Source: an uncultured Actinomycetes bacterium
GTDB lineage: Bacteria > Actinomycetota > Thermoleophilia > UBA2241
Assembly (NCBI GenBank): GCA_963783865.1
Contig: CAWAPD010000002.1
Location: forward strand, 198,415 to 262,414
Direction: 5' to 3'
DNA length: 64,000 bases
Shown here: piece by piece, positions 1 through 64,000 of the stretch
Position numbering within the stretch: position 1 is the stretch's first letter
How the letters are laid out: the number at the start of each line of letters is the position of its first letter
Notes under the pieces: model-generated
Databases searched by the model: none
Seen by the model: the letters and a program-made list of their open reading frames with translations, nothing else
What the model was told of the DNA's origin: nothing
Translations under genes and position numbers: made by a program

Positions 1-32
1 GCCTCGACCCTGCCGCTCGGACTGGGTAGCTG

Positions 33-1352
33 ATGCCCGCCGTCTCGAAGACCCACGATCGGCCCCGCGCACATTCCGAGAGGGGGCGCGGCCGGCGCCG
101 CTTTGGCCGGATCGGCCGCACCCGGCTGCTGATCTTCCTCGCCGTCATGGGGCCCGGGCTGATCGCCGCCGCCTCGGACAACGACGCCGGCGGCATCACC
201 ACCTGGTCTGTCATCGGCGCCAAGTACGGCTACAGCCTGTTGTGGCTGCTGCTGCTGATCACACCGATCCTCGCCGTGACCCAGGAGATGGGGGCCCGGA
301 TGGGTGTGGTGACCGGCAAGGGCCTCGCGGCGCTGATCCGCGAGCGGTTCAGCCTCAAGGTCACCGCCTTCGCCATGCTCGCCCTACTGGTCGCCAACCT
401 CGGCACCACCGTGGCGGAGTTCTCGGGCGTGGCGGCCGCGTTCAGCCTCGTGCACGTGCCGGCGTGGCTCTGCGTGCCGCCGATCGCCGCGGGCGTCTGG
501 CTGCTCGTGACCCGCGGGTCGTTCCGGCGCGTGGAGCGTGTGTTCCTCGTGCTCACGGCGATCTACGTCGCGTACGTCATCGCCGGGTTCCTGGCGCACC
601 CTGACTGGACCGCGGCGGGCCACGGCACCGTCGTGCCGTCGGTGCTGACGCGCGGCGACTTCGTCGGCTGGCTGCTCATCGTCATCGCCGCCATCGGCAC
701 CACGATCACGCCGTGGGGCCAGTTCTTCATCCAGGCGTACGTCGTCGACAAGAAGGTCGCCGTGCGCGACTACTGGTCGACCAAGCTCGAGGTGTACGTG
801 GGCGCGGTGTTCACCGACGCCATCGACCTGTTCATCGTCGTCGCCTGCGCGGCCACGCTCTACAAGCACGGCATCGTGGTCGACACCGCCCGGGACGCCG
901 CCCGGGCGCTCGAGCCCCTCGCCGGCCGCGCCGCCTACCTGCTGTTCGGCTTCGGCCTGCTGAACGTGTCGGTCCTGGGGGCGGCGATCCTGCCGCTGAC
1001 CACGGCCTATGCGATCTGCGAGGCGTTCGGGTTCGAGTCTGGGCTCGACCAGAAGTTCGCCGACGCGCCGATCTTCAACGGGCTGCTGACCTTCTTCGTC
1101 TTCGTGCCGGCCGTGGTGGCGGTCATCCCGCGCCTGCCGCTGGTCAAAGTCATCCTGCTCAGCCAGGACGTGAACGGCGTGCTGCTGCCGATCATCCTCA
1201 TCTACGTCCTGAAGGTGATCAACGACCGCTCGGTGATGGGCGACCACGTCAACGGGCGCGCCTACAACGCGGTGGCGTGGACGTTCTCTGCGGTGCTGAT
1301 CGCCCTGACGGCCGTGCTGCTGGGAGCGAGCCTGCTGGGAATCGGGTCGTGA
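33..1352 (+). CDS. mntH: NRAMP-family divalent metal (Mn2+/Fe2+) transporter MntH
   Basis: 439-aa ORF, polytopic membrane protein with typical Nramp N-terminal region (…SDNDAGGITTWSVIGAKYGYSLLW…, …QEMGARMGVVTGKGLA…); exact start (ATG 33 or downstream) uncertain. Confidence 0.85.
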   Translation: MPAVSKTHDRPRAHSERGRGRRRFGRIGRTRLLIFLAVMGPGLIAAASDNDAGGITTWSVIGAKYGYSLLWLLLLITPILAVTQEMGARMGVVTGKGLAALIRERFSLKVTAFAMLALLVANLGTTVAEFSGVAAAFSLVHVPAWLCVPPIAAGVWLLVTRGSFRRVERVFLVLTAIYVAYVIAGFLAHPDWTAAGHGTVVPSVLTRGDFVGWLLIVIAAIGTTITPWGQFFIQAYVVDKKVAVRDYWSTKLEVYVGAVFTDAIDLFIVVACAATLYKHGIVVDTARDAARALEPLAGRAAYLLFGFGLLNVSVLGAAILPLTTAYAICEAFGFESGLDQKFADAPIFNGLLTFFVFVPAVVAVIPRLPLVKVILLSQDVNGVLLPIILIYVLKVINDRSVMGDHVNGRAYNAVAWTFSAVLIALTAVLLGASLLGIGS

Positions 1353-1395
1353 GGGGGGCGGGGGCGGCGCCTGCGGCGCCGCCCCCCGCCCCCCG
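1353..1395. terminator. GC-rich stem-loop (about 19-bp stem with 1-nt bulge, TGC loop) between convergent mntH and CDF genes; probable bidirectional intrinsic terminator
   Basis: GGGGGGCGGGGGCGGCGCC-tgc-GGCGCCGCCCCCCGCCCCC read directly; sits exactly between the two stop codons. Confidence 0.6.
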
Positions 1396-1414
1396 CCGCC
1401 CTCCGCGTTGCCGC

Positions 1415-2308
1415 CTACGGCCCGTCTTCGGGGACGTCTCCCTCGGGCTCGACGTGCACCATGACCTCGGTCCGGGGCAGCTTCGCGGCGATATCGGCCT
1501 CGAGGTGCTCGGCCACGTCGTGGGCGTCGCCGATGAGCATGTCGGCCGGCACGGTCACGTGCAGGTCGATGTGCCGCACGCTGCCGGCGCGCCGGGTGCG
1601 GAGCTTGTGGTAGCCGAGGATCAGGTTCCCGCGGTGCTCCTCGACCGTCGTCCGGATCGTCTCGAGCTCGTCGGGCGGCAGCGCCTCATCGAGCAGCACC
1701 CTGGTGGACTGGCTCACGAGCTGCCACGCCGTCCACATGATGAGCGCCGCCACGCCGATCGCCAGGATGGAATCGAAGTATGTCTTGCCGGTCAGGTACG
1801 CCAGCAGCAGGCCCGCCGCGATGCCGAGCGAGGTGTAGACGTCGGTCAGATGGTGGGCGGCGTCGGCTCGCAGCGCCGCCGAATCGGTCCGCCGCGACAC
1901 GGGATACAGATAGAGCGCCAGGCCGAGGTTGACCGCCGCCGACACGACCATCACGCCGATCGCGAGGGCGAAGTGGTCCAATTGCTCGCCGCGGATGAGG
2001 TGCTGGACCGCCTCGATCACGATCAGGACCGCGGCGCCCCAGATCAGCAGCCCTTCGATCACGCTCGAGAGGTCCTCGATCTTGCCGTGCCCGTAGCGGT
2101 GCCGCGGGTCGGCCGGTCGTTCCGCCTGCCGCACCGAGACCAGCGCGATGACGGCCGCGACCAAGTCGGTGGCCGAATGCAGCGCCTCCGAGATGATGCC
2201 AATCGACCCCGAGACGATGCCGACGACGAGCTTGAAGACGATCAGGATCACGTTGGCGACGACCGAGTACCACGCCGCCCGCGACTTGGTCGTGTCGGCC
2301 GGGGTCAT
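1415..2308 (-). CDS. Cation diffusion facilitator (CDF) family metal efflux transporter, copy 1
   Basis: 297 aa; 6 TM N-terminal domain plus C-terminal cytoplasmic domain; CDF signature HSATDLVAAV… / HHLTDVYTSLG; paralogous to the adjacent ORF. Confidence 0.85.
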   Translation of the reverse strand: MTPADTTKSRAAWYSVVANVILIVFKLVVGIVSGSIGIISEALHSATDLVAAVIALVSVRQAERPADPRHRYGHGKIEDLSSVIEGLLIWGAAVLIVIEAVQHLIRGEQLDHFALAIGVMVVSAAVNLGLALYLYPVSRRTDSAALRADAAHHLTDVYTSLGIAAGLLLAYLTGKTYFDSILAIGVAALIMWTAWQLVSQSTRVLLDEALPPDELETIRTTVEEHRGNLILGYHKLRTRRAGSVRHIDLHVTVPADMLIGDAHDVAEHLEADIAAKLPRTEVMVHVEPEGDVPEDGP

Positions 2309-2322
2309 ACCGGGCTCCCCAT

Positions 2323-3249
2323 CTAGCTGTCGTCCTCGCGGTCGTGGCCGCTGGGCTCGATGTGCACCAGCACCTCCGCGCTCGGCAGCAGGCCGGCGAT
2401 GTCGTCCTCGATGTGCTGGGCGGCGGCGTGAGCCTCTCCGACCGTCATCTCGTCGGGGACCGTGATGTGCAGGTCGATGTGACGCTTGCTACCGGCTTGG
2501 CGCGTGCGAAGCTTGTGGTAGCCGATGATCAGCTCGCCGCGGTGCTCCGCGACCTTCTCGCGCACGACCTCGAGCTCGTCGTCGGGCAGAGCCTCATCGA
2601 GCAGCACGCGGGTCGAATGGCTCACCAACCGCCACGCCGTCCACATGATCAGGACGGCGACGCACATCGCGATCAGGGGGTCGAAGAACTCGTAGCCGGT
2701 GAGCTGCACGAGGATCAGCCCGCCGGCCACTCCCGCCGAGGTGTACACGTCGGTCAGCAGGTGGGCCGCGTCGGCCTCGAGCGCGGCCGAATCGGTGCGG
2801 CGGGCGACCGGATACAGGTACAGGCGTGATACGGCCAGGTTGACGCCGGCCGACACCAGCATCACGGCGATGCCCAGCTCCACGTGCTCGAGGTGGACGC
2901 CGTTGACCAGCTTGGTGAACGCCTCGAAGATGATGACCACGGCCGCCGCGAAGATCAGCAGACCCTCGATCACCCCTGAGACGTTCTCGACCTTCTCGTG
3001 ACCGTACCCGTGCGATTCGTCGGCCGGCCGCGAGGCGCCACGCACCGAGAAGAGAGCAATGATCGACGCGACCAGGTCGGAGCCGGAGTGTAGGGCCTCG
3101 GAGATGATACTGATCGACCCTGACAGGAGGCCGACGGCGAGCTTGAAGACGATCAGCGTCGTGTTGGAGCCGATCGACACCCAGGCGGCGCGCGCCTTGA
3201 GCGCGTGGTTGTGGACGTCGAGGCCCCGGCGGCCGACGGCGGCGCTCAT
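2323..3249 (-). CDS. Cation diffusion facilitator (CDF) family metal efflux transporter, copy 2
   Basis: Real start is the internal ATG (MSAAVGRR…) of the 508-aa six-frame ORF; upstream part of that ORF is out-of-frame overlap with rdgB. ATG overlaps rdgB stop (ATGA). Same motifs as copy 1 (HSGSDLVASI…, HLLTDVYTSAG). Confidence 0.85.
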   Translation of the reverse strand: MSAAVGRRGLDVHNHALKARAAWVSIGSNTTLIVFKLAVGLLSGSISIISEALHSGSDLVASIIALFSVRGASRPADESHGYGHEKVENVSGVIEGLLIFAAAVVIIFEAFTKLVNGVHLEHVELGIAVMLVSAGVNLAVSRLYLYPVARRTDSAALEADAAHLLTDVYTSAGVAGGLILVQLTGYEFFDPLIAMCVAVLIMWTAWRLVSHSTRVLLDEALPDDELEVVREKVAEHRGELIIGYHKLRTRQAGSKRHIDLHITVPDEMTVGEAHAAAQHIEDDIAGLLPSAEVLVHIEPSGHDREDDS

Positions 3250-3839
3250 GCTGCGCCGCCGGCCGCCAGGCGCGCGAGCAGCGCCTGCGCTGCTCGCGCG
3301 CGATGGCTCTCGCGGTCCTTCTCGGCCTCGGTCAGCTCGGCCACCGTGCGTTCCGATCCGTCGGGCAGGACGACCGGGTCGTAGCCGAAGCCGCCGTCGC
3401 CGCGGGGCGCGGCGACGATCGTGCCCGGCCACTCGCCGCGCACTTCGATGGCGCCGCCGTCGCGGTCGACACACGCCAGCGAGCACACGAACCGCGCCCG
3501 CCGCTGCTCTGGATCGGGGTACGGCGCGAGCTCGCGCAGCAGCCTCTCGTAGTTGGCGCGGTCGTCGGCGGCGGGCCCGGCGTACCGGGACGACGTCACG
3601 CCGGGCCCGCCGCCGAGGGCCTCGACCTCGAGCCCCGAGTCGTCGGCGATGGCCAGCTCGCCGGCCCGCAGGGCCGGCGCGACGGCCATCGCCTTGGCCC
3701 GGGCGTTGTCGGCGAACGAGGTGACGCCCTCCTCGGGCAGCTCGATGCCGGCCGGCAGGGGCACGACCTCGTGCGGCGCCAGGATGCGCCGGAACTCGGC
3801 CAGCTTGTGCGCGTTCTCGGTCGCGAGCACGAAGCGCAC
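3246..3839 (-). CDS. rdgB: Non-canonical purine NTP pyrophosphatase RdgB/HAM1 (dITP/XTP pyrophosphatase)
   Basis: 197 aa; MRFVLATENAHKLAEF… N-terminus, …GFGYDPV… motif; conserved position downstream of rph. Confidence 0.9.
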   Translation of the reverse strand: MRFVLATENAHKLAEFRRILAPHEVVPLPAGIELPEEGVTSFADNARAKAMAVAPALRAGELAIADDSGLEVEALGGGPGVTSSRYAGPAADDRANYERLLRELAPYPDPEQRRARFVCSLACVDRDGGAIEVRGEWPGTIVAAPRGDGGFGYDPVVLPDGSERTVAELTEAEKDRESHRARAAQALLARLAAGGAA

Positions 3840-3856
3840 GCGGCCTCACCCCCTGG

Positions 3857-4573
3857 TCAGGCGCCGGCGATGACCGCCTGCTGCGCCTCGACGATGCGCG
3901 TCACGCCGGCGGCGGCCAGGTCGAGCAGCCGGTCCAGCGTCTCGCGCGCGAACGGCTCGCCCTCGGCCGTCGCCTGGACCTCGATCAGGCGGCCGGCGCC
4001 GGTCATCACCACGTTCATGTCGAGCTCGGCGGCCGCGTCCTCGGCGTAGTCGAGGTCGAGCAGCGGCTGGCCGTCGACGACGCCGACCGAGACGGCGGCG
4101 ACGTCCTCGAACAGGGGCAGCCGCTCCCAGCGCTCGAGCTCCGACCGCTTCTGCAGAGCGAGCACGAGCGCAGCGTAGGCGCCCGAGATGGAGGCCGTGC
4201 GCGTGCCGCCGTCGGCCTGCACGACGTCGCAGTCGATGTGCACCGTGCGCTCGCCGAGCGAGCCCAGGTCGGTGACGGCCCGCAGGCTGCGCCCGATGAG
4301 ACGCTGGATCTCCTGGGTGCGTCCGGTCTGGCGACCGCGCGCCGCCTCGCGAGCGCCGCGCTCGGACGTCGCCGCCGGCAGCATGCTGTATTCGGCCGTC
4401 AGCCAGCCTTGCCCTGTGCCCCGGCGCCAGCCCGGCACGCCGTCCTCGAGGGTGACCGCGCACAGGACGTGCGTGTCGCCGAGCTTCACGAGGACCGAGC
4501 CGTCGGCGAACTTCATGACCCCTGGCTCCATGCCGAGGAGCCGCAGTTCCCCCGCCTGGCGATCGGTTCTCAT
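3857..4573 (-). CDS. rph: Ribonuclease PH
   Basis: 238 aa; …GDTHVLCAV…[16 protein letters not shown]… matches RNase PH family; rph-rdgB pairing is classical. Confidence 0.9.
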
Positions 4574-5082
4574 CCGCGGACCTCCCGCTCGTCGCGCTCG
4601 TCACGCCGTCCTGCGCCTGCGTCCGTCCCGAAACGCTGCCGTCTGACCAGCAGCAGCACGGCGAGACCGCCGGTGGCCATCACCGCCGCCTCGCCCAGGG
4701 ACACCCAGAGCACGCCCGCGAGGTACGGCACGTCGAGCAGTAACCGCAGCTCGACGGGCACTCCCAAGCCGTTCACGGCGACGGGCACGGCCAAGGCTAC
4801 CATGCGCGGCCCTATCCACCACATGAGCGTGGCGGTGACCAGCGTCAGGAGGGCGCCGTAGACGACGTCGACGGCGCCCATCGGACTCGCCACGTTGCCG
4901 ATCGCCGTACCCAGCGTCAGCCCCGGCACGGCCGCCGGGTCCACGCAGGCAAGTGGCAACAGCGCCTCGGAGACACGGAACTGCACCTGCCCGTAGGCGA
5001 GCGCGTTCAGGCCAGGCGCGAGGGTCAGAGCGACGTACGCCGCGGCGTAGAGGCCGCCGCGCGCCACCAGGCGCGCGTTCAT
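4570..5082 (-). CDS. Small polytopic membrane protein, QueT-like (queuosine-precursor transporter family) candidate
   Basis: 170-aa C-terminal part of the 426-aa six-frame ORF starting at internal ATG ([10 protein letters not shown]…); 5 predicted TM segments; start overlaps murI stop (ATGA) and its stop overlaps rph start (ATGA). Family assignment from general resemblance only. Confidence 0.5.
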
Positions 5083-5981
5083 GGCCGGGCGGCTGCCGTG
5101 ACGGCGGTGAGACGGTCGAGCGGCACCCGCTCGACCGTCTCGAGTGGCATCTGCAGGAACCGCGCCCCCACGGCGCGGAAGGCCTCGGCGTCGCCGGTGC
5201 AGAGGAACCGGTACGAGCCCTCGCGTTCGGGGTCGTTGGCGATCGCCTGACGGTCCAGCACCTCGTCGACCTCGCGGGCGATCTCGGCCGCGGGGTTGAC
5301 CAGGGTCACGTCGCGGCCCAGCTGGCGCTGCAGCATGGGCGCGATCAGCGGGTAGTGCGTGCAGCCCATGATGACCACGTCGGGGCGCCGCTCCTTGAGC
5401 GGCGTCGTGAACCGCTTGACGGCGTCGACGACCTCCCGGCTGGCGACGTCGCCTTCCTGGATGAAGGTCGCCAGCCCCGGGCACGCCTGCTGCACGACCT
5501 CGGCGCCGCCATCGAGGCTGCCGATGGCGCGCACGTAGCTGCCGCTGTCGACGGTCGCCTCGGTGGCCATCACGCCGATGCGCCGGTAGCGCGAGGTGTG
5601 CACCGCGGCGCGGGCTCCCGGCATGACCACGCCGACGATCGGTGTGGAGAACTGCTCCTGCAGCGTGGGCAGCGCGGCGGCCGTGGCCGAGTAGCAGGCG
5701 ACGACCAGGAGCTTGACCCCCACGGCGTCGAGGTAGCCGGCGATCTGCTCCGCGTAGCTCTTGAGCTCGTCCTGCGTCCTGGGACCGTACGGGAAGCGGG
5801 CCGTGTCGCCGAAGTACACGAAGTCCTCGGACGGCATCGCCACCAGGCATTCGTGCAGCACGGTGAGGCCGCCGATGCCCGAGTCGAACATGCCGATGGG
5901 CAGGCGGCGCAGCTCGTCGATCGGTCTGGGATCGGGGCTCACGAGCCTCCAGAAGGTGGCTTGCGCGTGAGTATACCGCAT
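5079..5981 (-). CDS. murI: Glutamate racemase
   Basis: 300 aa; …GMFDSGIGGLTVL…, …VVACYSAT…, …MGCTHYPL… hallmark MurI motifs. Confidence 0.85.
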   Translation of the reverse strand: MRYTHAQATFWRLVSPDPRPIDELRRLPIGMFDSGIGGLTVLHECLVAMPSEDFVYFGDTARFPYGPRTQDELKSYAEQIAGYLDAVGVKLLVVACYSATAAALPTLQEQFSTPIVGVVMPGARAAVHTSRYRRIGVMATEATVDSGSYVRAIGSLDGGAEVVQQACPGLATFIQEGDVASREVVDAVKRFTTPLKERRPDVVIMGCTHYPLIAPMLQRQLGRDVTLVNPAAEIAREVDEVLDRQAIANDPEREGSYRFLCTGDAEAFRAVGARFLQMPLETVERVPLDRLTAVTAAARP

Positions 5982-6103
5982 GCCTCTAGACCATCCGCGG
6001 AGACGGCCCTTCAGGCTCTCAAGTGGGGCATGGCCGCGACCGATACGGCTAGTGGCGGGGACGCGAAGGGACAGCGGCCCCGCCGGGGAGAGAGGAAGGC
6101 GGC

Positions 6104-6502
6104 ATGGACGAGTTCGACGTCGAACGGTTCATCTTCCCCGACGGCAGCGAGCGCGACATGATCGTGTTCGAGCAGGGGAGCACCCGCACGCGGCCGATGC
6201 CCGTGGACGGCGAGCAGGTGAACGTCTGCCCGATCTGCGGCTCCCAGCTCGTCCATCCCACCGACTGGCAGCGCGAGGGCGCGGCGCTGTGGCGCATCGT
6301 TCTGCGCTGCCCCAACTGCGAGATCGAGCGCACCGCGCACCTCAACCGTGAACAGGTCGAGCGCTACAACCGAATCCTCTACGAGGGGACGGAGCGGCTC
6401 GCCAAGCAGGCCGACCAGCTCACGCGGCACAACTTCCAGGAGGAGATCGACAAGTTCGTGGCCGCGCTGCGCGCCGACCTCATCCTGCCGATGGACTTCT
6501 AG
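6104..6502 (+). CDS. Hypothetical zinc-ribbon protein (CPICG…CPNCE)
   Basis: 132 aa, normal amino-acid composition, two CxxC pairs; 3' end overlaps convergent EamA gene by ~23 nt. Confidence 0.55.
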   Translation: MDEFDVERFIFPDGSERDMIVFEQGSTRTRPMPVDGEQVNVCPICGSQLVHPTDWQREGAALWRIVLRCPNCEIERTAHLNREQVERYNRILYEGTERLAKQADQLTRHNFQEEIDKFVAALRADLILPMDF

Positions 6503-7391
6503 ACGCCGCGGCCCCGCGGTTCGTCAGCCACACCCCCGCTACGACCACCGCGCCGGCGACCAGCTGCGGCGCCGTCAGCCGTTCCCCCAGCACGACGTAG
6601 GCGGCAGCCACGGCGACCACGGGGACCAGGTTGGCGAAGACCGTGGCGCGGCTGGCCTCCACAAACCGCAGGCCGTAGTTCAACAGCAGGTAGGCGACCA
6701 CCGAGCAGAACACCGTGAGGTAGGCGAGACCGGCCCAGGCGGCGGCGGTGGGCGTCCTGACGCCCACCGCCGCCGCCTCGACCGCCGCCAGCGGCAGCAT
6801 GAACAGCGCCCCGAAGAGGTTCTGCCAGGTCGTCACCAGCAGCGCCGGCCGCGACACCAGCAGGCGTCGCGCCATCAGGCTGTACACCGCCGCCGACAGC
6901 GACGCTCCCAGCACGAGCAGGTTCCCGCCCAGCGTCGCGCCCCCGCCCCCGCTCCTCCCCAGCTCGATCAGCGCCACCACGCCGACGAACGAGACGCCGA
7001 TGCCCACCCACTGCGCGGCGGAGTTCCGCTCCTTGAGGGTGAACACGTTGAGCACGGCGACGAAGATCGGGATGGCGGCGATCAGGATGGCGGCGTCGCT
7101 GGCGCTCGTGCGGGCGATGCCGAGGTTCTCGAAGGTGAAGTAGACGGTGAGCGAGACGAACCCGAGTGCGGCGAGCCTGGCGAGCTCGCCGCGCGGCAGG
7201 CGCTCGGGGCCCGCCGTCATGCGGCGGATCGTCCAGAGGATGGCGCCGGCAACGGTGAAGCGCAAGAACGCGATGAGGAGCGGCTCGAACCCGTGCAGGG
7301 CTTCTTTGGTGGCCACGAACGAGAAGCCGAACGCCAAGTTCATCGCCACCAGGGCGACGTAGGCGCTGCGCGGCGGTCGCGAGGTCGTCAA
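6480..7391 (-). CDS. EamA/DMT-superfamily transporter
   Basis: 10-TM protein with two EamA-like halves; the N-terminus of the 346-aa six-frame ORF is the reverse complement of a tRNA, so the start must be downstream of it (TTG 7391, GTG 7349 or ATG 7343). Confidence 0.75.
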   Translation of the reverse strand: MTTSRPPRSAYVALVAMNLAFGFSFVATKEALHGFEPLLIAFLRFTVAGAILWTIRRMTAGPERLPRGELARLAALGFVSLTVYFTFENLGIARTSASDAAILIAAIPIFVAVLNVFTLKERNSAAQWVGIGVSFVGVVALIELGRSGGGGATLGGNLLVLGASLSAAVYSLMARRLLVSRPALLVTTWQNLFGALFMLPLAAVEAAAVGVRTPTAAAWAGLAYLTVFCSVVAYLLLNYGLRFVEASRATVFANLVPVVAVAAAYVVLGERLTAPQLVAGAVVVAGVWLTNRGAAASRSPSAG

Positions 7392-7422
7392 GTGCGGTCC
7401 GGCGGTCGGGTGGCCCGGATGG

Positions 7423-7499
7423 TGGTGCCCCCGGAAGGATTCGAACCTTCGACCTCGCGCTCCGGAGGCGCGCGCTCTAATCCCCTGAGCTACGAGGGC
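7423..7499 (-). tRNA. tRNA-Arg (anticodon CCG)
   Basis: Hand-folded cloverleaf: acceptor GCCCTCG/CGGGGGC, D-arm GCTC-AGGGGATTA-GAGC, anticodon stem CGCGC/GCGCG with loop CTCCGGA (anticodon CCG), T-arm GAAGG-TTCGAAT-CCTTC, encoded CCA. Confidence 0.9.
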
Positions 7500-7563
7500 A
7501 ACGACGTCGAAGTGTAGCACACGACGTCCGGGACCCCTGCGACCCGGGTCGAGTCATCGGGGA

Positions 7564-7601
7564 CCTGAACAATTGCACATCTTCTTGTTCAATTGTTCAG
7601 G
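7564..7601. terminator. AT-rich perfect inverted repeat (12-bp arms CCTGAACAATTG … CAATTGTTCAGG, 14-nt spacer) between pterin dehydratase gene and tRNA-Arg
   Basis: Read directly; strikingly AT-rich in a GC-rich genome; each arm contains a CAATTG palindrome; candidate terminator or protein-binding site. Confidence 0.5.
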
Positions 7602-7667
7602 CCGGACGCGACGGGACCCGCCGGGGGCGCGACCATGTGGCGGCGGGGCCGCGCGGGGACCGCGCGG

Positions 7668-7961
7668 CTAGGCCGCCGCCGCGACGTCGTCGATGACCGA
7701 GGCCAGATCGATGTCGGCCGTGGTCAGGCCACCGGCCGAGTGCGTGGTCAGGCTGATCGTGACCTTGTTGTAGCGGATGTCGATGTCGGGGTGATGGTCG
7801 GCCGCCTCGGCCATGCGCGCCACGGAGTTGACGAACTCCATCGCCCAGCCGAAGCCCTTGAAGCCGAACGTCTTGCGGATGACGTCGCCGTCCGTGTCCC
7901 AGCCCTGGAGCCGGGCGAGCGCCTCGGAGCGTTGGTCGTCGGTAAGCTTGTCCATGCCCAC
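7668..7961 (-). CDS. Pterin-4a-carbinolamine dehydratase (PCD/DCoH)
   Basis: 97 aa; …EADHHPDIDIRYNKVTISLTTHSAGGLT… matches PCD family. Confidence 0.85.
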   Translation of the reverse strand: MGMDKLTDDQRSEALARLQGWDTDGDVIRKTFGFKGFGWAMEFVNSVARMAEAADHHPDIDIRYNKVTISLTTHSAGGLTTADIDLASVIDDVAAAA

Positions 7962-8030
7962 TCCCTTCGTCGCGAAGGAGTGATTGCCGCGGAGCGGCGG
8001 TCCTAGTCCCGTCGTCGAGCGGCGTCTGAC

Positions 8031-8504
8031 CTAGTCCTGCTCGTTGCGACGTTTGAGGGCGCGCTCGATGTCACGGTCGGCGTCGCGACGGGCGAGGTCG
8101 GCACGCTTGTCGTACTGGCGCTTGCCGCGGGCCAGGCCAAGCTCGACTTTGGCCTTGTCGCCGCTGAAGTACATGCGCGTGGGCACGAGCGTGTAGCCCT
8201 TCTCCTTGATCCTCGACTCGAGGCGGGCGATCTCCTTGCGGTGGAGCAGCAGCTTGCGGGGACGCAGGGGCTCGTGGTTGGCCAGGTTGCCCTGCTCGTA
8301 GGGGCTGATGTGCGCGCCGACGAGGTACACCTCGCCGGCGCGCACCTCGGCGTAGCTGTCGCGCAGGTTGGCGCGCCCGGCGCGCAGCGACTTCACCTCG
8401 GTGCCGACCAGGGCGATGCCGGCCTCCACGGTCTCGTCGATGTGGAAGTCGTGGTACGCCTTGCGGTTGGCGGCGATCAGCTTGCGGTCGTCGGTTCGTG
8501 CCAT
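8031..8504 (-). CDS. smpB: SsrA-binding protein SmpB
   Basis: 157 aa; …ANRKAYHDFHI…VGTEVKSLR…LLLHRKEI… canonical SmpB. Confidence 0.9.
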   Translation of the reverse strand: MARTDDRKLIAANRKAYHDFHIDETVEAGIALVGTEVKSLRAGRANLRDSYAEVRAGEVYLVGAHISPYEQGNLANHEPLRPRKLLLHRKEIARLESRIKEKGYTLVPTRMYFSGDKAKVELGLARGKRQYDKRADLARRDADRDIERALKRRNEQD

Positions 8505-8513
8505 GGCACCATG

Positions 8514-10473
8514 CTACTTGCGACGGCCCCTCTCGGTCGAGGACGGCGGCGGCTGCCGGGGCCCGTGCTGCGAGGTCTGGACCTTGGGGCGGCGAGGCGC
8601 CGGCCGTACGCGGCCGGCGCCTCGCCGCTCTTCTGCCTCGCCGTCACCCGCAAAGAGCTCACTCCCCACGGCCAGTTCGAGCTCGACCTTGCCCGACAGC
8701 TTGTCGACACGGACGACGCGGACGTGCACGGGATCGCCCAGCCGGTACCGCGTGCCCGTGCGGGCGCCCACCAGCGCGGTCCCCATGCGGCTCTCGCCGA
8801 AGTACTCGCCGGGCAGGCTGCGCGCCGGCAGGTAGCCCTCGAACGAGCCGCCGAAGTGGACGAACAACCCGCTGCCGATCACCCCGATGATCTCGCCGGT
8901 GAAGGCCGTGTCCCAACCCTCGGCGAGCAGACGCTCGTCGAGCAGGAACGCCAGGGCGACGTCGTCGGCCTTGAGCTCCAGCTTGCCGATCGTCCGTTCC
9001 ATCGTGGAGCAGCGCTCGGCGACCGAGGCCAGCTCCTCGGGCGGCAGCTCACTGCCGTCCAGCCCGAGCTGCCGCAGCAGCGCCCGGTGGGCGACCAGGT
9101 CGGGGTAGCGGCGGATGGGCGAGGTGAAGTGCAGGTAGCTGGCGCTCGACAGGCCGAAATGGCCCAGGTTGTCGGGGTCGTAGCGCGCCTGCTTCAGCGA
9201 GCGCAGCAGCAGCTGCGGGAAGGCGAGGCGACCGCGGCCCTCGCGGGCGCTCAGCTTCGGCAGCAGCTCCGAGAGCCGCCGCAGGGCGCCCGCGACGTCG
9301 GCCGCGGTCGCGCGGTCGCCCACTGGGAACGGCCCCGCCGGCACCTCGAGCTCCTCCATCTGGTCCATCAGCGCCTCGGCGCTCGCCGGGTCGGGCGACT
9401 CGTGCACGCGGTACAGGGTGCCGGCGTTGCGCCTGTCCAGGAACTCGGCCACGGCCTCGTTGGCGGCCAGCATGAACTCCTCCACCAGGCTGTGCGACGG
9501 GCTCTCCAGGCGCTCCTCGGCTGCGACGAGCTCGCCGCGGGCGTCGAACCGGTATTCGGGCTCGAACGAGCCGATCTGCAGCGCTCCGCGCGCGAACCGG
9601 CGCCGGCGCAGGGTGCCGGCCAGCTCGGCCGCCAGCAGCAGGTGGTCGCGCAGCGCCGTGTCGGCGTGCAGGCGCTCGTCGTGTGGCGGCGCCGCGCCCC
9701 CGGCGGCCGGCGGCCGCCGGCACGGGGCCCAGCGCCGTCGCCGGGTTGCGCGCCAGCACCTCGTCGACGAAGCCGTACGTCAGCCGGTGGTCGCTGACGA
9801 TCGTCGAACGCGCGAACGCGACCGACGTGCGCCTGCCCTCGCGGTCGAACGTGAACTCGACGGTGACGGTCTTGCGCGGCTCGCCCTCGACCAGGCTGCA
9901 CACGCCGGTCGAAAGCTCGGGCGGCAGCATCGGCTCGGCCCACAGCGGCAGGTAGACGCTGGCCGTGCGCTGCCGGGCCTCGCGGTCGAGCTCGCCGTCG
10001 GGGTCGACGAAGTACGAGACGTCGGCGATGTGCACCCAGGCGCGGTAGCCGTCGCCCTCGCGGGCGACCGAGATGGCGTCGTCGAAGTCGCGCGCCGTGT
10101 CGGGGTCGATCGTGAACGTCGCCAGGCGCGCGAGGTCGCGGCGCGCGGCGTCGCTGCGCGGGCCGCGCGCCGCGACCTCGCGCGCCTCCTCGAGCACCGT
10201 TTCGCCGAACCCCTGCCGCACGTGCGTCGCGTAGAGCAGGGCCTTGAGCACGGCCGCCAGCTCACGCGTGGTGCCCAGCACCTCGACGATCTGCATGCGA
10301 TTGCCCTTGGCCGGCACAGCCAGCACGACGTCGTCGAGGCGCGGGGCCTTGCCGGCGCGGGCGATCGGGTAGCCGCGCTCGTCGGCGAAGAGGGGTTCGA
10401 GCTCCCAGAACTTGCCGCGTCGCGTGACGCGGCCCGCGATCAGCGCAGGAGGCGGTGCGGACCGGCGGGGCAC
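8514..10473 (-). CDS. rnr: RNase R / RNase II-family 3'-5' exoribonuclease (RNB + S1 domains), reading frame interrupted by an apparent 1-nt frameshift near 9685-9720
   Basis: N-terminal part (10473 down to ~9720) in one frame (…FTIDPDTARDFDDAISV…RLTYGFVDEVLA…), C-terminal part (~9720 down to 8514) in another (…HDERLHADTALRDHLLLAAELAGTLRRRRFARGAL…EEFMLAANEAVAEFL… through S1 domain); junction lies in a GC-rich run. Confidence 0.8.
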
Positions 10474-10480
10474 ACGCCCC

Positions 10481-11668
10481 TCACTGGCCGGTCGTCAGGT
10501 AGGTCAGGGCCCGCTGGAGCTGCTCGTCGGTCTTGGTCTTGGGCAAGTCCTTGACCTTGATGTCGGGGATGATGCCACGCTTGTAGAGGTCGGTGCCGTC
10601 GGGCGTCAGGTACTTGGCGATGCTCATCTTGAGCGTGGCCCCGCCGGGAAGTTTGTAGACCATCTGCACCAGGTCCTTGCCGTAGGTCGGCATGCCGATG
10701 ATCTCGGCCCGCTGGTTGTCCTGCAGCGAGCCGGTGGTGATCTCGGCGGCGCTGACCGTCCAGTGGTTGACCAACACGACCACCGGCAGCGTGGTCGCCC
10801 GGTTCGGCCGCACCACCAGCGTCTCCTTGCGCTCGTGCAGCCCCTGGGTGATCACGACCACGCCCTTGCCCAGGAAGTCGCTGGTGACGTTGACCGCCTC
10901 GTCGAGCAGGCCGCCGCCGTTGAAGCGCAGGTCGAGGACGATCGCCTGAGCCCCCTGCGCCTGCAGCTTCTGGATCTCGCTGTGGATGGTCGCGCCGACG
11001 CCGCGCGCGAACTCGAACAGCTGGATGTAGCCGATCTTCTTGCCGTTCTTCTCGATCAGTCGCGTCTTGGTCTCGGGGATCGGGATCTGGCGGCGCGTGA
11101 TCGGCGGCAGGGTGATCAGCTTGTCGGAGCCGGCGTGGCGGATCTGCAGGACGACGTCGCTGCCGGCCGGACCGCGGATCTTGCCGACGTTGGCTTCGAC
11201 GCTCTTGCCGGCCGTCGCCTGGCCGTCGACGGTCACGATCCAGTCGCCCACCCGGATGCCGGCGGCCTTGGCCGGTGAGTCGTCGAACACCTGGGTGACG
11301 ACGAGCTTCTTGCCGTCCTGCTTAAGGGCGGCGCCGACGCCGGCGTAATTGCCGTTGGTCGAGTCGGCGAACGCTTTGGTCTCCTTGGGTGACATGTACT
11401 GCGTCCAGGGGTCGAGTGGCTTGAGCATCGCCTTGATGCTGGCGCCCTGGAGCCTGTCGACGTCGACCTTCTTGTAGTAGTGCGCCTGGAGCAGCTTGAG
11501 GATGTCGGCCTCGATCGCCGCCGCCTGGTCGGCCTTGGCCGCGTCGCTGCTGCTGATGTCGACCCGGTCGGGGTGCGCGACGTCGTTGGCCAGGTAGCCG
11601 GCGGCGAACGCCGCGCCGATGCCGAGCACGACGAGCACGAGGACGAGGATGGCGATCAGGGCGCGCAT
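10481..11668 (-). CDS. ctpA: Carboxyl-terminal processing protease (S41 family, CtpA-like) with PDZ domain
   Basis: N-terminal TM/signal (MRALIAILVLVLVVLGIGAAF), PDZ (…GIRVGDWIVTVDGQ…), S41 catalytic region (…FNGGGLLDEAV…GKDLVQ…); start taken at the internal ATG. Confidence 0.85.
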   Translation of the reverse strand: MRALIAILVLVLVVLGIGAAFAAGYLANDVAHPDRVDISSSDAAKADQAAAIEADILKLLQAHYYKKVDVDRLQGASIKAMLKPLDPWTQYMSPKETKAFADSTNGNYAGVGAALKQDGKKLVVTQVFDDSPAKAAGIRVGDWIVTVDGQATAGKSVEANVGKIRGPAGSDVVLQIRHAGSDKLITLPPITRRQIPIPETKTRLIEKNGKKIGYIQLFEFARGVGATIHSEIQKLQAQGAQAIVLDLRFNGGGLLDEAVNVTSDFLGKGVVVITQGLHERKETLVVRPNRATTLPVVVLVNHWTVSAAEITTGSLQDNQRAEIIGMPTYGKDLVQMVYKLPGGATLKMSIAKYLTPDGTDLYKRGIIPDIKVKDLPKTKTDEQLQRALTYLTTGQ

Positions 11669-11757
11669 GGGAGTTTCATGGTAAGCCCGCCACCGGCGCC
11701 CCTGCAAACGGCCCCGGCCCACACTCAGGAAACGCTCAGGGGACGCTCAAGGACCAC

Positions 11758-12966
11758 TCAGGGAAGGTACCCCATCGGGTCGACCGGGTTCCCGTTCAGG
11801 CGTACCTCGAAGTGCAGGTGCGGCCCGGTGGAGTACCCGGTCGACCCCACGTAGCCGATGACCTGGCCGCGGCGGACGCTGCCGCTGGTGACGGCCAGCG
11901 CCGACTGATGCCCGTACAGGGTCGAGACGCCCTCACCGTGGTCGATGACGATGCAGTTGCCGTACCCGGTCATGCCAGCGCCCGCGTAGATCACCGTGCC
12001 GCTGTCGGCGGCGTGGATCGGCGTGCCGTACGGCACGCCGATGTCGATGCCGGGGTGGAAATCCTTGGCCCCGGTGAACGGGTTGGAGCGCCAGCCGAAC
12101 GGCGAGGTGACGGGGCCGGAGACGGGCCAGACCATGGCGCCGGTGCCGTGAGTGGCGCCGGCGCCGCTGTTGCCGCGGATGATGGCGGCCAGGCGCGCGC
12201 TCTCGGCTTGGAGCTCCTGCTGCTGCTGCTCCCAGGCCGCGCGCGTGGTGGCCGCCTCCTCCAGCAGGCCGTCCTTGGCGCCGCGGGCCGTGGCCAGGGC
12301 GGTCTGCTGCTGCTGGGCCGCGGCTCGCAGCGCCGTGAGCCTGTCGAGCTGCTTCTGCAGCGAGTCCTGGGCGGAGGCGGTCGCCGCCGTGACGGCGGCG
12401 ACCGCCTCCTTCTCGCTTTGTACCTGCTGGTGGGCCGCGGCGAGCCTGCCGACGAGGGCGTTGTCCGCCCCGACGAGCTGGTCGACCATGCCGATCCGCG
12501 TGACGAGGTCGTCGTAGCCGCTCGCCCCGACGAGCACGTCGAGATAGTCGACGTCGTGCGTCTTGTAGGTGGCCACCACGCGCTTCTCGAACACGAGCTG
12601 CCGCGCCAGCAGCGCCTTCCGGGCCTTCGCGAGCTGCGCCTGCTTGACCGCGTACTCCTCGTGCAGCCGGGCGAGCTCGGCCCGGGTCGCGCTGAGCTTG
12701 GCGCCGAGCGCGGCCTGTTGCCGCTCGATGTCGGCCAGCCGGGCGCCGATCGAGCCCAGCTGGGAGTCGTAGGCGGCGACCTGCGAGCTCAGCTTCGACT
12801 CGCGCGCCTTGGCGCTCTCGTACATGGCGTGGGCGTGCGCGAGGCGGGCGCGCGTGTCCTGGAGCTGAGACTGCGTGTCGGCTCGCGCCGTCGCGGCGAG
12901 GCCCGGCGACGCGAGGGCCGCAAGACACGCGAGTGTCGCGAATGTGAGGCGTACCGGTCTGGTCAT
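11758..12966 (-). CDS. M23-family metallopeptidase with long N-terminal coiled-coil (EnvC-like murein hydrolase activator)
   Basis: Signal peptide, ~230-aa Q/A/L-rich coiled-coil, C-terminal M23 domain (…HPGIDIGVPYGTPIHAADSGTV…GHLHFEVR…); lies immediately downstream of ftsE-ftsX as envC does in other bacteria; alternative GTG start at 12990. Confidence 0.8.
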   Translation of the reverse strand: MTRPVRLTFATLACLAALASPGLAATARADTQSQLQDTRARLAHAHAMYESAKARESKLSSQVAAYDSQLGSIGARLADIERQQAALGAKLSATRAELARLHEEYAVKQAQLAKARKALLARQLVFEKRVVATYKTHDVDYLDVLVGASGYDDLVTRIGMVDQLVGADNALVGRLAAAHQQVQSEKEAVAAVTAATASAQDSLQKQLDRLTALRAAAQQQQTALATARGAKDGLLEEAATTRAAWEQQQQELQAESARLAAIIRGNSGAGATHGTGAMVWPVSGPVTSPFGWRSNPFTGAKDFHPGIDIGVPYGTPIHAADSGTVIYAGAGMTGYGNCIVIDHGEGVSTLYGHQSALAVTSGSVRRGQVIGYVGSTGYSTGPHLHFEVRLNGNPVDPMGYLP

Positions 12967-13001
12967 GTGAACCCGCCGTGCGCGGTACACCTAAGATTCT
13001 C

Positions 13002-13036
13002 GGCCGGCGGCGGCGTTCCTGTAGGCCGCCGGCCGG
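13002..13036. promoter_or_regulatory. GC-rich inverted repeat (CCGGCCGGCGGC … GCCGCCGGCCGG) between ftsX stop and M23 peptidase start
   Basis: Read directly; intra-operon hairpin, possible attenuator/partial terminator. Confidence 0.35.
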
Positions 13037-13041
13037 GCGGG

Positions 13042-13971
13042 CTAGACGCGCAGGTAGCGGCGCAGCGCCACGATGCTGCCCACGGCTCCCAGGACGGCGC
13101 CGAGCAGCATGAGCGTCGGCAGCATGCCGAGCGGCCACGCCCCGCTCTTCCAGATGGTGGGGTACACGACCACGCCCAGGAACTTGAGCGAGGAGTTGTG
13201 GATCCAGTTGAAGATCGTCCAGTTGACGCCCCACACGGCCAGGGCGGCGATGAGCGAGCCGAGCAGTCCCGTGATGAACCCTTCGAGCACGAACGGCCAG
13301 CGCACGAACCAGCGCGTGGCGCCCACGAGCTGCATGATCTCGATCTCGCGCCGGCGGGAGAAGATCGACAGCCGCACGGTCGTGGAGATCAGCAGGATGG
13401 CGGCCAGGCCGAACAGCGCCGTGATCGCCCACATGCCCTTTTCGACCAGGTTGATCGTCCCGAGCATGTTGCGCACCGTCTTCTGGGCGTACTTGACGCC
13501 GTCGGTCGTGCCCGGCGTGTTGTCGACGGCCGGGTCGTTGAAGAACTGGCTGGCGATCTCGTCGACCTTGTTGGGGTCCTTGAGGTAGATGCGGTACGAC
13601 GCCGGCAGCGGGTTGTTGGGTAGGTTCTCGAGGATCTGCTGGGCGTTGTCGCCGAGCCGCTGGCGGAACTCCTCGAGCGCCTGGTCCTTGGAGATGTAGG
13701 TGGAGCTCTTGACCGTGCCCTGCTGCTGCAGGCCCTGGATCTTCGCTTCGAGGGCGTGCACCTGGTCCTGCGTCGCCGAATCCTTGATGAAGACCTCGAT
13801 CAGGACACGGTTCTTGAGGCTCGTGGCGCCCTGGTTCAGGTTGCGGTCGGTGACCAGCACCAGGCCGAGGATCGCCATGGTGATGAAGACGGTCATGACC
13901 GAGGCGATCGTCATCACCCAGTTGCGGCGCAGCGACCCGAAGGCTTCGCCGAGGAAGAAGCTAAACCTCAC
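13042..13971 (-). CDS. ftsX: Cell-division ABC transporter permease FtsX
   Basis: 309 aa; 4 TM with large extracytoplasmic loop; …QLVGATRWFVRWPFVLEG… FtsX signature; GTG start overlapping ftsE. Confidence 0.9.
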   Translation of the reverse strand: MRFSFFLGEAFGSLRRNWVMTIASVMTVFITMAILGLVLVTDRNLNQGATSLKNRVLIEVFIKDSATQDQVHALEAKIQGLQQQGTVKSSTYISKDQALEEFRQRLGDNAQQILENLPNNPLPASYRIYLKDPNKVDEIASQFFNDPAVDNTPGTTDGVKYAQKTVRNMLGTINLVEKGMWAITALFGLAAILLISTTVRLSIFSRRREIEIMQLVGATRWFVRWPFVLEGFITGLLGSLIAALAVWGVNWTIFNWIHNSSLKFLGVVVYPTIWKSGAWPLGMLPTLMLLGAVLGAVGSIVALRRYLRV

Positions 13972-14647
13972 TGTCGTACACTCCCCTGCGCTCGTCGCGC
14001 ACCAGGCGGCCGCCGTCGAGCGCGATCACGCGCCGGCGCAAGCGGTCCACCATGTCGCGGTCGTGGGTGGCGATGACGACGGTGGTGCCGGTGCGGTTGA
14101 TCCGCATGAGCAGCTGCATGATGCCGATCGACGTCTCGGGGTCGATGTTGCCGGTGGGCTCGTCGGCGAGCAGCAGCGGCGGATGGTTGACGAAGGCCCG
14201 CGCCACCGACACGCGCTGCTGCTCTCCGCCCGAGATCTCGTGCGGCAGGCTGTCGGTCTTGTCGGCGAGGCCCACCAGGTTGAGGATCTCCGGAACCTTG
14301 CGGCGGATCGAGCGGTGGTGCTCGCCGACGACCTCGAGCGCGTAGGCGACGTTCTCGAAGACCGTCTTGTTGGGCAGCAGCTTGAAGTCCTGGAACACGC
14401 AGCCGATGTTGCGCCGTAGCAGCGGGACCTTGCTGCGCCGCAACGTCTGCAGGTTCCGCCCGGCGACCAGGATGCGGCCCTGCGTGGGTTCGAGCTCCTT
14501 GAGGACCAGCTTGATCAGGGTCGACTTGCCCGAGCCCGACGGGCCCACGAGAAAGACGAACTCGCCCTTCTCGATGTGGAAGCTGGCGTCCTGCATGCCC
14601 ACGACGTCGCCGTCGTAGTTCTTGGTCACGCTCTCGAAGACGATCAT
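13961..14647 (-). CDS. ftsE: Cell-division ABC transporter ATPase FtsE
   Basis: 228 aa; Walker A GPSGSGKST, ABC signature ISGGEQQRV, Walker B LLLADEPTG. Confidence 0.9.
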   Translation of the reverse strand: MIVFESVTKNYDGDVVGMQDASFHIEKGEFVFLVGPSGSGKSTLIKLVLKELEPTQGRILVAGRNLQTLRRSKVPLLRRNIGCVFQDFKLLPNKTVFENVAYALEVVGEHHRSIRRKVPEILNLVGLADKTDSLPHEISGGEQQRVSVARAFVNHPPLLLADEPTGNIDPETSIGIMQLLMRINRTGTTVVIATHDRDMVDRLRRRVIALDGGRLVRDERRGVYDSEV

Positions 14648-14924
14648 CCGCGCTCCGGGGTGCAGGATCCGCGGGGCCAGAAGGTCGCGGACGCTGTGGG
14701 GCCCGCAGCCCCGCCGGGACGGTAGCGCCCTGACCAGCCGTGCGTGCCGGGGCGGTGGCTTGTCGAATCAAGCATCAAAGGCAATCAGCTACTTTATGGA
14801 CTGGTGGGGCGAAGTCAAGCCGCTGCCCCTCGTCACAGATACGACCAACGACGTATATCACCTGCCTCCGTGACCGGCCGTTGCCAGCATGGACAACGGT
14901 CTGTCGGACCCCCAGGGCAGGCGA

Positions 14925-14961
14925 GGGGGGGCGGGAGCGGCTGCGCCGCTCCCGCCCCCCC
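14925..14961. terminator. Perfect GC hairpin (17-bp stem GGGGGGGCGGGAGCGGC / GCCGCTCCCGCCCCCCC, TGC loop) immediately 3' of the ABC ATPase gene
   Basis: Read directly; 15 nt downstream of the stop of the minus-strand operon. Confidence 0.65.
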
Positions 14962-14975
14962 TCAGCTTCGCGGGG

Positions 14976-15794
14976 CTAGGCCAGCACCTTCGAGAGGAAC
15001 AGCTTGGTACGTTCCTCCTTGGGATTGACGAGCACGTCCATCGGCGGGCCCGCCTCGACGATGACGCCGCCGTCCATGAGGGCGACGCCGTCGGCCACCT
15101 CTTTGGCAAAGCCCATCTCGTGGGTCACGACGACCATGGTCATGCCGTCGCGGGCGAGCTGCTTCATCACGTCGAGCACCTCGCCCACCAGCTCGGGGTC
15201 GAGAGCCGATGTGGGCTCGTCGAAGAGCATCAGGTTGGGCTTCATGGCCAGCGCCCGGGCGATCGCCACCCGCTGCTGCTGGCCCCCCGAGAGCTGCGCC
15301 GGGTAGGTGTCGAGCTTCTCGCCGAGGCCGACACGCGTGAGCAGGTCGATGGCCTCGGCCTCGGCCTGCTTGCGATGGAGCTTCTGCACCTTGATCGGCG
15401 CCTCCATCACGTTCTCGATCGCGGTCTTGTGCTGGAACAGGTTGAACCGTTGGAAGACCATCCCGATGGAGGCCCGCTGCCGCGCCACGTCGCGGGCCTT
15501 CATCTCGTGCAGGACCTTGCCCCGCTCCACGTAGCCCATGAGCTCGCCGGCTACCCACAGCCGGCCGGCGTTGATCTTCTCGAGGTGGTTGATGCAGCGC
15601 AGCAGCGTGGACTTGCCACCGCCGGAAGGACCGAGCAGCACGAACGTCTGCTGGGGCATGACCGTGAAATCGATCCCCTTGAGCACGTCGAGCTTGCCGA
15701 AGGACTTCCAGACCTGCTCGGCCCTGACCATGGGCTGATCGGCGGGAACGGTCGTCTCGATGCCGGTGAGGATATGTTGCTGTGGCTCAGACAT
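14976..15794 (-). CDS. Polar amino-acid ABC transporter ATP-binding protein
   Basis: 272 aa; Walker [31 protein letters not shown]; GlnQ/HisP-like. Confidence 0.9.
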
Positions 15795-16746
15795 GTGGCG
15801 CCCTCGCCAGTCGTTTGGCTGCCCGTTTCTCGGCCTGCTCGGTCTCCTTCTCGCCGAAGCCCTTGCCGAAGTACGCCTCCAGCCGGGCCTGGCCGATGGT
15901 CAGGATCGAGGTGATGATGAGGTACCAGACGCAGGCTACGACGATGAGCTCCATGATCTGGTACGTCTGGGCGTAGATGTTCTGCAGGCGACCCCACATC
16001 TCGACACCGCCGCCGAGGACGGCGAGCAGCGAGGTCGTCTTGAGCATGCTGATCGTCTCGTTGCCGAACGTCGGGATGATCACCCGCATGGCCTGCGGCA
16101 GCACGATGCGGCGCATCGACAGCGTCGGCGACATGCCCAGTGACGATGCGGCCTCGTTCTGGCCCGGGTCGACGGAGATGATCCCCGCCCGGACGAGCTC
16201 GGCCGCGTATGCCGCTTCGTTCAGGCCGAGCGCCAGCACGGCGACCACGAACAGGTTCTGGGTCAGCGGGCCCATGTTGGCCGACCCGACGACGAGCCCC
16301 GTGAAGGGCAACCCGGCGTAGAACTTGGTCCACATCACGCCGATGTTGCCCCAGAGCAGGATCTGCACGTAGACGGGGGTGCCGCGGAAGAACCAGATGT
16401 AGGCCCAGGCGATCCACGACAGAACCGGGTTGTCCGACAGGCGCATGACGGCGAGCGCGACGCCGCCGGCGGCGCCGACGGCCATGCAAAGGAAGGTCAA
16501 CTCGATGGTGCGGACCAGCCCCCACAGCGTGAGGGGCTTGAACATGTAGTCCCAGACCACGCTCCAGTTGATGTTCGGGCTGTTGACGAACGAGACGAAG
16601 ATCGCGACCAGCAGGTAGACCACGATGACGGCCGCGATCCACCGGCCCCAGTGCCGGACCGGGATGGCCTTGATGGCTTCGGGACGGGCGGCGGCGGCCG
16701 GTCCCCCGGCCGCCGCCTTCCCCGGATCGACGCTAGACGCTTCCAT
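15787..16746 (-). CDS. Polar amino-acid ABC transporter permease
   Basis: 319 aa; HisM/GlnP-type (…[14 protein letters not shown]… EAA loop). Confidence 0.9.
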
Positions 16747-16758
16747 GACGTGCTCGCG

Positions 16759-17776
16759 TCACGGTGTCGCGCTTGGGCTCGGGCTGGCGCTGGCCGCCTG
16801 GGCGGCCGCGAACGCGGGCCCCTGGTTCACTTGCGCCGACTCGACGGGGAACAGGCCGTACGAGGCGACGATCTTCTGGTAGATGCCCTCGTCGATGAGC
16901 TTCTGCAGGGCCTTCTGCATCGTGTCGACCAGCTGGGTGTTGCTGGCGACGATGCCGATGCCGACGAGCTGAGGGAGGTAGCCCTCGGGAGCCGCGGGGT
17001 CGACCGCGACCTGGAAGGTGTTGCCGTTGTTGGTCTTGTTGGCGATATCCACGGCCGTCGAGTGGTCAGTGAGGTCGCCGACCGCGCGGCCGCTCGTGAC
17101 GGCGAGCAGAGCCGCTGGCTGGTTGGGCAGCGCGAGGATCGTCATGGCGGGCTGGCCCGCTCCCTGGAACTGCGTGTTCAGGGTCTGCAGCAGGGCCTGC
17201 TGCGTGGTGCCGCTCTCGCAGGCGACCGTCTTGCCGGCCAGGCTCTGGAGAGTGCTGATCCCACTCGGGTTGCCCTTCTTCACGACGACGGACGTGCCGT
17301 CGGCGGCGTAGTCGACGAAGCTGATGCCGCTCTTCTGACGCTCCGCGTTGTCGTACATGTCGGACATGGCCGCGTCGATCTTGCCCGCCTTGAGCGCCAG
17401 CGGGATGCTGTCGAAGGGAACGTTCGTGAACGACACCTCGATGCCGATCGTCTTGCCCAGGGCCTGCGAAAGGTCGTAGTCGAAGCCGGCCGGGTTCTTG
17501 CTGGTCGGCGGGTTGTAGTACTCCCACGGCGGGTACGGGATGTCGCTCCCGACCTTGATGACGTTCGGCGCTCTGAATGCTGCTCGGCAGCTGGCTCTTG
17601 AGCGACGCGTCGGTCGGGACCGCGGCCAGGTCGGCGCTCGTCCAGCTCGCGCTGGCCCCCGGCGTGGGGCTCGTGCTGCTGGTCGAGCTGCTGCTGCTGC
17701 CGCACGCGGCGACGAGCAGCGCCAAGGCCGCGATCACAAGCAGCGCCGCCACTCCCAGTAGTGCGCGTTTCTTCAT
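16759..17776 (-). CDS. Amino-acid ABC transporter substrate-binding lipoprotein, frame interrupted by an apparent 1-nt indel near 17585-17600
   Basis: N-terminal signal peptide + lipobox (LLVAACGSSSS) in one frame, mature SBP domain (…APNVIKVGSDIPYPPWEYYNPPT…VSFTNVPFDSIPLALKAGKID…) in another; strong RBS GGGGAGGAGAG upstream. Confidence 0.75.
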
Positions 17777-17902
17777 CTTCTCTCCTCCCCTTTGGCGAAG
17801 TTCGATGATCGACCCCCCGCCCTCGTGGTTTGTGAGCCTAACGTTAGCACCGCTTACTCTATGCCCGTGCCCGTTTGGTGAGAAGGGACGGGGGCGGTGG
17901 GC

Positions 17903-19435
17903 CTACGCGAGAGGCCCCACCGCCCCCTCGACGGCCTCCAGGATCTCGCCCGAGCGCACGAGCTCGGTCATCGCGTTGTGGTCGGCGTACAGCGGCCGGT
18001 CCTCGTCGAGGTGCTGCACGTGCCGGCGGATCACCTCGCGCGCCGCCTGCACGCCGGCTCCAGCCGTGAACTCGCGGAAGTCGAGCGCCTGGGCGGCGCC
18101 CATGAACTCGATCCCCAGCACGCCGTAGGCGTTGTCGAGGATCTGGCGGTTCTTGAGGGCCGTGTTCATGCCCATCGAGACGAAGTCCTCCTGGTCGGCG
18201 GCGGCCGGGATCGACATCGTCGCCGCCGGCGCCGAGAGGATCCGCTGCTCGGTGATCAGCGTGTCGGCGGCGTACTGGCTCAGCATCAGGCCCGAGTAGA
18301 AGCCGGGGTTCGGCGTGAGGAAGTCGGGCAGGCCCTGGCTGAGCGCCGGGTTCTCGAGGCGGTTGAGGCGACGCTCGGCGAGCACGCAGACCATCGTGAT
18401 CGCCTGGCCGACCAGCTCCATCGGCAGCGAGACCGGCGTGCCCTGGAAGTTCGCGCCGGTCAGGGTAAGGCCCTCGTCGGGCAGGAAGATCGGGTTGTCG
18501 CCGACGCCGTTCAGCTCGATCTCGACCTGAGAGCGGGCGAAGGCGACGGCGTCGTGCGCGGCCCCGATCACCTGGGGAGACGAGCGCATCGAGTAGGCGT
18601 CCTGCACCTTGGTCTTGATCTTGCCGGTGGCGAGGTCGCTGCCGGCGATGCACTTCATGATCGATTTGGCGCTGCGCACCGCGCCGGCGAAGCCGCGCAG
18701 CTCGTGCAGGCGCGTGTCGTACGGCTTGAGGTTGGCCAGCAGCGCCTCGAGCGACATCGCGCAGGCGATCTCGGCCTGGCGCAGCCAGCGGTCGACGTCG
18801 TGGATCAGCAGCGCGCTCATGGCGGTCAGCACGTTGGCGCCGTTGATGACGGCGAGGCCGTCGCGCGCCTGCAGCCCCGGGACGGGGATGCCGGCGCGCT
18901 TCATCGCCTCGCCGCCCGGCAGCCGCTCGCCCTTGTACCAGGCCTCGCCCTCGCCCATCAGCAGCAGGCTCGCCTGCGCCATCGGGGCGAGGTCGCCGGA
19001 GGCGCCGACCGAGCCCTTCTCGCAGACGACCGGCGTGACGCCCCGGTTGAGCATCTCGACCAGCGTCTGGGTGATCTCGGGCCGCACCCCTGAGTTGCCG
19101 TGAGCGTGCACGTTCGCGCGGCTGGCCAGCGCGGCGCGCACGGCGTCGACGGGGGCCGGATCGCCGATGCCGGCGGCGTGGTTGTAGACCAGGAACCGCT
19201 GGAAGCTCTTGACCTGCTCGTCGTCGAGGACGATCTCCGAGAACTCGCCGATCCCGGTGTTGGTGCCGTACATGATCTCGCGCGCCGCGAGCTTCTCTTC
19301 GACCATCGCGCGACACGCGCCGATCCTCTCCAGCGCCTCGGGAGCGAGCTCGACCGGCTCGTCCTCGCGGGCGACCCGGACCAGGGCCTCGATGGTCAAC
19401 GACCTGCCGTCAAGAACGACCGTCACGTGCATCTC
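17903..19435 (-). CDS. hutH: Histidine/aromatic amino-acid ammonia-lyase (MIO-dependent HAL/PAL family)
   Basis: 510 aa from ATG MHVTVVLDG… (RBS GGAAGGAG); MIO-forming triad region …GSVGASGDLAPMA…; upstream 125 aa of the six-frame ORF are spurious. Confidence 0.85.
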   Translation of the reverse strand, partial: EMHVTVVLDGRSLTIEALVRVAREDEPVELAPEALERIGACRAMVEEKLAAREIMYGTNTGIGEFSEIVLDDEQVKSFQRFLVYNHAAGIGDPAPVDAVRAALASRANVHAHGNSGVRPEITQTLVEMLNRGVTPVVCEKGSVGASGDLAPMAQASLLLMGEGEAWYKGERLPGGEAMKRAGIPVPGLQARDGLAVINGANVLTAMSALLIHDVDRWLRQAEIACAMSLEALLANLKPYDTRLHELRGFAGAVRSAKSIMKCIAGSDLATGKIKTKVQDAYSMRSSPQVIGAAHDAVAFARSQVEIELNGVGDNPIFLPDEGLTLTGANFQGTPVSLPMELVGQAITMVCVLAERRLNRLENPALSQGLPDFLTPNPGFYSGLMLSQYAADTLITEQRILSAPAATMSIPAAADQEDFVSMGMNTALKNRQILDNAYGVLGIEFMGAAQALDFREFTAGAGVQAAREVIRRHVQHLDEDRPLYADHNAMTELVRSGEILEAVEGAVGPLA

Positions 19436-19547
19436 CTTCCGTGGGGAACCGGCGAGTCGTCGCGCTCGCGCACCATCCTGCATCACAGCATATTGCTGAT
19501 ACAACGGAGCGCAAGCGACACTCGGCGCCGACGGCGCCGGCCGGGCG

Positions 19548-20255
19548 TCAGGCGGCCTTGAGCACCTCTTCGGCGCGAAGGGCCCCCGCCGCCGTTTCCT
19601 CGTGCTTGAAGACCATGTACACGTCGAGGCCGCGGGCGAGCAGCTCACGGGCGTGAGCCACGAACCCGGCGATCTCGGCCCGGCTGTAGTCGGGCCGGCG
19701 CAGCCGGAAGTAGGCGAAGTCGGCGGTGACCACCTCGGGGGTGTCCAGCTCCTCGGTCTGCGCCACGCAGAGGGCGACGCCGTGGTCGCGCAGCAGCCCG
19801 TAGACGTCATCGGTGAACCACGACGAGTCGCGGAACTCGAAGGTCGCGCGCATGTCGCGCGACAGCAGCGGCAGGTAGGCCTCGAGGCGCGGCAGGTCGA
19901 GCCGCAGGTTCGGCGGCAGCTGGAACAGCACCGGCCCCAGCCGCCCGGCGTCGCGCAGCGGGGCCAGCGCCGAGAGGAAGAACTCAGTCGACTCGGCGGC
20001 GTCCTTCAGCCGCGCCAGGTGGGTGATCCGCTGGTGAGCCTTCATGGCGAACAGGAACCCGGACGGCGTGCGCTCGATCCAGTCCTGCAGGGTCGACGCC
20101 TTGGGCGTGCGCCGGAAGCTGTAGTTGACCTCGACGCAGTTCAGGCGGCCGGCGTAATGCTCGAGGAACCGCGTGGTCGGCACGTCCGGCGGGTAGAAGT
20201 CCGGCTTCCACGACGGGTAGGCGAACCCGGATGTCCCTGCGTACAGGCGTGCCAT
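19548..20255 (-). CDS. DUF72 (YecE-like) family protein
   Basis: 235 aa; …YAGTSGFAYPSWKPDFYP…FLEHYAGRLNCVEVNYSFRR… typical DUF72. Confidence 0.8.
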   Translation of the reverse strand: MARLYAGTSGFAYPSWKPDFYPPDVPTTRFLEHYAGRLNCVEVNYSFRRTPKASTLQDWIERTPSGFLFAMKAHQRITHLARLKDAAESTEFFLSALAPLRDAGRLGPVLFQLPPNLRLDLPRLEAYLPLLSRDMRATFEFRDSSWFTDDVYGLLRDHGVALCVAQTEELDTPEVVTADFAYFRLRRPDYSRAEIAGFVAHARELLARGLDVYMVFKHEETAAGALRAEEVLKAA

Positions 20256-20405
20256 GCCGTAGTGGTCTCCAGTTTGCGCCGAGAACTAGCCGTTGTGCCG
20301 GCGCCGGTGTCCCGGCCTTGCACGCCCGGCCGTGACGTCGCGGGAGCGGCGGGCTCGGATGTCGGCTAGAGTTGCCGCAGCAACCACCCCGTCGAGGAGG
20401 CCCGA

Positions 20406-21522
20406 CGTGAAGTACGTGCGCATGCCCATCGAGGCCGAGTCGCCCGAGCAGCTCGGGTACGGCAACATCCGCTACAACCTGTCCGAGAGCTCGGTGCGGG
20501 ACCGCTCGCTCGAGGAGCTCCGTGTGACGCTGCCGCCCGACCTGCTGCTGTTCTACGGCGACCACCTCGGTCACCCGGGGTTGCGCGAGCTGGTGGCGGC
20601 GGCGAGCGGCGCCGGCGTCGCCGCCGATGACGTCCTCGTCACCGCCGGCGCCGCCGGCGCCCTGTTCATGATCGCGACCACGCTGCTGGGCAAGGGCGAC
20701 CACCTGGTGGTCGTCCGCCCGAACTACGCCACCAACATCGAGACGCCGCGGGCGATCGAGGCCGACATCAGCTATCTGGACCTCACCTTCGAGGAGGGCT
20801 TCCGGCTCGACGTCGACCGCCTCTGGGCGCTGGTGCGGCCCGAGACGAAGTACGTGAGCGTCACCCTGCCGCACAACCCCACCGGGCAGCTGGTCGACGA
20901 GGCCGAGCTGCGCAAGCTGGTCGGCCTCGTCGAGCGCGCCGGGCTGCGCCTGCTGGTCGACGAGACCTACCGCGACATGACGTTCGGTGCCCCCCTCCCC
21001 ACCACAGCCTCGCTCAGCGACCGGGCGATCAGCGTCACCTCGCTGTCGAAGAGCTACGGCATCCCCGGGATCCGCGTCGGCTGGCTGGTCTGCCGCGACC
21101 GCGAGCTGATGACGCGGGTCCTCTCGGCCAAGGAGCAGATCGGCATCTGCGGCAGCGTCGTCGACGAGGAGATCGCCTACCAGACGTACGCGCGCCGCGG
21201 CGAGTGGCTGCCCGAGGTCTCAGGCCGCATCGCCGAGGCCTTGGCGACGATGCGGGCGTGGATGGCCGGCGAGCAACGGATGGAGTGGGTGGAGCCGCGC
21301 GGCGGATGCGTCTGCTTCCCCCGCATCAGGCTCGATGTGCCGGTCGACCCCGACGTGTTCTACCGCGTGCTGCTCGAGGAGTTCGGCACGTATGTGGGGC
21401 CGGGCCACTGGTTCGAGCAGTCGCGCCGCCACATGCGGGTCGGCTTCGGCTGGCCGCTGCCGGACGAGCTGGCGAAGGGCCTGGAGGGCATCTCCGGCGC
21501 GATCACGGCGAGCCTGCGCTAG
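20406..21522 (+). CDS. PLP-dependent aminotransferase (class I/II fold)
   Basis: …VTSLSKSYGIPGIRVGW… (PLP-lysine region), …LPHNPTGQ…; start taken at GTG/ATG cluster around 20406-20421. Confidence 0.8.
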
Positions 21523-21532
21523 AACGAAGCGA

Positions 21533-21548
21533 CCGGGGCTAGCCCCGG
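21533..21548. terminator. Short hairpin CCGGGGC-TA-GCCCCGG between convergent aminotransferase and MBL-fold genes
   Basis: Read directly. Confidence 0.35.
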
Positions 21549-22153
21549 TCGAGCAGGCGGCGCAGCGCCGCCTTGGGGTCGTCGAGGATCGGCGCCCCGT
21601 GGGCGAAGCACAGCACGTCGAACGGCAGCCCGAGTAGGCGCTCGACGCTGCGCCGCGTCTCGGCCGGGTCCTCGTGATACTGCGGCGGCACGAACGTGAC
21701 CTCGTCGCCGTGGTGTGACACCAGGTCGGAGACGAAGAACACCCCGGGGTCGGCCTCCAGCAGGAACGAGTAGTGCGGCCACTCGGGGCCCGGCGTGCGC
21801 ACGGCCAGCAAACCGCCGGGCAACGTGTCGCCCTCGGCGTAGCGGCGATCCGGCTCTTCGTCGGCCGGCGCGGCGTCCTCGGGCAGCCAGACCTCGGCCC
21901 CGAACTCGCGCCGGCAGCGCCAGGATGCGCGCTGATGACAGCGGGCGGTGAGGAGGACGTGGGTCGGCGCGGGTAGCGTGGCCAGCGCCTCGTCGCCCAG
22001 GCGCACGGGGTCGATGAAGATGGACTCGCCGCCGGCCACCAGCGCTTGCGAACTCGAGGTCGCGCCCCCGATGTTGCTGTTGTGGATGCACCAGTGGAAG
22101 ACGCCCGGGACGACCGGCTCGACGCTCTCGGCGATCTCGCGGGGCTCGGCCAT
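21539..22153 (-). CDS. MBL-fold metallo-hydrolase
   Basis: 204 aa from internal ATG MAEPREIAE…; …HVLLTARCHQ…, …HHGDEVTF…, …FAHGAPI… metal-binding His/Asp pattern. Confidence 0.65.
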   Translation of the reverse strand: MAEPREIAESVEPVVPGVFHWCIHNSNIGGATSSSQALVAGGESIFIDPVRLGDEALATLPAPTHVLLTARCHQRASWRCRREFGAEVWLPEDAAPADEEPDRRYAEGDTLPGGLLAVRTPGPEWPHYSFLLEADPGVFFVSDLVSHHGDEVTFVPPQYHEDPAETRRSVERLLGLPFDVLCFAHGAPILDDPKAALRRLLDRG

Positions 22154-22155
22154 GG

Positions 22156-22476
22156 CTAGGCGCTCGCGCGCGCCATGTCCAGGCGGTGCGCCAGCGCGAA
22201 GCGCAGGACGGCGCGCACGTCGGCACTCGTGTTGACGAGGCGGATCGTCGGGCGCTCGGGCTCGCCTGCGAGGCGCTCCACGAGCACGCCGAAACACTCG
22301 TCCGCGAACGAGGGCGTGACACTGACGACGCGGGCGAAGTCGAGCTCGATCCAATGCTCGCCGCCGACCCGCTCGTCGAGGTACTCGCGCACGCGGACCG
22401 CGCGCTCGCGGTCGAGGAGGTTGGCTCCATACTCGCCGACGTCGATGGTCGTCACGCTGCCTCTGGGGATAGTCAC
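22156..22476 (-). CDS. Small STAS-like (DUF4325-type) hypothetical protein
   Basis: 106 aa; weak resemblance only; stop 2 nt upstream of MBL start. Confidence 0.4.
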   Translation of the reverse strand: MTIPRGSVTTIDVGEYGANLLDRERAVRVREYLDERVGGEHWIELDFARVVSVTPSFADECFGVLVERLAGEPERPTIRLVNTSADVRAVLRFALAHRLDMARASA

Positions 22477-22613
22477 GATCCAACTCTATCGCGTGCGGGC
22501 GACGCTGTGGACGTTCATCGGGGAGCGCCCGACCTGGAGGCGAGGCCGCGCCGTCCACACTCGAGGCAAAGGAGAAGACGGGGGAGGCGGCTGCGCCGCC
22601 TCCCCGCCCTCCG

Positions 22614-25208
22614 TCAACGAATCACGAGTGGAGACGGGAAGAACGAGAACGGCCGCAGCCGCGAGCGGTTGCCGGACTCGTCGACGGCCGAGACGTGTAT
22701 CTCGTAGCTCCCCGCGGGCAGCGTCCACGTGAACCACTGCGTCCCCTGCCGGACGCCGCAGGGCTGCGATCCCAGGCGGTATCGACGAACGACCGCACCG
22801 TGCCGCTCAATCGTGATCGTCACCGTCGCAGTAGCACTGGCATTGTCCAGCACTTCATAGTCGAACTGAACTCTCCTGATGCCATCTGTGTACTCGGTAC
22901 CGACCCCGTGCGCGTGTGCCCGCGGCCAGGCCACGTCGGCGACGGTCGACTGCCAGCTGGCGCCACCGTCGGTGGTGCGCAGCATCGGCTCGCCGTCGCC
23001 CACGATCCAGCCGTCGGTGTCGCTGATGAACGAGGCCGCCGCCAGGTCGAAGGTCGCGGGCACCGCGCCGGCCGGGGCCGTCCACGTCGCGCCGCCGTCG
23101 GCGCTCTCGAGCACCGTGCCGCCGCTCCCCACGGCCCAGTCGACCGTTCCGCTGGGAGCGCGGGTGACCTTCGCCAGGCACGTGCCGGCCGGCACTCCGG
23201 CCGACGGTGCCCAAATGGCGCCGTTGTCTGTCGAGTAGTACGCCACGCCGGCGCCGGTCACGGGGTCGCCGCCGACCGCGCAGCGCGGCGCCTCGATCCC
23301 GTACAGGACGGCGCCGGGGACGACCTGCTGCACCGTCCAGGTCTGGCCGCCGTCGGTCGTGCGGTAGATGAAGCCGGTCAGGGTGGCGGCGTTGCCGCCG
23401 GCGATCCAGCCGTGCTGGGCGTCGGTGAAGTCGACCGCCCAGAGGTCGTCGCCGCGGGCGCCGTCCCACGTCGGCGCCTTCGCCCAGTGGGCGCCGCCGT
23501 CGGTCGTGTGGAGCAGCGCGCCGTTGGTGCCGCTGACCCAGCCGTTCTGGGCGTCGGTGAAGTCGACCGACATCAGGTATTCGTAGGTGTGCGAGGGCTC
23601 CGTCTTCCACGTGGAACCATCGGTCGATCCTGTGATCATGCTGTCGACCCAGCTCTCGCTGCCCGCCGTCCAGATGTGTGTCGGATCGAGGGCATCGATG
23701 CCGCCGAACTCGTACGCGTACCAAGCTAGTGGGCTGCGGTTGCGCCAGTGCGCGCCGCCGTCGGTCGTGTGCAGGATGATCGCGTTCTCGCTCACGTTGT
23801 TGTAGCCGACCGCCCAGCCGTTCTGCTGGTCGATGAAGTCGACGCCGGTGAGACCGTAGGAGGCGCGCACGGTGGTCGTGTGCGGCCAGCCCAGCCTGTC
23901 GCCGAGCGCCTTCGTGGAGTGGCGTGCCGTCGCGGCCTTGGCGCCGTGGTGGGCCGGGGCGGTCGGCAGCGCGGCGGGAGCCGCGCTGCCGGCCGCCGCC
24001 ATCGCGTTGTAGGCCTTCAGGAACGCGTACCAGCCCGCGCCTGTGGGCGCCGGCTGCCCGAACGCCACCTGATGCAGGTAGTCGCTACGGTAGTAGGGCC
24101 AGTCCTGGTCGGCGCCCCACCAGATGGTCATGCCCTGGTAGGCCGCCGAGTAGGAGCCGGACCAGAGACCGAGGACGGCGCCGCGGCAGTCCTTCGCCAC
24201 CGTCGCCGAGAGCGTCTTGAGCGTCGTGTCGGCGATCTGTGGATCGGCCGCGAGGGCGTCACAGAGCTGGGCCACGTCGACGTGCCACGACTCCCAGGCG
24301 TAGATGCACGTCTTCAGGTCGGCGTCGTAGCGCGACTTGAGTGTCGGCAGGTCGAGCTTCATGCGGGCGACCCACGCCTGCAGGTCGGCGGTGGCGGCGC
24401 CGACAGCGCCGACGTCGATCGCGCTCATGCTGGTCCAGTTGAAGGAGCGCCTCGGCAAATAGTACCGCTGGTAGGCCGTCACGAGATCGCGAGCCACGTC
24501 GGCCGGCACGAGCGATGGGTCGGCGACCAGCGGCGCGAAGGCGATGTCGTAGGGGATGCCGTCCTGGTCGATCTCCTCCTCTGAGCCGACCAGGTACTTC
24601 ACGAGGGGAGCGGCCGGAGAGCCGGCCTGCATCTGCGCGAGCTGGTAGGCGACCTCGACGTCGCCCATGTTGCAGGCGTCGAACGAGAGGACGTCGATGG
24701 GCACGCCGGCGCCCTCGACGGCCCGCGTCATCTCGGGCATCGTGATGTTGTCCCAGGCCGAGGTCTGGTCCCACGAGAAGCCGCGCCACGCGTAGCCGTG
24801 GTCGAGGATGCTGACGCCGAGGTGGTCCGAGGGGTACCTGGCGTGGATCTGCGCGAGGAACCACTCGAGCGTGGCGCCACTGCCGAAATCCCTTTCGCGG
24901 AAGGTCGCGACCTTGGTGCAGTGGCCGTCGCCGAGCTCGAACAGGGTCGTCCCGCCCTTGCCGGGCATGTCGACCATGGCGACGATGTGGACCTGTGGGT
25001 TCGTGGGGATGCGGGCGAGGAACGGGCGCGTGAACTGCGCCCACGTGTAAGCGAGGTCGTTGTCCTCGTTGGTGTAGAAGGCGTAGGTCCAGGCGACGGG
25101 CGACGGCGAGGCGGGCGGCGCGGCCGCGCCGGCCGCGGGCGCCGTCGCCACTCCCAGCGCAGTCAGTACCGACAGGGAAAGCACGAACAGGACGCCCCAA
25201 CGTCTCAC
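22614..25208 (-). CDS. Secreted clostripain-like (peptidase C11) protease fused to a C-terminal BNR/Ycf48-like beta-propeller (7 × TDGGxxW repeats)
   Basis: Signal peptide; C11 His/Cys dyad context (…ILDHGYAWRGF…, …LSFDACNMGDVEV…); repeats HTTDGGAHW, STDGSTW, HTTDGGAHW, RTTDGGQTW, STDNGAIW, SADGGATW, RTTDGGASW. Confidence 0.8.
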   Translation of the reverse strand: MRRWGVLFVLSLSVLTALGVATAPAAGAAAPPASPSPVAWTYAFYTNEDNDLAYTWAQFTRPFLARIPTNPQVHIVAMVDMPGKGGTTLFELGDGHCTKVATFRERDFGSGATLEWFLAQIHARYPSDHLGVSILDHGYAWRGFSWDQTSAWDNITMPEMTRAVEGAGVPIDVLSFDACNMGDVEVAYQLAQMQAGSPAAPLVKYLVGSEEEIDQDGIPYDIAFAPLVADPSLVPADVARDLVTAYQRYYLPRRSFNWTSMSAIDVGAVGAATADLQAWVARMKLDLPTLKSRYDADLKTCIYAWESWHVDVAQLCDALAADPQIADTTLKTLSATVAKDCRGAVLGLWSGSYSAAYQGMTIWWGADQDWPYYRSDYLHQVAFGQPAPTGAGWYAFLKAYNAMAAAGSAAPAALPTAPAHHGAKAATARHSTKALGDRLGWPHTTTVRASYGLTGVDFIDQQNGWAVGYNNVSENAIILHTTDGGAHWRNRSPLAWYAYEFGGIDALDPTHIWTAGSESWVDSMITGSTDGSTWKTEPSHTYEYLMSVDFTDAQNGWVSGTNGALLHTTDGGAHWAKAPTWDGARGDDLWAVDFTDAQHGWIAGGNAATLTGFIYRTTDGGQTWTVQQVVPGAVLYGIEAPRCAVGGDPVTGAGVAYYSTDNGAIWAPSAGVPAGTCLAKVTRAPSGTVDWAVGSGGTVLESADGGATWTAPAGAVPATFDLAAASFISDTDGWIVGDGEPMLRTTDGGASWQSTVADVAWPRAHAHGVGTEYTDGIRRVQFDYEVLDNASATATVTITIERHGAVVRRYRLGSQPCGVRQGTQWFTWTLPAGSYEIHVSAVDESGNRSRLRPFSFFPSPLVIR

Positions 25209-25390
25209 CTGACACCCCTTTCGCCGGTGCAGGCCCGGGACCGGCGCGTCGGCGCGCGCCCTTTCCCTGGCCCATGGCCTGACGGCGTCGTCGCCGTCAC
25301 CCGACTATGGTAGTCCGAGGAGCGGTGGGCGCAAGTCGAACGCCGTGGACGCGGCGGTGGACAAGGCGGGTCGACGACGTGCGGAACGCG

Positions 25391-26887
25391 TCAGGGCAGT
25401 GTGCGGACCACGTGCTCGATCACGCGCAGCAGCGGCGTGGGGTACACGCCCAGCCAGATCACGACGGCCGTGAGGGCGCACAGGGCGAAGGCGGCGGCCG
25501 GCGGGGCGGCGGGCAGGGCGCCCGCCGGAGCGGGCGCCGCGCCAGCCGCCCCGCCGGCCGCCGCCGCGACACCGCCGGCGGCCTCGGCTTCGGCCTCGGC
25601 CGCCGGCACGTACATCGCCACGACGATCCGCGTGTAGTAGTAGAGCGACACGGCGCTCATCGCGACGAGCACGATGAGGAGGCCCCACAGCGACGCGCCG
25701 GCGCCGGCGTCGACCACGTAGAACTTGGCCACGAAGCCGGCCGTCAGCGGCAGCCCCGCGAGCGCGAACAGGACCACGGCGAAGACCGCCGCCAGCCACG
25801 GCTTGCGCACCGCCAGCCCACGGTAGTCCTCGAGCCGGTCGGCGTCGCGCTCGGGGGTGGACATCGCCGTCACCACGCCGAAGCCGGCCAGGGTGATCGC
25901 CGTGTAGGCCACGAGGTAGAAGACCACGGCCGTCGCGGCGGTCTCGCCGGTGGCGATGAAGGCGACGGTGACGTAGCCGAGCTGGGCGATCGACGAGTAG
26001 GCGAGCAGCCGCTTCACGTTCTGCTGGCGCAGGGCCAGCAGGTTGCCGGCGATCATCGAGGCGGCGGCGATCGCGACCAGGATCGCGTAGACGCTGCCCG
26101 TCGCGTGCAGGCCGCTGTCGCGATAGATGCGCAGGACGAGGGCGAAGACGGCTGCCTTGGAGACGGTGGCGATGAGCGCCGTCACCGGCGCCGGCGCGCC
26201 CTGGTAGACGTCGGGCGTCCACATGTGGAAGGGCACCAGCGCGAGCTTGAACCCCAGGCCGACGAAGATCAGCGCCAGGCCGCCGGCCAGAACGGCCGCG
26301 GCGGCGCCGGCGAGGTGCGCCGTGCCGAGGCCGGCGAACGACATCGTCCCGATCTCCGCGTAGACGAGCGCCATGCCGAAGAGCAGGAAGGCGGCGGTCA
26401 CGGCCGCCAGGATCAGGTACTTGACCGCCGCCTCGACCGCCTGGTCGCGCAGCCGCGGGTAGGCGATCAGCACGTAGAGCGACACGCTCAGCAGCTCCAG
26501 GCCGAGGAACAGCGAGGCGAACTGGGTGCTGGCGACCAGCGTCGAGCCTCCGAGCAGCGCCATCAGCAGCAGCGCGTAGTAGTCGCCGGGGTAGTCGTCG
26601 CGGTCCTTCAGGTACCGGTACGACAGCAGGGCGACGACCGCGGTCCCCGAGGCGAGCAGGGCGATGAAGAACAGCGTGTAGCCGTCGACCAGCAGCAGCG
26701 GCGTCACCTGGCGCACCGAGCGCGTGGCCGGCACGGCGAGCGTGGCGGCCGTGACGGCCAGGAAGAAGAGCGTGAGACCCAGCAGCAGCCCGTGGCTGCG
26801 CGTGCCGGTGCCCACCAGCGCGACCACGACCGGCGCCAGCGTCATCACGACGAAGGGCAACAGCGTGAGGATGTCGCCCGCGTGCAT
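25391..26887 (-). CDS. nuoN: NADH-quinone oxidoreductase subunit N
   Basis: 14-TM antiporter-like subunit; start ATG (MHAGDILT…) shares 1 nt with nuoM stop. Confidence 0.9.
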   Translation of the reverse strand: MHAGDILTLLPFVVMTLAPVVVALVGTGTRSHGLLLGLTLFFLAVTAATLAVPATRSVRQVTPLLLVDGYTLFFIALLASGTAVVALLSYRYLKDRDDYPGDYYALLLMALLGGSTLVASTQFASLFLGLELLSVSLYVLIAYPRLRDQAVEAAVKYLILAAVTAAFLLFGMALVYAEIGTMSFAGLGTAHLAGAAAAVLAGGLALIFVGLGFKLALVPFHMWTPDVYQGAPAPVTALIATVSKAAVFALVLRIYRDSGLHATGSVYAILVAIAAASMIAGNLLALRQQNVKRLLAYSSIAQLGYVTVAFIATGETAATAVVFYLVAYTAITLAGFGVVTAMSTPERDADRLEDYRGLAVRKPWLAAVFAVVLFALAGLPLTAGFVAKFYVVDAGAGASLWGLLIVLVAMSAVSLYYYTRIVVAMYVPAAEAEAEAAGGVAAAAGGAAGAAPAPAGALPAAPPAAAFALCALTAVVIWLGVYPTPLLRVIEHVVRTLP

Positions 26888-28462
26888 CACGGCGCGGAGC
26901 TCCCGGTCGCGGCCGACAGGGCGGCGGGCGAGGGCGGCGGCGGGGCTGGCTGCGAAGCAGCGGTCCCCGCCGCCGCTCCGCCGGCCTTCGCCTGCACCTG
27001 CACATTGACGACCGCCGGGCGCGACGTGTTCAGCACAGGCTGCGGGTAGACGCCCAGCCACAGCAGCGGCGCGATCATGAAGGCCATCACCAGCGCCTCA
27101 CGCGCCGTGAGGTCGGCCAGCCGCCAGTCGTGCACGTTCTCGCCCTGGAACACACGCTGCATCAGCCACAGCGAGTACACGGTCGCGAAGACGAGGCCGA
27201 CGGCGGCCAGCACGGTGGCCGGCTCGCTCACCGTCCAGGCGCCGATCAGGATCAGGAACTCGCCCACGAAGTTGCCCAGGCCCGGCAGGCCCAGCGAGGC
27301 CAAGGGCGAAGACCATGGCGACGGCGCCCATCCTGGGCGCCGTCGCCCACAGGCCTCCGAAGCGGTCCATGTCGCGGGTGTGCGTGCGTTCCTGCAGCAG
27401 GCCGACCAGGGCGAACAGCGCGCCGGTCGAGAAGGCGTGGCTCAGGATCTCGATCACCGCGCCCTGCAGCGCCAGCTCGTTCCAGGCGAAGATGCCGAGC
27501 AGCACGAATCCCATGTGGCTGACGCTCGTGTAGGCGACCAGCCGCTTGAGGTCGCGCTGGCCGTACGCCAGAAGCGCGCCGTACAGGATGCCGGCCACCG
27601 CCAGCCCCATCGCCCAGGGCGCGAACTTGAAGGCCACCTGGGGGAACAGCGGGATCTGGAAGCGGATGATCCCGTAGGCGCCGACCTTGATCAGCAGCCC
27701 GGCGAGCACGAGGCTGCCGGCGGTCGGCGCCTGCGTGTGAGCGTCGGGCAGCCAGCTGTGCACCGGAACCGCCGGCAGCTTGACGGCGAAGGCGGCGAAG
27801 AAGCCGAGCATCAGCAGCCACGCGGTCGTCTGCGACATGTGGGTGCCGAGCAGCTGCAGGTAGTCGAACGTGTAGACGCCGGTGTCGCGACCGTGGATCA
27901 CGTACAGGGCCAGGATCGCGACCAACATCAGCAGACCGCCGGCCTGGGTGAAGATGAAGAACTTGACCGCCGCGTAGACGCGCCGCTCGTGGCCCCACAG
28001 GGCGATCACGAAGTACATGGGCACGAGCATCATCTCGAAGAAGAAGACGAACAGGAACAGGTCGAGGGCGAGGAAGGCGCCGACCAGCGCCGCCAGCGTC
28101 CAGAGCAGCATGAAGTGGAAGAGGCCGACGCGGCGGTCGATGTCGCGCCACGAGACCACCACCGAGAGGGCGCCGATGCCGTAGCAGAGCAGCACCAGCA
28201 GCAGGCTGAGGCCGTCCATGCCCAGGAAGAAGCTCACGCCGAGCTGCGGGATCCAGGCGCGGTGGAAGGTCTCGAGCCAGGGCCCGTGGGCGGTGATCGA
28301 GAAGTCGCCGGCGTGGGCGATCCAGAGGCCGACGGTGGCGGCGAAGCCGGCCGCCATCGTCGCCAGGGCCACCCAGCGGGCGGCGTCCGGCCTGGCTCGC
28401 CCGGCGAGCCAGGCGGCCACGCCGCCCGCGAACGGCAGCAGCACGAGCACGGCCAGGATCAT
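26887..28462 (-). CDS. nuoM: NADH-quinone oxidoreductase subunit M, with apparent 1-nt frameshift near 27290-27300
   Basis: MILAVLVLLPFAGG… through …APRMGAVAMVFALGLA in one frame, conserved C-terminus …ASLGLPGLGNFVGEFLILIGAW…YSLWLMQRVFQG in the next; start overlaps nuoL stop (ATGA). Confidence 0.85.
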
Positions 28463-30339
28463 CGCAGCAACACCACCAGGGCGCCGGCGGCGACGCCGAT
28501 GCCGACGACCAGCGCGTACGAGCGCACGCGGCCGTTCTGGGTGAGGCTCAGGCCGCGGTTGGCGGCCCGGGTGAGGGCGGCGATGCCGCCGACCACCGGC
28601 TCGACGAGGTCGTTGCGCGAGACGTGGGCGAACCACCTGGCCGGCGCGACGAACACGGTGTCGTAGAGCCGGTCGAAGTCCCAGCCGCGATAGAGGAACA
28701 GGGCGGCGCGCGACGTGCTGGGCGCCAGCGCCCAGCCCTCGCGCGCCGCCCGGCGCAGGTACACCCACCAGGCGGCGAGCAGGCCGACCAGCGTCACCGC
28801 CGTCTCCACCGCCGTGGTGAGCCAGGTCGCCGAGGTCAGGCCCTTGGTCACCGTCTCGGGCACCGACGTCGTCAGGAAGCCGGCGAACGGCTGCCAGGCG
28901 GTCCAGGCGCGGGGCAGCGCCAGGAAGCCGGCGACCAGCGACAGCACGGAGAGCACGTACAGCGGCAGCTTCTCGGCCGAGCTCGGGCGGTGCCCGACCG
29001 GGATGCGCAGCGGACCCCAGAACACCACGAACACGACGCGGAAGATGTACACCGCGGTGATCAGCGAGCCGACCACGCCGGCCGCCCACAGCCAGACGCT
29101 GCCGTCGACCGAGGCCAGCGTCTCCTCGAGCACCAGGTCCTTGGCGTAGAAGCCCGAGGTGATCAGCGGCAGCGCGGCCAGCGCCGCGGCGCCGATCAGG
29201 AAGCTCCAGAAGGCGACCGGCAGGGCGCGGCGCAGCCCGCCCATGCGGAAGATGTCGTGCTCGTCCTGCTGGGCCTCGATGATCACGCCGGCGCTGAGGA
29301 ACAGCAGCGCCTTGAAGAACGCGTGGCACATGAACAGGAACACGGCGGCGGTCCAGGCGCCGACGCCGAGGGCCAGGAACATGTAGCCGATCTGGCTGAT
29401 CGTCGAGTAGGCGAGCACGCGCTTGATGTCGCGCTGGTTCAGCGCGCTCAGGCCGGCGTAGAGCAGCGTAGCGGCGCCGACGATCGCCACCGTCAGGCGC
29501 ACGTCCGGCGCCGCCGTGTAGAGGGCGTGCGTGCGCGCGATCAGGTAGACGCCGGCGGTGACCATCGTGGCGGCGTGGATCAGGGCGCTGACGGGGCTCG
29601 GACCGGCCATCGCGTCGGGCAGCCAGGTCTGGAGCGGCAGCTGCGCCGACTTGCCGACGGCGCCGCCCAGCAGCAGGAGGGCGGCGGCGGCGGCCACGCC
29701 GCCGCCGCCCCACACGCCCACCGTCGCCATCAGGGGCTGGATCGCCAGCGTGTGGCCCTTCGCGAACAGCAGGAACAGCCCGACGATGAAGGCCGTGTCG
29801 CCGACCCGCGTGACGATGAACGCCTTGCGCCCCGAGTACACGTTCTGCAGGTCCTTGTGCCAGAAGGCGATCAGCAGGTAGCTGCACAGCCCCACGCCCT
29901 CCCAGCCGAGGAACAGCAGCACGAGGTTGTCGGCCAGCACCAGCACCAGCATCGAGAACACGAACAGGTTCATGTAGACGAAGAACCGCCGGTAGCCGTC
30001 GTCGCGCGCCATGTGGCCGGTCGAGTAGAGGTGGATGAGGAAGCCGACGACGGTGATGACGAGCATCCAGATGAGCGACACCGCGTCGAGCGTGAAGGCG
30101 ACCTGGGGCCGCAGGCCGGCGACGCTCCACCAGGTCCACAGGACCTGGTGGTAGGCGTCGCCGGCCGGCGGCGAGGCCAGGAAGCTCGTCGTCACGACCA
30201 GCGCGACGACCGCCGACAGGCCGATCGACCCGGCGCCGACCCAAGCCACGCCGCGACGCCCGAGCAGGCCCCCGGCGAACAGCAGCACCGCGAACCCCAG
30301 CAGGGGCAGCGCCGGCACGATGGCGAGCAGCCACAGCAT
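28459..30339 (-). CDS. nuoL: NADH-quinone oxidoreductase subunit L
   Basis: 626 aa; …LGWEGVGLCSYLLIAFW…, long C-terminal amphipathic region. Confidence 0.9.
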   Translation of the reverse strand: MLWLLAIVPALPLLGFAVLLFAGGLLGRRGVAWVGAGSIGLSAVVALVVTTSFLASPPAGDAYHQVLWTWWSVAGLRPQVAFTLDAVSLIWMLVITVVGFLIHLYSTGHMARDDGYRRFFVYMNLFVFSMLVLVLADNLVLLFLGWEGVGLCSYLLIAFWHKDLQNVYSGRKAFIVTRVGDTAFIVGLFLLFAKGHTLAIQPLMATVGVWGGGGVAAAAALLLLGGAVGKSAQLPLQTWLPDAMAGPSPVSALIHAATMVTAGVYLIARTHALYTAAPDVRLTVAIVGAATLLYAGLSALNQRDIKRVLAYSTISQIGYMFLALGVGAWTAAVFLFMCHAFFKALLFLSAGVIIEAQQDEHDIFRMGGLRRALPVAFWSFLIGAAALAALPLITSGFYAKDLVLEETLASVDGSVWLWAAGVVGSLITAVYIFRVVFVVFWGPLRIPVGHRPSSAEKLPLYVLSVLSLVAGFLALPRAWTAWQPFAGFLTTSVPETVTKGLTSATWLTTAVETAVTLVGLLAAWWVYLRRAAREGWALAPSTSRAALFLYRGWDFDRLYDTVFVAPARWFAHVSRNDLVEPVVGGIAALTRAANRGLSLTQNGRVRSYALVVGIGVAAGALVVLLR

Positions 30340-30650
30340 CAGCCGCGCATCCTCGAGGCCTCGTCCACGTCGAGCGTGCCGAGCAAACGGCGCAGGAGCA
30401 GGGCGAGGGCCAGGCCGACGGCCACCTCGGCGGCCGCCATGGTCAGCACGAAGAGGAACATGACCTGGCCGTCGGCCTGGCCCCAGCGCGCCCCGGCGGC
30501 GACGAACGCCAGGCCGGTGGCGTTGACCATCACCTCGATGGAGGCGAGCACGAAGATCAGGTTGCGGCGCACGAGCACGCCGACCAGGCCGATGGCGAAC
30601 AGGATGCCGGCGACGACCAGCGCCAAGTCGACGGGGATGTGACCGTTCAC
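30339..30650 (-). CDS. nuoK: NADH-quinone oxidoreductase subunit K
   Basis: 103 aa, 3 TM; GTG start overlapping nuoJ stop (GTGA). Confidence 0.85.
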
Positions 30651-31240
30651 GCCGGCACCTCCACGTCGCGGGCGAGGTCCTCGCTGCTTGACGGCGCCTC
30701 GCCGGGTCCGGCCGCCGTGTCGCCCGCGGTCGCCGCGTCGCGCAGCGTCTCCTCGTCGCGCAGGCGCCGCTGGCCGAGGTGGCGGGCCCCGATCAGGGCC
30801 GCGAACAGCAGCATCGATGCCAGCTCGACGCCGAGCGCGTAGGCGCCGAACAGGGTCGCCCCGACCGCGCCCGGACCGACGGTCGCGACGGCGGCGCCGC
30901 GGTTGCCGCCGCTCAGCAGGAAGATCAGCTCGACGACCAGCACGATGCCCAGCACCACCGGCCCCACCCACATCGACGGCCGGATGCGCAGATGCTCGAC
31001 GACCTCGCCGCCGAGGTCGAGCAGCATGACGGCGAACAGGATCAGCACGACGATCGCGCCGGCGTAGATGATCACCTCGAGCGCGGCCACGAACGGCGCC
31101 CCGAGCGTGTAGAACATGACGGCGACGGCGAGCAGCGACACCACGAGGTACAGCAGCGCGTGCACGGCGCTGCGGCGCGTGATCACCATCGCGGTGGCGA
31201 ACACCGCCACGATCGACGAGATGACGAAGACCGTCTCCAC
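30647..31240 (-). CDS. nuoJ: NADH-quinone oxidoreductase subunit J
   Basis: 197 aa, 5 TM, acidic C-terminal tail. Confidence 0.85.
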
Positions 31241-31256
31241 GCTCAGTCCCCACCGC

Positions 31257-31823
31257 TCACGGCAGCAGCCCCCGCAGGTCGCCGGGCGGCTGCTCCCGCT
31301 CGGCCTCGCCCTTGCCCTTGCCGCCGATGGCGACCCCGGCCACGCGCCAGAAGTCGTAGTCGTGGTACTTGCCGGGCCCGTCGATCAGCAGGTCCTCCTT
31401 CTCGTAGACGAGGTTGGCGCGGGCGTACTCGCTCATCTCCATGTCGGGGGTGAGCTGGATCGCGTACGTCGGACACGCCTCCTCGCAGAAGCCGCAGAAG
31501 ATGCAGCGGCTGAAGTTGATGCGGAACCAGGCGGGATAGCGGCGGCCCGTCTCGTCCTGCGTCGCCTGCAGGGCGATGCAGTCGACCGGACAGGCCGCCG
31601 AGCACAGGTAGCAGGCCACGCAGCGCTCGCCGCCGTCGGGGTCGCGAGAGAGGATGATCCGGGCCCGATAGCGCGGCGGCGTGTACATGATCTCGTCGGG
31701 GTACTGGATCGTGGCCCGGCCGGCGCCGGCGTGAGTGAGCACGACCCAGATGCCGGCCAGCGGGCTGGCCAGCCAGCGCCACCCACGGCGCCACGCCCCG
31801 GGCCGGTCGCCGCCGACCCTCAC
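31257..31823 (-). CDS. nuoI: NADH-quinone oxidoreductase subunit I (2×[4Fe-4S])
   Basis: …[16 protein letters not shown]… and …[16 protein letters not shown]…; GTG start overlapping nuoH stop (GTGA). Confidence 0.9.
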
Positions 31824-32845
31824 GGCGCGCTCCTGGCCACGACGACCGCCCCGACCACCAGCAGGTTCAGCAGCGAGACGGGCAGCATCACCTTCCAGCC
31901 CAGTTGCATGAGCTGGTCGTAGCGCGGCCGCGGGAATGTGCCGCGCACCACGACGAAGAACGCCAGGAACAGGATCGTCTTCAGCAGGAACCATACGATC
32001 GGCGGCAGCCACGGTCCCAGCCAGCCCCCGAAGAACAGAACGACGATCAGCGCCGAGATCAGCCCCAGGGCCGCGTACTCGCCGACGAAGAACATGCCGA
32101 ACTTCATGCCCGAGTACTCGGTGTGGAAGCCGGCCACGAGCTCGCTCTCGGCCTCGGTCAGGTCGAACGGCAGACGGCGCGTCTCGCCCAGGCCGGCCAG
32201 GATGAACACGATGAAGGCCGGGAACTGCGGCACCACGTACCAGAGGCCGCGCTGGGCCTCGACGATGTCGACCAGGCGGAACGAGCCGGCCAGCACCACG
32301 ACGCCGACCAGCGAGAGCCCCATGAAGACCTCGTAGCTGACCATCTGCGCCGCCGCCCGCAGGCCGCCGACGAGCGGGTACTTGCTGTGCGACGACCAGC
32401 CGGCGAGCACGACGCTGTAGACCGCCAGCGACGACATCCCGAGGAAGAAGAGCAGCCCCACGTCGAGGTCGGCGACGACGATCCGGCGCGTGAACGGCAC
32501 GACCGTGAACGAGAGCAGCACCGCGACCATCACGATGCCGGGGGCGAGGATGAACACCGCCCGGTCGGCGAACGGCGGCACCCAGTCCTCCTTGGTGAAG
32601 ATCTTCACCGTGTCGGCGACCACCTGCAGCAGGCCGCCCCAGCCGACGCGGTTGGGGCCGTAGCGGTCCTGCACCAGGCCGAGCAGGCGGCGCTCGAACC
32701 AGATCATGCCGGCGGCCATGTTGAGCGCCACGAACAGCACGAAGGCGACGATCAGCAGCTGCCAGTACCAGGCGGTGACGGCGACGGTCACCGGCAGGGC
32801 GAGCGCCGGCGGGGCGGCGGCGATGAGCGCCGTCACGGCGCTCAT
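31820..32845 (-). CDS. nuoH: NADH-quinone oxidoreductase subunit H
   Basis: …[19 protein letters not shown]…, …[21 protein letters not shown]…; ATG overlapping nuoG stop (ATGA). Confidence 0.9.
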
Positions 32846-35640
32846 CGCCGCCGCCCCCTGCGCCGCACCGTGATCGTCGCCCACGCCGGCACGGGCATGC
32901 CGTCAAGGCCGGGCAGCCCGACCGGCAGCCCGGCGCAGCCGGGCGGCAGGTCGGCCATGACGCGCAGCGGCAGCACGCGCCGCGCCGTGTCGGTGCGCAC
33001 GACCAGCCAGCGGCCCTCACGCGCCCGCAGCGCCGCGGCGTCTTCGGGACGCAGCGCCACGTAGGGCGCCGGCGCCCGTTCGGCGATGCCGGGCGTCATC
33101 AGGCTGAGGCGCTCCGAGCCGAACAGGTGGTGGATCGGCAGCAGCTGCAGCCGGCCGGGAGGCGGCTCGAAGGCGGGCGGCACGTCGCCGTAGGCGGCTC
33201 GCCGGCCGCCCGCCTCGATCAGCCGCCTCCCGGCCGGCCCGCCGCGCAGCGGTCCTCCGACCTCCTGCTGGAACCGGTGCAGGCTGTTCACCGAGTTCCA
33301 GCCCGGCGCCCAGGCGTTGGGCAGCAAGGCGCCGGGCACCTCGGGGCCCCGCGCGCCCTCGAGCGTGAAGGCGAGCGGCGAATCGGGATCGCCGGGGATC
33401 GGGCGCTCGTACACGTCCGCGTCGGCGTGAAGCGCGGTCCGTCCGCTCCAGCCGAAGGGCTGGCGGGCCACGCGCGCGCCGGCCACGCGGTAGCCGGCCG
33501 GCGGCGCCGCCTCGTCGACGCCGGCGAACTGCGGCAGCTCGGCCGCCAGGTCCCGCGCGGCGTCGTCGACCGCCTGCCAGCGCTCGCCCTCCGGGCGCTC
33601 GAGCCAGCTCAGCAGGTCGAGCAGCCAGCGCCAGGCGTCGCGCGCCTCGCCCGGGGCGGGCAGCACGGCGTAGAACCGCTGGGCTCGCCCCTCGTTGTTC
33701 ACGAACGTGCCGGTGGACTCGGCCCACGTCGCCGCCGGCAGGACCGCCTCGGCCCGCGACGCCGTGCGGTCGCGGAAGGTCGCCACCGAGATCAGGTGCG
33801 GACAGGCCGCGATCAGCTCGCGCGCGTCCTCGACCGGCAGGCTGCGGAACAGGTCGTCGAGCACGATCGCACAGTCGGCTTCGCCGGCGCGCAGGGCGGC
33901 CGCCGCCTCTGTCAGGGGGCGGCCGCCGAGCAGACCCAGCCCCACGCTGTTCGCCGCGGGCGCCGTCAGCAGCAGACGCGGCACGTCGGCGCCGCCGGGC
34001 AGGGACCAGGCGAGCGTCGCCGCCGCCTTGAGCAGCGCCTCGCTGCCGGCCGAGGCGCCGGCCACGATCAGCGGCCGCTCGGCGCCGCGCAGCAGCTCGA
34101 CGAGCGAGGCGGCGCGGCGCCGCAGCGCGGGCGAGAGCCCGCGCACCCGCGGCGCCGCGCCGCCCGGGCCGCCGAGCTCGTGGGCGGCCGCGAACGCGAC
34201 CCGCGCCAGCTCGTCGGGCGGCGCCTGCCACGCCTCGCGGGCCAGCTCATCGAGGGCGCCCGGACGCGTGCCGGCGACGATCAGCAGGCTGGGCTCGACC
34301 CGCTTGAAGCGGCCGATCCCGGCGTCGTTCCAGCGCCGGATGTGGTTGCGCACCTCGCCGGCGGTCGGCCGCAGGCGGTACCACGTGCGGATCGCCAGCT
34401 CGACCATCGGCGCCGTGTCGGCCAGGTCCTCGCCGAGAACGACGACGGCGTCGGCGTCGCCCACGTCGCGCAACGAGGCCGTCCGGCAAGCGCCGTCGCG
34501 CATGATCTCGAGCTGCAGGCCGACCAGGCGCTCGTCCTGCGCCGACATGCCCGAGAAGAACCGCTCGGCGCCCACCAGGGTGCGCAGGGCGTAGTTGGCC
34601 TCGAGCGAGAGGCGCGGCGAGCCGATGCCGATCGCCGGGCCGCGCCGCAGACGGGCCGCAACGTGGGCCAGCGCGTCGCCCGTCGCGGCGGGCAGCAGGT
34701 CGCGCGCCGGGGCCTTGCCCGGCACGACGCGCCCTTCGGCCCGCCGCAGGAGCGGCCGGCGCAGGCGCAGCGGCGAGTTCACGAACTCGTACCCGTAGCG
34801 GCCGCGGTCGCAGAGCCAGTCGCCGTTCACGGACTCGTTGTAGCGCGCGCGCATGCGGCGCAGCTCGCCGGCGCGCGCGCCCGGCCACACCCCGCACCCC
34901 AGGCTGCAGTGCGGGCACACCGAGGGCGCCGACTGCAGGTCCCACTTGCGCGTGTAGCGCGGCAGCAGCGTCTTGTCGTCGAACACCCCGGTCGGGCAGA
35001 CCTCGACCAGGTTGCCGCTGAACGGGCTCTCGAGCGTGCCGTCGCGGTCGCGGCCGAAGTACAGGCGGTCGCGGATGCCGAAGACGCCGAAATCGCGGCC
35101 GCCGGCGTAGTCGTTGTAGAAGCGGGTGCACCGGTAGCACGAGATGCAGCGGTTCATCTCGTGCGTGACGAACGGGCCGAGGTCCTGATTGGCCCAGGTC
35201 CGCTTGTCGCCGCGGTAGCGACGGCGCACGTGCCCCGTCATGACGGTCATGTCCTGCAGGTGACACTCGCCGCCCTCGTCGCAGACCGGGCAGTCGTGCG
35301 GGTGGCTCATCATCATCAGCTCGATCATGCGGGCCCGGAACCGGCGCGCCTCGTCGTCGTCGATGTCAATGCGCACGCCGTCGGCCGCCTCGGTCATGCA
35401 CGCCATGACGATCTCGCTCTGCTCGCGGCCGTCGCGGCCGACCCAGTGCTGTCTGACGGCGCACTGCCGGCAGGCGCCGATCGAGCCCAGGTGCGGATGC
35501 CAGCAGAAGTACGGCAGGTCGAACCCCAGCGAGAGCGCCACGTCGAGCATGTTGCGGCCCTCTTCTGCGCCGTGCTCGCGGCCATCGATGACGACCGTGA
35601 TCTCGCGGCCCGTGCCGCCGTATGCCGAGGCGCCCTTCAT
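32842..35640 (-). CDS. nuoG: NADH-quinone oxidoreductase subunit G (long form with molybdopterin-like domain)
   Basis: 932 aa; N-terminal 2Fe-2S/4Fe-4S Cys clusters (…[15 protein letters not shown]…, …[10 protein letters not shown]…, …[10 protein letters not shown]…CPTG…). Confidence 0.9.
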
Positions 35641-37031
35641 CGCGCGCCTCCGTCACCGGCGGGCGTGTCCACGCCGGGGGGCGCGGCGGCGGTCGCGGAG
35701 GCGTCGCGGTCGCCTCCGCGGCGACCGCCGCCACGCACCGCCGCCGCGACCGGGTCGATGGTGCCCCTGTGCGGATACGGACAGCCACCTCCGCTGACAT
35801 GGGCCTCGAACTCGTCGGCGAACAGACGCAGCGCCGCCTCGATCGGCTGCGTGGCGCCGGGAGCGTGGTCGCAGAAGCACTTGTCCGAGGCCATGAACCA
35901 GACCTGGTCGGCCAGCAGATCGGTGTCGCCCGGCTCGCCGCGTCCGGCCTCGATGTCCTCCAGCAGCCGGACCGTCCACTGCAGTCCCTCGCGACATGGG
36001 GTGCACCAGCCGCAGGACTCCTGGGCGAAGAACTGCTGCATGTTGAGGAGCATGCCGATCGGGCAGGTGTGGTCGTCGAGGACGACCATCGTGCCGGTGC
36101 CGAGGCGGCTGCCGACCGGGATCATCGACTCGAAGTCCATGACCACGTCGAGGTCGGCGGCCGCCACGAAGGCGGTGGAGGCGCCGCCGGGGACGACGGC
36201 GCGAAGGCCATAGCCTTCGCGCATGCCCCCGGCGGCGCCCTCGATGACCTCGCGCATCGGGGTCCCCATCGGCAGCTCGAAACAGCCGGTGCGGTTCACC
36301 CGGCCGGCGACGGAGTAGATCTTGGTGCCGCCCTCCTCGGTCCGGCCCAGCGAGAGCCACCACTCCGGCCCGTGGGCGACGATCGGCGGCACGCAGCAGA
36401 AGGTCTCGACGTTGTTCACGACCGTCGGCCGCGCCCACAGGCCGGCGCCGGTCATGTGCGGCGGCCGCGCCCGCGGGTTCGCGCGCCGGCCCTCGAGGGC
36501 GCTGAGCATGGCCGAGGCCTCGCCGCAGATGTAGCGGCCGGCGCTCTGGTGGGTGAGGATGTCGAACGACCAGCCCGAGCCGAGGACCTCGCCGCCGAGG
36601 TAGCCGGCCGCCCGCGCCTCGGCGATGGCGACGTCGATGATGGCCAGCGGCCGGTCGTAGTTGGCCCGCATGAAGATGTAGCCCAGCGTCGATTGCGTCG
36701 CGTACCCGGCGAGCAGCATCCCCTCGAGCAGCAGGTGCGGGTTGCGCTCCATCAGGTAGCGGTCCTTGATGCTGGCCGGCTCCATCTCGTCGGCGTTGCA
36801 GACGATGTGCTTGACGGGCGGCGCGTCGGGGCCGAGCGGCATCGTGCTCCACTTGCGGCCGGTCGAGTAGCCGGCGCCGCCGCGGCCGCGCAGCTTGGCC
36901 TCGATCACCATCTGGGTCACGGCGGGCGGCTCGATGCCGGCCAGCGCCTTGCGCAGGCCGGCGTAGCCGCCCGCCGCCACGTACTCGTCGAGGCTCAGCG
37001 CGCGGCCGTCGGCGCGCATCGCGCCGGTCAT
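35637..37031 (-). CDS. nuoF: NADH-quinone oxidoreductase subunit F (FMN, NADH-binding)
   Basis: …RGRGGAGYSTGRKW…, …YICGEASAMLSALEG…, …ESCGWCTPCREG…; start at internal ATG MTGAMRADG…, upstream 130 aa of the six-frame ORF spurious. Confidence 0.9.
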   Translation of the reverse strand: MTGAMRADGRALSLDEYVAAGGYAGLRKALAGIEPPAVTQMVIEAKLRGRGGAGYSTGRKWSTMPLGPDAPPVKHIVCNADEMEPASIKDRYLMERNPHLLLEGMLLAGYATQSTLGYIFMRANYDRPLAIIDVAIAEARAAGYLGGEVLGSGWSFDILTHQSAGRYICGEASAMLSALEGRRANPRARPPHMTGAGLWARPTVVNNVETFCCVPPIVAHGPEWWLSLGRTEEGGTKIYSVAGRVNRTGCFELPMGTPMREVIEGAAGGMREGYGLRAVVPGGASTAFVAAADLDVVMDFESMIPVGSRLGTGTMVVLDDHTCPIGMLLNMQQFFAQESCGWCTPCREGLQWTVRLLEDIEAGRGEPGDTDLLADQVWFMASDKCFCDHAPGATQPIEAALRLFADEFEAHVSGGGCPYPHRGTIDPVAAAVRGGGRRGGDRDASATAAAPPGVDTPAGDGGAR

Positions 37032-37066
37032 GGGCAGCGCCGGCCGCGTCTCGCCGGCCGCGCCGC

Positions 37067-37531
37067 TCACGGGTACAGCTCCAGGATCTCGTCGACCCGC
37101 TCCGGCGTGAGGTCGCCGTGCAGCGTGCCGTCGACCATCATCGCCGGGCCCACATCGCAGGCGCCGAGGCAGACGATCGGCAGCAGCGTGAACCGGTCGT
37201 CGCCGGTCGTCCCGCCGAGCGGCACGCCGAGCCGCCCCTCGAGGTGGGCGCGGATCTCGTCGTAGCCGAGCTCCCAGCAGGCGAAGCTGTCGCAGAGCAG
37301 GACCACGTGGCGGCCGACGGGGTACCGGTAGAGCCCGTTGTAGAAGGTGGTCAGCTGCTCGAGGTCGGCGACGCTGACGCCGAGGTGGGCGGCGACGTCG
37401 CTCAGCGCCTCGTCCGGGAGCCACCGGCGGTGGCTCTGGACGATCTTGAGCGCCGTCGCCGCCCCCGACGACCGCGTCGCGTAGTGCTCGAGCGCGGCGT
37501 CGATCTGCCGGCGTTCCGCGGCGCTCAGCAT
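37067..37531 (-). CDS. nuoE: NADH-quinone oxidoreductase subunit E (2Fe-2S)
   Basis: 154 aa; …VLLCDSFACWELG…LPIVCLGACDVGPAMMV…. Confidence 0.9.
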   Translation of the reverse strand: MLSAAERRQIDAALEHYATRSSGAATALKIVQSHRRWLPDEALSDVAAHLGVSVADLEQLTTFYNGLYRYPVGRHVVLLCDSFACWELGYDEIRAHLEGRLGVPLGGTTGDDRFTLLPIVCLGACDVGPAMMVDGTLHGDLTPERVDEILELYP

Positions 37532-37570
37532 GGCCGCGTCCTCTTCACGACATCCTCTTCATCGCGGCCC

Positions 37571-39352
37571 TCACCGGTCCACGTCGCCCATGACGAAGTC
37601 GAGGCTCCCGAGGATCGTCACCAGGTCGGGGATCTCGAGCCCCCGGCACAGCAGCGGCAGCACCTGCACGTGGGGGAACGACGGCGTGCGGATGCGCGTG
37701 CGGTAGGCGCTCACGCCGCCGTCGCTGACGCAGTAGTACGCGGTGATCCCCTTGCTCCCCTCGATGGGCACCGCCGCCTCGCCGGCCGGGATCACCGGGC
37801 CCCAGCTCACGCCCAGGAAGTGGTCGATCAGCGTCTCGATGTCGTGCATCGTGCGCGGCTCCTTGAGCGGCGGCGTGGTCAGCGCGTGCTCGGCCTTGTA
37901 CGGCCCCGCCGGCATCTGCTCGACGCACTGCTCGATGATGCGCAGGCTCTGGCGCATCTCCTCGACGTGCACCGCCATGCGGTCGTAGCTGTCGCCGGTC
38001 GAGCCGGTCGGCACCTCGAAGTCGAACCACTCGTAGCCGCTGTAGGGCCGCTGCTTGCGCAGGTCCCACTCCAGGCCGGCGGCGCGCAGGACCGGGCCGG
38101 TAAGACCCCACTCGACGGCGTCGCCCTCGCTCACGGCGCCGACGCCGACCATGCGGCTGCGCACGACCCCGTTGCGCATGACCAGCCGGTCGTACTCGTC
38201 GAGCCGCGGCGGCAGCGCCCGCAGCACGTCGCGCACCAGGTCGCGCCAGCCGTCGGGCAGGTCCTGCTGCACGCCGCCGATGCGGAACCAGTTGGGGTGC
38301 ATGCGGCCGCCGGTGATCGGGCCGATGATGTTGTCGAAGATCTGCTCCCTGTCCTCGAACGTGTAGAAGACCGGCGACAGCGCGCCGATGTCCTGCGCCA
38401 GGGTGCCGTAGAAGACGAGGTGGCTGGCGAGGCGGAACGCCTCGCACAGCATGACCCGGATCACCTTGGCGCGGTCGGGCACCTCGATGCCGGCCAGCCG
38501 CTCGACGCTGCTGACGTAGGCGAGGTTGTTGATCACCCCGCTCAGGTAGTCGATGCGGTCGGTGTACGGGATGAACGTGTGCCACGTCTGGCGTTCGGCC
38601 ATCTTCTCGGCGCCGCGGTGGTGGTAGCCGATGTCGGGCACGCAGCTGACGATCTCCTCGTCGTGCAGGCCGACGATCACCCGGAACGGGCCGTGCGTGG
38701 CGCCGTGCTGGGGGCCGATGTTGAGGTACATGACGTGCGGGTCCTCGTCGGAGGTCGGGAGCCCCCACTCCTCGGGCCGGAAGCGAAGCTGGTCCTGCCA
38801 CTCCTCGGCCCGCTCCGGGGGCATCTCGAAGGGCAGCAGCTCCGTGCCGCGCGACGGCGACTCCTTGCGCAGCGGGTGCCCCTCCCACCACGGCGGCATG
38901 AGGATCCGCTTGAGGTTCGGGTGGCCCTCGACGGCGACGCCGAACATGTCCCAGAGCTCACGTTCGTACCAGGCGGCGGCCGGCCAGAGGTCGACGATCG
39001 AGTCGACCGCCGGCCGGCCGCCGCCGAGGGCGACCTTGAGCCGCACGTCGGCGTTGCGCTCGTAGGAGGTCAGCACGTAGAAGACGGTGAAGTCGGCGTC
39101 CGGCTGGCCCTCGCGGTGACGCCGCAGCCGCTCGTCGATGCCCCCCAGGTCGAACAGCGTGCGGAACGGCTGCGGCGCCTCGAGCTTGAGGTAGCGCAAG
39201 ACGTCACGCACGCGCTCGCGCGGCACCCACGCGGTGGGCATGGCGTCGGCCGTCGGCTGCCAGACGAGCTCGAGGTCGGGGAACGCCGCCGCCAGCTCGC
39301 GCTCGACGGGCGGCGTGGCCTGCTGCGTGGCGGGAGCGCCGGCGCCGGCCAT
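37571..39352 (-). CDS. nuoCD: Fused NADH-quinone oxidoreductase subunits C and D
   Basis: Single uninterrupted 593-aa ORF: N-terminal 30-kDa (NuoC) part, C-terminal 49-kDa (NuoD) part (…[12 protein letters not shown]…). Confidence 0.9.
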
Positions 39353-39353
39353 C

Positions 39354-40010
39354 TCAGGCCTCGCTCTCCGGTCGCAGGAAGGTCTCGCGCTGGCGCAGCG
39401 ACCGCTTCAGGTCGCGCAGCGACACGGGCATCGCCTGGTCGACCCGCTGGGCACCCACGGTCCAGCTCGCCGGACGCCGCTCGGCGCCGACCTTCGACCG
39501 CAGCAGGAGGAGGCCCTCCATGAACGAGGTCGGCGACGGTGGACACCCCTGCACGTAGACGTCGACCGGCAGGAACGAGTCGACCCCCTGGACGACGCTG
39601 TAGACGTCGTACATGCCGCCCGAGTTGGCACAGGAGCCCATCGAGATCACCCAGCGCGGCTCCATCATCTGGTCGTAGAGGCGCTGGATCACCGGCGCCA
39701 TCTTCTGGAAGACGGTGCCGGCGACGATCATCACGTCGGCCTCGCGCGGCGAGCTGCGCAGCACCTCGGCGCCGAAGCGCGCGATGTCGTAGCGCGGCGT
39801 GAGGCTGGTCGCCATCTCCACGAAGCAGCAGGACAGCCCGAAGCCGAACGGCCACAGCGAGTTCTTGCGGCCCCAGGCGAGCAGCGACTCGAGCCCGGCG
39901 AGGGCGACGGGCGACGGCGGGCCCCCGGGCCCGCCGCCCGCTTCTTCGGTCGCGAGCCTGGCGAGCGCCTCCACTGTGCGAGACGGATGGTCGGCGCGGC
40001 GCGGTCTCAT
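39354..40010 (-). CDS. nuoB: NADH-quinone oxidoreductase subunit B (N2 cluster)
   Basis: …[14 protein letters not shown]…, …[12 protein letters not shown]…, …GCPP…; ATG overlaps stop of upstream CopC-CopD gene (ATGA). Confidence 0.9.
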
Positions 40011-41410
40011 TCGCCACCTCCGGAGGCGGACCCCGCTGGCGGCGACGGCGCCCCGGCGGCCGCCCGGGCAGCCACAGGCTGCGGGACGGCGGCCGCCGTC
40101 CTCGCCGTCGCCTGAGCCGCCTTCGGCGCCTTGGCCGGCGCCGACCCGCTCAGGACTGCCGTCACGGCGAGGATCGCGGCCGCGACGGCGATCTCGGCCA
40201 CCACGCTCTGGCGCAGCGGCCGCACGTCACCGCGGCGCCGCACGGCCGGCACCGAGCGGTAGCGGCTCAGGGCGCCGAGCCCCACGATGACGAGCACGAG
40301 CGCGAGCTTGAGCAGCAGCAGCCGGCCGTAGCGCGTGCCGGTCAGCGCCGAGAGCGAGCCGACCTCGACGGCGGCCCGCGCCAGACCGGTCACGATCACG
40401 GCGGCGAGGGCCGCACCGGCCATGGTCGAGAAGCGCGAGACCACCTTCGCGCGCTCGTCGCCGGTGGACCCCCGGATCGCGAGGAGCAGCCATGGCAGAC
40501 CCCCGACCCAGCAGCCGACGGCGAGCAGGTGCACCCACTGCGCGGTCAGGTTGACGAGGCGCGCGGCCGACGGCGCGTCGGCGTGACCGGCGACGACGTG
40601 GGCAAGCATGCCCAGGGCGCCGGTCACGCCGACGGCCAGCAGCCCCCAGCGCCCGGCGCCCAGCTCGAGCGACAGCACGGCGACGCCGCTCAGCAGGACC
40701 AGGGCTCCCAGAGTCACGAGGTTGCGCCCCTCCGCGGTGTCGAACAGCGGCAGCAGGGAGGCCGCCCGGATGAGGGCCTTGTCGGCGTACATCATCACCA
40801 CGACGCCGGCGATCGCCACCAGCCAGGCGGAGCGCAGCAGCACCCGCCCACCCACGGGCAGCTCGCCGCGCAGCGCCACCCAGCAGACCGCGGCCGCCCC
40901 GACCAGCAGCGCCAGGCCGCAGAAGATCAGCCAGCGCCCGACGTCCGAGGCAACCGACACGCCGGCCGAGCCCGGCGAGGGTGGAGCGACGATCACCGGC
41001 GGTGCCGGCACCCGCACCCCGAACGTGAACACGCCGGCTTCGGGGTGCCCGTCAACAGAGATGTTCTGCCAGCTCACCGTGTAGCCGCCCACGGGCAGGG
41101 TCCACCGCAACGGCACCTCGAGCGACAGCGGGTCGCCCGGCGCGCCGATCGCGGCGCCGGCCCCGGCGACGGGTGCGCCGGAGGGCCCGAGGAGCTGCGC
41201 GCTCGAGTGGGTGACGTCGATCGGCTCGGCGAACGTGAGCACGATCACGGCGGGCGACTTCTGGACGGTCGAGCCCGGTGCAGGGGTCGCACCGGTCAGG
41301 TAGGCATGGGCCCATGCCGGACAGGCCGTCAGCCCGAGGACCGCCGCGCAGACGACGACCGCGGCGACCGCCCCGATGCTCCGATGTACGACGCTCCTCG
41401 CTCTCATCAC
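40007..41410 (-). CDS. CopC-CopD fusion copper protein (YcnJ-like): periplasmic CopC cupredoxin-like domain + 8-TM CopD domain
   Basis: Signal peptide ending …AWA|HAYL (His1 Cu site of CopC), …[23 protein letters not shown]… CopC core, CopD region with conserved His (…[15 protein letters not shown]…); GTG/ATG start 4 nt after caa3 subunit I/III stop. Confidence 0.8.
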
Positions 41411-41414
41411 ACGC

Positions 41415-43886
41415 TCACAGCAGGTAGACGACGAAGAAGATCGCGATCCAGACGGCGTCGACGAAGTGCCAGTAGTAGGTGGCCGCCTCGGCCATGCCCA
41501 GGTTGCCGCGCTGGGTGGCTTCTTCGACGGCCGCCGCCTCGGCGGGGTCCTCCGGCGGCGGCCCCGGCGGCCGCCACGAGGTCCGCATCAGCAGGTAGAT
41601 CAGGATCACGATGCCTGCCGAGACGTGCATCGCGTGGAGGCCGGTCAGGGTGTACAGGGACTCACCGCGCAGCCCGGCCGAGAACCCGAAGCCGGCGTGG
41701 GTCCACTCCCAGATCTCGGCGCCGAGGAACACCGCACCCAGCACGATCGTGACGACCAGCAGCCCGTGGCACTGCCCCCGCGCCCCCTTGCGCCAGGCGA
41801 CCAGCGCGTAGTGGGCGGCCACGCCGCTGGAGAGCAGGAAGATCGTGGCGATCGCGGCCAGCTTGACGTCGAGCGGTGGGGTGAGCGTGACGGAGCCGTT
41901 GTGGATGCGCAGGTGCACGTCGGCGGCGATCAGCGATCCGAACAGCACGGCCTCGGAACCGAGGAAGGCGATCATTCCCCACCCGAGCGCCGTGAAGCGC
42001 TGCCCCGGCAGGTCCCGAGGCTCGGGTCCGCGCCACGGCGCGCCCATCCAGACGAGCATGACGACCGCCAGCAGCGCCAGGCCGATGGCCGCGATGACGA
42101 GTGAGGTCAGCAGACCGATGCCCACCACCAGCACGCCGAGGGCGAGCCACAGCGGCATCGGCGTGTTGTGCGCCACCCGCTCGATCCCGGGGTCGGCGGC
42201 GCCGGCCTCGCCGGGCTGGCCCGGCCCGGCCGGCGCCGCCCCGGCGGTCGGCTCCTCGGCACCTTTGGACTCGGCGTGCTTGACGTCCCACAGGGGTCGC
42301 TCGCTGGTCACGACGGGCAAGGTGTCGAAGTTGTAGTGCGGGGGCGGCGAGGTGGTGGCCCACTCCAGCGTCCAGGCGTCCCACGGGTCGTCGCCGGCCG
42401 GTCGTCCCGAGCGCAGGCTGTGCACGACGTTGACGAGGAAGATGATCACCGACATGCCGATGATGTAGGCGCCGATCGCCGAGACGAAGTTGAACGGCGT
42501 CCACCCGAGGCCGGGCGCGTACGTCGAGATGCGTCGCGGCATGCCCATCAGCCCCACGATGTACATGGGGAAGAACGTCAGCGAGACGCCCGTGACAGTG
42601 ACCCAGAAATGGACCTTGCCCACGCGGTCGCTCAACATGCGGCCGGTCATCTTCGGGAACCAGTAGTAGATGCCGGCGAAGACGGCGAAGACGGTGCCGG
42701 CGAAGAGCACGTTGTGCAGGTGGCCGACGATGTAGAAGGTGTCGTTGACCTGCCAGTCGAACGGCACCACCGCCTGCGTCACGCCGGTGATGCCGCCGAT
42801 CGTGAACAGGGCGATCAGCCCGCAGGCGAACAGCAGCGATGTCTTGAAGCGCAGGGCCCCGCCCCACATCGTGGCCAGCCAGTTGAAGATCTTCACGCCG
42901 GTGGGGATGGCGATCAGCATGCTGGTGCCGGCCATGATCGAGTTGAAGTAGGTCGGCAGACCCGTGGTGAACATGTGGTGTGCCCAGACCAGGAAGCCGA
43001 GGCCCCCGATCACGAGCAGCGAGACGATCATCGCCGTGCGCCCGAACAGCGGCTTGCGCGAGAAGACCGGCACGACCTCGCTCATCATGCCGAAGGCCGG
43101 GAGGATGAGGATGTAGACCTCGGGGTGGCCGAAGAACCAGAACAGGTGCTGCCAGATAATCGGGTCGCCCCCGATCGTCGTGAAGAAGTGCGTGCCGTAG
43201 TGGCGGTCGAGGTAGAGCATGCCGACCGCCGCGGTGAGGCTCGGGATGGCGAACAGGATCAGGAACGAGTTGATGTACGTGGCGATCGAGAAGACCGGCA
43301 TCTGGGACCATCTCATGTTCGGCGCCCGCAGCCGGTTCATGGTGACGATGAAGTTCACCGCGCCGGCCAGCGAAGAGGCCCCCAGCATGGCGATCGCCAC
43401 CGTCCAGAAGCTGACACCGTCGTGGGGCGAGAACACGCGCTCGGTGAGCGGGGCGTAACTGAACCAGCCGGTATCGAGGGCGGGCCCGAAAAGGAAGGCG
43501 CTGTAGAACAGCAGCCCGCCAAAGAGGAACGTCCAGTAGCTGAAGGCGTTGAGACGCGGGAAGGCCATGTCTTCGGCGCCGATCTGGAGCGGCACCAGGT
43601 AGTTGGCGAAGCCGATCAGGATCGGCATGCCGAAGAGGAACACCATCGTCGTGCCGTGCACCGAGAACAGCTGGTCGTAGGTGTTCGCGGAGACCACGTG
43701 GAGCCCCGGCAGCATGGTCTGCGTGCGCATGACCATGGCGAACGAGGCGGCCACGAGGAAGAACAGCCAGGCCGAGCCGATGTACAGCGTGCCGATGCGC
43801 TTGTGGTCGGTCGTCGTCAGCCACGACGCAAGGCCGCGGCGCTCGGCCGGCAACTCGACGGCGATCGGCAGGGCCGGCGCGCTCAC
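41415..43886 (-). CDS. ctaD: Cytochrome c oxidase subunit I fused to subunit III (caa3-type, Thermus CaaB-like)
   Basis: 824 aa from GTG overlapping subunit II stop (GTGA); subunit I region (…WLTTTDHKRIGTLY…, …WFFGHPEVYILILP…, …AHHMFTTG…), C-terminal subunit III region ending …YWHFVDAVWIAIFFVVYLL; upstream 270 aa of the six-frame ORF spurious. Confidence 0.9.
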   Translation of the reverse strand: MSAPALPIAVELPAERRGLASWLTTTDHKRIGTLYIGSAWLFFLVAASFAMVMRTQTMLPGLHVVSANTYDQLFSVHGTTMVFLFGMPILIGFANYLVPLQIGAEDMAFPRLNAFSYWTFLFGGLLFYSAFLFGPALDTGWFSYAPLTERVFSPHDGVSFWTVAIAMLGASSLAGAVNFIVTMNRLRAPNMRWSQMPVFSIATYINSFLILFAIPSLTAAVGMLYLDRHYGTHFFTTIGGDPIIWQHLFWFFGHPEVYILILPAFGMMSEVVPVFSRKPLFGRTAMIVSLLVIGGLGFLVWAHHMFTTGLPTYFNSIMAGTSMLIAIPTGVKIFNWLATMWGGALRFKTSLLFACGLIALFTIGGITGVTQAVVPFDWQVNDTFYIVGHLHNVLFAGTVFAVFAGIYYWFPKMTGRMLSDRVGKVHFWVTVTGVSLTFFPMYIVGLMGMPRRISTYAPGLGWTPFNFVSAIGAYIIGMSVIIFLVNVVHSLRSGRPAGDDPWDAWTLEWATTSPPPHYNFDTLPVVTSERPLWDVKHAESKGAEEPTAGAAPAGPGQPGEAGAADPGIERVAHNTPMPLWLALGVLVVGIGLLTSLVIAAIGLALLAVVMLVWMGAPWRGPEPRDLPGQRFTALGWGMIAFLGSEAVLFGSLIAADVHLRIHNGSVTLTPPLDVKLAAIATIFLLSSGVAAHYALVAWRKGARGQCHGLLVVTIVLGAVFLGAEIWEWTHAGFGFSAGLRGESLYTLTGLHAMHVSAGIVILIYLLMRTSWRPPGPPPEDPAEAAAVEEATQRGNLGMAEAATYYWHFVDAVWIAIFFVVYLL

Positions 43887-44917
43887 TTCAGCTCCTCGAG
43901 GTAGGCGACAAGGTCGGCGATCTGCTGGGGCGGCAGCGGGACCGCCGGCATATGGGCGCCCGGCTTGATCCCCTGCGGGTCGTCGATCCAGCGGGCCAGG
44001 TTGGCCGGCGTGTTGGTCAGCGTGTAGGCGGCGATGCCCTGCCGGCTGCCGAAGTGGGTCAGGTCGGGGCCGAATTCGCCCTGCAGGCTGGTGCCGCGGA
44101 TGGCGTGACAGCCGCTGCAGGGCAGGGCGGCGATCTCGCGGGAGCCGGCGATCGCCTGCGCCCCGACCGGCCGGCGCGCCGGCTTCTGCTGGTCGTCGAA
44201 CCAAGCCCCGAACTGCGCCGAGGTCTCGACCACGAACAGGAACCGCATCTTCGGGTGCGCCGTGCCGCAGAACTCGGCGCACTGGCCCAGGTAGGTCCCC
44301 GTCTTGGTGGGCAGGAACGTCGTGGCGTTCACGTGCGTGGGGATCATCTGCACCTTGCCGCCCATCTGCGGCACCCAGAAGCTGTGGATCACGTCGCTCG
44401 AGAGCAGGTTGATGTGCACGACCTGGTCGACCGGCACGTGGATCTCGTTGGCGGTGCGGAACGTGGCCCCGCGGTACTGTACGTCCCACCACCACTGGCG
44501 GCCGTCCACCGTGAGCTGGGTCGGGTCCGCCGACGACATGCCGACGAGCTGGCCGGTGGTGTGCAGGGTCATGGCGAACAGCACCGAGACGATGACCAGG
44601 GGGATCGCCGTCCAGACGAGCTCGATCCTGAGGTTGCCCCTGGTCTGGCTGGCTTCTTCCTCGGGCCGGTTGCGGAAGCGCACGACGTCGATGGCGAGCC
44701 AGATCCACACGGTCACGAGCACCGTGCTCAGAATCGCGAAGATCTCGATCGCCAGGCGGGCGATGTCGTGCGCCTCGGGGCTCGCCGGGTGGAATATGGT
44801 GGGAGCGTTGTCGGCGCAGGCCGCCAGCAGCACCAGGACCAGCAGCCAGAGGCCGGGCGCGACCCGCGTCGCGACGCGGGTCGCGCCCCGCCGCCGGGTT
44901 CGCGATGCGGCGGGCAC
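43883..44917 (-). CDS. ctaC: Cytochrome c oxidase subunit II fused to C-terminal cytochrome c domain (caa3-type, CaaA-like), lipoprotein signal
   Basis: Lipobox LLAAC|ADN, two TM, CuA site …HSFWVPQMGGK…GQCAEFCGTAHPKM…, C-terminal CSGCH haem c motif; start assigned to GTG 44917 (no in-frame ATG upstream of signal peptide), uncertain. Confidence 0.8.
   Translation of the reverse strand: MPAASRTRRRGATRVATRVAPGLWLLVLVLLAACADNAPTIFHPASPEAHDIARLAIEIFAILSTVLVTVWIWLAIDVVRFRNRPEEEASQTRGNLRIELVWTAIPLVIVSVLFAMTLHTTGQLVGMSSADPTQLTVDGRQWWWDVQYRGATFRTANEIHVPVDQVVHINLLSSDVIHSFWVPQMGGKVQMIPTHVNATTFLPTKTGTYLGQCAEFCGTAHPKMRFLFVVETSAQFGAWFDDQQKPARRPVGAQAIAGSREIAALPCSGCHAIRGTSLQGEFGPDLTHFGSRQGIAAYTLTNTPANLARWIDDPQGIKPGAHMPAVPLPPQQIADLVAYLEELK
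44855..44888. promoter_or_regulatory. 34-bp perfect palindrome GGGCGCGACCCGCGTCGCGACGCGGGTCGCGCCC in the ctaB / caa3 divergent region (inside the 5' end of the subunit II ORF as called)
   Basis: Verified base by base (17/17 complementary pairs); about 80-110 bp upstream of ctaB ATG. Confidence 0.6.
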
Positions 44918-44965
44918 GGGTACTGAGCGGCTGCCGACGAGGTCGTCGACGGAGGAGCCTGAGGG

Positions 44966-45802
44966 ATGGAGTACCTGCGGGTCACCAAGCCCCGCATCGT
45001 GGCGCTGTTCGCCGTGACGGTCCTGGCCGCCCTGCTGCTGGCCGGGCCGCCGAGCCCCGCGGTGAGCGCCGCCGTGCTCTGCGCGGCGGCGCTCACCGTC
45101 GCCGGCGCGGCGGCCATGAACGGCGCCCTCGAGTACCGGCTCGACGCCCGCATGGAGCGCACCCGCCGGCGCCCGGTCGCCAGCGGCGCCATCACGCCGC
45201 GCCACGCCCTGCTCTTCGGGCTGGCCCTGACGGCCGCCGGCGTCGTCGCCGTGCTCGCGGTCGGCGGCGCCCTCGCGGCGGCCTTCGCCGCCGCCGGCGC
45301 CGCCTACTACGTCGTGGTCTACACGCTGTGGATCAAGCCCCACACCGGCCTCAGTTCCATCCCCGGCGGACTGGCCGGCGTCTTCCCCGTGCTCATCGCC
45401 TGGGCCGCCGCCGGGGCGCCGGCCGACGCCGACATCGCCTTCGTGTGCCTGCTCATCGTCGCCTGGTCGCCGCCCCACTTCTGGGCTCTCGCCTACGCCC
45501 GCGAGACCGAGTTCGCGGCCTCTGGCATCCCCGTGCCCCCCGTCGTCTACGGGGACCGCGCCGCCGGCCGCCAGCTGCTGGTGGCCACCGCCGTGCTGGT
45601 CGGGATCACCTTCGTGGCCGCCGCCACGCTCTACGGGTGGCTGTTCTGGGTCGTGGCGCTCGCCGGCGGCGCGGCCCTGCTGGCCGCGGCCGCGCTGGTC
45701 GCGCGCCGCGGCTCGCGCCGCGCCGCCTGGACGCTGCACAAGCTCTCCGGGCCCTACCTGGCCCTGCTCCTGGCGGCCGTCGTCGTCGAGCGGCTGCTGT
45801 AG
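44966..45802 (+). CDS. ctaB: Protohaem IX farnesyltransferase (haem O synthase)
   Basis: 278 aa, 8-9 TM UbiA-fold; …LRVTKPRIVAL…; RBS GGAGGAG; divergent from caa3 genes, convergent with qcrB. Confidence 0.85.
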   Translation: MEYLRVTKPRIVALFAVTVLAALLLAGPPSPAVSAAVLCAAALTVAGAAAMNGALEYRLDARMERTRRRPVASGAITPRHALLFGLALTAAGVVAVLAVGGALAAAFAAAGAAYYVVVYTLWIKPHTGLSSIPGGLAGVFPVLIAWAAAGAPADADIAFVCLLIVAWSPPHFWALAYARETEFAASGIPVPPVVYGDRAAGRQLLVATAVLVGITFVAAATLYGWLFWVVALAGGAALLAAAALVARRGSRRAAWTLHKLSGPYLALLLAAVVVERLL

Positions 45803-45819
45803 GTCGCGGCGCTCGTCCA

Positions 45820-47190
45820 TCACGCCACCGCCGTCGTCGCGCGCCGCCAGGCGCGGAACAGCAGGTACGCGAGCAGTGCGATCACGAACGGCAGCATGAC
45901 CGTCAGCAGCTGCAGGATCGCCAGCAGGGTCGGCTGGTGCCAATGGAACACCACCGCGAACACGTCGTTGCCCCCGCCGATGAGCAGCACCATGACGAAG
46001 GTGAACAGGCCCAGGGCCACGGCCATTCGGCCGGGCCGGGCCGACGGCGGGTCGAGCACGTTGTGGAACCCGCGCCCGGTCACCGCCGCGTCGAGCCAGG
46101 GCCAGATCAGGAGGAACCCGACGATCAGCCCGGGCAGCAGGGCGGCGGGCCAGAACAGCGCCGGCAGCGCGTAGCTACCGATGTGGATGTCCCACGAGGG
46201 CATCATGCGCACCGCCCCCTCGAGCCACCCCGTGTACCAGTCGGGCTGGGCGAACGAGGTCGAATCCCACGGCGTGTAGGGCCCATACAGCCAGACCGGG
46301 TTGATCTGGAAGAAGCCGCCCATGATCGTCAGCAGGCCGCCCACGGCCATGAAGAAGCCGGTCGTGCGCAGGGCGTAGGCGGGCATGAGCGGCGTGCCGA
46401 CGACGGTGCGGTCGTCGCGACCGCGGCCCGGGTACTCCGTGTGCCGCTGCAGCCACAGCAGCCCCAGGTGGGCGCCGAGCAGGCCGGCTATGAGGGCCGG
46501 GATCAGGAAGATGTGCACGGGGTAGAGGCGGGCGATCAGCGTCTCGCTGGGGAACGAGCCGCCGAACATCAGCGAGGCGAGCTGCGGGCCGACCAGCGGG
46601 ATGGACTGGGTGATCGAGTAGGCGATCCGCAGGCCGGTGCCCGACAGGAGGTCGTCGGGCAGCGAGTAGCCGAACACGCCGTTGGTGAACACCATCGTCA
46701 GCAAGCCGAGGCCGATCAGCCAGTTGACGCGCCGCGGGCGCCGATAGGCGCCGGTGAAGAACAGGCGCGCCAGGTGGATCGAGACCGCCGAGGCGAACAG
46801 CAGGGCCGCCCAGTGGTGGATCTGGCGCACCAGCAGGCCCCCACGGACGTCGAAGCTCAGGTCGAGGACCGAGCGATAGGCCGCCGACACGGTGGTCCCG
46901 TCGAGCGGCTTGTAGCTCCCGTGGTAGACGACCGGCGTCTGCGAGGCCGAGAAGAACAGGGCCATGAAGACGCCGGTCACGACCAGCACGATGAAGCTGT
47001 AGAGTGCGATCTCGCCGAAGAAGAACGACCAGTGGTCGGGGAAGATGTGGCGCAGCTCCTCGCGCAGCACGCGGCTGCCGCCGAGCGTGTCGTCGAGCCA
47101 GTCGCCGGCGGCGTGCGCGGCGTCGCGGACCTTGCGGCGGCCCACGCCGAACGAGGCGCCGAGCTGTCTGGTCAGGCGCGTGTCAGGCAT
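45820..47190 (-). CDS. qcrB: Cytochrome bc1 (menaquinol-cytochrome c reductase) cytochrome b subunit
   Basis: 456 aa; haem-ligating His pairs in helices (…RQIHHWAALLFASAVSIHL…, …YPVHIFLIPALIAGLLGAHL…). Confidence 0.9.
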   Translation of the reverse strand: MPDTRLTRQLGASFGVGRRKVRDAAHAAGDWLDDTLGGSRVLREELRHIFPDHWSFFFGEIALYSFIVLVVTGVFMALFFSASQTPVVYHGSYKPLDGTTVSAAYRSVLDLSFDVRGGLLVRQIHHWAALLFASAVSIHLARLFFTGAYRRPRRVNWLIGLGLLTMVFTNGVFGYSLPDDLLSGTGLRIAYSITQSIPLVGPQLASLMFGGSFPSETLIARLYPVHIFLIPALIAGLLGAHLGLLWLQRHTEYPGRGRDDRTVVGTPLMPAYALRTTGFFMAVGGLLTIMGGFFQINPVWLYGPYTPWDSTSFAQPDWYTGWLEGAVRMMPSWDIHIGSYALPALFWPAALLPGLIVGFLLIWPWLDAAVTGRGFHNVLDPPSARPGRMAVALGLFTFVMVLLIGGGNDVFAVVFHWHQPTLLAILQLLTVMLPFVIALLAYLLFRAWRRATTAVA

Positions 47191-48103
47191 ACACGTTCCA
47201 GAAGCCGGGGCCGATGGGCTCCTTGAAGTCGCTCTGCGCGACCAGGAACCCGTTCGCGTCGACAGCCAGCGGGAGCTGCGGCAGGGGGCGCGCGGCCGGT
47301 CCCGAGACCGGCCGCGCGCCCCTCAGCACGTCGAAGGTCGACTGGTGGCAGGGGCACAGCAGCACCTGCGCCTGGTCCTCGTACTGCGACACCGCGCAGC
47401 CGGCGTGGGTGCAGACGCGCGAGAAGGCGAGGAAGCCGTCGGGACTCCACGACTCGCGGCCGGGCAGGGGGGTGAACCGCCCGGGCAGGCGCAGCAGTGC
47501 CACCTGCGAGTCGCCGGCGTCGGTGTGACCCTCGGGGAACGCGACCAGGAACCCGCCGGCGGCCAGCGCATCGCGGGTCACCGGCTGGCCGTCGATCGTC
47601 ACCAGCCTGGCGCCCGGGGTCCAGTGGGTGTGGAACGAGCGGCCGCGCGGCCGCGAGCCGAACGCGCCCACGAGCGCGAGCTGGCTCAGGGCGAAGACCG
47701 TGGCACCGGTCACGAGGAGGCCCGTCAGCAGGCGTCGCCGGGTGAACAGCGACGCCTGGCGATGCAGCTCGTCTCCCAGCACCGCGCGCTCTTCCGCGTC
47801 GTCCGGCGGGATCGGGTACCGGCCCACCGCTGATTGGTCCTCGGGCCCGACCAGGTCGCGGCCCCAGTAGCTCAGCGACAGCGCCAGCCCCAGCAGGGCG
47901 GCGCCCAGCGTGCCCCCGAGCCAGGCGTTGTCGGCGTCGAGCACGAACGCCACGACGAAGCCGATGGCGCCGGCGATCGTGATCAGCGCCCCGAGTGCCA
48001 CGGGCCAGCCCGAGCGCCGGTGGGCGCGGGACGGAGGCGCCGGCGCCCCCGGCGCCGGCCCCGCCTCGACGGCCTGCGGCTCGCGCACCGGCGCGTCAGC
48101 CAT
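47183..48103 (-). CDS. qcrA: Rieske [2Fe-2S] iron-sulfur subunit of bc1 complex
   Basis: 306 aa; Rieske boxes CTHAGC … CPCHQS; 3 TM. Confidence 0.9.
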   Translation of the reverse strand: MADAPVREPQAVEAGPAPGAPAPPSRAHRRSGWPVALGALITIAGAIGFVVAFVLDADNAWLGGTLGAALLGLALSLSYWGRDLVGPEDQSAVGRYPIPPDDAEERAVLGDELHRQASLFTRRRLLTGLLVTGATVFALSQLALVGAFGSRPRGRSFHTHWTPGARLVTIDGQPVTRDALAAGGFLVAFPEGHTDAGDSQVALLRLPGRFTPLPGRESWSPDGFLAFSRVCTHAGCAVSQYEDQAQVLLCPCHQSTFDVLRGARPVSGPAARPLPQLPLAVDANGFLVAQSDFKEPIGPGFWNVYA

Positions 48104-48875
48104 GCGCGCCCTCCTTGCGATGGGCCAGCCAGACGGCGACGAGGAGCATTGCGACGAGCAGGAACACCGACGCGACGCCCTCGGTCACGGGGCCGTAGTA
48201 GCCGAGCCCGCGCCCGCCGGGCGACGGCGGGCTGCCGATGACCTCGACGTAGAGAGCCACGGCGGTCTGCTGCGGCACGGTGAAGGTGGTGCCGGCGAAC
48301 AGCGGCATGTTGTCGGGGCCGTAGATCATCGCCGCCAGCGCCTCCGCGGGCGGGTAGTCCGACAGGTTGGGCGCGTTCTTGATGCCCTGGGTCAGCGCGC
48401 CGCCGCGGCCCACTGCGCTGTGGCATCCCGAGCAGTAGAGGCGGTAGAGCTGGCCGCCCTGAGCCGCGGTCGCCGAACGTGCCGCGGGATCCGAGAGCGT
48501 TCCGGCCACGTAGGCCGCGACCTGGTCGATCTGAGCCGGCGACAATCCCTCGAACGCCGGCATCCTGATCCCACCCCGGGTCACCATCCCGGCCACGAGG
48601 CTGGCCGCGGCGTCCGGGGCGAGGGACGGTCCGATCTTTCCCTCGCCCCGGGCGCCGTGACAGTGCTTGCAGTTGGCGGCGAACAGCGCCGCTCCGGGAT
48701 CGGCCGGCACGGACGCCGGCGAGGTGACGGGAGCCGGCGAGGTGACGGCCGAGGGCGTGCCCGACGGCGATCCCGACGCCGCGCCCGCCGTCAGCGCACC
48801 GGTGGTGAGCACGGCCACGACGACCGCCAGCGTGCATCCCGCAAGCCAGACCGCGAGCCGACCGCGCGCGCTCAT
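48096..48875 (-). CDS. qcrC: Dihaem cytochrome c subunit of bc1 complex
   Basis: Two CxxCH (CKHCHG, CSGCHS), C-terminal TM anchor; ATG overlaps nuoA stop (ATGA). Confidence 0.85.
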   Translation of the reverse strand: MSARGRLAVWLAGCTLAVVVAVLTTGALTAGAASGSPSGTPSAVTSPAPVTSPASVPADPGAALFAANCKHCHGARGEGKIGPSLAPDAAASLVAGMVTRGGIRMPAFEGLSPAQIDQVAAYVAGTLSDPAARSATAAQGGQLYRLYCSGCHSAVGRGGALTQGIKNAPNLSDYPPAEALAAMIYGPDNMPLFAGTTFTVPQQTAVALYVEVIGSPPSPGGRGLGYYGPVTEGVASVFLLVAMLLVAVWLAHRKEGAHG

Positions 48876-49264
48876 CCCCGCCCCCGGCGCGAACGTCCGC
48901 TGGTGCCCCAGTCGAGCGCCCGCAGCCGCCACAGGTACGCCAGTGCGGCCGCCAGCAGCGTCACGAACACGGCGAGCTCGACGTAGCCGGTCCAGCCCAG
49001 GCTGCGGGCCGCGACCGCCCAGCCGAAGATGAACGCGACCTCCAGGTCGAACACCACGAAGAAGATGGCGACCTGGTAGAACTCGATCGAGAAGCGCCGG
49101 GGCAGGCCGCCGGCGGGATCGATCCCCGACTCGTAGCGGTCGCTCGTGCCGAGGTCGCGATGGCGCTGGCCCAGCACCATGGGCAAGCCGATCATCGTCG
49201 CCGTCAGACCGACGACGATCGCGGTGTAGACGAGGAACGACCAGGTGGCCCCGACCGCAGGCAT
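48872..49264 (-). CDS. nuoA: NADH-quinone oxidoreductase subunit A
   Basis: 130 aa, 3 TM; …YESGIDPAGGLPRRFSIEFYQVAIFFVVFDLEVAFIFGWA… diagnostic NuoA/ND3 motif; RBS GGGAGG. Confidence 0.9.
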   Translation of the reverse strand: MPAVGATWSFLVYTAIVVGLTATMIGLPMVLGQRHRDLGTSDRYESGIDPAGGLPRRFSIEFYQVAIFFVVFDLEVAFIFGWAVAARSLGWTGYVELAVFVTLLAAALAYLWRLRALDWGTSGRSRRGRG

Positions 49265-49456
49265 CAGCCGCCCGCCTCCCGGCGGGCGTCCCTTTCGTGG
49301 CCTGGCAGCACTTCCCCCTTCACGTCACACGACTCCCCGCGACGGCGGTCCGCCCCGCAACGACGCGGACCGTCCGAAGGACAACCGCTGGCAACGTACC
49401 CTACCGAGCGCCAGCCGTAAATGTTTGGTGCGACTGCAGGTGTGGAGGCGGCGCTC

Positions 49457-50665
49457 TCAGGCGGGCGGGCCGCTCGTGAACGTGACGGTCACGGAGCGCT
49501 GCTCACCCGACGGGCTCACGACCGTCAGCGTGACGGTGTCGCCGGGACGATGCTGGCTGATCAGATCGATCAGGGCGGACGGCGAGTCGACAGGGCTGCC
49601 GTCCACGAAGACGACCGTGTCGCCGCTCTCCAGGCCGGCCTTGTCGGCCGGCGATCCCGTGAGCACGTCGGCGATGAAGGCTCCCGTCGCCGCACCGGCG
49701 GAACCCTGCTGCCCGGCGGGGGTCATCGACACGCCGAGGAAGGCCGTCTCGCCGATGTGCACGGTGGCCGACGCCGTCCCCTGCCGGATCTGGTCGGCGA
49801 TGCCCAGCGCGTCGTCGATCGGTATCGCGAAGCCGTTGCCGCCCACCGTGTCGAAGGAGTAGTCAGACGAGGCCGCGGTGTCCATCCCGATCACCTTGCC
49901 GCCGGCGTCGACCAGGGGCCCGCCCGAGTCGCCGGGCCGGACGTCGGCGTCGACCTCGATCAGGCCGACGAGCCGTTCGGCGTTGCCGCCGTTCTGGTCG
50001 GTCGCGGTGATCGTGCGGCCCAGCGCCACGATGCTGCCCGCGGCGACGGAGGGCGCACCACCGTCCCCACCCGCGTTGCCGATCGCGAAGACCGTGTCGC
50101 CCGTGGCAAGCGAGGCCGACGACCCCAGCGGCGCCGTCGCCAGCCCCGATGCGCCCACCAGCTTGACGACGGCGACATCGCGCGTCCGGTCGTACCCCAG
50201 GACGACGGCGTTGTAGCTCTTGCCGTTCCCCAGGTCGGTCACCAGCATGGCGGTCGCGCCGTCGACCACGTGGTTGTTGGTGAGGATCACGCCGTCCGAG
50301 GTGAGGACGATGCCGGTCGCCGCCCCACGCTCACCCTGCAAGCCGATCGTCACGTTGATGTCGACGAGGCCGGACACGACGCCGGGGAAGGCCGGGGACG
50401 CGGCCGGCGAGGAGACGCCCGGCGGAACGGCCTGCGACCCACCCGGTGTGGGGAGCACCAGCGACGAGCCGAGCGAGCCGCCGGTGGGGGGAAGCCGCAG
50501 CCCCGAGGCGAGCAGGTTGCCGGCCTCGGCGACGACGCCGACGACCAGCACCACGAGCGCCGCGATCAGGCCTACGTGAGACAGCCCACGCCGGGGGCGC
50601 GGCGGGGGCGGCGCCGGAGCCCATCGGGGCTGGGGATACTCGTACACGTTCCTCCCTTCAGGCAC
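49457..50665 (-). CDS. htrA: HtrA/DegP-family trypsin-like serine protease with PDZ domain
   Basis: TM anchor, S1C catalytic region (…TNNHVV…, …GDSGGPLV…), C-terminal PDZ. Confidence 0.85.
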   Translation of the reverse strand: MPEGRNVYEYPQPRWAPAPPPPRPRRGLSHVGLIAALVVLVVGVVAEAGNLLASGLRLPPTGGSLGSSLVLPTPGGSQAVPPGVSSPAASPAFPGVVSGLVDINVTIGLQGERGAATGIVLTSDGVILTNNHVVDGATAMLVTDLGNGKSYNAVVLGYDRTRDVAVVKLVGASGLATAPLGSSASLATGDTVFAIGNAGGDGGAPSVAAGSIVALGRTITATDQNGGNAERLVGLIEVDADVRPGDSGGPLVDAGGKVIGMDTAASSDYSFDTVGGNGFAIPIDDALGIADQIRQGTASATVHIGETAFLGVSMTPAGQQGSAGAATGAFIADVLTGSPADKAGLESGDTVVFVDGSPVDSPSALIDLISQHRPGDTVTLTVVSPSGEQRSVTVTFTSGPPA

Positions 50666-50789
50666 GCTGTACCCTGAGCGGCCCGTGCTTGCACCTGTAA
50701 CGGCCCGGCGGGGCGGAGCGGGAGTACCATTCGCGAGACCGGGTCGAAGCGGCCCGGACGACGAGCCGGGAGGCGGCGTGGACGCGCGG

Positions 50790-51131
50790 ATGATCGGCTT
50801 CGGCGAGGTCGAGATCGACGGCCGGCGCTACACGCACGACGTCGTGATCGACGGCGGCCGTGTCGGCAAACGGCACAAGAAGGCCTCGAAGGCCTACCGC
50901 GACCGCTACGGGCATACGCCGCTGTCGGCCGACGAACCGTTGCCGTGGGCCGGGCCGCGTCTCATCGTCGGCACCGGCGCCTATGGTTCCCTGCCCGTCA
51001 TGCCGGAGGTCCTCGAGGAGGCCGAACGGCGCGGCGTCGAGGTGGTCGCCGCGCCGACCGCCGACGCTCTCCGCCTCGTCGCTGAGACGCCCACCGGCGA
51101 GCTGCGGGCCGTCATCCACGTGACCTGCTGA
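50790..51131 (+). CDS. Mth938-like (DUF498) domain protein
   Basis: ~113 aa from ATG MIGFGEVEIDGRRYTHDVVIDGG…; fold family shared with mitochondrial complex I assembly factor NDUFAF3; possible longer form from 50685. Confidence 0.6.
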   Translation: MIGFGEVEIDGRRYTHDVVIDGGRVGKRHKKASKAYRDRYGHTPLSADEPLPWAGPRLIVGTGAYGSLPVMPEVLEEAERRGVEVVAAPTADALRLVAETPTGELRAVIHVTC

Positions 51132-51291
51132 CGAAGGAGGTCCGGCCGGCGGCGGCCCAGCGCGGGACCAGGCTCGCTCGGCCGGGCGCTCACAAGAACC
51201 TCACACTGCCCGGGGATTGATCCGCCGGCGCCGCAAGTGAGGCGACGCCGCCGGCCCAGGGGTGGCGGCGCGCAGACGAAAGGCAGGGACG

Positions 51292-51651
51292 ATGGGGCTG
51301 TTCCATCACCACGATCGCGAGACCGAGGGCGCTGATCCGGGCGCCGCTACGACGTTCGAGGTGCTCGGCGACGACGGCAGGATCAGGCGCTACGCGCGCG
51401 ACCAGTTCGACGAGCTCCTCGAGACGACCGATGCCGGCGAGGTCCAGCAGCAGGTCGACCGTGGCTGGGTGATCGTCGACGAGCGCCCGGTCGAGCGCGG
51501 CGGCAGGGGGCCCTCGGGCATCGACATGATGCCCGAGGCGATGGCCATGCGTGCCGGCGGCATGTTCGAGTACGAAGCGCCCGAGCAGGTGACGCGGTAC
51601 ACCATCGGGCTGCTCAAGGACGGCGCGCAGGGCACGCCCGAGGACGAATGA
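51292..51651 (+). CDS. Hypothetical acidic protein
   Basis: ~119 aa, normal composition, RBS GAAAGGCAGGGA; no recognisable domain. Confidence 0.45.
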   Translation: MGLFHHHDRETEGADPGAATTFEVLGDDGRIRRYARDQFDELLETTDAGEVQQQVDRGWVIVDERPVERGGRGPSGIDMMPEAMAMRAGGMFEYEAPEQVTRYTIGLLKDGAQGTPEDE

Positions 51652-51652
51652 G

Positions 51653-51689
51653 CGGGCGGGCGGGGCGCCTGCGGCGCCCCGCCCGCCCC
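51653..51689. terminator. GC hairpin (GCGGGCGGGCGGGGCGCC-tgc-GGCGCCCCGCCCGCCC) between convergent genes
   Basis: Read directly, begins 1 nt after the stop codon. Confidence 0.6.
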
Positions 51690-51696
51690 ACCGCCG

Positions 51697-54321
51697 CTAG
51701 TCGCGCTCCGGATAGCCGGCCAGCGACCCCCGGACCCCCGCCCAGATGGCCTCGTTCAGAACCTCCTCGTTGGCCTCGTCGGGCCCCGAGAAGTCCAAGC
51801 GGGCGCACTCGCGTGCAAGCTTGGAGTCGGACGTGATCCTCGGATAGCCGCGGTCGCCGAAGGCCGTGACCTTGGGCGTGAGCGCCGCGTACGGCGTCAG
51901 GTCCGGCGTGGAGCTGAAGGCGTCCCACATCGGCGTCGCGCGCTGGTCGAAGATGCTCATCGGCGAGAGCCCCAGCAACTGCTCCATCGTCGCCAGCATC
52001 GCCGCCGTGTCGTAGTGGGTCGAATCGATCGTCGCGTGCTGGGTGTAGGGACTGATCACGAAACACGGCGAGCGGTGCGAGTCGACGTGGTCGGGTCCGT
52101 CCTGGGCGTCGTCCTCGACGACGAAGATGGCGGTGCTGGCCCAGTACTTGCTGTGCGACACGACATCGACGAGGCGTCCCAGCGCGAGGTCGTTGTCGGC
52201 CATGAACGACTCCGGCGTGGCGTCGCCCGGCGTCATCCCCTCCGTGTGGTCCATCGGCAGGTAGACGATCTCCAGGCCGGGAAGGTCGCCGTTCTTCTCG
52301 AACTGGCGGAACTCCCGCTGCCACTCGGGCTCGCGCACCTTGTGGTCCGGCGCCGACATGTCCCAGCCCACGTAGCGGGGATCGACGTGCACGCCGAACC
52401 GTGCCTGCAGGTGCGTCAGGTCGGAGTACCAGACCGTCTTGCCGTGCACCGTCTTCGAGGCCGTCGACTCGCCGTAGTCGCGATAGGTCACGTTATGGGC
52501 GGCGGCATCGTCCCAGAGGTACCCGACCGTAGCCGCCGCCACCGACCGCGGCACTGTCGTGTCCTCGGCCAGCGGCTCGCTCTTGAACTGCTGCTCGAGG
52601 GGCACGAACTCGCTGTCGTAGCTGCGCGAGTACGCCCACGCATAGTCGAACGGCCAGATCTTGTCGGTGTAATCGGTGGAGATGGCTTGCGTCGTCCATG
52701 GATGGCCGTCCTGCGACACCTCGGAGTCGACGTAGAAGTCGTCGAAGAGCACGAACTTGCTGGCCAGGGAACGATGGTTGGGGCTGCTCGACTGCTTGAA
52801 GAGCGTGAGGTCCGCGTCGCCGTTGCCCTCACCGAGGTCGCCGAAGACCTGGTCGTAGGTTCGGTTCTCCTTGATCACGTAGATCACATGCTTGATCGCG
52901 TCGAGCGCGGCGGGTTTCGCCCCCGCCGACCCGGTGGCGTGGTCGTTCACCTTCACCTGGGCCGACCAGCCGGCGAGCGAGTCCTGGGTCACCGTCCCCG
53001 GCAGGTCGATGACCTCGAGCGAGCCCTTCACCATCGTGCCGCTGTACTGCGACTCCGGGAGCGGCGGCGTGTACCAGTCGCCGGGATAGTAGTAGTAGGG
53101 CGCGGTGGGAGCTGGGCTCGGATACAGCGACTTTGGGACGAATGGGCCGGCGGGATTGGGGCCGGGGCCCGACCCGTACGTGTTGGTGACCACGAGCTGC
53201 GTGCCGTCGGGCGTGACCTGGATGCTCGACGGATACCATCCGGTCGGGATGAAGCCGAGGACCGTCCGGTTCTCGACGTCGACCACCGCGATCGCGTTCT
53301 CACCGGCGTCGGTGACGTAGAGGAGGTCCCCGTCTGGACTCACGGCGAGACCCACCGGGGTCGAACCCTTGGGTCCCCCCGGCACCAGCGCGACGTCGAT
53401 GGTCGCCGCGACCGCGTCGGTCTGCGTGTCGATCACCGAGACCGTGTCGCTGTTGGCGTTGGCGACGTAGACCTCGTCACGCTTCGGGTTGCTCGCGATC
53501 CCGGTGGGGTGGTCGGCGGTGAGCGGCGAGGCGTGCGGCGAGAGGACGATGGTCGCCACCGTCTTCTGTCTCGCGGTGTCGATGACCGACACGCGCCGGC
53601 CGGCCCAGTTCGTGACGTACGCCTTGTCGCCCTGGCGGTCGAAGGCGACGGCGAGGGGATAGCGGGCGCGGCCCAGCCCGATCCTCGCCGTCACCTTGTT
53701 CGTCGCCGGGTCGATCACGCTGACGACGTGGCCGGGCTGGTCCTCGTAGTCGTAGTCGGGGTTGGACAAGGCGCCGAGGTTCTCGGCCACATACACTCGC
53801 TCGCCGCGCGGCGTCTGGCCGCAGGCCAGACCCGACGGGAAGTACGGCGCCTTGATCTCCGCCACCGGCTTGAGGCCGCCGGCCGACGTGACCTTGTAGG
53901 CGTGGACCACCTGCTGGCCGGCGCCCGACGCCCACGCCTGCTTGCCATCGGCCGAGAAGACGACGCCGTAGAAGACCGACTCCCCCTGGTAGCCGTTGTA
54001 CTTCTCGAGGGCGGTGCGATCGCCGGTCGTGACGTCGTACACCTCGGTCGTCTCGTACTTCACGGCGGCGCCGCTCGACGTGACGAGCGCGTAGCGGCCG
54101 TCGGGCGAGAGCGCGACGCCCCACGGCCCCGGCAACCCGGCCTTGCCGGGCGGCACGGTGATCACCTTGCCGGCCGGCGTCAGCTCCCAGCCGGACGGCG
54201 TGATGGGGTTGGTGATCGACGCCGCCAGGGTCAGAGACGATCCGCCTCTCGACCCGCAGCCCCCAACGACGATCGCCGCCAGCATGGCGATCCCGGCCAC
54301 GATCCTTGCGGTAGTGCGCAT
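51697..54321 (-). CDS. Lipoprotein: N-terminal YVTN-type beta-propeller fused to C-terminal phosphoesterase (PF04185-like phospholipase C / acid phosphatase) domain
   Basis: Lipobox IVVGGCGS; repeated …YVTN…/…YVAN…/…YVTD… blades; C-terminal …IYVIKENRTYDQVFGDL… phosphoesterase signature; start at internal ATG (MRTTARIVAG…). Confidence 0.75.
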   Translation of the reverse strand: MRTTARIVAGIAMLAAIVVGGCGSRGGSSLTLAASITNPITPSGWELTPAGKVITVPPGKAGLPGPWGVALSPDGRYALVTSSGAAVKYETTEVYDVTTGDRTALEKYNGYQGESVFYGVVFSADGKQAWASGAGQQVVHAYKVTSAGGLKPVAEIKAPYFPSGLACGQTPRGERVYVAENLGALSNPDYDYEDQPGHVVSVIDPATNKVTARIGLGRARYPLAVAFDRQGDKAYVTNWAGRRVSVIDTARQKTVATIVLSPHASPLTADHPTGIASNPKRDEVYVANANSDTVSVIDTQTDAVAATIDVALVPGGPKGSTPVGLAVSPDGDLLYVTDAGENAIAVVDVENRTVLGFIPTGWYPSSIQVTPDGTQLVVTNTYGSGPGPNPAGPFVPKSLYPSPAPTAPYYYYPGDWYTPPLPESQYSGTMVKGSLEVIDLPGTVTQDSLAGWSAQVKVNDHATGSAGAKPAALDAIKHVIYVIKENRTYDQVFGDLGEGNGDADLTLFKQSSSPNHRSLASKFVLFDDFYVDSEVSQDGHPWTTQAISTDYTDKIWPFDYAWAYSRSYDSEFVPLEQQFKSEPLAEDTTVPRSVAAATVGYLWDDAAAHNVTYRDYGESTASKTVHGKTVWYSDLTHLQARFGVHVDPRYVGWDMSAPDHKVREPEWQREFRQFEKNGDLPGLEIVYLPMDHTEGMTPGDATPESFMADNDLALGRLVDVVSHSKYWASTAIFVVEDDAQDGPDHVDSHRSPCFVISPYTQHATIDSTHYDTAAMLATMEQLLGLSPMSIFDQRATPMWDAFSSTPDLTPYAALTPKVTAFGDRGYPRITSDSKLARECARLDFSGPDEANEEVLNEAIWAGVRGSLAGYPERD

Positions 54322-54543
54322 GGCTTCCCCCTCGAGTCCTGCCACAAGAGATGGACTCACCAACAAGACACCCCAGCGGAGGTCGCGTCAACATCGGAAA
54401 AGATGCGAGGCGGTAGCTTGACCGACCGGTGGGCGGGCCGCGGCCATACGGCCGCGCCCCGCGTGTGGATCCGACCCGCGCTCCCGTCCCGGGTTCGCGC
54501 AACGCAGGGTCGTCGCTTACCATTGCGAAAGTACGGGAACAGA

Positions 54544-54570
54544 GGGCGGGCGAGCTGCGCTCGCCCGCCC
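54544..54570. promoter_or_regulatory. Perfect 12-bp-stem GC hairpin with TGC loop (GGGCGGGCGAGC-tgc-GCTCGCCCGCCC) in the 5' leader of the L,D-transpeptidase gene
   Basis: Read directly; 37 nt upstream of the TTG start, just 5' of the RBS GAGGAGGA. Confidence 0.4.
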
Positions 54571-54606
54571 CCACCGGGACCGGCAGGCGAACCCCGAGGA
54601 GGACAG

Positions 54607-55833
54607 TTGAGCAAGATCGTCGGCAGACTGGCGTTGCTGGCCGGCGTGCTGCTCGTCGCCTCGCTCGTCCTTGGAGTGTTCTCGGCCCTGGCCGCGGCCG
54701 GCGGCTCGGCGGCCGGCGTCGACACGAGCGGCTCTCCCTCGGGCTCGCCTAGCGGCTCGCCCTCAGGGTCGCCGTCGAGCTCGCCCAGCGACTCGCCGAG
54801 CCCGACGCCCACGCCCACCCCTCCCCCGCCCCTCAAGGTCCGCTCGGTGACCCCGCACCGCCTGGCCAAGAACGTCAACCCGGGCAGCAAGATCGTCATC
54901 GTCTTCTCTGCCCCGCTGGCCGCCGACACGCCGGTGCCCACCATGACGCCGAAGGTGCCGGGAACGTGGACGGTCGACGGCGCCTCGCTCGTCTTCCGCC
55001 CGAAGGGGCACTTGCGGATCTACGCCACCGAGCACCTCTCGATGCACTCCGGACGGCTCGGCCCCCACAGCGCCGACGGCGGCAAGATGATCCACGCGTG
55101 GTCCTCGCAGTTCTCGGTGCGCGGTCCCTCGTCGATGCTGCGCTGCCAGCAGCTGCTGGCCGAGCTGAACTACCTGCCGTTGCGCTTCCGCCTGGCGTCG
55201 CTGCCCAAGGGCTACGCCCTGGGACAGGAGCCGAAGAACCCCGACGTCGTCTCGATCGCGCCGCTGGACGGCACGTTCGCGTGGCGCTTCTCGAGCACTC
55301 CCTCGACCCTCAAGGGGCTCTGGAAGAAGGGGACCTACACGACGATGATCAAGGGCGCCGTGATGACGTTCGAGTCGACCCACGGCCTGGCCACCGATGG
55401 CGTCGTCGGCAAGCAGGTCTGGCTCGCCCTCCTCAAGGCGACGGCCGGGCATCACGCGACCACCCGGGCTCACACCTACATCCAGGTGTACCGGTCGATC
55501 CCCCAGAAGCTCACCGTCTGGAAGAACGGCAAGATCGTGTTCACCGCGGCCTGCAACACCGGCATCGCGGTGCGCCCGACGCCGGCCGGCACCTCGCCGG
55601 TGTGGTCCCACCTGACCTCGACGACGATGAGCGGCACCAATCCCGACGGCAGCCACTACAGCGACCCCGGCGTGCCCTGGGTCGCCTACTTCAACGGGGG
55701 CTGCGCGATCCACGGGTTCATCCGTCCCGGTTACGGCTGGCCACAGAGCCTGGGTTGCGTCGAGCTCTCCTACGCGAGCGCGGCCACCGTGTTCCAGTGG
55801 GACAACATCGGGACTCTGGTCACCGTCTACTGA
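54607..55833 (+). CDS. L,D-transpeptidase (YkuD domain) with TM anchor, Ser/Pro/Thr linker and peptidoglycan-binding domain
   Basis: TTG start after RBS GAGGAGGA; TM, (SPSG)n/PTPTP linker, PG_binding_1-like …THGLATDGVVGKQVWLALL…, catalytic …HGFI…GWPQSLGCVELS…. Confidence 0.8.
   Translation: MSKIVGRLALLAGVLLVASLVLGVFSALAAAGGSAAGVDTSGSPSGSPSGSPSGSPSSSPSDSPSPTPTPTPPPPLKVRSVTPHRLAKNVNPGSKIVIVFSAPLAADTPVPTMTPKVPGTWTVDGASLVFRPKGHLRIYATEHLSMHSGRLGPHSADGGKMIHAWSSQFSVRGPSSMLRCQQLLAELNYLPLRFRLASLPKGYALGQEPKNPDVVSIAPLDGTFAWRFSSTPSTLKGLWKKGTYTTMIKGAVMTFESTHGLATDGVVGKQVWLALLKATAGHHATTRAHTYIQVYRSIPQKLTVWKNGKIVFTAACNTGIAVRPTPAGTSPVWSHLTSTTMSGTNPDGSHYSDPGVPWVAYFNGGCAIHGFIRPGYGWPQSLGCVELSYASAATVFQWDNIGTLVTVY
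54727..54840 (+). repeat. Low-complexity tandem coding repeat (SPSG/SPT/PTPTP linker) inside the L,D-transpeptidase gene
   Basis: ggctcgcc… units repeated at DNA level. Confidence 0.5.
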
Positions 55834-55884
55834 CCGTGCCGGACGCCGGGTCGCCGGCGGACTGGACCGAAACGATCCTCGCTT

Positions 55885-57105
55885 CTAGCGCGACGCCGTG
55901 GGTGAAGCCGACGGCGTCGCCGTGGGCGCGGCCGAGTCGGTCGGCGTGGGCGACGGCGTAGGCGTGGCCGACGGGCTCGGCGACTCCGTGGGCGTCGGGG
56001 TGATGGTCGGCTCGCCGTAGGGGCCTGTCGCCGTCGGCGAGGGGGTCGGGCTGGCGCTGCCGTCGCCCGCCGACGGGCTCGGCGACGGGTCGGCGGTCGG
56101 CGAGGTCGAGGCCTTGGGACTGTGGGTGGGCGACGCCGAGGGGGCGGCCCCTCGGGCCGCCGGGCTCGGCGTCGTTCCTCGCGCCGAGCCACCGACGCCG
56201 ACCGCGCCGGTGACGGTCCGCGTGGCGGCTGCCGCGGCATGGGGTATGGGCCGGTGAGTATCGACCCGCTTCTCGACCGCCGACCCGACGTTGATCGCTG
56301 TGGCCGCCGCCAGTACGACGGCGGCCAACTTCGCGACTTGCGTCGCCCCGATGGCCGATCCGATCCCGCCCAGCGCCCCGCCCAGCGGCAGCAGGGGCGC
56401 GGCGATCGGCGAAGGCACGGCGGGAACGGGCGGCGGCAGGTGCAGGCCCGGCGGCAGCGGCACATGCGGCAGCGCACGCAGGGCGGCGAGGGCTGCCATC
56501 GCCGACGGCGCCGGCAGCCCCTCCGCCCGGCAGAGCTCGCGGTAGCGGCTACGGAAGGCGTTGCGCGAGCGCGCCAGCAGGACCTCGGCCGAGCCGGGCG
56601 TGAGGTCGAGCGTGGCGGCGACCTCGACGAGGCTCAAGCCGTGCACGTCCTTGAGCAGGAGCGCCAGGCGCTGGCGGCGCGTGAGGCCGCGCAGGGCGGC
56701 CGCGAAGAGGCGGCCCTGCGCGGCCCGCTCGAACGGGTCGTCGGGCGCGACGGCGTCGTCGCGGTGGTCCGCGCCGACGACCGCGCGACGCTTGGCGGCG
56801 CGGAAGTGGTCGTAGCAGCGGTTGACGGTCAGCCGGTAGAGCCAGGGGCGCAGCATGACCTCGCGCTGGCGCGGCACGCGCTCGAAGGCGCGGATCAGCA
56901 CGTCGTGGGTGATGTCCTCGGCGTCCTCACCGCGGCGCACGAGGTGCAGGGCGACGTTGTAGATGCCGCCCGCGTAGTGTCGGTGCAGGACGGCGAACGC
57001 GTCGGGCGACCCCCGCCGGAGGCCCTCGACGAGCCGGGCCTCGCCCTGTTCGTCCAGGGCTTCCGCGCCACCGGCGCGTGACCCTGTCGTGGCCACCGTC
57101 CCCAT
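55885..57105 (-). CDS. ECF (group 4) sigma factor fused to a single TM helix and a long Pro/Thr/Ser-rich extracytoplasmic tail
   Basis: σ2 (…DITHDVLIRAFERVP…WLYRLTVNRCYD…) and σ4 (…LTRRQRLALLLKDVHGLSLVEVAATLDLTPGSAEVLLARSRNAF…) regions, then TM (VAKLAAVVLAAATAINVGSAV), then ~150 aa SPTPSPTAT low-complexity. Confidence 0.8.
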   Translation of the reverse strand: MGTVATTGSRAGGAEALDEQGEARLVEGLRRGSPDAFAVLHRHYAGGIYNVALHLVRRGEDAEDITHDVLIRAFERVPRQREVMLRPWLYRLTVNRCYDHFRAAKRRAVVGADHRDDAVAPDDPFERAAQGRLFAAALRGLTRRQRLALLLKDVHGLSLVEVAATLDLTPGSAEVLLARSRNAFRSRYRELCRAEGLPAPSAMAALAALRALPHVPLPPGLHLPPPVPAVPSPIAAPLLPLGGALGGIGSAIGATQVAKLAAVVLAAATAINVGSAVEKRVDTHRPIPHAAAAATRTVTGAVGVGGSARGTTPSPAARGAAPSASPTHSPKASTSPTADPSPSPSAGDGSASPTPSPTATGPYGEPTITPTPTESPSPSATPTPSPTPTDSAAPTATPSASPTASR

Positions 57106-57143
57106 CGTCCCCCTCTGCCGTCGATTCTCCTCGGGTTCACGGG

Positions 57144-57215
57144 TTCCCGAGATTTCAACGTCCGGCTGCCCGCAAACCCTAGCAGCCCCGTGGCGATTTG
57201 TCGCCGAGCTAGGGT
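57144..57215. promoter_or_regulatory. Divergent promoter region between ECF sigma and secreted repeat protein: direct repeat GGGTTC-n3-GGGTTCC (candidate ECF-type -35 GGGAAC on minus strand) and nested inverted repeats CCCTAGC…GCTAGGG / GGCGA-TTTG-TCGCC
   Basis: Read directly; motif interpretation is inference. Confidence 0.35.
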
Positions 57216-57284
57216 TGCCGCCGGTGGCGACGTTCCACTGTCAGCCGGCCCGCACGGGCCACCACCGATCTTGAGGGAGGGCAC

Positions 57285-57995
57285 ATGAGGAAGGTCATCG
57301 TCTTCATCGTCGCAGCGCTCGTCGCCCTGGCCGTCTGCGCGCCGGCCATGGCATCGTCGAGCGCGATCACCTGGTGGCATCCACCGACATCGTTCACCGT
57401 CGCAGGCAAGGTCCAGGCGGTCGACACGACCAACAGCAGACTCGTCCTGCGCGTGCAGCTCGCCTCGCTGTCGGCCAAGCAGTATCTCGGCGAAGACATG
57501 ACCGTCGTGGTCGCGCCTGACGCCCAGCTGCTCAAGGCCAAGGGCGTGGGCTTCGTCAAGATCGCCCTCGCGGACATCGCCCCCGACGACCACGTGCGCG
57601 TGATGGGCACGGTCGACCGTTCGGGTGTGGGCGGACCCACCTACACCGCCGAGCGCGTCATCATGCGCCATCTGGTGCCGCCGGAGGGGATCAAGTTCTT
57701 CGCCTTCCGCGGGCGGGTGGTCTCGGTGGACGCGGCCGGCAGCAAGCTCGTCGCCCACCTGCACCTGGTCACGCGGGCGCTGTGGCAGGCGCTCGAGACC
57801 GACTTCGGCTTCACCGTCGGCCCGAAGGCACGCATCGTGCAGTGGGTCGACGGCGCGCCGGTCGTGATCACCCTGGCCGACGTGGCCGCCGGCGACACCG
57901 TGCTGGCCAAGGGTCACATCGACCGGACCGATCCAGCCAACCCGGTCTTCATCATCCACTGGATGAGGGTCTGGAAGGCGGCGCCGACGCTGTAG
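57285..57995 (+). CDS. Secreted protein with two tandem ~90-aa beta-rich repeats (internal duplication)
   Basis: Signal peptide MRKVIVFIVAALVALAVCAPAMA; repeat 1 FTVAGKVQAVD…RVMGTVDRSG, repeat 2 FAFRGRVVSVD…LAKGHIDRTD. Confidence 0.65.
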   Translation: MRKVIVFIVAALVALAVCAPAMASSSAITWWHPPTSFTVAGKVQAVDTTNSRLVLRVQLASLSAKQYLGEDMTVVVAPDAQLLKAKGVGFVKIALADIAPDDHVRVMGTVDRSGVGGPTYTAERVIMRHLVPPEGIKFFAFRGRVVSVDAAGSKLVAHLHLVTRALWQALETDFGFTVGPKARIVQWVDGAPVVITLADVAAGDTVLAKGHIDRTDPANPVFIIHWMRVWKAAPTL

Positions 57996-58064
57996 AGCGG
58001 CTGGCGCCACCGAGGGCTCCCACAGCGTCCGGCTCAGGCGGAAGATCAGGCACGACGCGTCAAC

Positions 58065-58103
58065 GGGGCGGGGGCGAGGCCGTACGGCCCCGCCCCCGCC
58101 CCG
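58065..58103. terminator. GC hairpin (GGGGCGGGGGCGAGGCCG-tac-GGCCCCGCCCCCGCCCC, one mismatch) 3' of the secreted repeat protein gene
   Basis: Read directly. Confidence 0.55.
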
Positions 58104-58275
58104 TTCCTGCCACAGGCCGCTGCGGTACGCGCGGTCGGCCCGCCGTCTCCTGCGAGGAGCAGCGGGACCGCCGGCGGACGCACGGGTCGGCGATGCGCCC
58201 GTAGGGGGCCACCCGTCGCGAAAGGGGGCACGTCATTGGGGAATCGGCACCGCCGGGGGTTCGCTGTGGATCACG

Positions 58276-58304
58276 TTGGCTCATCTCGCATTACGCGGTA
58301 CCCT
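58276..58304 (+). promoter_or_regulatory. Candidate sigma-70-type promoter TTGGCT-N17-TACCCT upstream of the ferredoxin / multihaem cytochrome operon
   Basis: Hexamers and 17-nt spacing read directly; rare AT-containing stretch. Confidence 0.4.
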
Positions 58305-58366
58305 AGCGTGGACTTGGAAGCGTGCGGCGACCGGATCCGCGCTCGGGGAGGGAGGCAGCGAGCCCC

Positions 58367-58639
58367 TTGGATTGGTTCAAGTCCGACAAGACGGAGCATA
58401 CGATCCTCGCGACGGCGTGGGTCGTGCCGGAGCCGAGCCGTTGCGTCCAATGCGGGGTCTGCTCGTTCAACTGCCCGATGGGGATCGACGTGCGCCGGTA
58501 CGTGTGGCGGGGCGAACCGGTGAAGGACCGCCACTGCCTGACCTGCGGCGAGTGCGTGAACCGCTGTCCCCGCAGGCTGCTGGCCTTCGAACCGATCAGG
58601 TCCCCAGGAACCCCCCAGCCGAATGCGACGGTCCTTTAG
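58367..58639 (+). CDS. 2×[4Fe-4S] ferredoxin
   Basis: CVQCGVCSFNCP and CLTCGECVNRCP; start either TTG 58367 (strong RBS GGGGAGGGAGG upstream) or GTG 58322. Confidence 0.8.
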   Translation: MDWFKSDKTEHTILATAWVVPEPSRCVQCGVCSFNCPMGIDVRRYVWRGEPVKDRHCLTCGECVNRCPRRLLAFEPIRSPGTPQPNATVL

Positions 58640-58640
58640 C

Positions 58641-59957
58641 ATGGCTCGACGTCATGTCTTGATCGGCAGCGGGCCGGCCGCCATCGCGGCCGCGGAGACG
58701 ATCCGGAGCCGCGACGATCAGGCCGAGATCGTGATCGTCGGCGCCGAGCCCCACGGGTACTACTCGCGCCCGGGTCTCGCCTACTACCTGGCGAAGGAGG
58801 TGCCCGAGGAAAGGCTCTTTCCCTTCACGCCCCAGGACTTCGCCCGCCTGAACGTCCAGTTGCTCCTCGAACGCGCGGTCCACCTCGACCCCCCCGCGCA
58901 CCGGGTGACCATGGAGGGTGGCCGAGAGCTCCCCTACGATCGCCTGCTGGTCGCCACGGGTTCCAGGGCGATCCCAGCCAAGGTGCCGGGCGCCGACCTG
59001 GACGGCGTGGTCAAGCTCGACGACATGGACGATGCCCGCGATCTGATCCGAAGAAGCCGCCACGCCAAGGCGGCGGTGGTCGTCGGAGGCGGGATCACCG
59101 CCCTCGAGATCGCTGAAGGCCTGAGTGCTCGTCGGGTGCACGTCCACTACTTCATGCGCAAGGGCCGCTACTGGAGCAGCGTCCTCTCGGAGTCCGAATC
59201 GCGCATGATCGAGCAGGGACTTCGCGCTCGCGGCGTGCAGATCCACGACTTCACCGAGCTTGCAGGGATCCTTGGCAGGCAAGGCCGGGTCGTCGGCGTC
59301 GAGACTGGTGACGGCACGCAGATCCCCTGCGATCTCGTGGCCATGGCGCTTGGTGTCCGTCCCCAGAAGGAACTGGCCGACGAGGCCGGGCTCGACTGCG
59401 AGCGCGGGATCCTGGTCAACGAGCACCTGCGTTCGAGTGACGAGCACATCTTCGCGGCGGGCGACATCGCCGAGGTACGCGAGACTCTCACCGACCGGCG
59501 TACCCTCGAGGTGCTGTGGAGCTCGGCCCTGGCCAAAGGCCGCATCGCCGGCCTCAACATGGCCTCGGACTCCACGCACGCCTACGACACGGGCACGCCC
59601 CTCAACGTCACCAGGCTGGCCGGCTTCAAGGTCACGATCATCGGTTCCGTCGGCAGCGGCAAAGACTCCGACCGGCAAAGCCCCGCCCGTGGCGAGAGCG
59701 AGACCTGGGAGGAGCTGGGCGAGGCGGTCGCCGTGGAGTCGCAGAGCGGCGAAACCCACATCCGGCTCGCCCTGGGAGAGAGCACAATAGCGGGCGCCGT
59801 CGTGATGGGAGACCAGGAGATCTCATTCCCCCTTCATGAGATCATCGCGGCGCGCGCCGACGTCAGTGACATCCGGGCGAGCCTTCAGGAGCCGGCGGCT
59901 CCGGTAGCCGAGATCGTGCGGGAGTTCTGGCCGGGATCGAGGACGCGCCTTGTCTAG
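58641..59957 (+). CDS. FAD-dependent pyridine-nucleotide-disulfide-family oxidoreductase (ferredoxin/rubredoxin-reductase or NAD(P)H-nitrite-reductase-like) with Reductase_C dimerisation domain
   Basis: ATG 2 nt after ferredoxin stop; FAD site HVLIGSGPAAIAAA, …YSRPGL…, NAD(P) site VVVGGGITALEIA, …FAAGDIA…. Confidence 0.85.
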   Translation: MARRHVLIGSGPAAIAAAETIRSRDDQAEIVIVGAEPHGYYSRPGLAYYLAKEVPEERLFPFTPQDFARLNVQLLLERAVHLDPPAHRVTMEGGRELPYDRLLVATGSRAIPAKVPGADLDGVVKLDDMDDARDLIRRSRHAKAAVVVGGGITALEIAEGLSARRVHVHYFMRKGRYWSSVLSESESRMIEQGLRARGVQIHDFTELAGILGRQGRVVGVETGDGTQIPCDLVAMALGVRPQKELADEAGLDCERGILVNEHLRSSDEHIFAAGDIAEVRETLTDRRTLEVLWSSALAKGRIAGLNMASDSTHAYDTGTPLNVTRLAGFKVTIIGSVGSGKDSDRQSPARGESETWEELGEAVAVESQSGETHIRLALGESTIAGAVVMGDQEISFPLHEIIAARADVSDIRASLQEPAAPVAEIVREFWPGSRTRLV

Positions 59958-60717
59958 GCGTTCAGGGAAGCGCCGGCACACGTTCGGGGCGGTCCCGGCC
60001 GCAGCAGTCTCCTGGCTCGGGCGATATCGGGAGCTCTGGTACGCGCTCGGGGCGATCGTCGTGGTCACGGCATTCTATCTGCTCGCGTATCGACAGGCGG
60101 GCAGGTTCCCCTCGGCGTCCAGTCTCGCGGGTCACGGGATCGGCATCCTGGGCTTCATCCTCATGCTGATGACCGCGACCCTCTACTCGATCCGCAAGCG
60201 GCTGACCGATGCCCGCTGGGGGAGCATGGCAGCCTGGCTCAGATTCCATATGGTCACGGGGTTGGTCGGCCCCTACATGGTCTTGCTCCACACCAGCATG
60301 CGGTTCCGGGGATTGGCAGGCGTGGCCATGCTCCTGACCGTCGTCGTCGTGATCAGCGGCCTGGTCGGCCGGTACATCTACACCGCCGTGCCCCGCGTCA
60401 TCGAAGGCGCCGAGCCCGACGTCGACCCGCTCGATCACCCGGTTGCGCGATCCGAAGTGTCGTCGATGGCCTCGGCCGATCTGGCGATAGCCCCGGCCGT
60501 CGCCCTGGACCCGTCCCCCATCGGGAGTGGCCAGCCCTGGGGGGCGCAGGCTGCCCCGGCTGGGCGGCGGTCTCTGGACCGGCGTCTTGATCGCCTCGCG
60601 GCGCGGAGGCGGGCGCTAGCGGTCTGGCGTTCCCTCCATCTCCCCCTCACCTGGGCGCTCTTCGTCGCTGCCTTCGTGCACGCGGCCGGGGCCCTCTACT
60701 ACTCGATCGGGCGATAG
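59950..60717 (+). CDS. Polytopic membrane protein (5 TM) with conserved His pairs; candidate b-haem or quinone-interacting membrane anchor
   Basis: TTG start overlapping upstream stop by 8 nt; TMs with …WLRFHMVTGLVGPYMVLLH… and …SLHLPLTWALFVAAFVHAAG…; functional assignment is inference. Confidence 0.6.
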   Translation: MSRRSGKRRHTFGAVPAAAVSWLGRYRELWYALGAIVVVTAFYLLAYRQAGRFPSASSLAGHGIGILGFILMLMTATLYSIRKRLTDARWGSMAAWLRFHMVTGLVGPYMVLLHTSMRFRGLAGVAMLLTVVVVISGLVGRYIYTAVPRVIEGAEPDVDPLDHPVARSEVSSMASADLAIAPAVALDPSPIGSGQPWGAQAAPAGRRSLDRRLDRLAARRRALAVWRSLHLPLTWALFVAAFVHAAGALYYSIGR

Positions 60718-60733
60718 GAGACGTGGTGCGACT

Positions 60734-61534
60734 GTGAAGGATCGACCGCGCTTCCTGTCCGGCATGCGAGTGGTGGCCGCCGTGGTCACCCTCCTGGGCA
60801 TCGGGGTGTGGATCCTGATCCAGGGCCCGGCCCTGTTCAGCCCAGGCCCCCTGAATGCGCAGGCCAAGACCCAGGCGCTGGGAGGTGTCACCAGTCATGC
60901 TCAGCTGGCCGGTCGATGCGGCGCCTGTCACGCCGCTCCCTGGAGCTCCCAGACCATGGCCGACCGCTGCAACGCCTGCCACACAGACGTCAGAACCCAG
61001 ATTCAGGGCCACAGCGGGATCCACGGCGGTCTGGTAGGCGCGATGTCATCCCCCACCTGCGGCGTCTGCCATTCGGAGCACCTCGGACCCAACGGCGCGC
61101 TCACGGCCAACTTCGACCACAACGCCTTCCCGTTCAAGCTGACTGGCGCGCACGCCAGGGTGGCGTGCCAGCTCTGCCACACCACCGCCACGTCCCTCCA
61201 AGACCTGCGCAACACGCCTCAGGACTGCTACTCCTGCCACGCGAACGTCGACAAGCACTCTGGGACCTTCGGGAAGCTGTGCGGGCAGTGCCACAACACG
61301 ACCACCTGGGCCAACGCGAAGTTCGACCACACCGTCTTCCCGCTCAACCACGGCAGCAACCAGCAGACGGCCACGTGCACGACGTGCCATCCGAACGGCT
61401 TCAGCACCTACACATGCCTTGGGTGCCACTTCCACACCCCGGCCCGAGTCCAGTCCGACCACGAGGGGAAGAGCCTCGCCGCGCTGGCTGACTGCATCCA
61501 CTGCCATCCCGGCGGGCGGGGAGCGGGCAACTAG
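60734..61534 (+). CDS. Membrane-anchored multihaem cytochrome c with nine CxxCH motifs
   Basis: GTG start after RBS AGGAG; N-terminal TM anchor; CGACH, CNACH, CGVCH, CQLCH, CYSCH, CGQCH, CTTCH, CLGCH, CIHCH counted directly; recurring FDHxxFP…C..CH paired-haem pattern. Confidence 0.85.
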   Translation: MKDRPRFLSGMRVVAAVVTLLGIGVWILIQGPALFSPGPLNAQAKTQALGGVTSHAQLAGRCGACHAAPWSSQTMADRCNACHTDVRTQIQGHSGIHGGLVGAMSSPTCGVCHSEHLGPNGALTANFDHNAFPFKLTGAHARVACQLCHTTATSLQDLRNTPQDCYSCHANVDKHSGTFGKLCGQCHNTTTWANAKFDHTVFPLNHGSNQQTATCTTCHPNGFSTYTCLGCHFHTPARVQSDHEGKSLAALADCIHCHPGGRGAGN

Positions 61535-61661
61535 GACTCTCAGCCTGACTCCGACCGGCAAGCCCAGCCGGTGACTCGCGGCGCCTCACCTGGCCACAAT
61601 CCACCCCCTGCGGAGAGCCGTGAATCCGGAGCGCTCCTCCGGAGGCGAGGCGCCCGACCCC

Positions 61662-62669
61662 CTACCTCCGCAGGAACTCCGCCATGGTCGCCGCCCGCGC
61701 GTCGTTCGCCGCGAGCGGCTTGAGCCCCCAGTCCGCCTCGATCGTGTGCAGCAGCGAGTAGTGGTCGTAGGGCCGTGCCGACCGGTACCCGGTCCGCGCC
61801 CCGCTGCCGGCGAAGATCGTGGCCACGTGGTTGTCGGTGTCGCTGCCCTCGTCCCACGTGATCACGAGCAGCGAGGGGGACGAGGTGAACGCGGGCGAGC
61901 CGAGTATCTGCGGCACCTCCTTCGCCAGCCACGCGTCGCCGGTCGAGACCGGGCAGTCGTGCATGTCGCTGCACATGTTGGGAGTGATGAAGGCGAAGTC
62001 GGGCGTAGTCTTCGCCGATTGCAGGTCGGTGGCAAGCTGCGTGAACGGCACGACGTGACTGTCGCGTCGCGCCGCGTTGTCGAGGATGTCGGTGTAGTAG
62101 AGGAACGGGATGTGCTTGACCGCGTAGAGCGAGCCGGCGTTCGAGCTGTAGCCCGGCGATGGCATGCTCTCGCCGTAGAGCTTCCAGGTGCGGCCCGACG
62201 CCTCCATGCGGTCGGCCAGGTTCGCCACGTCCACTGCGTACCCGGCCGTCGGCGGGTTGCGGTCGTCGGTGATTCCCTGCGTGGAACCGCTCGTGAGCGC
62301 GATGTAGTTGGGCAGGCTGGGATGGGTGATCGCCGAGTAGTCGGCGGCCAGCGAGTAATGGGCTGCCAGCCCGTTGATGAACGGTGCCTGCGTGTTGCCG
62401 ATGATCTCGCTCGTCGAGTGGTTCTCCATGACGATCACGAAGATGTGCGCGAGCGGTGGAAGGCCGCCCGTCGTGGCGGCGGAGGACGACGCTGTGGGCG
62501 AGGGCGAGGATGAGGGGATCGGCGTCGACGGCTGAGCCGTCGACGCCGCCCCCGATCCCGATCCGCAGCCCGCCACGGCGAGAAGCGCCAGCAGCGCGGC
62601 CGCGACCCACACGTGCGTCGGGGCCGCGAAGCCGGCGCGGCGCCGGGCGCACGCGAACGTTCTGGTCAT
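61662..62669 (-). CDS. Phosphoesterase-family (PF04185-like acid phosphatase / phospholipase C) lipoprotein
   Basis: Lipobox LLAVAGCGS; …IFVIVMENHSTSEIIG… signature; paralogous to C-terminal domain of the 51697-54321 protein. Confidence 0.75.
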   Translation of the reverse strand: MTRTFACARRRAGFAAPTHVWVAAALLALLAVAGCGSGSGAASTAQPSTPIPSSSPSPTASSSAATTGGLPPLAHIFVIVMENHSTSEIIGNTQAPFINGLAAHYSLAADYSAITHPSLPNYIALTSGSTQGITDDRNPPTAGYAVDVANLADRMEASGRTWKLYGESMPSPGYSSNAGSLYAVKHIPFLYYTDILDNAARRDSHVVPFTQLATDLQSAKTTPDFAFITPNMCSDMHDCPVSTGDAWLAKEVPQILGSPAFTSSPSLLVITWDEGSDTDNHVATIFAGSGARTGYRSARPYDHYSLLHTIEADWGLKPLAANDARAATMAEFLRR

Positions 62670-62756
62670 GACCTCGTCGGGGCTCACGATGGGTCCGACT
62701 TGCCCAGTACGGGCGATGCCCAGACCGTTGGGCCGCCGTGACCGGCCGCCCGCCGT

Positions 62757-63947
62757 CTACTGCGGCTCGGCGACGATCTCCCGCATCTCTGCGTCGATCG
62801 TCACACCCCAGCGCGAGAACTCTTCGAAGAAGCGTTCCGGCGGCACGATCTGCTCGGGGGCGAACACGCCGGGGCCGGCGATCTCGCCCGCGGCCATCAT
62901 CTTGGCGACGATCGCCGGCGGGATGCCGGTGTCGACGTCGCCGCCGCCGGCGCCGTACCGCTTGTTGGCCGGAATGACCGCGCGAACGCGCCACTCGACG
63001 CGCCGCCCGTCCTTGCGGCCGCGCACCACGCCGATCAGGTAGTCGACGTCGTCCATCACCGTGTCGGCCGTCGGCCGCGGGATCCTGCTCGCTGCCGCGA
63101 GCAGGGTATCCCGCGGCCGCATCTTCTGTCCCGCCACCTCGATCTCGTCCTTGCTGGTGAGGCCGATCTTCACCAGGAATCGCATCTGCTCGGTGAACTC
63201 GGCGGGCAGCGAGAGCTTGAACGTGGCGCTGTTCAGGCCCTGGGCACCCCACGTGTGCACGAAGGTGATCGGCTCGGAGTGGATGGTGTGGTGGGCCTCG
63301 AGCATGCCGGCCGGCTGGCCGAAGTCGATGAGCTCGGGACGATCGCCGCCCTTGATGGTCTCATCCCAGGCGCCGTCGATGAACTGCGGGCAGGGCACGC
63401 TGAACTCGTCGCACAGCGTCTCGAGCGAGTACGGCGGCACCCAGCCCTCGTAGGCGCTCCAGTCGGTGTGGTCGACGTTGCCGCAGAGGGCGTGCGCCTC
63501 CTCGATCGTGTCGAGCCGTGAGGCGCCGTACGCCGCCAGGATGTTGGTCACGCCGGGGGCCCCGCCCATGCAGATGACCGCCGTCACGCCGGCCTTCTTG
63601 AACTCGTCGTCGAGGCTGAGCTGCTGCTTCGAGATGTGGAAGAGCCCGCCGAGGTCGGTGTAGTGGACCCCGGCCGCCGCCGCGGCGTGCATCACGTCGA
63701 TGTTCCAGAAGTGCTGCGTGCAGTTGATCATCGCGTCGCAGCCGGCGATGACGCCCTTCACGCTCTCCTGGTCGCGGGCGTCGACGAAGGCGGCGACGGC
63801 CTTGCCGCCGCCTTGGGCGGCAGCCACCGCCGCCGCCTGCTGCTCCGAGTAGTCGGCGACGACGATCGCCTCGACTTCGGGGCTGATGCCGAGCTCCTGC
63901 ACCGCCCACCTGCCCATCGCTCCGGCTCCGACGACGGCGATCTTCAT
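62757..63947 (-). CDS. Saccharopine dehydrogenase-family NAD(P) oxidoreductase
   Basis: MKIAVVGAGAMGRW… Rossmann N-terminus, 396 aa. Confidence 0.75.
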   Translation of the reverse strand: MKIAVVGAGAMGRWAVQELGISPEVEAIVVADYSEQQAAAVAAAQGGGKAVAAFVDARDQESVKGVIAGCDAMINCTQHFWNIDVMHAAAAAGVHYTDLGGLFHISKQQLSLDDEFKKAGVTAVICMGGAPGVTNILAAYGASRLDTIEEAHALCGNVDHTDWSAYEGWVPPYSLETLCDEFSVPCPQFIDGAWDETIKGGDRPELIDFGQPAGMLEAHHTIHSEPITFVHTWGAQGLNSATFKLSLPAEFTEQMRFLVKIGLTSKDEIEVAGQKMRPRDTLLAAASRIPRPTADTVMDDVDYLIGVVRGRKDGRRVEWRVRAVIPANKRYGAGGGDVDTGIPPAIVAKMMAAGEIAGPGVFAPEQIVPPERFFEEFSRWGVTIDAEMREIVAEPQ

Positions 63948-64000
63948 GGCTGGCCTCCTCGTGGCTCTTCCGCCTGCGTGGCGTGTGGATGTCCCCTATG

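Follow-up and report, generated by a model that had tools for sequence, protein, structure and literature searches.

Within the complex I gene cluster of an uncultured soil actinobacterium that belongs to the class Thermoleophilia, nuoA and nuoB are separated by genes of respiratory complexes III and IV and of a copper-handling protein. The locus occupies the minus strand at positions 25391-49264 of the 64-kb stretch of DNA that was analysed (the window) and runs nuoA, qcrC, qcrA, qcrB, ctaB (plus strand), coxII-cyt c, coxI/III, copCD, nuoB, nuoCD, and nuoE to nuoN, with only ~160 nt of non-coding DNA between the chain genes in ~23.9 kb. The presence of complex III and IV genes inside a complex I operon appears to be an undescribed layout, the novelty being one of gene order among well-known parts and not of a new machine. 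It is shared by at least one related lineage, and the explanation that we consider probable overall is that it is a heritable gene-order variant, with a III-IV module between nuoA and nuoB, whose genes are co-expressed as proposed below. What was observed directly comprises the genes present and their order, the junctions between them, the cofactor motifs, and the distribution of the layout among relatives.

Gene content and junctions of the locus

Genes were identified with Pfam and NCBIfam models and by direct reading of the frames (Table 1), and every gene named in an earlier note on this DNA was confirmed at its position. Direct reading also rejected the listed open-reading frame 31243-31794 as nuoI; the true nuoI frame ends at 31257. 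The separation of nuoA from nuoB by an 8.9-kb block of complex III, complex IV, and CopCD genes, described in that note, proved to be real when genes and junctions were read, and the sequence at each junction from nuoA to nuoB matched its description. The nuoA stop and the qcrC start share an ATGA, as do the copCD stop and the nuoB start, while qcrC/qcrA and qcrA/qcrB each overlap by 8 nt, coxII and coxI/III overlap in a GTGA, and a 4-nt gap lies between coxI/III and copCD. Overlaps of the ATGA/GTGA kind had been thought to continue throughout nuoB-nuoN, and this held for seven of the 11 junctions when 1-nt overlaps were counted (nuoE/nuoF is a GTGA overlap), but the other four are gaps of 1, 39, 16, and 36 nt. 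As previously claimed, ctaB is the sole break in the co-directional chain; it had been called divergent, which is correct relative to coxII (48-nt gap) but not to qcrB, with which it is convergent (17-nt gap). Its plus-strand frame has a GC3 of 0.99, and the Shine-Dalgarno sequence GGAGGAG precedes its ATG. A second copy of any chain gene was not found in the 64-kb window.

Table 1 Features of the respiratory locus (window coordinates)
Feature	Coordinates	Strand	Description
Spacer upstream of nuoA	49265-49456	-	192 nt, candidate promoter region; sequence read
nuoA	48872-49264	-	130 aa, first chain gene; Pfam Oxidored_q4 96 bits, full length
qcrC	48096-48875	-	259 aa, dihaem cytochrome c of bcc complex; two CXXCH; Cytochrome_CBB3 x2
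qcrA	47183-48103	-	306 aa; Rieske + QcrA_N (actinobacterial N-terminal membrane domain); CTH..CPCH motif
qcrB	45820-47190	-	456 aa, cytochrome b; bc1_QcrB_actin 534 bits (over its 500-bit cutoff)
ctaB, haem O synthase	44966-45802	+	278 aa; UbiA 150 bits; TIGR01473 211.7 bits (cutoff 210.3)
coxII-cyt c (caa3-type subunit II)	43883-44917	-	344 aa; COX2_TM, COX2, Cytochrom_C; CuA motif, one CXXCH
coxI/III, fused	41415-43886	-	823 aa; COX1 510 bits + COX3; GHPEVY motif
copC-copD fusion	40007-41410	-	467 aa; CopC + CopD domains
nuoB	39354-40010	-	218 aa; Pfam Oxidored_q6
nuoCD, fused	37571-39352	-	593 aa; NCBIfam PRK11742 903.9 bits (cutoff 840)
nuoE	37067-37531	-	Pfam 2Fe-2S_thioredx
nuoF	35637-37070	-	Complex1_51K, SLBB, NADH_4Fe-4S
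nuoG	32842-35640	-	932 aa, long E. coli-type form; Pfam domains
nuoH	31820-32845	-	Pfam
nuoI	31257-31823	-	Pfam; frame read directly, two 4Fe-4S motifs
nuoJ	30647-31240	-	Pfam
nuoK	30339-30650	-	Pfam
nuoL	28459-30339	-	Proton_antipo_M + Proton_antipo_N
nuoM	27098-28462	-	Proton_antipo_M
nuoN	25391-27061	-	Proton_antipo_M

The complex I set is complete in that all subunit functions are present, as had been reported, but it comprises 13 genes in total because nuoC and nuoD are fused. The nuoA-N operon of the E. coli type (clade E; Spero et al. 2015, PMC4453560) likewise has 13 genes and a fused nuoCD, a fusion almost confined to clade E complex I (PMC4453560). All subunit functions and the long NuoG are common to both, and the order B-CD-E-F-G-H-I-J-K-L-M-N is preserved, whereas nuoA of the window is set apart by non-nuo genes. 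Among solved structures, the E. coli subunits were the top match for NuoCD (729 bits, compared to 275 bits for M. smegmatis NuoD), NuoG (842 bits, compared to 176 bits for M. smegmatis), and NuoA. The host is actinobacterial yet its complex I is E. coli-type, in contrast to the textbook actinobacterial complex I (e.g., that of M. smegmatis), which belongs to a different clade. Interruptions of the nuo operon as such are not unheard of, since Spero et al. counted the nuo genes as 'colocalized' in 86% of the genomes surveyed, a term under which up to 10 foreign ORFs were tolerated (PMC4453560).

For complex III, the order qcrC-qcrA-qcrB is the same as in the actinobacterial ctaE-qcrCAB cluster of Mycobacterium and Corynebacterium, and the window shares with that cluster a dihaem QcrC, the actinobacterial N-terminal domain of QcrA, and a QcrB above the actinobacterial cutoff, with mycobacterial and corynebacterial QcrB as its best solved homologues (~410 bits). 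It differs in that QcrC and QcrA fall below the curated actinobacterial cutoffs (bc1_QcrC_actin, the top NCBIfam model for QcrC, 137 bits against 200; bc1_QcrA_actin, 223 bits against 275), that qcrC is preceded by nuoA and not by ctaE, that CtaE is fused to CtaD, and that oxidase subunit II has a cytochrome c domain of its own, absent from mycobacterial CtaC. More distant metagenomic relatives of QcrB (45-53% identity) have the classical ctaE-qcrCAB layout.

The oxidase has the two-polypeptide architecture (II-cyt c and I+III fusions) of the Thermus thermophilus caa3 oxidase (PDB 2YEV). T. thermophilus caa3 subunit II was the best full-length solved homologue of coxII (191 bits), and residues 21-822 of coxI/III, which scored 676.7 bits with CtaD_CoxA (cutoff 670.75), align with T. 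thermophilus I+III. The subunit I domain alone is about equally close to mycobacterial CtaD (536 bits) and to Thermus (515 bits). A GHPEVY motif with its conserved Glu marks A1-type oxidases, while the Thermus caa3 enzyme is A2-type; subunit I of the window carries this motif and differs from Thermus in that respect. Judged by these sequence comparisons, the chain is a mosaic of an E. coli-type (clade E) complex I, an actinobacterial bcc complex III, and an oxidase of caa3 architecture.

The predicted CopCD protein has a signal peptide followed by a mature N-terminus starting with His. It scored under the NCBIfam equivalog cutoffs for both CopC and CopD, and no Caa3_CtaG domain was found. A periplasmic CopC and a membrane CopD domain are also seen in the C. 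glutamicum factors CopC cg1884 and CtiP and in the YcnJ-type CopCD fusion of B. subtilis; in the window, copCD is one fused gene, the last of the oxidase unit, and overlaps nuoB. CopC/CopD-domain proteins are reported to function in actinobacterial oxidase biogenesis and, in C. glutamicum, have been proposed to supply copper to the bcc-aa3 supercomplex (PMC9145763). Copper supply for the oxidase is accordingly a probable function of copCD, and copper from CopCD and haem O from CtaB would both be destined for this enzyme.

Arrangement in related genomes

All homologues with a named organism came from Thermoleophilia MAGs, except for one labelled Actinobacteria only. The insertion was seen again in a different lineage, represented by two independent assemblies (L002 and L003), which have the same nuoA / III-IV / nuoB topology at only ~62-64% protein identity to the window. 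In these, at least 19 genes including ctaB are co-directional, each gene from nuoA to nuoB overlaps the next by 1 to 8 nt, ctaB is on the sense strand, qcrC and qcrA are fused, and copCD is absent. In six other contigs, from sister Thermoleophilia (L004, L086, L087, L091, L092, and L093), the III-IV-copCD block lies divergently upstream of a contiguous nuoA-nuoB, in the order copCD<-coxI/III<-coxII<- ctaB-> qcrB<-qcrA<-qcrC<- / nuoA->nuoB->. The genes, the internal order of the block, the antisense ctaB, and the adjacency of qcrC and nuoA are all shared with the window, but the block faces away from the nuo operon. Given that the block adjoins nuoA in these six further contigs, linkage of the complex I, III, and IV genes is therefore a clade-level trait. 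A plain nuoA-N operon is found in two lineages and a stand-alone block in one contig. Orientation of ctaB also varies, being opposite in L004, L086, L087, L091, L093, and L008 and co-directional in L002, L003, L005, and L006, and copCD follows coxI/III in L004, L087, and L091 as well. The earlier note had taken a contiguous nuoA-nuoB in relatives as a sign of a chimeric assembly; most relatives are indeed contiguous, but the arrangement is polymorphic and a chimera is not implied.

In neighbour-joining trees of nuo genes, the two lineages with the inserted layout are not sisters, and L085 and L088, with a plain nuoA-nuoB, group with L002. This indicates that the inserted state arose or was lost repeatedly, or was exchanged by recombination, which makes it harder to argue that the layout is under strong selection. 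As to the direction of evolution, the window layout is probably derived from the divergent layout that predominates in the relatives, through a rearrangement, for example two inversions, and then loss of spacers, and L002/L003 would represent a further consolidated stage. To turn the divergent layout into the inserted one takes a minimum of two inversions, or else a transposition, and an intermediate between the two was not found among the relatives. In the divergent-type relatives, conserved -10-like motifs precede coxII and ctaB in a ctaB/coxII spacer of ~70 nt, while the 48-nt spacer of the window is without them and L002 has no such spacer, a comparison that fits a stepwise loss of internal starts.

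Expression of the locus

Co-expression of the complex I genes with those of complexes III and IV is well supported by the sequence, in that the tight coupling of nuoA to qcrC, and of copCD to nuoB, makes their co-transcription almost certain. In the transcription units that we infer, nuoA would be co-transcribed and translationally coupled with qcrCAB, and coxII, coxI/III, and copCD with nuoB-nuoN, such that a single promoter region before nuoA would turn on the whole aerobic NADH-to-O2 chain at once, possibly aided by another start inside ctaB or close to it. The spacer upstream of nuoA contains no consensus sigma-70 site and no Rex operator; a TTTACG-17-TACGTT sequence was spotted there by eye only. 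Scans for consensus promoters and terminators gave nothing above chance and are uninformative in DNA of 71% GC. The gap between qcrB and ctaB leaves no room for a terminator, and the two genes overlap by 4 nt in L004, L086, and L091. The antisense ctaB does break the chain in the window, as any transcript that continued from qcrB into coxII would run through 837 nt of antisense ctaB and collide with ctaB transcription.

It is possible, if rather unlikely, that nuoA-qcrCAB, ctaB, and coxII-nuoN have their own promoters, perhaps with more internal starts, and are separately regulated, the gene order being neutral and produced by inversions. The patchy phylogenetic distribution resembles neutral turnover, and an internal start at coxII would be ancestral since the divergent-type relatives keep -10-like motifs before this gene as they do before ctaB. 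However, these motifs are missing from the window spacer, and even as independent units the complex I genes would be co-expressed with the complex III and IV genes, because the ATGA overlaps still couple nuoA to qcrC and copCD to nuoB.

We regard as improbable the stronger proposal, along the lines of the earlier note, that the 24 kb forms one mRNA for stoichiometric, co-translational assembly of a I-III2-IV2 supercomplex. Its appeal lies in the unbroken, overlapping nuoA-nuoB series of L002/L003, in the convergence of qcrB and ctaB without terminator space, and in the fact that actinobacterial bcc-aa3 enzymes are obligate III2IV2 supercomplexes with solved structures (PMC9145763). In most relatives, however, these proteins are encoded in two divergent units or at unlinked loci (e.g., L008), so that co-linear synthesis is not needed for function and, as the relatives appear to manage with divergent units, the clustering can be explained without a physical association of complexes I, III, and IV. 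A 1:2:2 stoichiometry is not set by operon order, and ctaB is antisense in the window. To our knowledge, no supercomplex containing complex I is known for Actinobacteria, which also counts against this proposal.

That nuoA is instead a spare paralogue serving complex III/IV expression or assembly, with nuoB-nuoN using another nuoA elsewhere, is very unlikely: although the window covers just 64 kb of the genome and two nuo operons occur in some bacteria (PMC4453560), the window contains no other nuoA, and this one is full length, is orthologous to the nuoA found immediately before nuoB in relatives (60-69% identity, the same range as for other subunits), and has the E. coli subunit as its best solved match, like the other nuo genes. 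A misjoin that wrongly placed a qcr-cta contig within the nuo operon is scarcely credible, even for a contig that is evidently metagenome-derived, given a 100% NuoB match on a 537-kb NCBI/ENA contig, and that has many relatives with a contiguous nuoA-nuoB, as both junctions are exact in-frame stop/start overlaps, no repeats are shared at or near either of them, GC and GC3 are uniform, and the topology is repeated in independent assemblies of other samples (L002/L003), so that the locus, as the earlier note had taken it to be, is real.

Gene order and junctions of the respiratory cluster

The GC content of the window is ~71% all along its length, and GC3 marks one long minus-strand gene run, 25391-49264, in which just one gene is on the plus strand. 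Genes in this run were called by Pfam, NCBIfam, and direct frame reading. Pfam matches were obtained for complex I subunits A, B, C+D, E, F, G, H, J, K, L, M, and N, and with NuoI recognized by direct reading all 14 complex I functions listed in the earlier note are encoded, though by 13 genes, as nuoC and nuoD are fused into nuoCD and are not the separate genes implied by that note's nuoBCDEFGHIJKLMN. For nuoI, the ORF 31243-31794 was rejected, being in the wrong frame and without a Pfam match; the right frame ends at 31257.

Genes of the respiratory cluster, in order from nuoA to nuoN
Gene	Coordinates	Strand	Features
nuoA	49264-48872	minus	
qcrC	48875-48096	minus	two CXXCH
qcrA	48103-47183	minus	Rieske CTH...CPCH, QcrA_N
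qcrB	47190-45820	minus	NF050120
ctaB	44966-45802	plus	TIGR01473
coxII-cyt c	44917-43883	minus	CuA site and one CXXCH
fused coxI/III	43886-41415	minus	COX1 and COX3 in one 823-aa ORF
copC-copD	41410-40007	minus	CopC and CopD Pfam domains
nuoB	40010-39354	minus	
fused nuoCD	39352-37571	minus	PRK11742
nuoE	37531-37067	minus	
nuoF	37070-35637	minus	
nuoG	35640-32842	minus	long form
nuoH	32845-31820	minus	
nuoI	31823-31257	minus	two CxxCxxCxxxCP motifs, frame read directly
nuoJ	31240-30647	minus	
nuoK	30650-30339	minus	
nuoL	30339-28459	minus	
nuoM	28462-27098	minus	
nuoN	27061-25391	minus	

The separation of nuoA from nuoB by 8.9 kb holding the complex III, complex IV, and copCD genes was confirmed; the gap contains seven non-nuo genes, one of them on the opposite strand, and the cluster is thus not the textbook contiguous nuoA-N operon. 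Compared with that E. coli-type operon, the content is the same 13 genes with a fused nuoCD, but nuoA is detached. The junctions previously reported all proved correct on direct reading, namely ATGA overlaps at nuoA/qcrC and copCD/nuoB, 8-nt overlaps at qcrC/qcrA and qcrA/qcrB, a GTGA overlap at coxII/coxI-III, and a 4-nt gap ahead of copCD. From nuoB to nuoN, genes overlap at 7 of the 11 junctions, the other four being gaps of 1, 39, 16, and 36 nt, and the non-coding DNA between the genes of the chain totals ~160 nt. The co-directional chain interrupted only by ctaB, as originally described, stands for 19 of the 20 genes, with gaps of no more than 39 nt, but co-directionality is incomplete because ctaB is antisense. 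No second copy of any chain gene was found within the 64-kb window.

Types of the three complexes and accessory proteins

The components of the chain all come from known families, and only their arrangement and combination are unusual. NuoCD matches PRK11742 at 903.9 bits (cutoff 840). Against solved homologues, NuoCD scored 729 bits with E. coli NuoCD and 275 bits with M. smegmatis NuoD, while NuoG scored 842 bits with its E. coli and 176 bits with its M. smegmatis counterpart; both E. coli scores are far above those of every other solved homologue, and the best solved match of NuoA is likewise from E. coli. The nuoCD fusion is almost exclusive to clade E complex I (Spero et al., PMC4453560), and by these similarities the complex I of the window is of the clade E, or E. 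coli, type.

Complex III is encoded in the order qcrC-qcrA-qcrB, with a dihaem QcrC and a QcrA bearing the QcrA_N membrane domain. QcrB matches the actinobacterial family NF050120 at 534 bits (cutoff 500), and its best solved homologues are the mycobacterial and corynebacterial QcrB proteins; QcrA (223 bits) and QcrC (137 bits) fall under their curated NCBIfam cutoffs of 275 and 200 bits. Judged from these matches, complex III is of the actinobacterial bcc type. Relative to the actinobacterial ctaE-qcrCAB arrangement, qcrC is preceded in the window by nuoA, the counterpart of CtaE being joined to subunit I in one polypeptide. In complex IV, the subunit II-cyt c and subunit I/III fusions resemble Thermus caa3 (2YEV chains A and B) with full-length matches, and CoxII carries the CuA motif H..CAEFCG..H..M as well as a CSGCH cytochrome c site. 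Cofactor motifs are intact in QcrC, QcrA, and CoxII. Subunit I contains a GHPEVY motif, a mark of A1-type oxidases, Thermus caa3 being of the A2 type. The chain is thus a mosaic of a clade E complex I, an actinobacterial bcc complex, and an oxidase of caa3 architecture in an actinobacterium.

CtaB passes the haem O synthase equivalog model TIGR01473 marginally (211.7 bits, cutoff 210.3), and its position beside the cox genes is kept in all relatives. The CopC and CopD Pfam domains of copCD score above gathering thresholds, with the NCBIfam equivalogs below cutoff (CopD 110 bits, cutoff 195; CopC 71 bits, cutoff 95). Since CopC/CopD-domain proteins have been linked to bcc-aa3 supercomplex biogenesis in corynebacteria (PMC9145763), a predicted role for copCD in supplying copper to the oxidase is reasonable.

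Gene order in relatives and proposed origin of the layout

The comparison of gene order in relatives, suggested in the earlier note, covered the contexts of nine NuoB homologues (70-79% identity) and 80 metagenomic QcrB relatives, annotated by tblastn with the window proteins, and four states were found. In the inserted state, seen in the window and in L002/L003 (two assemblies of one lineage), the complex III-IV block lies between nuoA and nuoB. In the divergent state (L004, L086, L087, L091, L092, and L093), nuoA and nuoB are contiguous, and the block, with antisense ctaB and in most cases copCD, points away from them across a qcrC-nuoA spacer of ~130-320 nt. Plain loci (L085 and L088/L089) have nuoA-N, the 10 kb upstream being free of complex III/IV genes, and the stand-alone locus L008 has qcrCAB, ctaB, coxII, and coxI/III with unrelated flanks. 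The layout of the window therefore recurs in L002/L003, while the divergent and plain relatives keep nuoA and nuoB contiguous. In L002/L003, the order is nuoA, fused qcrC-qcrA, qcrB, ctaB, coxII, coxI/III, nuoB, nuoCD, and onward, with all genes on one strand, ctaB too, and with overlaps of 1-8 nt at the junctions from nuoA to nuoB. The QcrC-QcrA fusion (2534-4204 in both L002 and L003) is a single 556-aa ORF joining a dihaem cytochrome c to a Rieske protein, and the QcrC and QcrA tblastn segments share one frame.

The NuoB of the window has a 100% match, P0001, on the 537-kb NCBI/ENA source contig. The nearest relatives are all from soil metagenomes. Both organism-named homologues of SmpB (76% and 71% identity) and eight of the nine of CoxI/III belong to Thermoleophilia bacterium MAGs, the ninth CoxI/III homologue being labelled only Actinobacteria bacterium. 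A Thermoleophilia host agrees with the GC content of 71% and with the gene neighbourhood running from ftsE and ftsX to smpB. The protein P0255, from a 5,249-bp JGI contig, is a CoxI/III 93% identical to that of the window, the closest relative seen for any cluster gene. More distant QcrB matches (45-53% identity) lie in ctaE-qcrCAB loci of the classical actinobacterial kind, and a CopCD search of species-representative genomes returned only a 37% CopC-domain match in a Gemmatimonadales MAG, without respiratory context. Gemmatimonadota as host was rejected in view of the Thermoleophilia MAGs among the SmpB and CoxI/III homologues. In the cultured Thermoleophilia species Gaiella occulta, nuo, bc1, and cox genes occupy separate, non-adjacent locus-tag ranges (PMC6741124).

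The possibility that the locus is an assembly chimera, raised in the earlier note as a refuting explanation, is opposed by its junctions, as a misjoin would not yield two precise in-frame stop/start overlaps; in addition, a repeat search at and near both junctions for repeats or mobile-element signatures gave only weak, codon-bias-driven matches, base composition is uniform along the window, and the same nuoA / III-IV / nuoB topology is present in L002 and L003, two independent assemblies from different samples whose proteins are ~62-64% identical to those of the window. The layout is not an assembly artefact.

In crude trees (simple neighbor joining on query-anchored alignments), the divergent loci form one group and the window falls with L088, L002, and L085 in the other. 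The plain locus L085 is the closest relative of the inserted locus L002 (77% identity), and the window pairs with L002 in 163 of 200 bootstraps when the complex III/IV proteins are used. On these trees, the inserted state must have arisen or disappeared more than once, or have passed from one relative to another; such a transfer could be made precisely by homologous recombination in the nuo genes on either side. The four states read naturally as a stepwise operon consolidation, which would run from stand-alone to divergent, to inserted with antisense ctaB, and then to fully co-directional, the direction of the series being one that we infer. A single inversion from divergent to inserted was ruled out on paper because nuoA would be left on the wrong strand, so that at least two inversions or one transposition would be needed; no intermediate between these two layouts was found among the contexts compared. 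L085 has a 147-nt gap between nuoA and nuoB (9853-10001), where other plain and divergent loci have a 4-nt overlap, and its contig carries several frameshifts; the gap may be what loss of the block left behind, or may reflect an error in gene calling or in long reads.

Transcription, proposed supercomplex, and neighbouring features

Given the ATGA overlaps at nuoA/qcrC and copCD/nuoB, co-expression of the complex I genes with those of complexes III and IV is very likely, and nuoA would be coupled to qcrC, and copCD to nuoB, whether or not transcription crosses ctaB. The single transcriptional unit of the earlier note is less secure, and we regard one transcript for the entire window chain as having a somewhat less than even chance. 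It would depend on read-through from qcrB across antisense ctaB into coxII, which is possible. The gap of 17 nt between the convergent qcrB and ctaB genes leaves no room for a terminator, as does the 4-nt overlap of this pair in L004, L086, and L091, and the 48-nt spacer between the divergent ctaB and coxII genes lacks the conserved -10-like elements of the divergent relatives; L002/L003 have no ctaB/coxII spacer. Against read-through, such a transcript must traverse the 837 nt of ctaB in antisense, no ribosome-binding site can be recognized for coxII, and the regulatory scans were silent: sigma-70 promoter and intrinsic terminator scans of 24000-51000 gave nothing above shuffled expectation, and a search for the Rex operator TTGTGAA-N4-TTCACAA, allowing 3 mismatches at most, yielded no site upstream of nuoA and a single match of chance level within nuoH. 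A single transcript is likelier for the L002 chain than for that of the window. An Rfam scan of the window returned only one tRNA.

The divergent relatives L004, L086, L087, and L091 have two elements in common: GTGCGAAGATG (GTGATGATA in L087), ~40 nt ahead of coxII, and (C/G/T)AGAAT-N7-ATG, immediately ahead of ctaB and resembling the -10 box of a probably leaderless mRNA; the ctaB of the window has instead a GGAGGAG Shine-Dalgarno sequence. In a search by eye for a shared nuoA promoter motif, a conserved TCTACCATG-like element was found in the bidirectional qcrC-nuoA spacer of the same four loci and L092, preceded in four loci, at a distance of 12 nt, by TTGACA or TTGATA, and a related CTGT..CTAC motif occurs in L002 and L085. 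The same inspection of upstream regions in the window gave no convincing same-orientation counterpart, and the element is therefore given no weight here.

The supercomplex proposed in the earlier note is an attractive idea suggested by gene linkage, but sister lineages, which keep the units divergent or unlinked, speak against any need for co-linear synthesis. We consider it improbable that, in some Thermoleophilia, one ~24-kb mRNA would give rise to an I-III2-IV2 megacomplex, in which complex I of the E. coli type would dock onto a bcc-caa3 supercomplex of the actinobacterial type, and that the conserved antisense ctaB would serve as a brake through which haem O/A supply and oxidase transcription are linked. 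This Thermoleophilia lineage is a candidate for a bacterial supercomplex including complex I.

In the full-text literature searched, we found no report of a nuoA-nuoB pair split by complex III and IV genes, nor of one operon combining complexes I, III, and IV. Interrupted nuo clusters have been tolerated in surveys, with fewer than 10 foreign ORFs counted as colocalized, and 86% of genomes qualify (Spero et al., PMC4453560). The cluster offers no new biochemistry, every component being a textbook enzyme; it is a clear natural case in which the operon of one multi-subunit complex has taken up the genes of two others, along with their cofactor factors, and has kept its function, and its relatives preserve several stages, making it a good model of super-operon formation. 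It also brings an entire respiratory chain together on one clonable fragment of ~24 kb. For annotation, rules that expect nuoA-N to be contiguous may wrongly credit such genomes with an incomplete complex I.

Several other features lie within or around the cluster. Inside nuoN, at 25490-25565 on the minus strand, is a near-perfect 36-bp GC-rich palindrome (92% complementary, 4-nt loop) that encodes an Ala/Gly/Pro-rich insert, AAEAEAEAAGGVAAAAGGAAGAAPAPAGALPAAPPAAA, just ahead of the last hydrophobic stretch; the 281 nt around it have a folding z of -4.4 against shuffles, and it may be a linker, an RNA element, or mere codon-level symmetry. Directly downstream of nuoN, a minus-strand gene (22614-25208) encodes an 864-aa protein with a clostripain-like Peptidase_C11 domain and BNR/Ycf48-like beta-propeller repeats. 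About 9 kb upstream of nuoA, a plus-strand gene (58560-59957) encodes a 465-aa Pyr_redox_2 flavoprotein that could be NDH-2 or another pyridine-nucleotide disulfide oxidoreductase. Two Phosphoesterase-family (PF04185) proteins are encoded on the minus strand at 51697-54366 and 61662-62756, the larger of the two (889 aa, the former) being fused to beta-propeller/NHL repeats, and between their genes lies that of a 451-aa ECF-like sigma factor with a long C-terminal extension (55885-57240). A minus-strand housekeeping string at 7426-14767 consists of ftsE, ftsX, an M23 peptidase with a PcsB-like coiled coil, an S41 CtpB-like protease, an RNB-domain RNase, smpB, pterin-4a-carbinolamine dehydratase, and a tRNA at 7426-7499.

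Follow-up and report, generated by a model that had tools for sequence, protein, structure and literature searches.

A close known counterpart of the protein considered here is Bacillus subtilis YcnJ. It joins an extracytoplasmic CopC domain, which binds Cu(II) at a histidine-brace site, to a CopD domain of eight transmembrane helices with conserved histidines and to a YtkA domain. When copper is limiting, YcnJ supports the Qox and Cta oxidases through the histidines of CopC and CopD (PMC13344008). Its gene lies in the ycnKJI operon, together with those for a repressor and YcnI. In Escherichia coli, CopC (YobA, of the Cu(II)-only class) and CopD (YebZ) are separate polypeptides accompanied by YebY, with a link to mar regulation and none to an oxidase (PMC11923076, PMC8689200); His135 and His154 of YebZ are required for copper uptake (PMC11923076). 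The actinobacterium Corynebacterium glutamicum has a CopD-containing membrane protein, CtiP, which is required for the bc1-aa3 supercomplex and for which CopC has been proposed as a partner (PMC9145763). CtiP has 16 transmembrane helices and a Caa3_CtaG domain, CopC (Cg1884) is separate from it, PCuAC is Cg1883, and the genes lie outside the cta operon. The same two Pfam families, CopC and CopD, also occur in the CopABCD and PcoABCD copper-resistance operons of Pseudomonas and E. coli plasmids.

The copCD gene described here is located in the window (the whole 64-kb stretch of DNA that was analysed), at the end of the genes for a caa3 oxidase and directly before nuoB; the protein family is known, whereas the gene order is unusual. 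Like YcnJ, the encoded protein fuses CopC to an eight-helix CopD, but it has no YtkA domain and its gene lies inside an oxidase operon, with no YcnI-like or YcnK-like gene among the window genes scanned with Pfam. The window contains no CtaG or PCuAC gene. Unlike the CopABCD and PcoABCD systems, it also lacks genes for CopA/CopB and CopRS; the protein is devoid of a Met-rich Cu(I) site, and the neighbours of copCD are respiratory genes only. We consider it probable that a YcnJ-type CopC-CopD protein ending the cta operon supplies copper to the caa3 oxidase, and that nuoB-N were placed behind it by rearrangement.

Table 1. Features of the respiratory gene cluster, with positions in the window
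Feature	Position	Strand	Basis or remark
nuoCD (fusion), nuoE, F, G, H, I, J, K, L, M, N	25391-39352	-	profile matches
nuoB	39354-40010	-	profile matches
ATGA, copCD stop overlapping nuoB start	40007-40010	-	copCD TGA 40009-40007, nuoB ATG 40010-40008
copCD coding sequence	40007-41410	-	start GTG 41410 or ATG 41407; stop TGA 40009-40007
Disordered Ala/Pro/Gly-rich tail, aa 424-466	40010-40138	-	pLDDT <50; dN/dS 0.59; alignment
GGAGG Shine-Dalgarno of nuoB	40017-40021	-	6 nt before ATG, within copCD tail
CopD membrane domain, aa 150-421, eight transmembrane helices	40145-40960	-	Pfam, NCBIfam, hydropathy, AlphaFold
Invariant CopD His275, His293	40583-40585, 40529-40531	-	alignment
CopC domain, aa 34-132	41012-41308	-	Pfam, alignment, structure match; no Met in domain
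Candidate Cu(II) ligands His34, Asp119, His121	41306-41308, 41051-41053, 41045-41047	-	
Signal peptide, aa 1-33, AWA then His34	41309-41407	-	hydrophobic segment 11-29; AxA-H kept in 25-sequence alignment
ctaD/E fusion (oxidase subunits I+III, COX1+COX3, 823 aa)	41415-43886	-	GTG overlaps ctaC stop (GTGA)
ctaC (subunit II, CuA motif, C-terminal cytochrome c domain)	43883-44917	-	start uncertain
2 × 26-nt palindrome at 5' end of ctaC	44846-44897	-	head of ctaC...nuoN gene string
ctaB (haem O synthase)	44966-45802	+	strand opposite to ctaC, 48 bp away
Complex III: qcrC, qcrA, qcrB	45820-48875	-	qcrC 48096-48875, qcrA 47183-48103, qcrB 45820-47190
nuoA (130 aa)	48872-49264	-	TGA overlaps qcrC ATG (ATGA)

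Domain architecture of the CopCD protein

The gene product comprises 466 amino acids from the ATG, or 467 from the GTG, arranged as a signal peptide, CopC and the eight-helix CopD, and a protein identical to the window CopCD (P0001) is called in public assemblies. Purifying selection is indicated by an overall dN/dS of 0.27. The initial annotation had described a CopC domain whose His1 directly follows AWA and a fused eight-helix CopD, and the analysis agrees on both counts. Pfam CopC (PF04234) covers residues 35-132 with 70.9 bits (cut-off 23.3) and Pfam CopD (PF05425) residues 322-420 with 80.3 bits (cut-off 32.1), while the NCBIfam scores lie below the equivalog cut-offs, at 70.8 versus 95 for CopC and 109.6 versus 195 for the CopD profile, which spans residues 158-425.

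Signal cleavage is predicted between PAWA and HAYL, making His34 the first mature residue by prediction; in alignments with CopC crystal structures this histidine falls on residue 1 of the mature protein, and the pair A33-H34 is invariant across the alignment of 25 homologs, as is the Asp-x-His motif D119-G-H121. The Met-rich Cu(I) loop is absent, with no methionine in residues 34-132, and the domain, like E. coli CopC, fits the Cu(II)-only class and not the class with two sites, Cu(I) and Cu(II). The AlphaFold model of CopC matches the structures 5ICU, 9C14 and 6NFQ with target-normalised TM-scores of 0.87-0.91 and an rmsd of 1.5 Å, in agreement with a seven-stranded, cupredoxin-like β-barrel; the score of 0.91 is that for 9C14, the CopC-like domain of YcnJ, whose identity to the window domain is only about 26%. 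Since the PDB has no CopD structure, the fold is confirmed for CopC only. Eight hydropathy peaks follow the CopC domain, and the AlphaFold model likewise gives eight transmembrane helices. Window His293 aligns with YebZ His154, which is essential for uptake, and His275 lies 18 residues before it (the spacing is 19 in YebZ, and the YebZ alignment stops short of His275).

By homology, the exported CopC domain would capture Cu(II) through its N-terminal amine together with His34, Asp119 and His121 and hand the copper to His275 and His293 on the outer face of CopD, which would carry it into or across the membrane towards the CuA and CuB sites of the oxidase encoded upstream.

Most relatives carry a third domain that resembles YtkA weakly (E = 0.026-0.12); the YtkA-like domain of B. 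subtilis is implicated in CuA assembly. Its absence from the window protein speaks against the proposed role. Its place is occupied by the disordered tail, with a dN/dS of 0.59 versus 0.15 for CopC and 0.20 for CopD, and a profile of the relatives' third domain has no match anywhere in the window. One other CopCD protein without the third domain (P0009) was found, and its gene is not next to nuoB. An origin of the 43-residue tail from the tail of NuoA was considered, as NuoA tails gave z of about 3 in a shuffle test (3-6 of 2000 shuffles) versus about 1.5 for CopCD linkers. This proposal is not adopted here: the tail of an 86%-identical relative (L002) reached a z of only 1.25, a profile of the tail does not distinguish copCD from other six-frame ORFs in a window so rich in GC, and the tail is wholly absent from the CopCD proteins of L091 and L096, two loci of a divergent second lineage described below. 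Inheritance at the nuoB junction is claimed only for the stop codon and for the region around the nuoB start.

copCD and the cta operon

In 28 of 79 informative loci, ctaD/E is directly upstream of copCD; the 28 loci, with the order ctaC-ctaD/E-copCD, belong mostly to Thermoleophilia genomes and form one clade in a neighbour-joining tree that carries no support values. The linkage is kept across CopCD proteins that are only 44-50% identical, with gaps of a few nucleotides or ATGA overlaps in the loci examined. These comparisons show that, in a clade of Actinomycetota genomes labelled mostly as Thermoleophilia, copCD is conserved as the last gene of a ctaC-ctaD/E-copCD operon. In the neighbour-joining tree, the CopCD proteins of the window and of L002 are placed on a long branch that falls outside the main clade of cta-linked loci, beside a locus of ycnI-ycnJ type, and because of this placement the orthology of the window gene is argued from synteny and not from the tree. 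At the window junction, the ctaD/E stop (TGA, 41417-41415) is followed by GCGT and then by the copCD GTG ATG, and the 4-nt gap given in the initial annotation can be read directly. A Shine-Dalgarno sequence is missing before copCD, which begins 4-7 nt past the end of ctaD/E; its translation is therefore probably by re-initiation and at a low level.

The initial annotation had also proposed that the protein supplies copper to caa3, which is well supported by this synteny and by the work on YcnJ, YebZ and CtiP (PMC13344008, PMC11923076, PMC9145763). No other copper-chaperone gene or cop/pco resistance gene is present among the window genes scanned. Alternatively, copCD could serve copper homeostasis or uptake in the cell as a whole, as YcnJ or YobA-YebZ do, and the vicinity of ctaD/E would then be merely convenient for its expression. 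In 51 of the 79 loci the homolog is not linked to cta and lies in unrelated contexts, so the CopCD family is not intrinsically oxidase-specific; one homolog (L011) has a ycnI-like gene as its partner and genes resembling those for arsenic resistance close by, and in E. coli YebZ supplies copper for sensing in the cytoplasm (PMC11923076). We nevertheless regard such a general role as unlikely for the window gene, given the tight linkage to ctaD/E at such low CopCD identity and the lack of a YcnK/CsoR or CopRS regulator nearby. As the last gene of a caa3 operon, copCD offers independent genomic support for the recently proposed YcnJ-type metalation of haem-copper oxidases and would extend that role to uncultured Actinomycetota.

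A split nuo operon

The window shares with the Thermoleophilia layout (nuoN...A / qcrCAB / ctaB / ctaC-ctaD/E-copCD) the same genes and the same nuoC-D and ctaD-E fusions, but differs in their arrangement. In relatives, nuoA-B-CD are contiguous and divergent from qcrC, as seen in 16 of the 18 loci whose upstream sequence extends over a full 10 kb. In the window the order is nuoA-qcrCAB-(ctaB)-ctaC-ctaD/E-copCD-nuoB...N, and the 14 nuo subunit genes are not all adjacent on one strand: nuoA, whose position the initial annotation overlooked, lies before qcrCAB; it is separated from nuoB by 8861 nt and seven other genes, one of which, ctaB, is on the opposite strand. Compared with a contiguous nuoA-N operon, a complex III/IV/copCD block of 8.9 kb has split off nuoA, and copCD has replaced it at the overlap with nuoB. 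The copCD-nuoB link is a secondary, lineage-specific rearrangement in which nuoB-N moved behind the native end of the cta operon, contrary to the earlier view of copCD as wedged between the oxidase genes and nuoB. The qcrCAB-ctaB-ctaC-ctaD/E-copCD block is now interposed between nuoA and nuoB, and copCD, in which the third domain of most relatives is missing, finishes on a stop codon that overlaps the nuoB start retained from the ancestral order. At least three breakpoints are needed for the rearrangement; no repeats were found at its junctions, and the distant relatives inspected for synteny do not share the genes that flank it.

Metagenome contigs scanned for the exact pattern of the copCD-nuoB junction gave no matches, and a protein-based scan run afterwards recovered L091 and L096, a divergent second lineage that has the same copCD-ATGA-nuoB junction with a CopCD only 47% identical. 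The window derives from a metagenome and has an apparent frameshift in nuoM near position 27303, which might raise the suspicion that chimeric assembly produced both the copCD-nuoB and the nuoA-qcrC junction. This is hardly credible and is effectively refuted by independent contigs, because the window-type order recurs in assemblies from different samples, L001 (Logan), L002, L087 and L088 (JGI), and the copCD-nuoB junction is also present in L091 and L096.

The nuoB start and its expression

The N-terminus of NuoB matches the V/M-[KR]PRRxPDPSRT of relatives, and the ATG at 40010-40008 is therefore taken as the true start. As in the canonical nuoA-N and Thermoleophilia layouts, this start is overlapped by an upstream stop, and in 12 of 13 relatives it is the nuoA stop that does so, in the same (A/G)TGA geometry. 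The ATGA shared by copCD and nuoB, correctly noted in the initial annotation, accordingly pre-dates the junction as the old nuoA/nuoB overlap with copCD as its new upstream partner. The locus illustrates how a stop-start overlap can outlive a rearrangement and gain a new upstream partner.

The initial annotation had taken the overlap as an unusual and obligatory coupling, with a copper gene inserted before nuoB and nuoB-N expression dependent on read-through from the oxidase and copper genes; complex I synthesis would then depend on copCD being translated. The overlap is real and leaves no intergenic space, and a poor Shine-Dalgarno match upstream of nuoB in L091, L096 and L002 (GGGG in the latter) means that coupling may matter in those loci. 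For the window, however, we find this very unlikely: copCD is ancestral at its position and nuoB-N the newcomer, the overlap is older than the junction, and, since (A/G)TGA overlaps are the commonest type of junction in the cluster (five of the ten co-directional junctions from nuoA to nuoG, two others being 8-nt overlaps) and nuoB keeps an optimally spaced GGAGG of its own, the coupling is not obligatory.

With the qcrCAB-to-copCD block interposed, nuoB-N would most likely share a transcript with the oxidase genes, and nuoA one with qcrCAB. It is plausible that nuoB-N transcription depends on the cta promoter, as there is no intergenic space and no promoter or terminator signal above chance: a scan for sigma-70-type sites gave no promoter-like sites, and the four terminator-like sites, versus 2.4 expected, are all within coding regions. 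The GC profile has no intergenic dip and an Rfam scan of the cluster returned no RNA family. If nuoB-N are transcribed in this way, the split nuo operon would be a natural experiment, with NuoA presumably made with complex III and the other subunits behind complex IV, that bears on the weight of operon order and co-translation in the assembly of large membrane complexes. Going further, the locus could be a respiratory super-cluster of about 24 kb, with nuoB-N and the copper importer expressed from the oxidase promoter and nuoA co-translated with complex III. We think this distinctly unlikely; were it true, the copCD-ATGA-nuoB junction of the second lineage, whether ancient and retained or arisen twice, would suggest that selection has favoured making, and perhaps assembling, complexes I, III and IV in step with their copper supply.

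Promoters of actinobacteria are ill-defined and internal ones are frequent, and nuoB-N might have a promoter of their own within the 3' portion of copCD. [quoted passage not shown] (2022) as relayed in PMC12361115. This appears somewhat unlikely, as copCD contains neither a site resembling sigma-70 promoters, the only type scanned for, nor a drop in GC, and the junction is retained in the second lineage. The presence of copCD-ATGA-nuoB in that lineage indicates either that the arrangement is ancient and retained or that it arose twice. The copCD-nuoB lineages group exclusively in a neighbour-joining tree of NuoB only, whereas in a tree of NuoB and NuoCD they are not grouped (15 of 200 bootstraps), and L091 forms a long branch there with the window as its nearest neighbour.

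Gene order around copCD

Neighbour genes identified by Pfam scans (listed in the table) confirm that ctaD/E, the gene for the fused oxidase subunits I and III, and nuoB flank copCD, as the initial annotation had it, but that description was incomplete and missed the layout of nuoA and qcrCAB. The minus-strand order places complexes III and IV together with copCD between nuoA and nuoB, separating these two genes by 8861 nt. At 48872-48875 the stop of nuoA falls on the qcrC ATG as ATGA, an overlap also found in two homologous loci, L087 and L088; a complex I subunit and a complex III subunit are thereby positioned to be translationally coupled. The ctaC stop likewise falls on the ctaD/E GTG as GTGA. 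From nuoA through nuoG, ten junctions join genes of the same orientation; five of them are 4-nt and two are 8-nt overlaps. None of the scanned window genes is Sco, PCuAC, CtaA, CtaG, YtkA or a cop/pco resistance gene.

Respiratory genes of the window in order of transcription of the minus strand
Gene(s)	Position	Strand	Basis and remarks
nuoA	49264-48872	-	Pfam; first gene in transcription order
qcrC, qcrA, qcrB	48875-45820	-	Pfam
ctaB	44966-45802	+ (opposite strand)	Pfam
ctaC	~44917-43883	-	COX2 + cytochrome c (Pfam)
ctaD/E, then copCD	43886-41415, then 41410..40007	-	Pfam
nuoB, nuoCD, nuoE, F, G, H, I, J, K, L, M, N	down to 25391	-	Pfam

In a window of 70.8% G+C, the copCD reading frame shows the codon-position G+C pattern typical of a real gene, and every element observed in the initial annotation is present: the CopC-CopD fusion, AWA followed by histidine, eight helices and both junctions. 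The frame opens with GTG 41410 and, immediately after it, ATG 41407, at which public gene calls begin a 466-aa product (P0001, an identical protein). The upstream COX1+COX3 fusion (823 aa, from GTG 43886; Pfam/NCBIfam) ends in a TGA at 41417-41415, and GCGT separates this stop from the copCD GTG. Because the copCD start has no Shine-Dalgarno sequence and lies 4-7 nt past the ctaD/E stop, the gene is likely translated by low-level re-initiation. At its other end, the copCD TGA (40009-40007) and the nuoB ATG (40010-40008) form ATGA, with GGAGG at 40021-40017, 6 nt ahead of the ATG.

The divergent ctaB and ctaC are separated by 48 bp (44917-44966), and GTG 44917 is the only canonical ctaC start that retains a full lipoprotein signal peptide; it is not conserved in L087. 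A 2 x 26-nt palindrome (44846-44897; 88% complementary, 15-bp perfect core, RNA fold z-score -3.0) lies just within the 5' end of ctaC, the gene that opens the ctaC-to-nuoN string. Its core is identical in L087 despite diverged flanks and has no counterpart in distant relatives; the palindrome may serve as an operator or as a regulatory hairpin.

Ancestral position of copCD and the rearrangement

The CopCD family search returned one close relative (86% identity), all others being at most 49% identical. Scanning a single genome per species yielded 80 loci, all from metagenome-assembled Actinomycetota, the nearest labelled Thermoleophilia and none from the window's own species, onto which the window's respiratory proteins were mapped for synteny. 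In 28 of the 79 informative loci ctaD/E immediately precedes copCD in the same orientation, and in a neighbour-joining tree computed without support values the 28 make up a single clade. Where the full 10 kb upstream was available, 16 of 18 cta-linked loci had nuoA, nuoB and nuoCD running away from a divergent qcrC-qcrA-qcrB, followed by ctaB on the nuo strand and ctaC-ctaD/E-copCD on the qcr strand. This conserved synteny indicates that copCD natively closes the cta operon in the group, and that nuoA-N is commonly contiguous and divergent from qcrC; the proposal that copCD had been inserted between oxidase and nuoB is not borne out.

Several loci deserve separate mention. One MAG (CAVXJO01) has the full nuoCD-B-A, qcrCAB, ctaB, ctaC-ctaD/E-copCD cluster on each of two contigs, L010 and L050; either its respiratory cluster is duplicated or the bin is mixed. 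In L049 copCD stands beside the cta/qcr block and convergent with ctaD/E, another local inversion at the same boundary. L011 (9289-11602), whose CopCD is the nearest neighbour of the window protein in the neighbour-joining tree, stands alone as a copper-uptake locus. Its copCD (574 aa) is immediately preceded by a ycnI-like gene whose 213-aa product has a His at the mature N-terminus, and arsenic-resistance-like genes are near. L007 and L023, from MAGs titled Bacteroidetes and Deltaproteobacteria, carry an actinobacterial Thermoleophilia-type respiratory cluster, and the bins are probably mislabelled or contaminated.

Adjacency of copCD to nuoB, absent from all loci of the synteny mapping, does occur in L001 (Logan), whose order is identical to that of the window, and in L002 (JGI), where ctaC-ctaD/E-copCD precedes nuoB with a 4-nt overlap. 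L087 and L088 (JGI) show htrA/PDZ-nuoA-qcrC-qcrA-qcrB, ctaB on the opposite strand and ctaC-ctaD/E. This recurrence in independent assemblies indicates that the arrangement is real and the property of a lineage. A NuoB scan of metagenome contigs found nuoA-nuoB in 78 loci and another arrangement in two: L091, with ctaD/E-copCD-nuoB-nuoCD (594-1952) and ATGA at both copCD junctions, and L096, with copCD-nuoB and ATGA at 913-916. The Shine-Dalgarno match before nuoB is poorer in L002, L091 and L096 than in the window. The L091/L096 lineage is 47% identical to the window in CopCD and 72-80% in NuoB, and a NuoB-only tree groups the two lineages exclusively; with NuoCD added, they no longer group (15 of 200 bootstraps), L091 having a long branch and the window still as its nearest neighbour. 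Common descent and independent origin of the copCD-nuoB order are both compatible with these trees.

The copCD/nuoB ATGA had been read as an unusual coupling. In 12 of the 13 relatives with a locatable NuoB N-terminus, the stop codon of nuoA (TGA) shares a GTGA or ATGA with the start of nuoB, and their N-terminus, V/M-[KR]PRRxPDPSRTA, is homologous to that of the window. The ATGA is thus the ancestral nuoA/nuoB overlap, with copCD now entering the same stop: nuoB-N was relocated and its overlapping start inherited. Deriving the window layout from the common one requires at least three breakpoints, with the block turned round and placed between nuoA and nuoB; neither repeats nor conserved flanks marking the route were found.

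Domains, ligands and tail of CopCD

The domain search matched both Pfam families, membrane part included: CopC at residues 35-132 (70.9 bits) and CopD at 322-420 (80.3 bits), the NCBIfam CopD alignment spanning 158-425. The signal peptide (hydrophobic residues 11-29) ends in AWA with His34 next; in alignment, His34 falls on the first residue of the mature chain both in CopC proteins of known structure and in the YcnJ CopC-like domain. Across 25 aligned homologs A33-H34, D119-G-H121 and E61 do not vary, nor do His275 (GHA) and His293 (QWVH) of the membrane domain. BLASTP pairs His293 with His154 of E. coli YebZ, whose mutation abolishes copper uptake (PMC11923076). Lacking any methionine, the CopC domain has no Met-rich Cu(I) site of the kind found in Pseudomonas CopC and in PcoC, which by sequence assigns it to the common Cu(II)-only class (PMC8689200). 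Hydropathy shows eight peaks downstream of CopC. In an alignment-based AlphaFold2 model (mean pLDDT 80.4, pTM 0.76) the CopC domain matches 5ICU, 9C14 and 6NFQ (TM-scores normalised to the target, 0.87-0.91), and residues 425-466 are disordered. Against the 86%-identical relative, dN/dS is 0.27 overall (CopC 0.15, CopD 0.20, tail 0.59), indicating purifying selection.

Most CopCD relatives (L003-L086, alignment A1, columns 525-645) carry a third domain of ~110 aa behind helix 8, with weak similarity to YtkA/FixH (E = 0.026-0.12) that becomes significant in more distant homologs. It is absent from the window lineage, L091/L096 and the homologous proteins P0007, P0009 and P0013. In its place the window CopCD has a 43-aa Ala/Pro/Gly-rich tail resembling the variable NuoA tails of relatives, a weak likeness (shuffling z ~3) with no profile signal; the window NuoA ends exactly where those tails start, and short NuoA tails also occur in some relatives. 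The L091/L096 CopCD stops directly past helix 8 (APPGGFLT*), with neither tail nor third domain.

Proposed function and expression

To the observed domain architecture, ligand conservation, topology, purifying selection and oxidase linkage, the studied homologs YcnJ (PMC13344008), YebZ (PMC11923076) and CtiP (PMC9145763) add a putative function: the CopC histidine brace would capture Cu(II) and hand copper to the CopD histidines, and CopCD would transport it in support of oxidase metalation. The linkage supports a role in oxidase biogenesis. By analogy CopCD may work like YcnJ, with which it shares the CopC and CopD families, yet it falls outside the three-domain definition of YcnJ because it lacks the YtkA domain. 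Nor is this a Cop/Pco resistance system, which has CopA/B, CopRS and a Cu(I) site, all missing here. The protein itself belongs to known families; a copCD within the caa3 operon across a clade is an unusual variant of known operons, its most unusual part being the complex III/IV/copCD block nested between nuoA and nuoB. In the limited library of literature searched, no published description of either layout was found. The locus is a neat example of how operons are remodelled; no new mechanism emerges from it.

Judging from layout, ctaC to nuoN (~19.5 kb, 15 genes) would be co-transcribed, as would nuoA-qcrCAB. No promoter-like or terminator-like signals above chance and no GC dip separate copCD from nuoB, a null result with which an internal actinobacterial promoter between the oxidase genes and nuoB may also be compatible. 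In E. coli, gene order itself is not critical for complex I assembly (Oppermann et al. 2022, as cited in PMC12361115), and by that analogy the nuoA/nuoB split could plausibly be tolerated or confer a mild advantage.

Further along the string, nuoM (26887-28462, minus) is broken by an apparent +1 frameshift near 27303, where GCCCTTGGCCTCG is observed and GCCCTGGCCTCG would hold the frame ...AVAMVFAL/ASLGLPGLGNFVGEF...; a sequencing error and a pseudogene are the two explanations, and a real frameshift would imply a defective complex I. The sole Rfam match in the window, a tRNA at 7426-7499 (minus), sits at the 5' end of a long EamA-family ORF (6480-7520), which has therefore probably been extended too far at its start.

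Follow-up and report, generated by a model that had tools for sequence, protein, structure and literature searches.

In sulfate reducers, the Tmc, Hmc and Nhc complexes bridge the membrane by way of a multihaem cytochrome of the c3 type in the periplasm, a cytochrome b in the membrane and an FeS protein in the cytoplasm; the FeS protein is HdrD-like with a CCG domain, the cytochrome b is of the HdrE/NarI type, no NAD(P)H flavoprotein takes part, and electrons are thought to be carried inward from periplasmic oxidation of H2 or formate. Rnf-MmcA of Methanosarcina acetivorans and the flavin-based EET system Ndh2-EetAB-PplA of Listeria bring electrons from cytoplasmic ferredoxin or NADH to an extracytoplasmic carrier without an outer-membrane conduit. 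The polymeric c7-type cytochromes of Geobacter, such as dodecahaem GSU1996, are chains of trihaem c7 modules, and in FdnI-type proteins the four haem-binding His are supplied by three helices. NOX and ferric-reductase-domain systems move electrons from cytoplasmic NAD(P)H through a flavin and two stacked b haems to an extracytoplasmic acceptor, with four His on two helices that have one helix between them; in one established two-component NOX-like system, Fre-MsrQ, the reductase is encoded as a separate protein and a periplasmic enzyme is fed (PMC5676040). The inner-membrane cytochromes CbcL (GSU0274), MtrH and MtoC of Geobacter and relatives join a nine-haem c domain to a membrane domain from the HydC/FdnI clan that holds two b haems, and CbcL is a proposed quinol oxidase (PMC6295460). 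In tungsten aldehyde oxidoreductase (AorC-AorA) and phenylglyoxylate oxidoreductase (PadH-PadF), the subunit that binds FAD and NAD is connected to a [4Fe-4S] subunit resembling a ferredoxin, and the FAD of AorC, the NAD-binding subunit, lies 9.5 A from the [4Fe-4S] cluster of AorA (bioRxiv 10.1101/2023.01.23.525143).

The locus described here lies in a window of 64,000 nucleotides from an uncultured bacterium of the Thermoleophilia. An earlier note, made from the sequence of this window, had proposed a tight operon of four co-directional genes, and all four open reading frames were found on the + strand at 58367-61534, encoding a ferredoxin (fdx), a reductase (red), a membrane protein (mem) and a cytochrome (cyt). 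The third-position GC content (GC3) is 0.85-0.88 in each gene and the window is 70% GC, which indicates that these are real coding frames. Spacing was largely as the note gave it: red and mem overlap by 8 nt and mem and cyt are 16 nt apart; the gap between fdx and red, however, is 1 nt and not 2. The ribosome-binding site placed in the 16-nt spacer (GAGACGTGGTGCGACT) amounts at most to a weak Shine-Dalgarno-like GAGA(C)G. Furthermore, the start at 58276 belongs to an open reading frame of another frame, and the true start of fdx is 46-91 nt further downstream. The longest reading frame for fdx begins with GTG at 58322 (58322-58639, 105 aa), and the public gene call begins with TTG at 58367; a Shine-Dalgarno-like GGGAGGGAGG read off the sequence at 58346-58355 (+ strand), 11 nt 5' of the TTG, is positioned consistently with the latter.

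The two upstream genes encode a putative cytoplasmic electron-input module. In its public call, fdx (58367-58639, + strand) encodes a 2x[4Fe-4S] ferredoxin of 90 aa with two CxxCxxCxxxCP motifs, both kept in 23 orthologues, and matches to the Pfam families Fer4_9 (2.4e-9) and Fer4_10 (5.6e-9). The adjoining red (58641-59957, + strand) encodes an FAD/NAD(P)H oxidoreductase of the ferredoxin/rubredoxin-reductase type of 438 aa that matched Pyr_redox_2 (2.8e-51) and Pyr_redox (2.1e-10), and 65 of its orthologues were aligned. A hydrophobic segment was sought in the fdx protein sequence and a TM segment in that of red, and neither was found; nor was the redox-active cysteine of CoA-disulfide reductases seen when the red sequence was read by eye without a reference alignment. 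Among solved structures, red is closest to AorC (8c0z_E, 6.2e-36), followed by putidaredoxin and rubredoxin reductases, and its top NCBIfam models are PadH and the N-terminal part of NirB, both well under cut-off. AorC-AorA and PadH-PadF may thus be taken, by analogy, as precedent for an FAD-to-[4Fe-4S] pairing of red and fdx, albeit with scores of 178 and 25.5 bits, far under the respective equivalog cut-offs of 475 and 150 bits. Those pairs, however, serve soluble cytoplasmic enzymes, whereas the module encoded here would be coupled to a cytochrome b in the membrane and to a multihaem cytochrome.

The third gene, mem (59950-60717, + strand), encodes a predicted di-haem cytochrome b of 255 aa, with five helices in an AF2 model at residues 27-49, 56-84, 93-115, 120-146 and 204-252. 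The earlier note's reading of H-x13/14-H helices in a five-TM protein was borne out by two pairs, H100-x13-H114 and H230-x13-H244, whose four His are 99% conserved among 74 orthologues from five phyla; H62 is 92% conserved. With four His on TM3 and TM5 and 13 residues between the members of each pair, mem shows the arrangement classically associated with a pair of transmembrane b haems. The N-terminus and the loops at 82-120 and 140-230 are rich in K+R, and an N-in orientation by the positive-inside rule would put one His pair near each face, with H100 and H230 predicted on the cytoplasmic side and H114 and H244 on the outer side. In Pfam, the mem of the window gave a weak match to Ni_hydr_CYTB alone, and matches among 33 family members, mostly sub-threshold, were to Ni_hydr_CYTB (31/33, best 1.3e-8), Ferric_reduct (14/33) and DUF4405 (13/33); the proposal of a DUF4405-like b-haem anchor therefore holds at the level of the clan, by matches that mostly lie below threshold. 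No Pfam gathering threshold was reached by mem, a profile sequence search of the PDB returned no match, and the structure model was mediocre (pLDDT 68) and gave no relatives in a fold search, so that it is the His pattern by itself that points to haem binding. The mem family comprises 3514 representatives at 50% identity, and its distant relatives likewise adjoin multihaem cytochromes.

The last gene, cyt (60734-61534, + strand), encodes a c-type cytochrome of 266 aa with a single hydrophobic helix (residues 11-29) as a predicted N-terminal anchor and nine CxxCH motifs at residues 62, 79, 109, 145, 165, 183, 215, 228 and 254. The nine motifs had been correctly counted before; however, the FDHxxFP...CxxCH arrangement described as a repeated unit occurs only twice and not throughout. 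The best Pfam match was Cytochrome_C7 (6.4e-10), followed by Cytochrom_c3_2 (1.9e-9), and comparison of the cyt profile with the PDB gave a single marginal match, whose entry title is cystathionine beta-synthase; a fold search matched no solved structure. All nine motifs and 10 further His are invariant among 63 homologues, and since 10 invariant His outside the motifs are available to nine haems, all haems of cyt can be bis-His carriers without an open catalytic site. Homologues commonly carry 9, 12, 15 or 18 haems, the number changing mostly by three at a time, which fits a wire of adjustable length and resembles the c7 polymers; unlike those of Geobacter, cyt has a membrane anchor and shares its operon with membrane and cytoplasmic partners of its own. 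The window also encodes QcrC and a CtaC-cytochrome c fusion, indicating that the host makes c-type cytochromes. The respiratory supercluster pointed out in the earlier note is real and consists of nuo, qcr and cta genes at about 25.4-49.3 kb.

Conservation of the gene set was surveyed with one genome per species, which yielded 66 judgeable loci. The order fdx-red-mem-cyt was kept in 62 of them, with fdx upstream of red in each of the 62, which span no fewer than five phyla of bacteria: Thermoleophilia (13/13), another actinomycete (1/1), Planctomycetota (5/5), Gemmatimonadota (4/4), Myxococcota (1/1), Chloroflexota (37/41) and an unclassified genome (1/1). Such colinearity is far beyond chance, and the co-conservation on which the earlier note had staked its proposal is thus present. 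The possibility that the four genes are mere neighbours with unrelated functions is effectively refuted by these synteny data and hardly deserves credence: the flanking genes all differ, no fifth gene is common to the loci across phyla, the reading frames abut or overlap in the window, and fdx, red and mem have correlated similarity scores over loci (rho 0.55-0.84). Two gene fusions also seemed to be present, but both are probably artefacts of frameshifts. Among the variants, one locus (L017) lacks the reductase and another (L052) lacks both reductase and ferredoxin, indicating that mem and cyt can occur as a pair where the NAD(P)H module is missing. Two other expectations fared less well: the link to an ECF sigma factor and to genes for envelope proteins is not conserved at other loci, and the remark on the rarity of multihaem cytochromes in GC-rich monoderm-like lineages is weakened by how common the family is in Thermoleophilia and Chloroflexota.

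A full-text literature search found no description of this gene set, and cyt and mem, whose source names are all 'hypothetical', matched no NCBIfam model; with the one marginal PDB match of cyt, this supports the earlier view that neither belongs to a characterised system. By analogy, the operon would work like NOX/Fre-MsrQ, Tmc or CbcL, yet it appears to be a member of none and matches no named system found. It shares with NOX-like systems the proposed order of carriers, the arrangement of His on mem and the weak Ferric_reduct matches, and with Fre-MsrQ the separately encoded reductase. It differs in that red is of the Pyr_redox_2 (two-dinucleotide-binding) class where those systems use the FNR class, a 2x[4Fe-4S] ferredoxin is interposed as an additional carrier, mem has five TM helices and not six, and electrons would be delivered to a covalently bound multihaem c wire and not to O2 or MsrP. 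Like Tmc, Hmc and Nhc, it would link both sides of the membrane through a multihaem cytochrome, a cytochrome b and an FeS protein; searches of the operon proteins with Pfam and NCBIfam found no HdrD-like CCG or HdrE/NarI-type domains. As in Rnf-MmcA and Ndh2-EetAB-PplA, low-potential cytoplasmic electrons would reach an extracytoplasmic carrier, but the proposed route has no quinone step, and Pfam, NCBIfam and the neighbourhoods revealed no Rnf subunits, type II NADH dehydrogenase or flavinylated lipoprotein.

We favor, at a probability of roughly 55%, the reading that the operon encodes a self-contained, quinone-independent conduit carrying electrons outward from NAD(P)H through FAD, 2x[4Fe-4S] and two b haems to a multihaem c wire. 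Weighing against it, mem may carry a quinone site, the variants L017 and L052 lack part or all of the NAD(P)H module, the operon lies in housekeeping neighbourhoods with no metal-respiration genes adjoining, and export of NAD(P)H electrons dissipates membrane potential, with no obvious benefit for an aerobe that has complexes I, III and IV. It is possible, though unlikely, that mem and cyt together act as a CbcL-like quinol:cytochrome c oxidoreductase split over two proteins, or as a quinone reductase, with a menaquinone site near the inner haem of mem, which red and fdx would feed, regulate or bypass as an NAD(P)H:quinone/cytochrome module. The nine c haems beside a di-haem b protein, the HydC/FdnI family Ni_hydr_CYTB as the commonest weak match of mem, and the variants L017 and L052 are in keeping with this, but fdx and red stay joined to mem and cyt in nearly all loci and a quinol oxidase would need neither. 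Moreover, mem draws its four His from two helices, two each, and not from three as in FdnI-type proteins. CbcL itself, compared by description, is a single polypeptide with the cytochrome at the N-terminus and six TM helices, thought to act on the quinone pool and with neither an NAD(P)H nor an FeS partner in the cytoplasm, whereas here the genes are separate and in reverse order; CbcL homologues were absent from Chloroflexi and Actinobacteria in a survey (PMC6295460 Table 1).

The same wiring could also serve a non-respiratory purpose, sending reducing power outward for assimilatory Fe(III) or Cu(II) reduction as in fungal FRE, for repair or reductase enzymes as in Fre-MsrQ-MsrP, or to O2 for superoxide as in NOX, and we consider this as improbable as a split CbcL-like enzyme. 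Carriers of the operon include aerobes with a complete oxidative chain as well as anaerobic lineages, and in Anaerolineae the operon is found among housekeeping genes such as csp, the ATP synthase genes and mreB; Ferric_reduct is the second most frequent weak match of mem, Fre-MsrQ feeds a periplasmic enzyme, and cytochrome c is directly reducible by SpNOX (PMC5676040). Across the surveyed loci, however, no candidate client enzyme was co-conserved and no iron or copper uptake genes were linked to the operon, and partner cytochromes in Chloroflexota with up to 57 motifs resemble long-range wires more than a short hand-off to an adjacent enzyme. Inward flow, in which cyt would take electrons from Fe(II), reduced humics, a cathode or a partner cell and the complex would reduce ferredoxin or NAD(P)+, had been offered as the reverse option and is less probable again. 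Every cofactor of the chain is reversible in principle, and relatives of CbcL and MtoC are found in metal reducers and metal oxidisers alike (PMC6295460); however, electrons would move against an inside-negative membrane potential, only donors of very low potential could drive them onto NAD(P)+ and [4Fe-4S] clusters near -320 to -400 mV, and the operon has no proton- or sodium-coupled subunit to pay for the uphill step.

The predicted topology agrees with that proposed earlier: cytoplasmic fdx and red, an N-in five-TM mem with two His pairs, and an N-anchored cyt facing outward. From these sequences we infer that the cofactors are loaded and that the proteins form a complex, as well as which way electrons run and what accepts them. 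In the outward conduit, cytoplasmic red would oxidise NAD(P)H and its FAD would pass electrons to the two [4Fe-4S] clusters of fdx, which would dock at the positively charged cytoplasmic face of mem. Two bis-His b haems stacked over the bilayer, at H100/H230 on the inner and H114/H244 on the outer side, would carry the electrons across, so that no quinone step would be needed. The outward direction is the most likely, since NAD(P)H donates electrons at low potential and the membrane potential favors electrons moving outward. At the outer face, electrons would pass into the membrane-anchored chain of nine bis-His c haems, and cyt would hand them to an extracytoplasmic acceptor, for which Fe(III) or oxidants of the humic type, a further redox protein and perhaps O2 are candidates.

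The operon consists of four genes on the forward strand, which encode a ferredoxin (fdx, 58367-58639), a reductase (red, 58641-59957), a membrane protein (mem, 59950-60717), and a multihaem cytochrome (cyt, 60734-61534). The G+C content of the window is 66-75%, and the GC3 of the four open reading frames (58322/58367-61534) is 0.85-0.88, a level typical of real genes. The longest frame for fdx opens with a GTG at 58322, and the public gene call on an identical contig (ENA ERZ25039467 contig_18349) starts from a TTG at 58367 and gives a product of 90 residues; sequence inspection placed GGGAGGGAGG on the forward strand 11 nt 5' of this TTG. A single nucleotide separates the fdx stop codon from red, red and mem overlap by 8 nt, and mem and cyt are 16 nt apart. 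The start at 58276 that had been proposed in the earlier note is wrong, as this position falls in an open reading frame of another frame; the remainder of its description of the operon is accurate. Scans for promoters, terminators, and Rfam families between 57 and 62 kb returned nothing usable. When the regions at about 55.8-58.3 and 61.7-64.0 kb were compared with the ENA copy of the contig, a 1-bp offset was found in the stretch that separates the YkuD and ferredoxin genes, and a phosphoesterase and a saccharopine dehydrogenase, two open reading frames in the window, were called there as a single 761-aa product. These differences are probably effects of assembly or polishing.

A scan of one genome per species, covering 185,579 species, yielded at least 571 confirmed stretches, and the best 80 of these come from Thermoleophilia, other Actinomycetes, Gemmataceae/Planctomycetia, Gemmatimonadota, Polyangiaceae, and many Chloroflexota. 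By tblastn, the four genes form a co-conserved set: the order fdx-red-mem-cyt is kept, across five phyla, in 62 of the 66 loci whose upstream DNA reaches far enough to judge. The same four genes were found in the contexts of three inspected cyt homologues, and clustering of all open reading frames of the loci revealed no fifth gene common to loci across phyla. Furthermore, fdx, red, and mem show correlated similarity scores across the loci (rho 0.55-0.84), and distant relatives of mem likewise adjoin multihaem cytochromes. Three natural variants were observed. A locus in Planctomycetia (L017) has fdx, mem, and cyt without the reductase, and a locus in Chloroflexia (L052) has mem and cyt alone, with both cytoplasmic genes missing. 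The third (L088, ENA ERZ25039492 contig_46545) encodes an FNR-like reductase with a CGPPPM motif and a [2Fe-2S] part, followed by a distant mem relative and a multihaem cytochrome; its many frameshifts make gene boundaries unreliable, and it was used for gene adjacency only. Two apparent fusion proteins, one of mem with cyt (P0321) and one of a Fer2 domain with mem (P0370), were considered as Rosetta-stone fusions and rejected on the out-of-frame stretches seen in their sequences and in a six-frame view of L088; they are most likely, judging from these stretches, frameshift artefacts of long-read assemblies, and they were left out of the evidence.

In the window, the operon is flanked by two PF04185 phosphoesterase-family proteins on the reverse strand (51697-54366 and 61662-62687), one of which, 889 aa long, is secreted and has a beta-propeller/NHL part. 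An ECF-type sigma factor (55885-57105, reverse strand) carries Sigma70_r2 and r4_2 domains and a Pro/Ser/Thr-rich C-terminal extension of about 200 residues with a hydrophobic stretch, and a 236-aa secreted protein (57285-57995, forward strand), composed of two similar halves of about 100 residues and lacking a Pfam family, lies directly upstream of the operon. The position beside an ECF sigma factor and envelope proteins that had been remarked on earlier is not conserved: the sigma factor, the 236-aa protein (undetected by tblastn beside the operon at other loci), and the phosphoesterases are not found beside the operon in other genomes. At two loci (L003 and L004), a 428-aa sigma factor of like build, just 30% identical, is encoded about 1.6 kb downstream of the operon; this association is not general. 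A cold-shock protein gene is present in 17 loci (16 Chloroflexota and 1 Thermoleophilia) and stands directly upstream of fdx in 8 of 12 listed, and in several Chloroflexota loci mreB and the genes for ATP synthase follow the operon at a distance of a few kb. The lineage-specific neighbours in Chloroflexota are housekeeping genes, and because cold-shock, ATP synthase, and mreB genes are nearby, the Anaerolineae operon (L036-L083) can be placed in a housekeeping neighbourhood. Further from the operon, a co-directional run of genes for complexes I, III, and IV occupies 25391-49264 on the reverse strand and includes copCD, an aa3-type oxidase, and a bc complex. Within this run, nuoA (48872-49264) is split from nuoB/CD/F/G/H/J/L/M (25391-40010) by a block at 40007-48932 that holds qcrC, qcrA, qcrB, a fusion of ctaC with a cytochrome c domain, a ctaD-ctaE (COX1-COX3) fusion, and copCD; such interleaving of a nuo operon with qcr and cta genes is unusual. 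A QcrA_N domain of the actinobacterial type was also found in the window; together with the nearest relatives, it is the ground for placing the window in Thermoleophilia (Actinomycetota). In an 864-aa protein (22614-25208, reverse strand), a clostripain-type Peptidase_C11 domain is joined to a Ycf48/BNR-like beta-propeller.

The ferredoxin has two CxxCxxCxxxCP motifs, at residues 26 and 57 when numbered on the 90-aa product, as expected of a bacterial-type 2x[4Fe-4S] protein; it matches Fer4_9 and Fer4_10 above the Pfam cut-off, its motifs are kept in orthologues, and no hydrophobic segment was found in its sequence. The 438-aa reductase matches Pyr_redox_2 (2.8e-51) and Pyr_redox (2.1e-10), a second Rossmann fold is present, and the combination of FAD and NAD(P)H Rossmann folds without a redox-active disulfide assigns it to the ferredoxin/rubredoxin reductase class. 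GGGxxxxE and the segment YSRPGLAYY are conserved in the alignment of red orthologues, the latter at what we take, by our own reading without a reference alignment, to be the expected position of the CoA-disulfide-reductase cysteine. R173 and R176, which follow the second Rossmann strand, are invariant in this alignment, a hint that NADPH may be the donor. The NCBIfam models nearest to the reductase are PadH and, for its N-terminal FAD/NAD part, NirB, both with scores far under cut-off, and the candidate assignment of red and fdx as equivalogs of PadH (178 bits, cut-off 475) and PadF (25.5 bits, cut-off 150) was rejected; at the sequence level, the PadH/AorC proteins are placed as paralogues of the operon's proteins, not orthologues. 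A PDB sequence search ranked AorC (8c0z_E, 6.2e-36) as the closest solved structure to the reductase, ahead of putidaredoxin and rubredoxin reductases. In the Aor enzyme, AorC is the subunit that carries FAD and binds NAD, and 9.5 A separates its flavin from a [4Fe-4S] cluster in AorA, a ferredoxin-like subunit (bioRxiv 10.1101/2023.01.23.525143). A solved structure thus offers a direct precedent for the fdx and red pair as a module that links NAD(H) to [4Fe-4S].

The 255-aa membrane protein has five helices in an AF2 model of mediocre quality (pLDDT 68.3), and it is rich in Lys and Arg at the N-terminus and in the loops at 82-120 and 140-230. From these loops and the predicted helices, the N-terminus is expected inside and the C-terminus outside, which would put H100 and H230 towards the cytoplasmic side of the membrane and H114 and H244 towards the opposite side. 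The histidine pairs H100-x13-H114 in TM3 and H230-x13-H244 in TM5, the predicted haem ligands, are 99% conserved among 74 orthologues that span the five phyla; another conserved histidine, H62 at the outer end of TM2, is present in 92% of the same orthologues. The sole Pfam match of the window protein is Ni_hydr_CYTB (PF01292), at 18.3 bits against a cut-off of 30.1. Within its family, which comprises 3514 representatives at 50% identity, 31 of 33 members matched Ni_hydr_CYTB, mostly weakly (best E 1.3e-8), 14 of 33 matched Ferric_reduct (PF01794) weakly (best E 8.2e-4, with one listed score of 16.9 bits against a 28-bit cut-off), and 13 of 33 matched DUF4405 weakly. All three families presumably belong to the two-haem cytochrome b clan, and by profile similarity the relation of mem to HydC/FdnI-type PF01292 proteins is at clan level only. 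A PDB sequence search with the mem profile gave zero matches, no NCBIfam model matched the protein, and Foldseek of the AF2 model against the PDB returned no significant match, so a fold assignment is not claimed.

The cytochrome (266 aa) combines a single N-terminal anchor helix with nine haem-binding motifs, all CxxCH, and matches Cytochrome_C7 and Cytochrom_c3_2 above the Pfam cut-off. The nine motifs and 10 further histidines are invariant across 63 homologues, and because of these ten extra histidines each haem could be bis-His ligated; one CxxCH and one conserved distal histidine per haem, with ligation predicted from sequence, is the pattern of class III (c3/c7) cytochromes. The alignment gives no sign of an open catalytic site. 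The invariant histidines exceed the need of nine bis-His haems by one (H55 is the residue flagged), and this spare histidine could, together with H62 of mem, bind a third, interfacial haem. The short cytoplasmic N-tail is also conserved (R4, S9) and could contact the cytoplasmic subunits. The haem counts of partner cytochromes cluster at 9, 12, 15, and 18, occasionally with many more, and changes in haem number are mostly in threes, like chained c7-like modules. In many Thermoleophilia the cytochrome has 12 haems, three of them inserted behind the third (columns 147-228 of the cytochrome alignment), and in many Chloroflexota loci (L028, L035-L085) cyt is directly followed by one or two further, paralogous multihaem cytochrome genes. 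Homologues number in the hundreds, none with an informative name, and no NCBIfam model matched. An AF2 model, again mediocre (pLDDT 69.3), gave no significant Foldseek match in the PDB, and a marginal PDB match of the cyt profile (E 2.5e-4, to an entry titled cystathionine beta-synthase) was read as chance.

When tested against known systems, the operon lacks, as far as sequence can tell, at least one defining feature each of NOX/Fre-MsrQ, CbcL, and Tmc/Hmc. The likeness to NOX, ferric reductases, and Fre-MsrQ is one of working logic: mem carries two histidine pairs on two TM helices separated by one helix, with spacings of 13 and 13, and NOX enzymes have spacings of 13 and 12. The operon differs, however, in its flavoprotein class, in an added FeS relay, and in an output through a c-haem wire. 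The reductase is a Pyr_redox_2 protein, not FAD_binding_8/NAD_binding_6 or NAD_binding_1, so the FNR-type dehydrogenase of NOX is replaced, and mem has five helices in the model instead of six TM helices; on that model, the anchor helix of cyt would be the sixth of the complex. The PF01794 gathering score was not reached, and the window protein had no Ferric_reduct match at E<=1. Fre-MsrQ has itself been described as a two-component NOX-like system (PMC5676040), and a related, non-respiratory role for the operon in metal or redox chemistry can be entertained on this likeness. CbcL pairs nine c haems with a di-haem cytochrome b (PMC6295460), and a quinone-linked module of this kind is an unlikely but conceivable reading of cyt and mem. 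As compared by description, the operon is split, in reverse order, and tied to cytoplasmic partners: CbcL, MtrH, and MtoC are single polypeptides with the c domain N-terminal to six TM helices, whereas here two genes are found, mem first, 16 nt apart. CbcL relatives are also unreported from Chloroflexi or Actinobacteria (PMC6295460). Tmc and Hmc likewise join a c3-type cytochrome to a cytochrome b and a cytoplasmic FeS protein, but the operon is without their HdrD-like CCG-domain subunit and their HdrE/NarI-type cytochrome b, and no CCG or Nitrate_red_gam matches were found in its four proteins with Pfam and NCBIfam. The earlier exclusion of Nrf, Hao, Mtr, and flavin-based EET (Ndh2/EetAB, here with PplA) holds, since the signatures sought (NDH-2, an FMN-binding lipoprotein, a porin, and a CxxCK or Tyr-crosslinked catalytic haem) are absent from the operon and not conserved beside it.

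The simplest reading of this anatomy is a single complex, in which electrons would pass from NAD(P)H to FAD, to two [4Fe-4S] clusters, to an inner and then an outer b haem, and through nine c haems to an external acceptor; we infer the cofactors, complex formation, direction, and acceptor from sequence. No quinone would be needed in this chain, and mem may nonetheless offer a quinone site. Outward flow is favoured because the donor couple has a low potential and the membrane potential is inside-negative; inward flow, from an external donor to NAD(P)+, would run against both, and no ion-coupling subunit is present to drive it. The operon occurs in aerobes (the window encodes complex I, a bc complex, and an aa3-type oxidase) and in mostly fermentative lineages, and these hosts suggest as candidate roles NAD+ regeneration on Fe(III) or humic acceptors, assimilatory metal reduction, and supply of extracytoplasmic enzymes. 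The boldest reading, to which we give a probability of about 0.4, is that the operon represents a widespread, unnamed class of quinone-independent transmembrane electron exporter, built from a flavoprotein, a ferredoxin, a di-haem cytochrome b, and a modular multihaem c wire, which would be the main outlet of NAD(P)H to extracellular acceptors in Chloroflexota (Anaerolineae and others), Thermoleophilia, Gemmatimonadota, and Planctomycetota and, in effect, a bacterial NOX-like enzyme ending in a cytochrome wire.

No description of this four-gene set was found in the literature, where only the CbcL, NOX/MsrQ, and Aor precedents were met; most subscription journals lay outside the coverage, and an earlier description is possible. 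The set is unmentioned in a survey of Chloroflexi multihaem cytochromes, and no names came up for the four proteins when they were looked up by exact sequence. Chloroflexota dominate wastewater sludge and many sediments, and Thermoleophilia are a soil group. Electron export from monoderm and poorly studied phyla such as these is little understood, and the routes established elsewhere (Mtr, Pcc, CbcL/ImcH, and flavin-based EET) are not known to operate in them, being either absent or without an assignment. A unit of four genes that requires neither quinone nor outer-membrane porin, and in which the length of the cytochrome wire varies in three-haem modules, would be a new kind of electron conduit, and it is small enough for expression and reconstitution, which makes the hypothesis directly testable. 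Should it indeed export electrons from NAD(P)H, the unit could serve as a small building block for connecting the metabolism of the cytoplasm with electrodes; a role instead in metal assimilation, in repair, or in ROS production would make it the first system of the NOX kind to rely on an FeS relay and a flavoprotein of the Pyr_redox_2 type.
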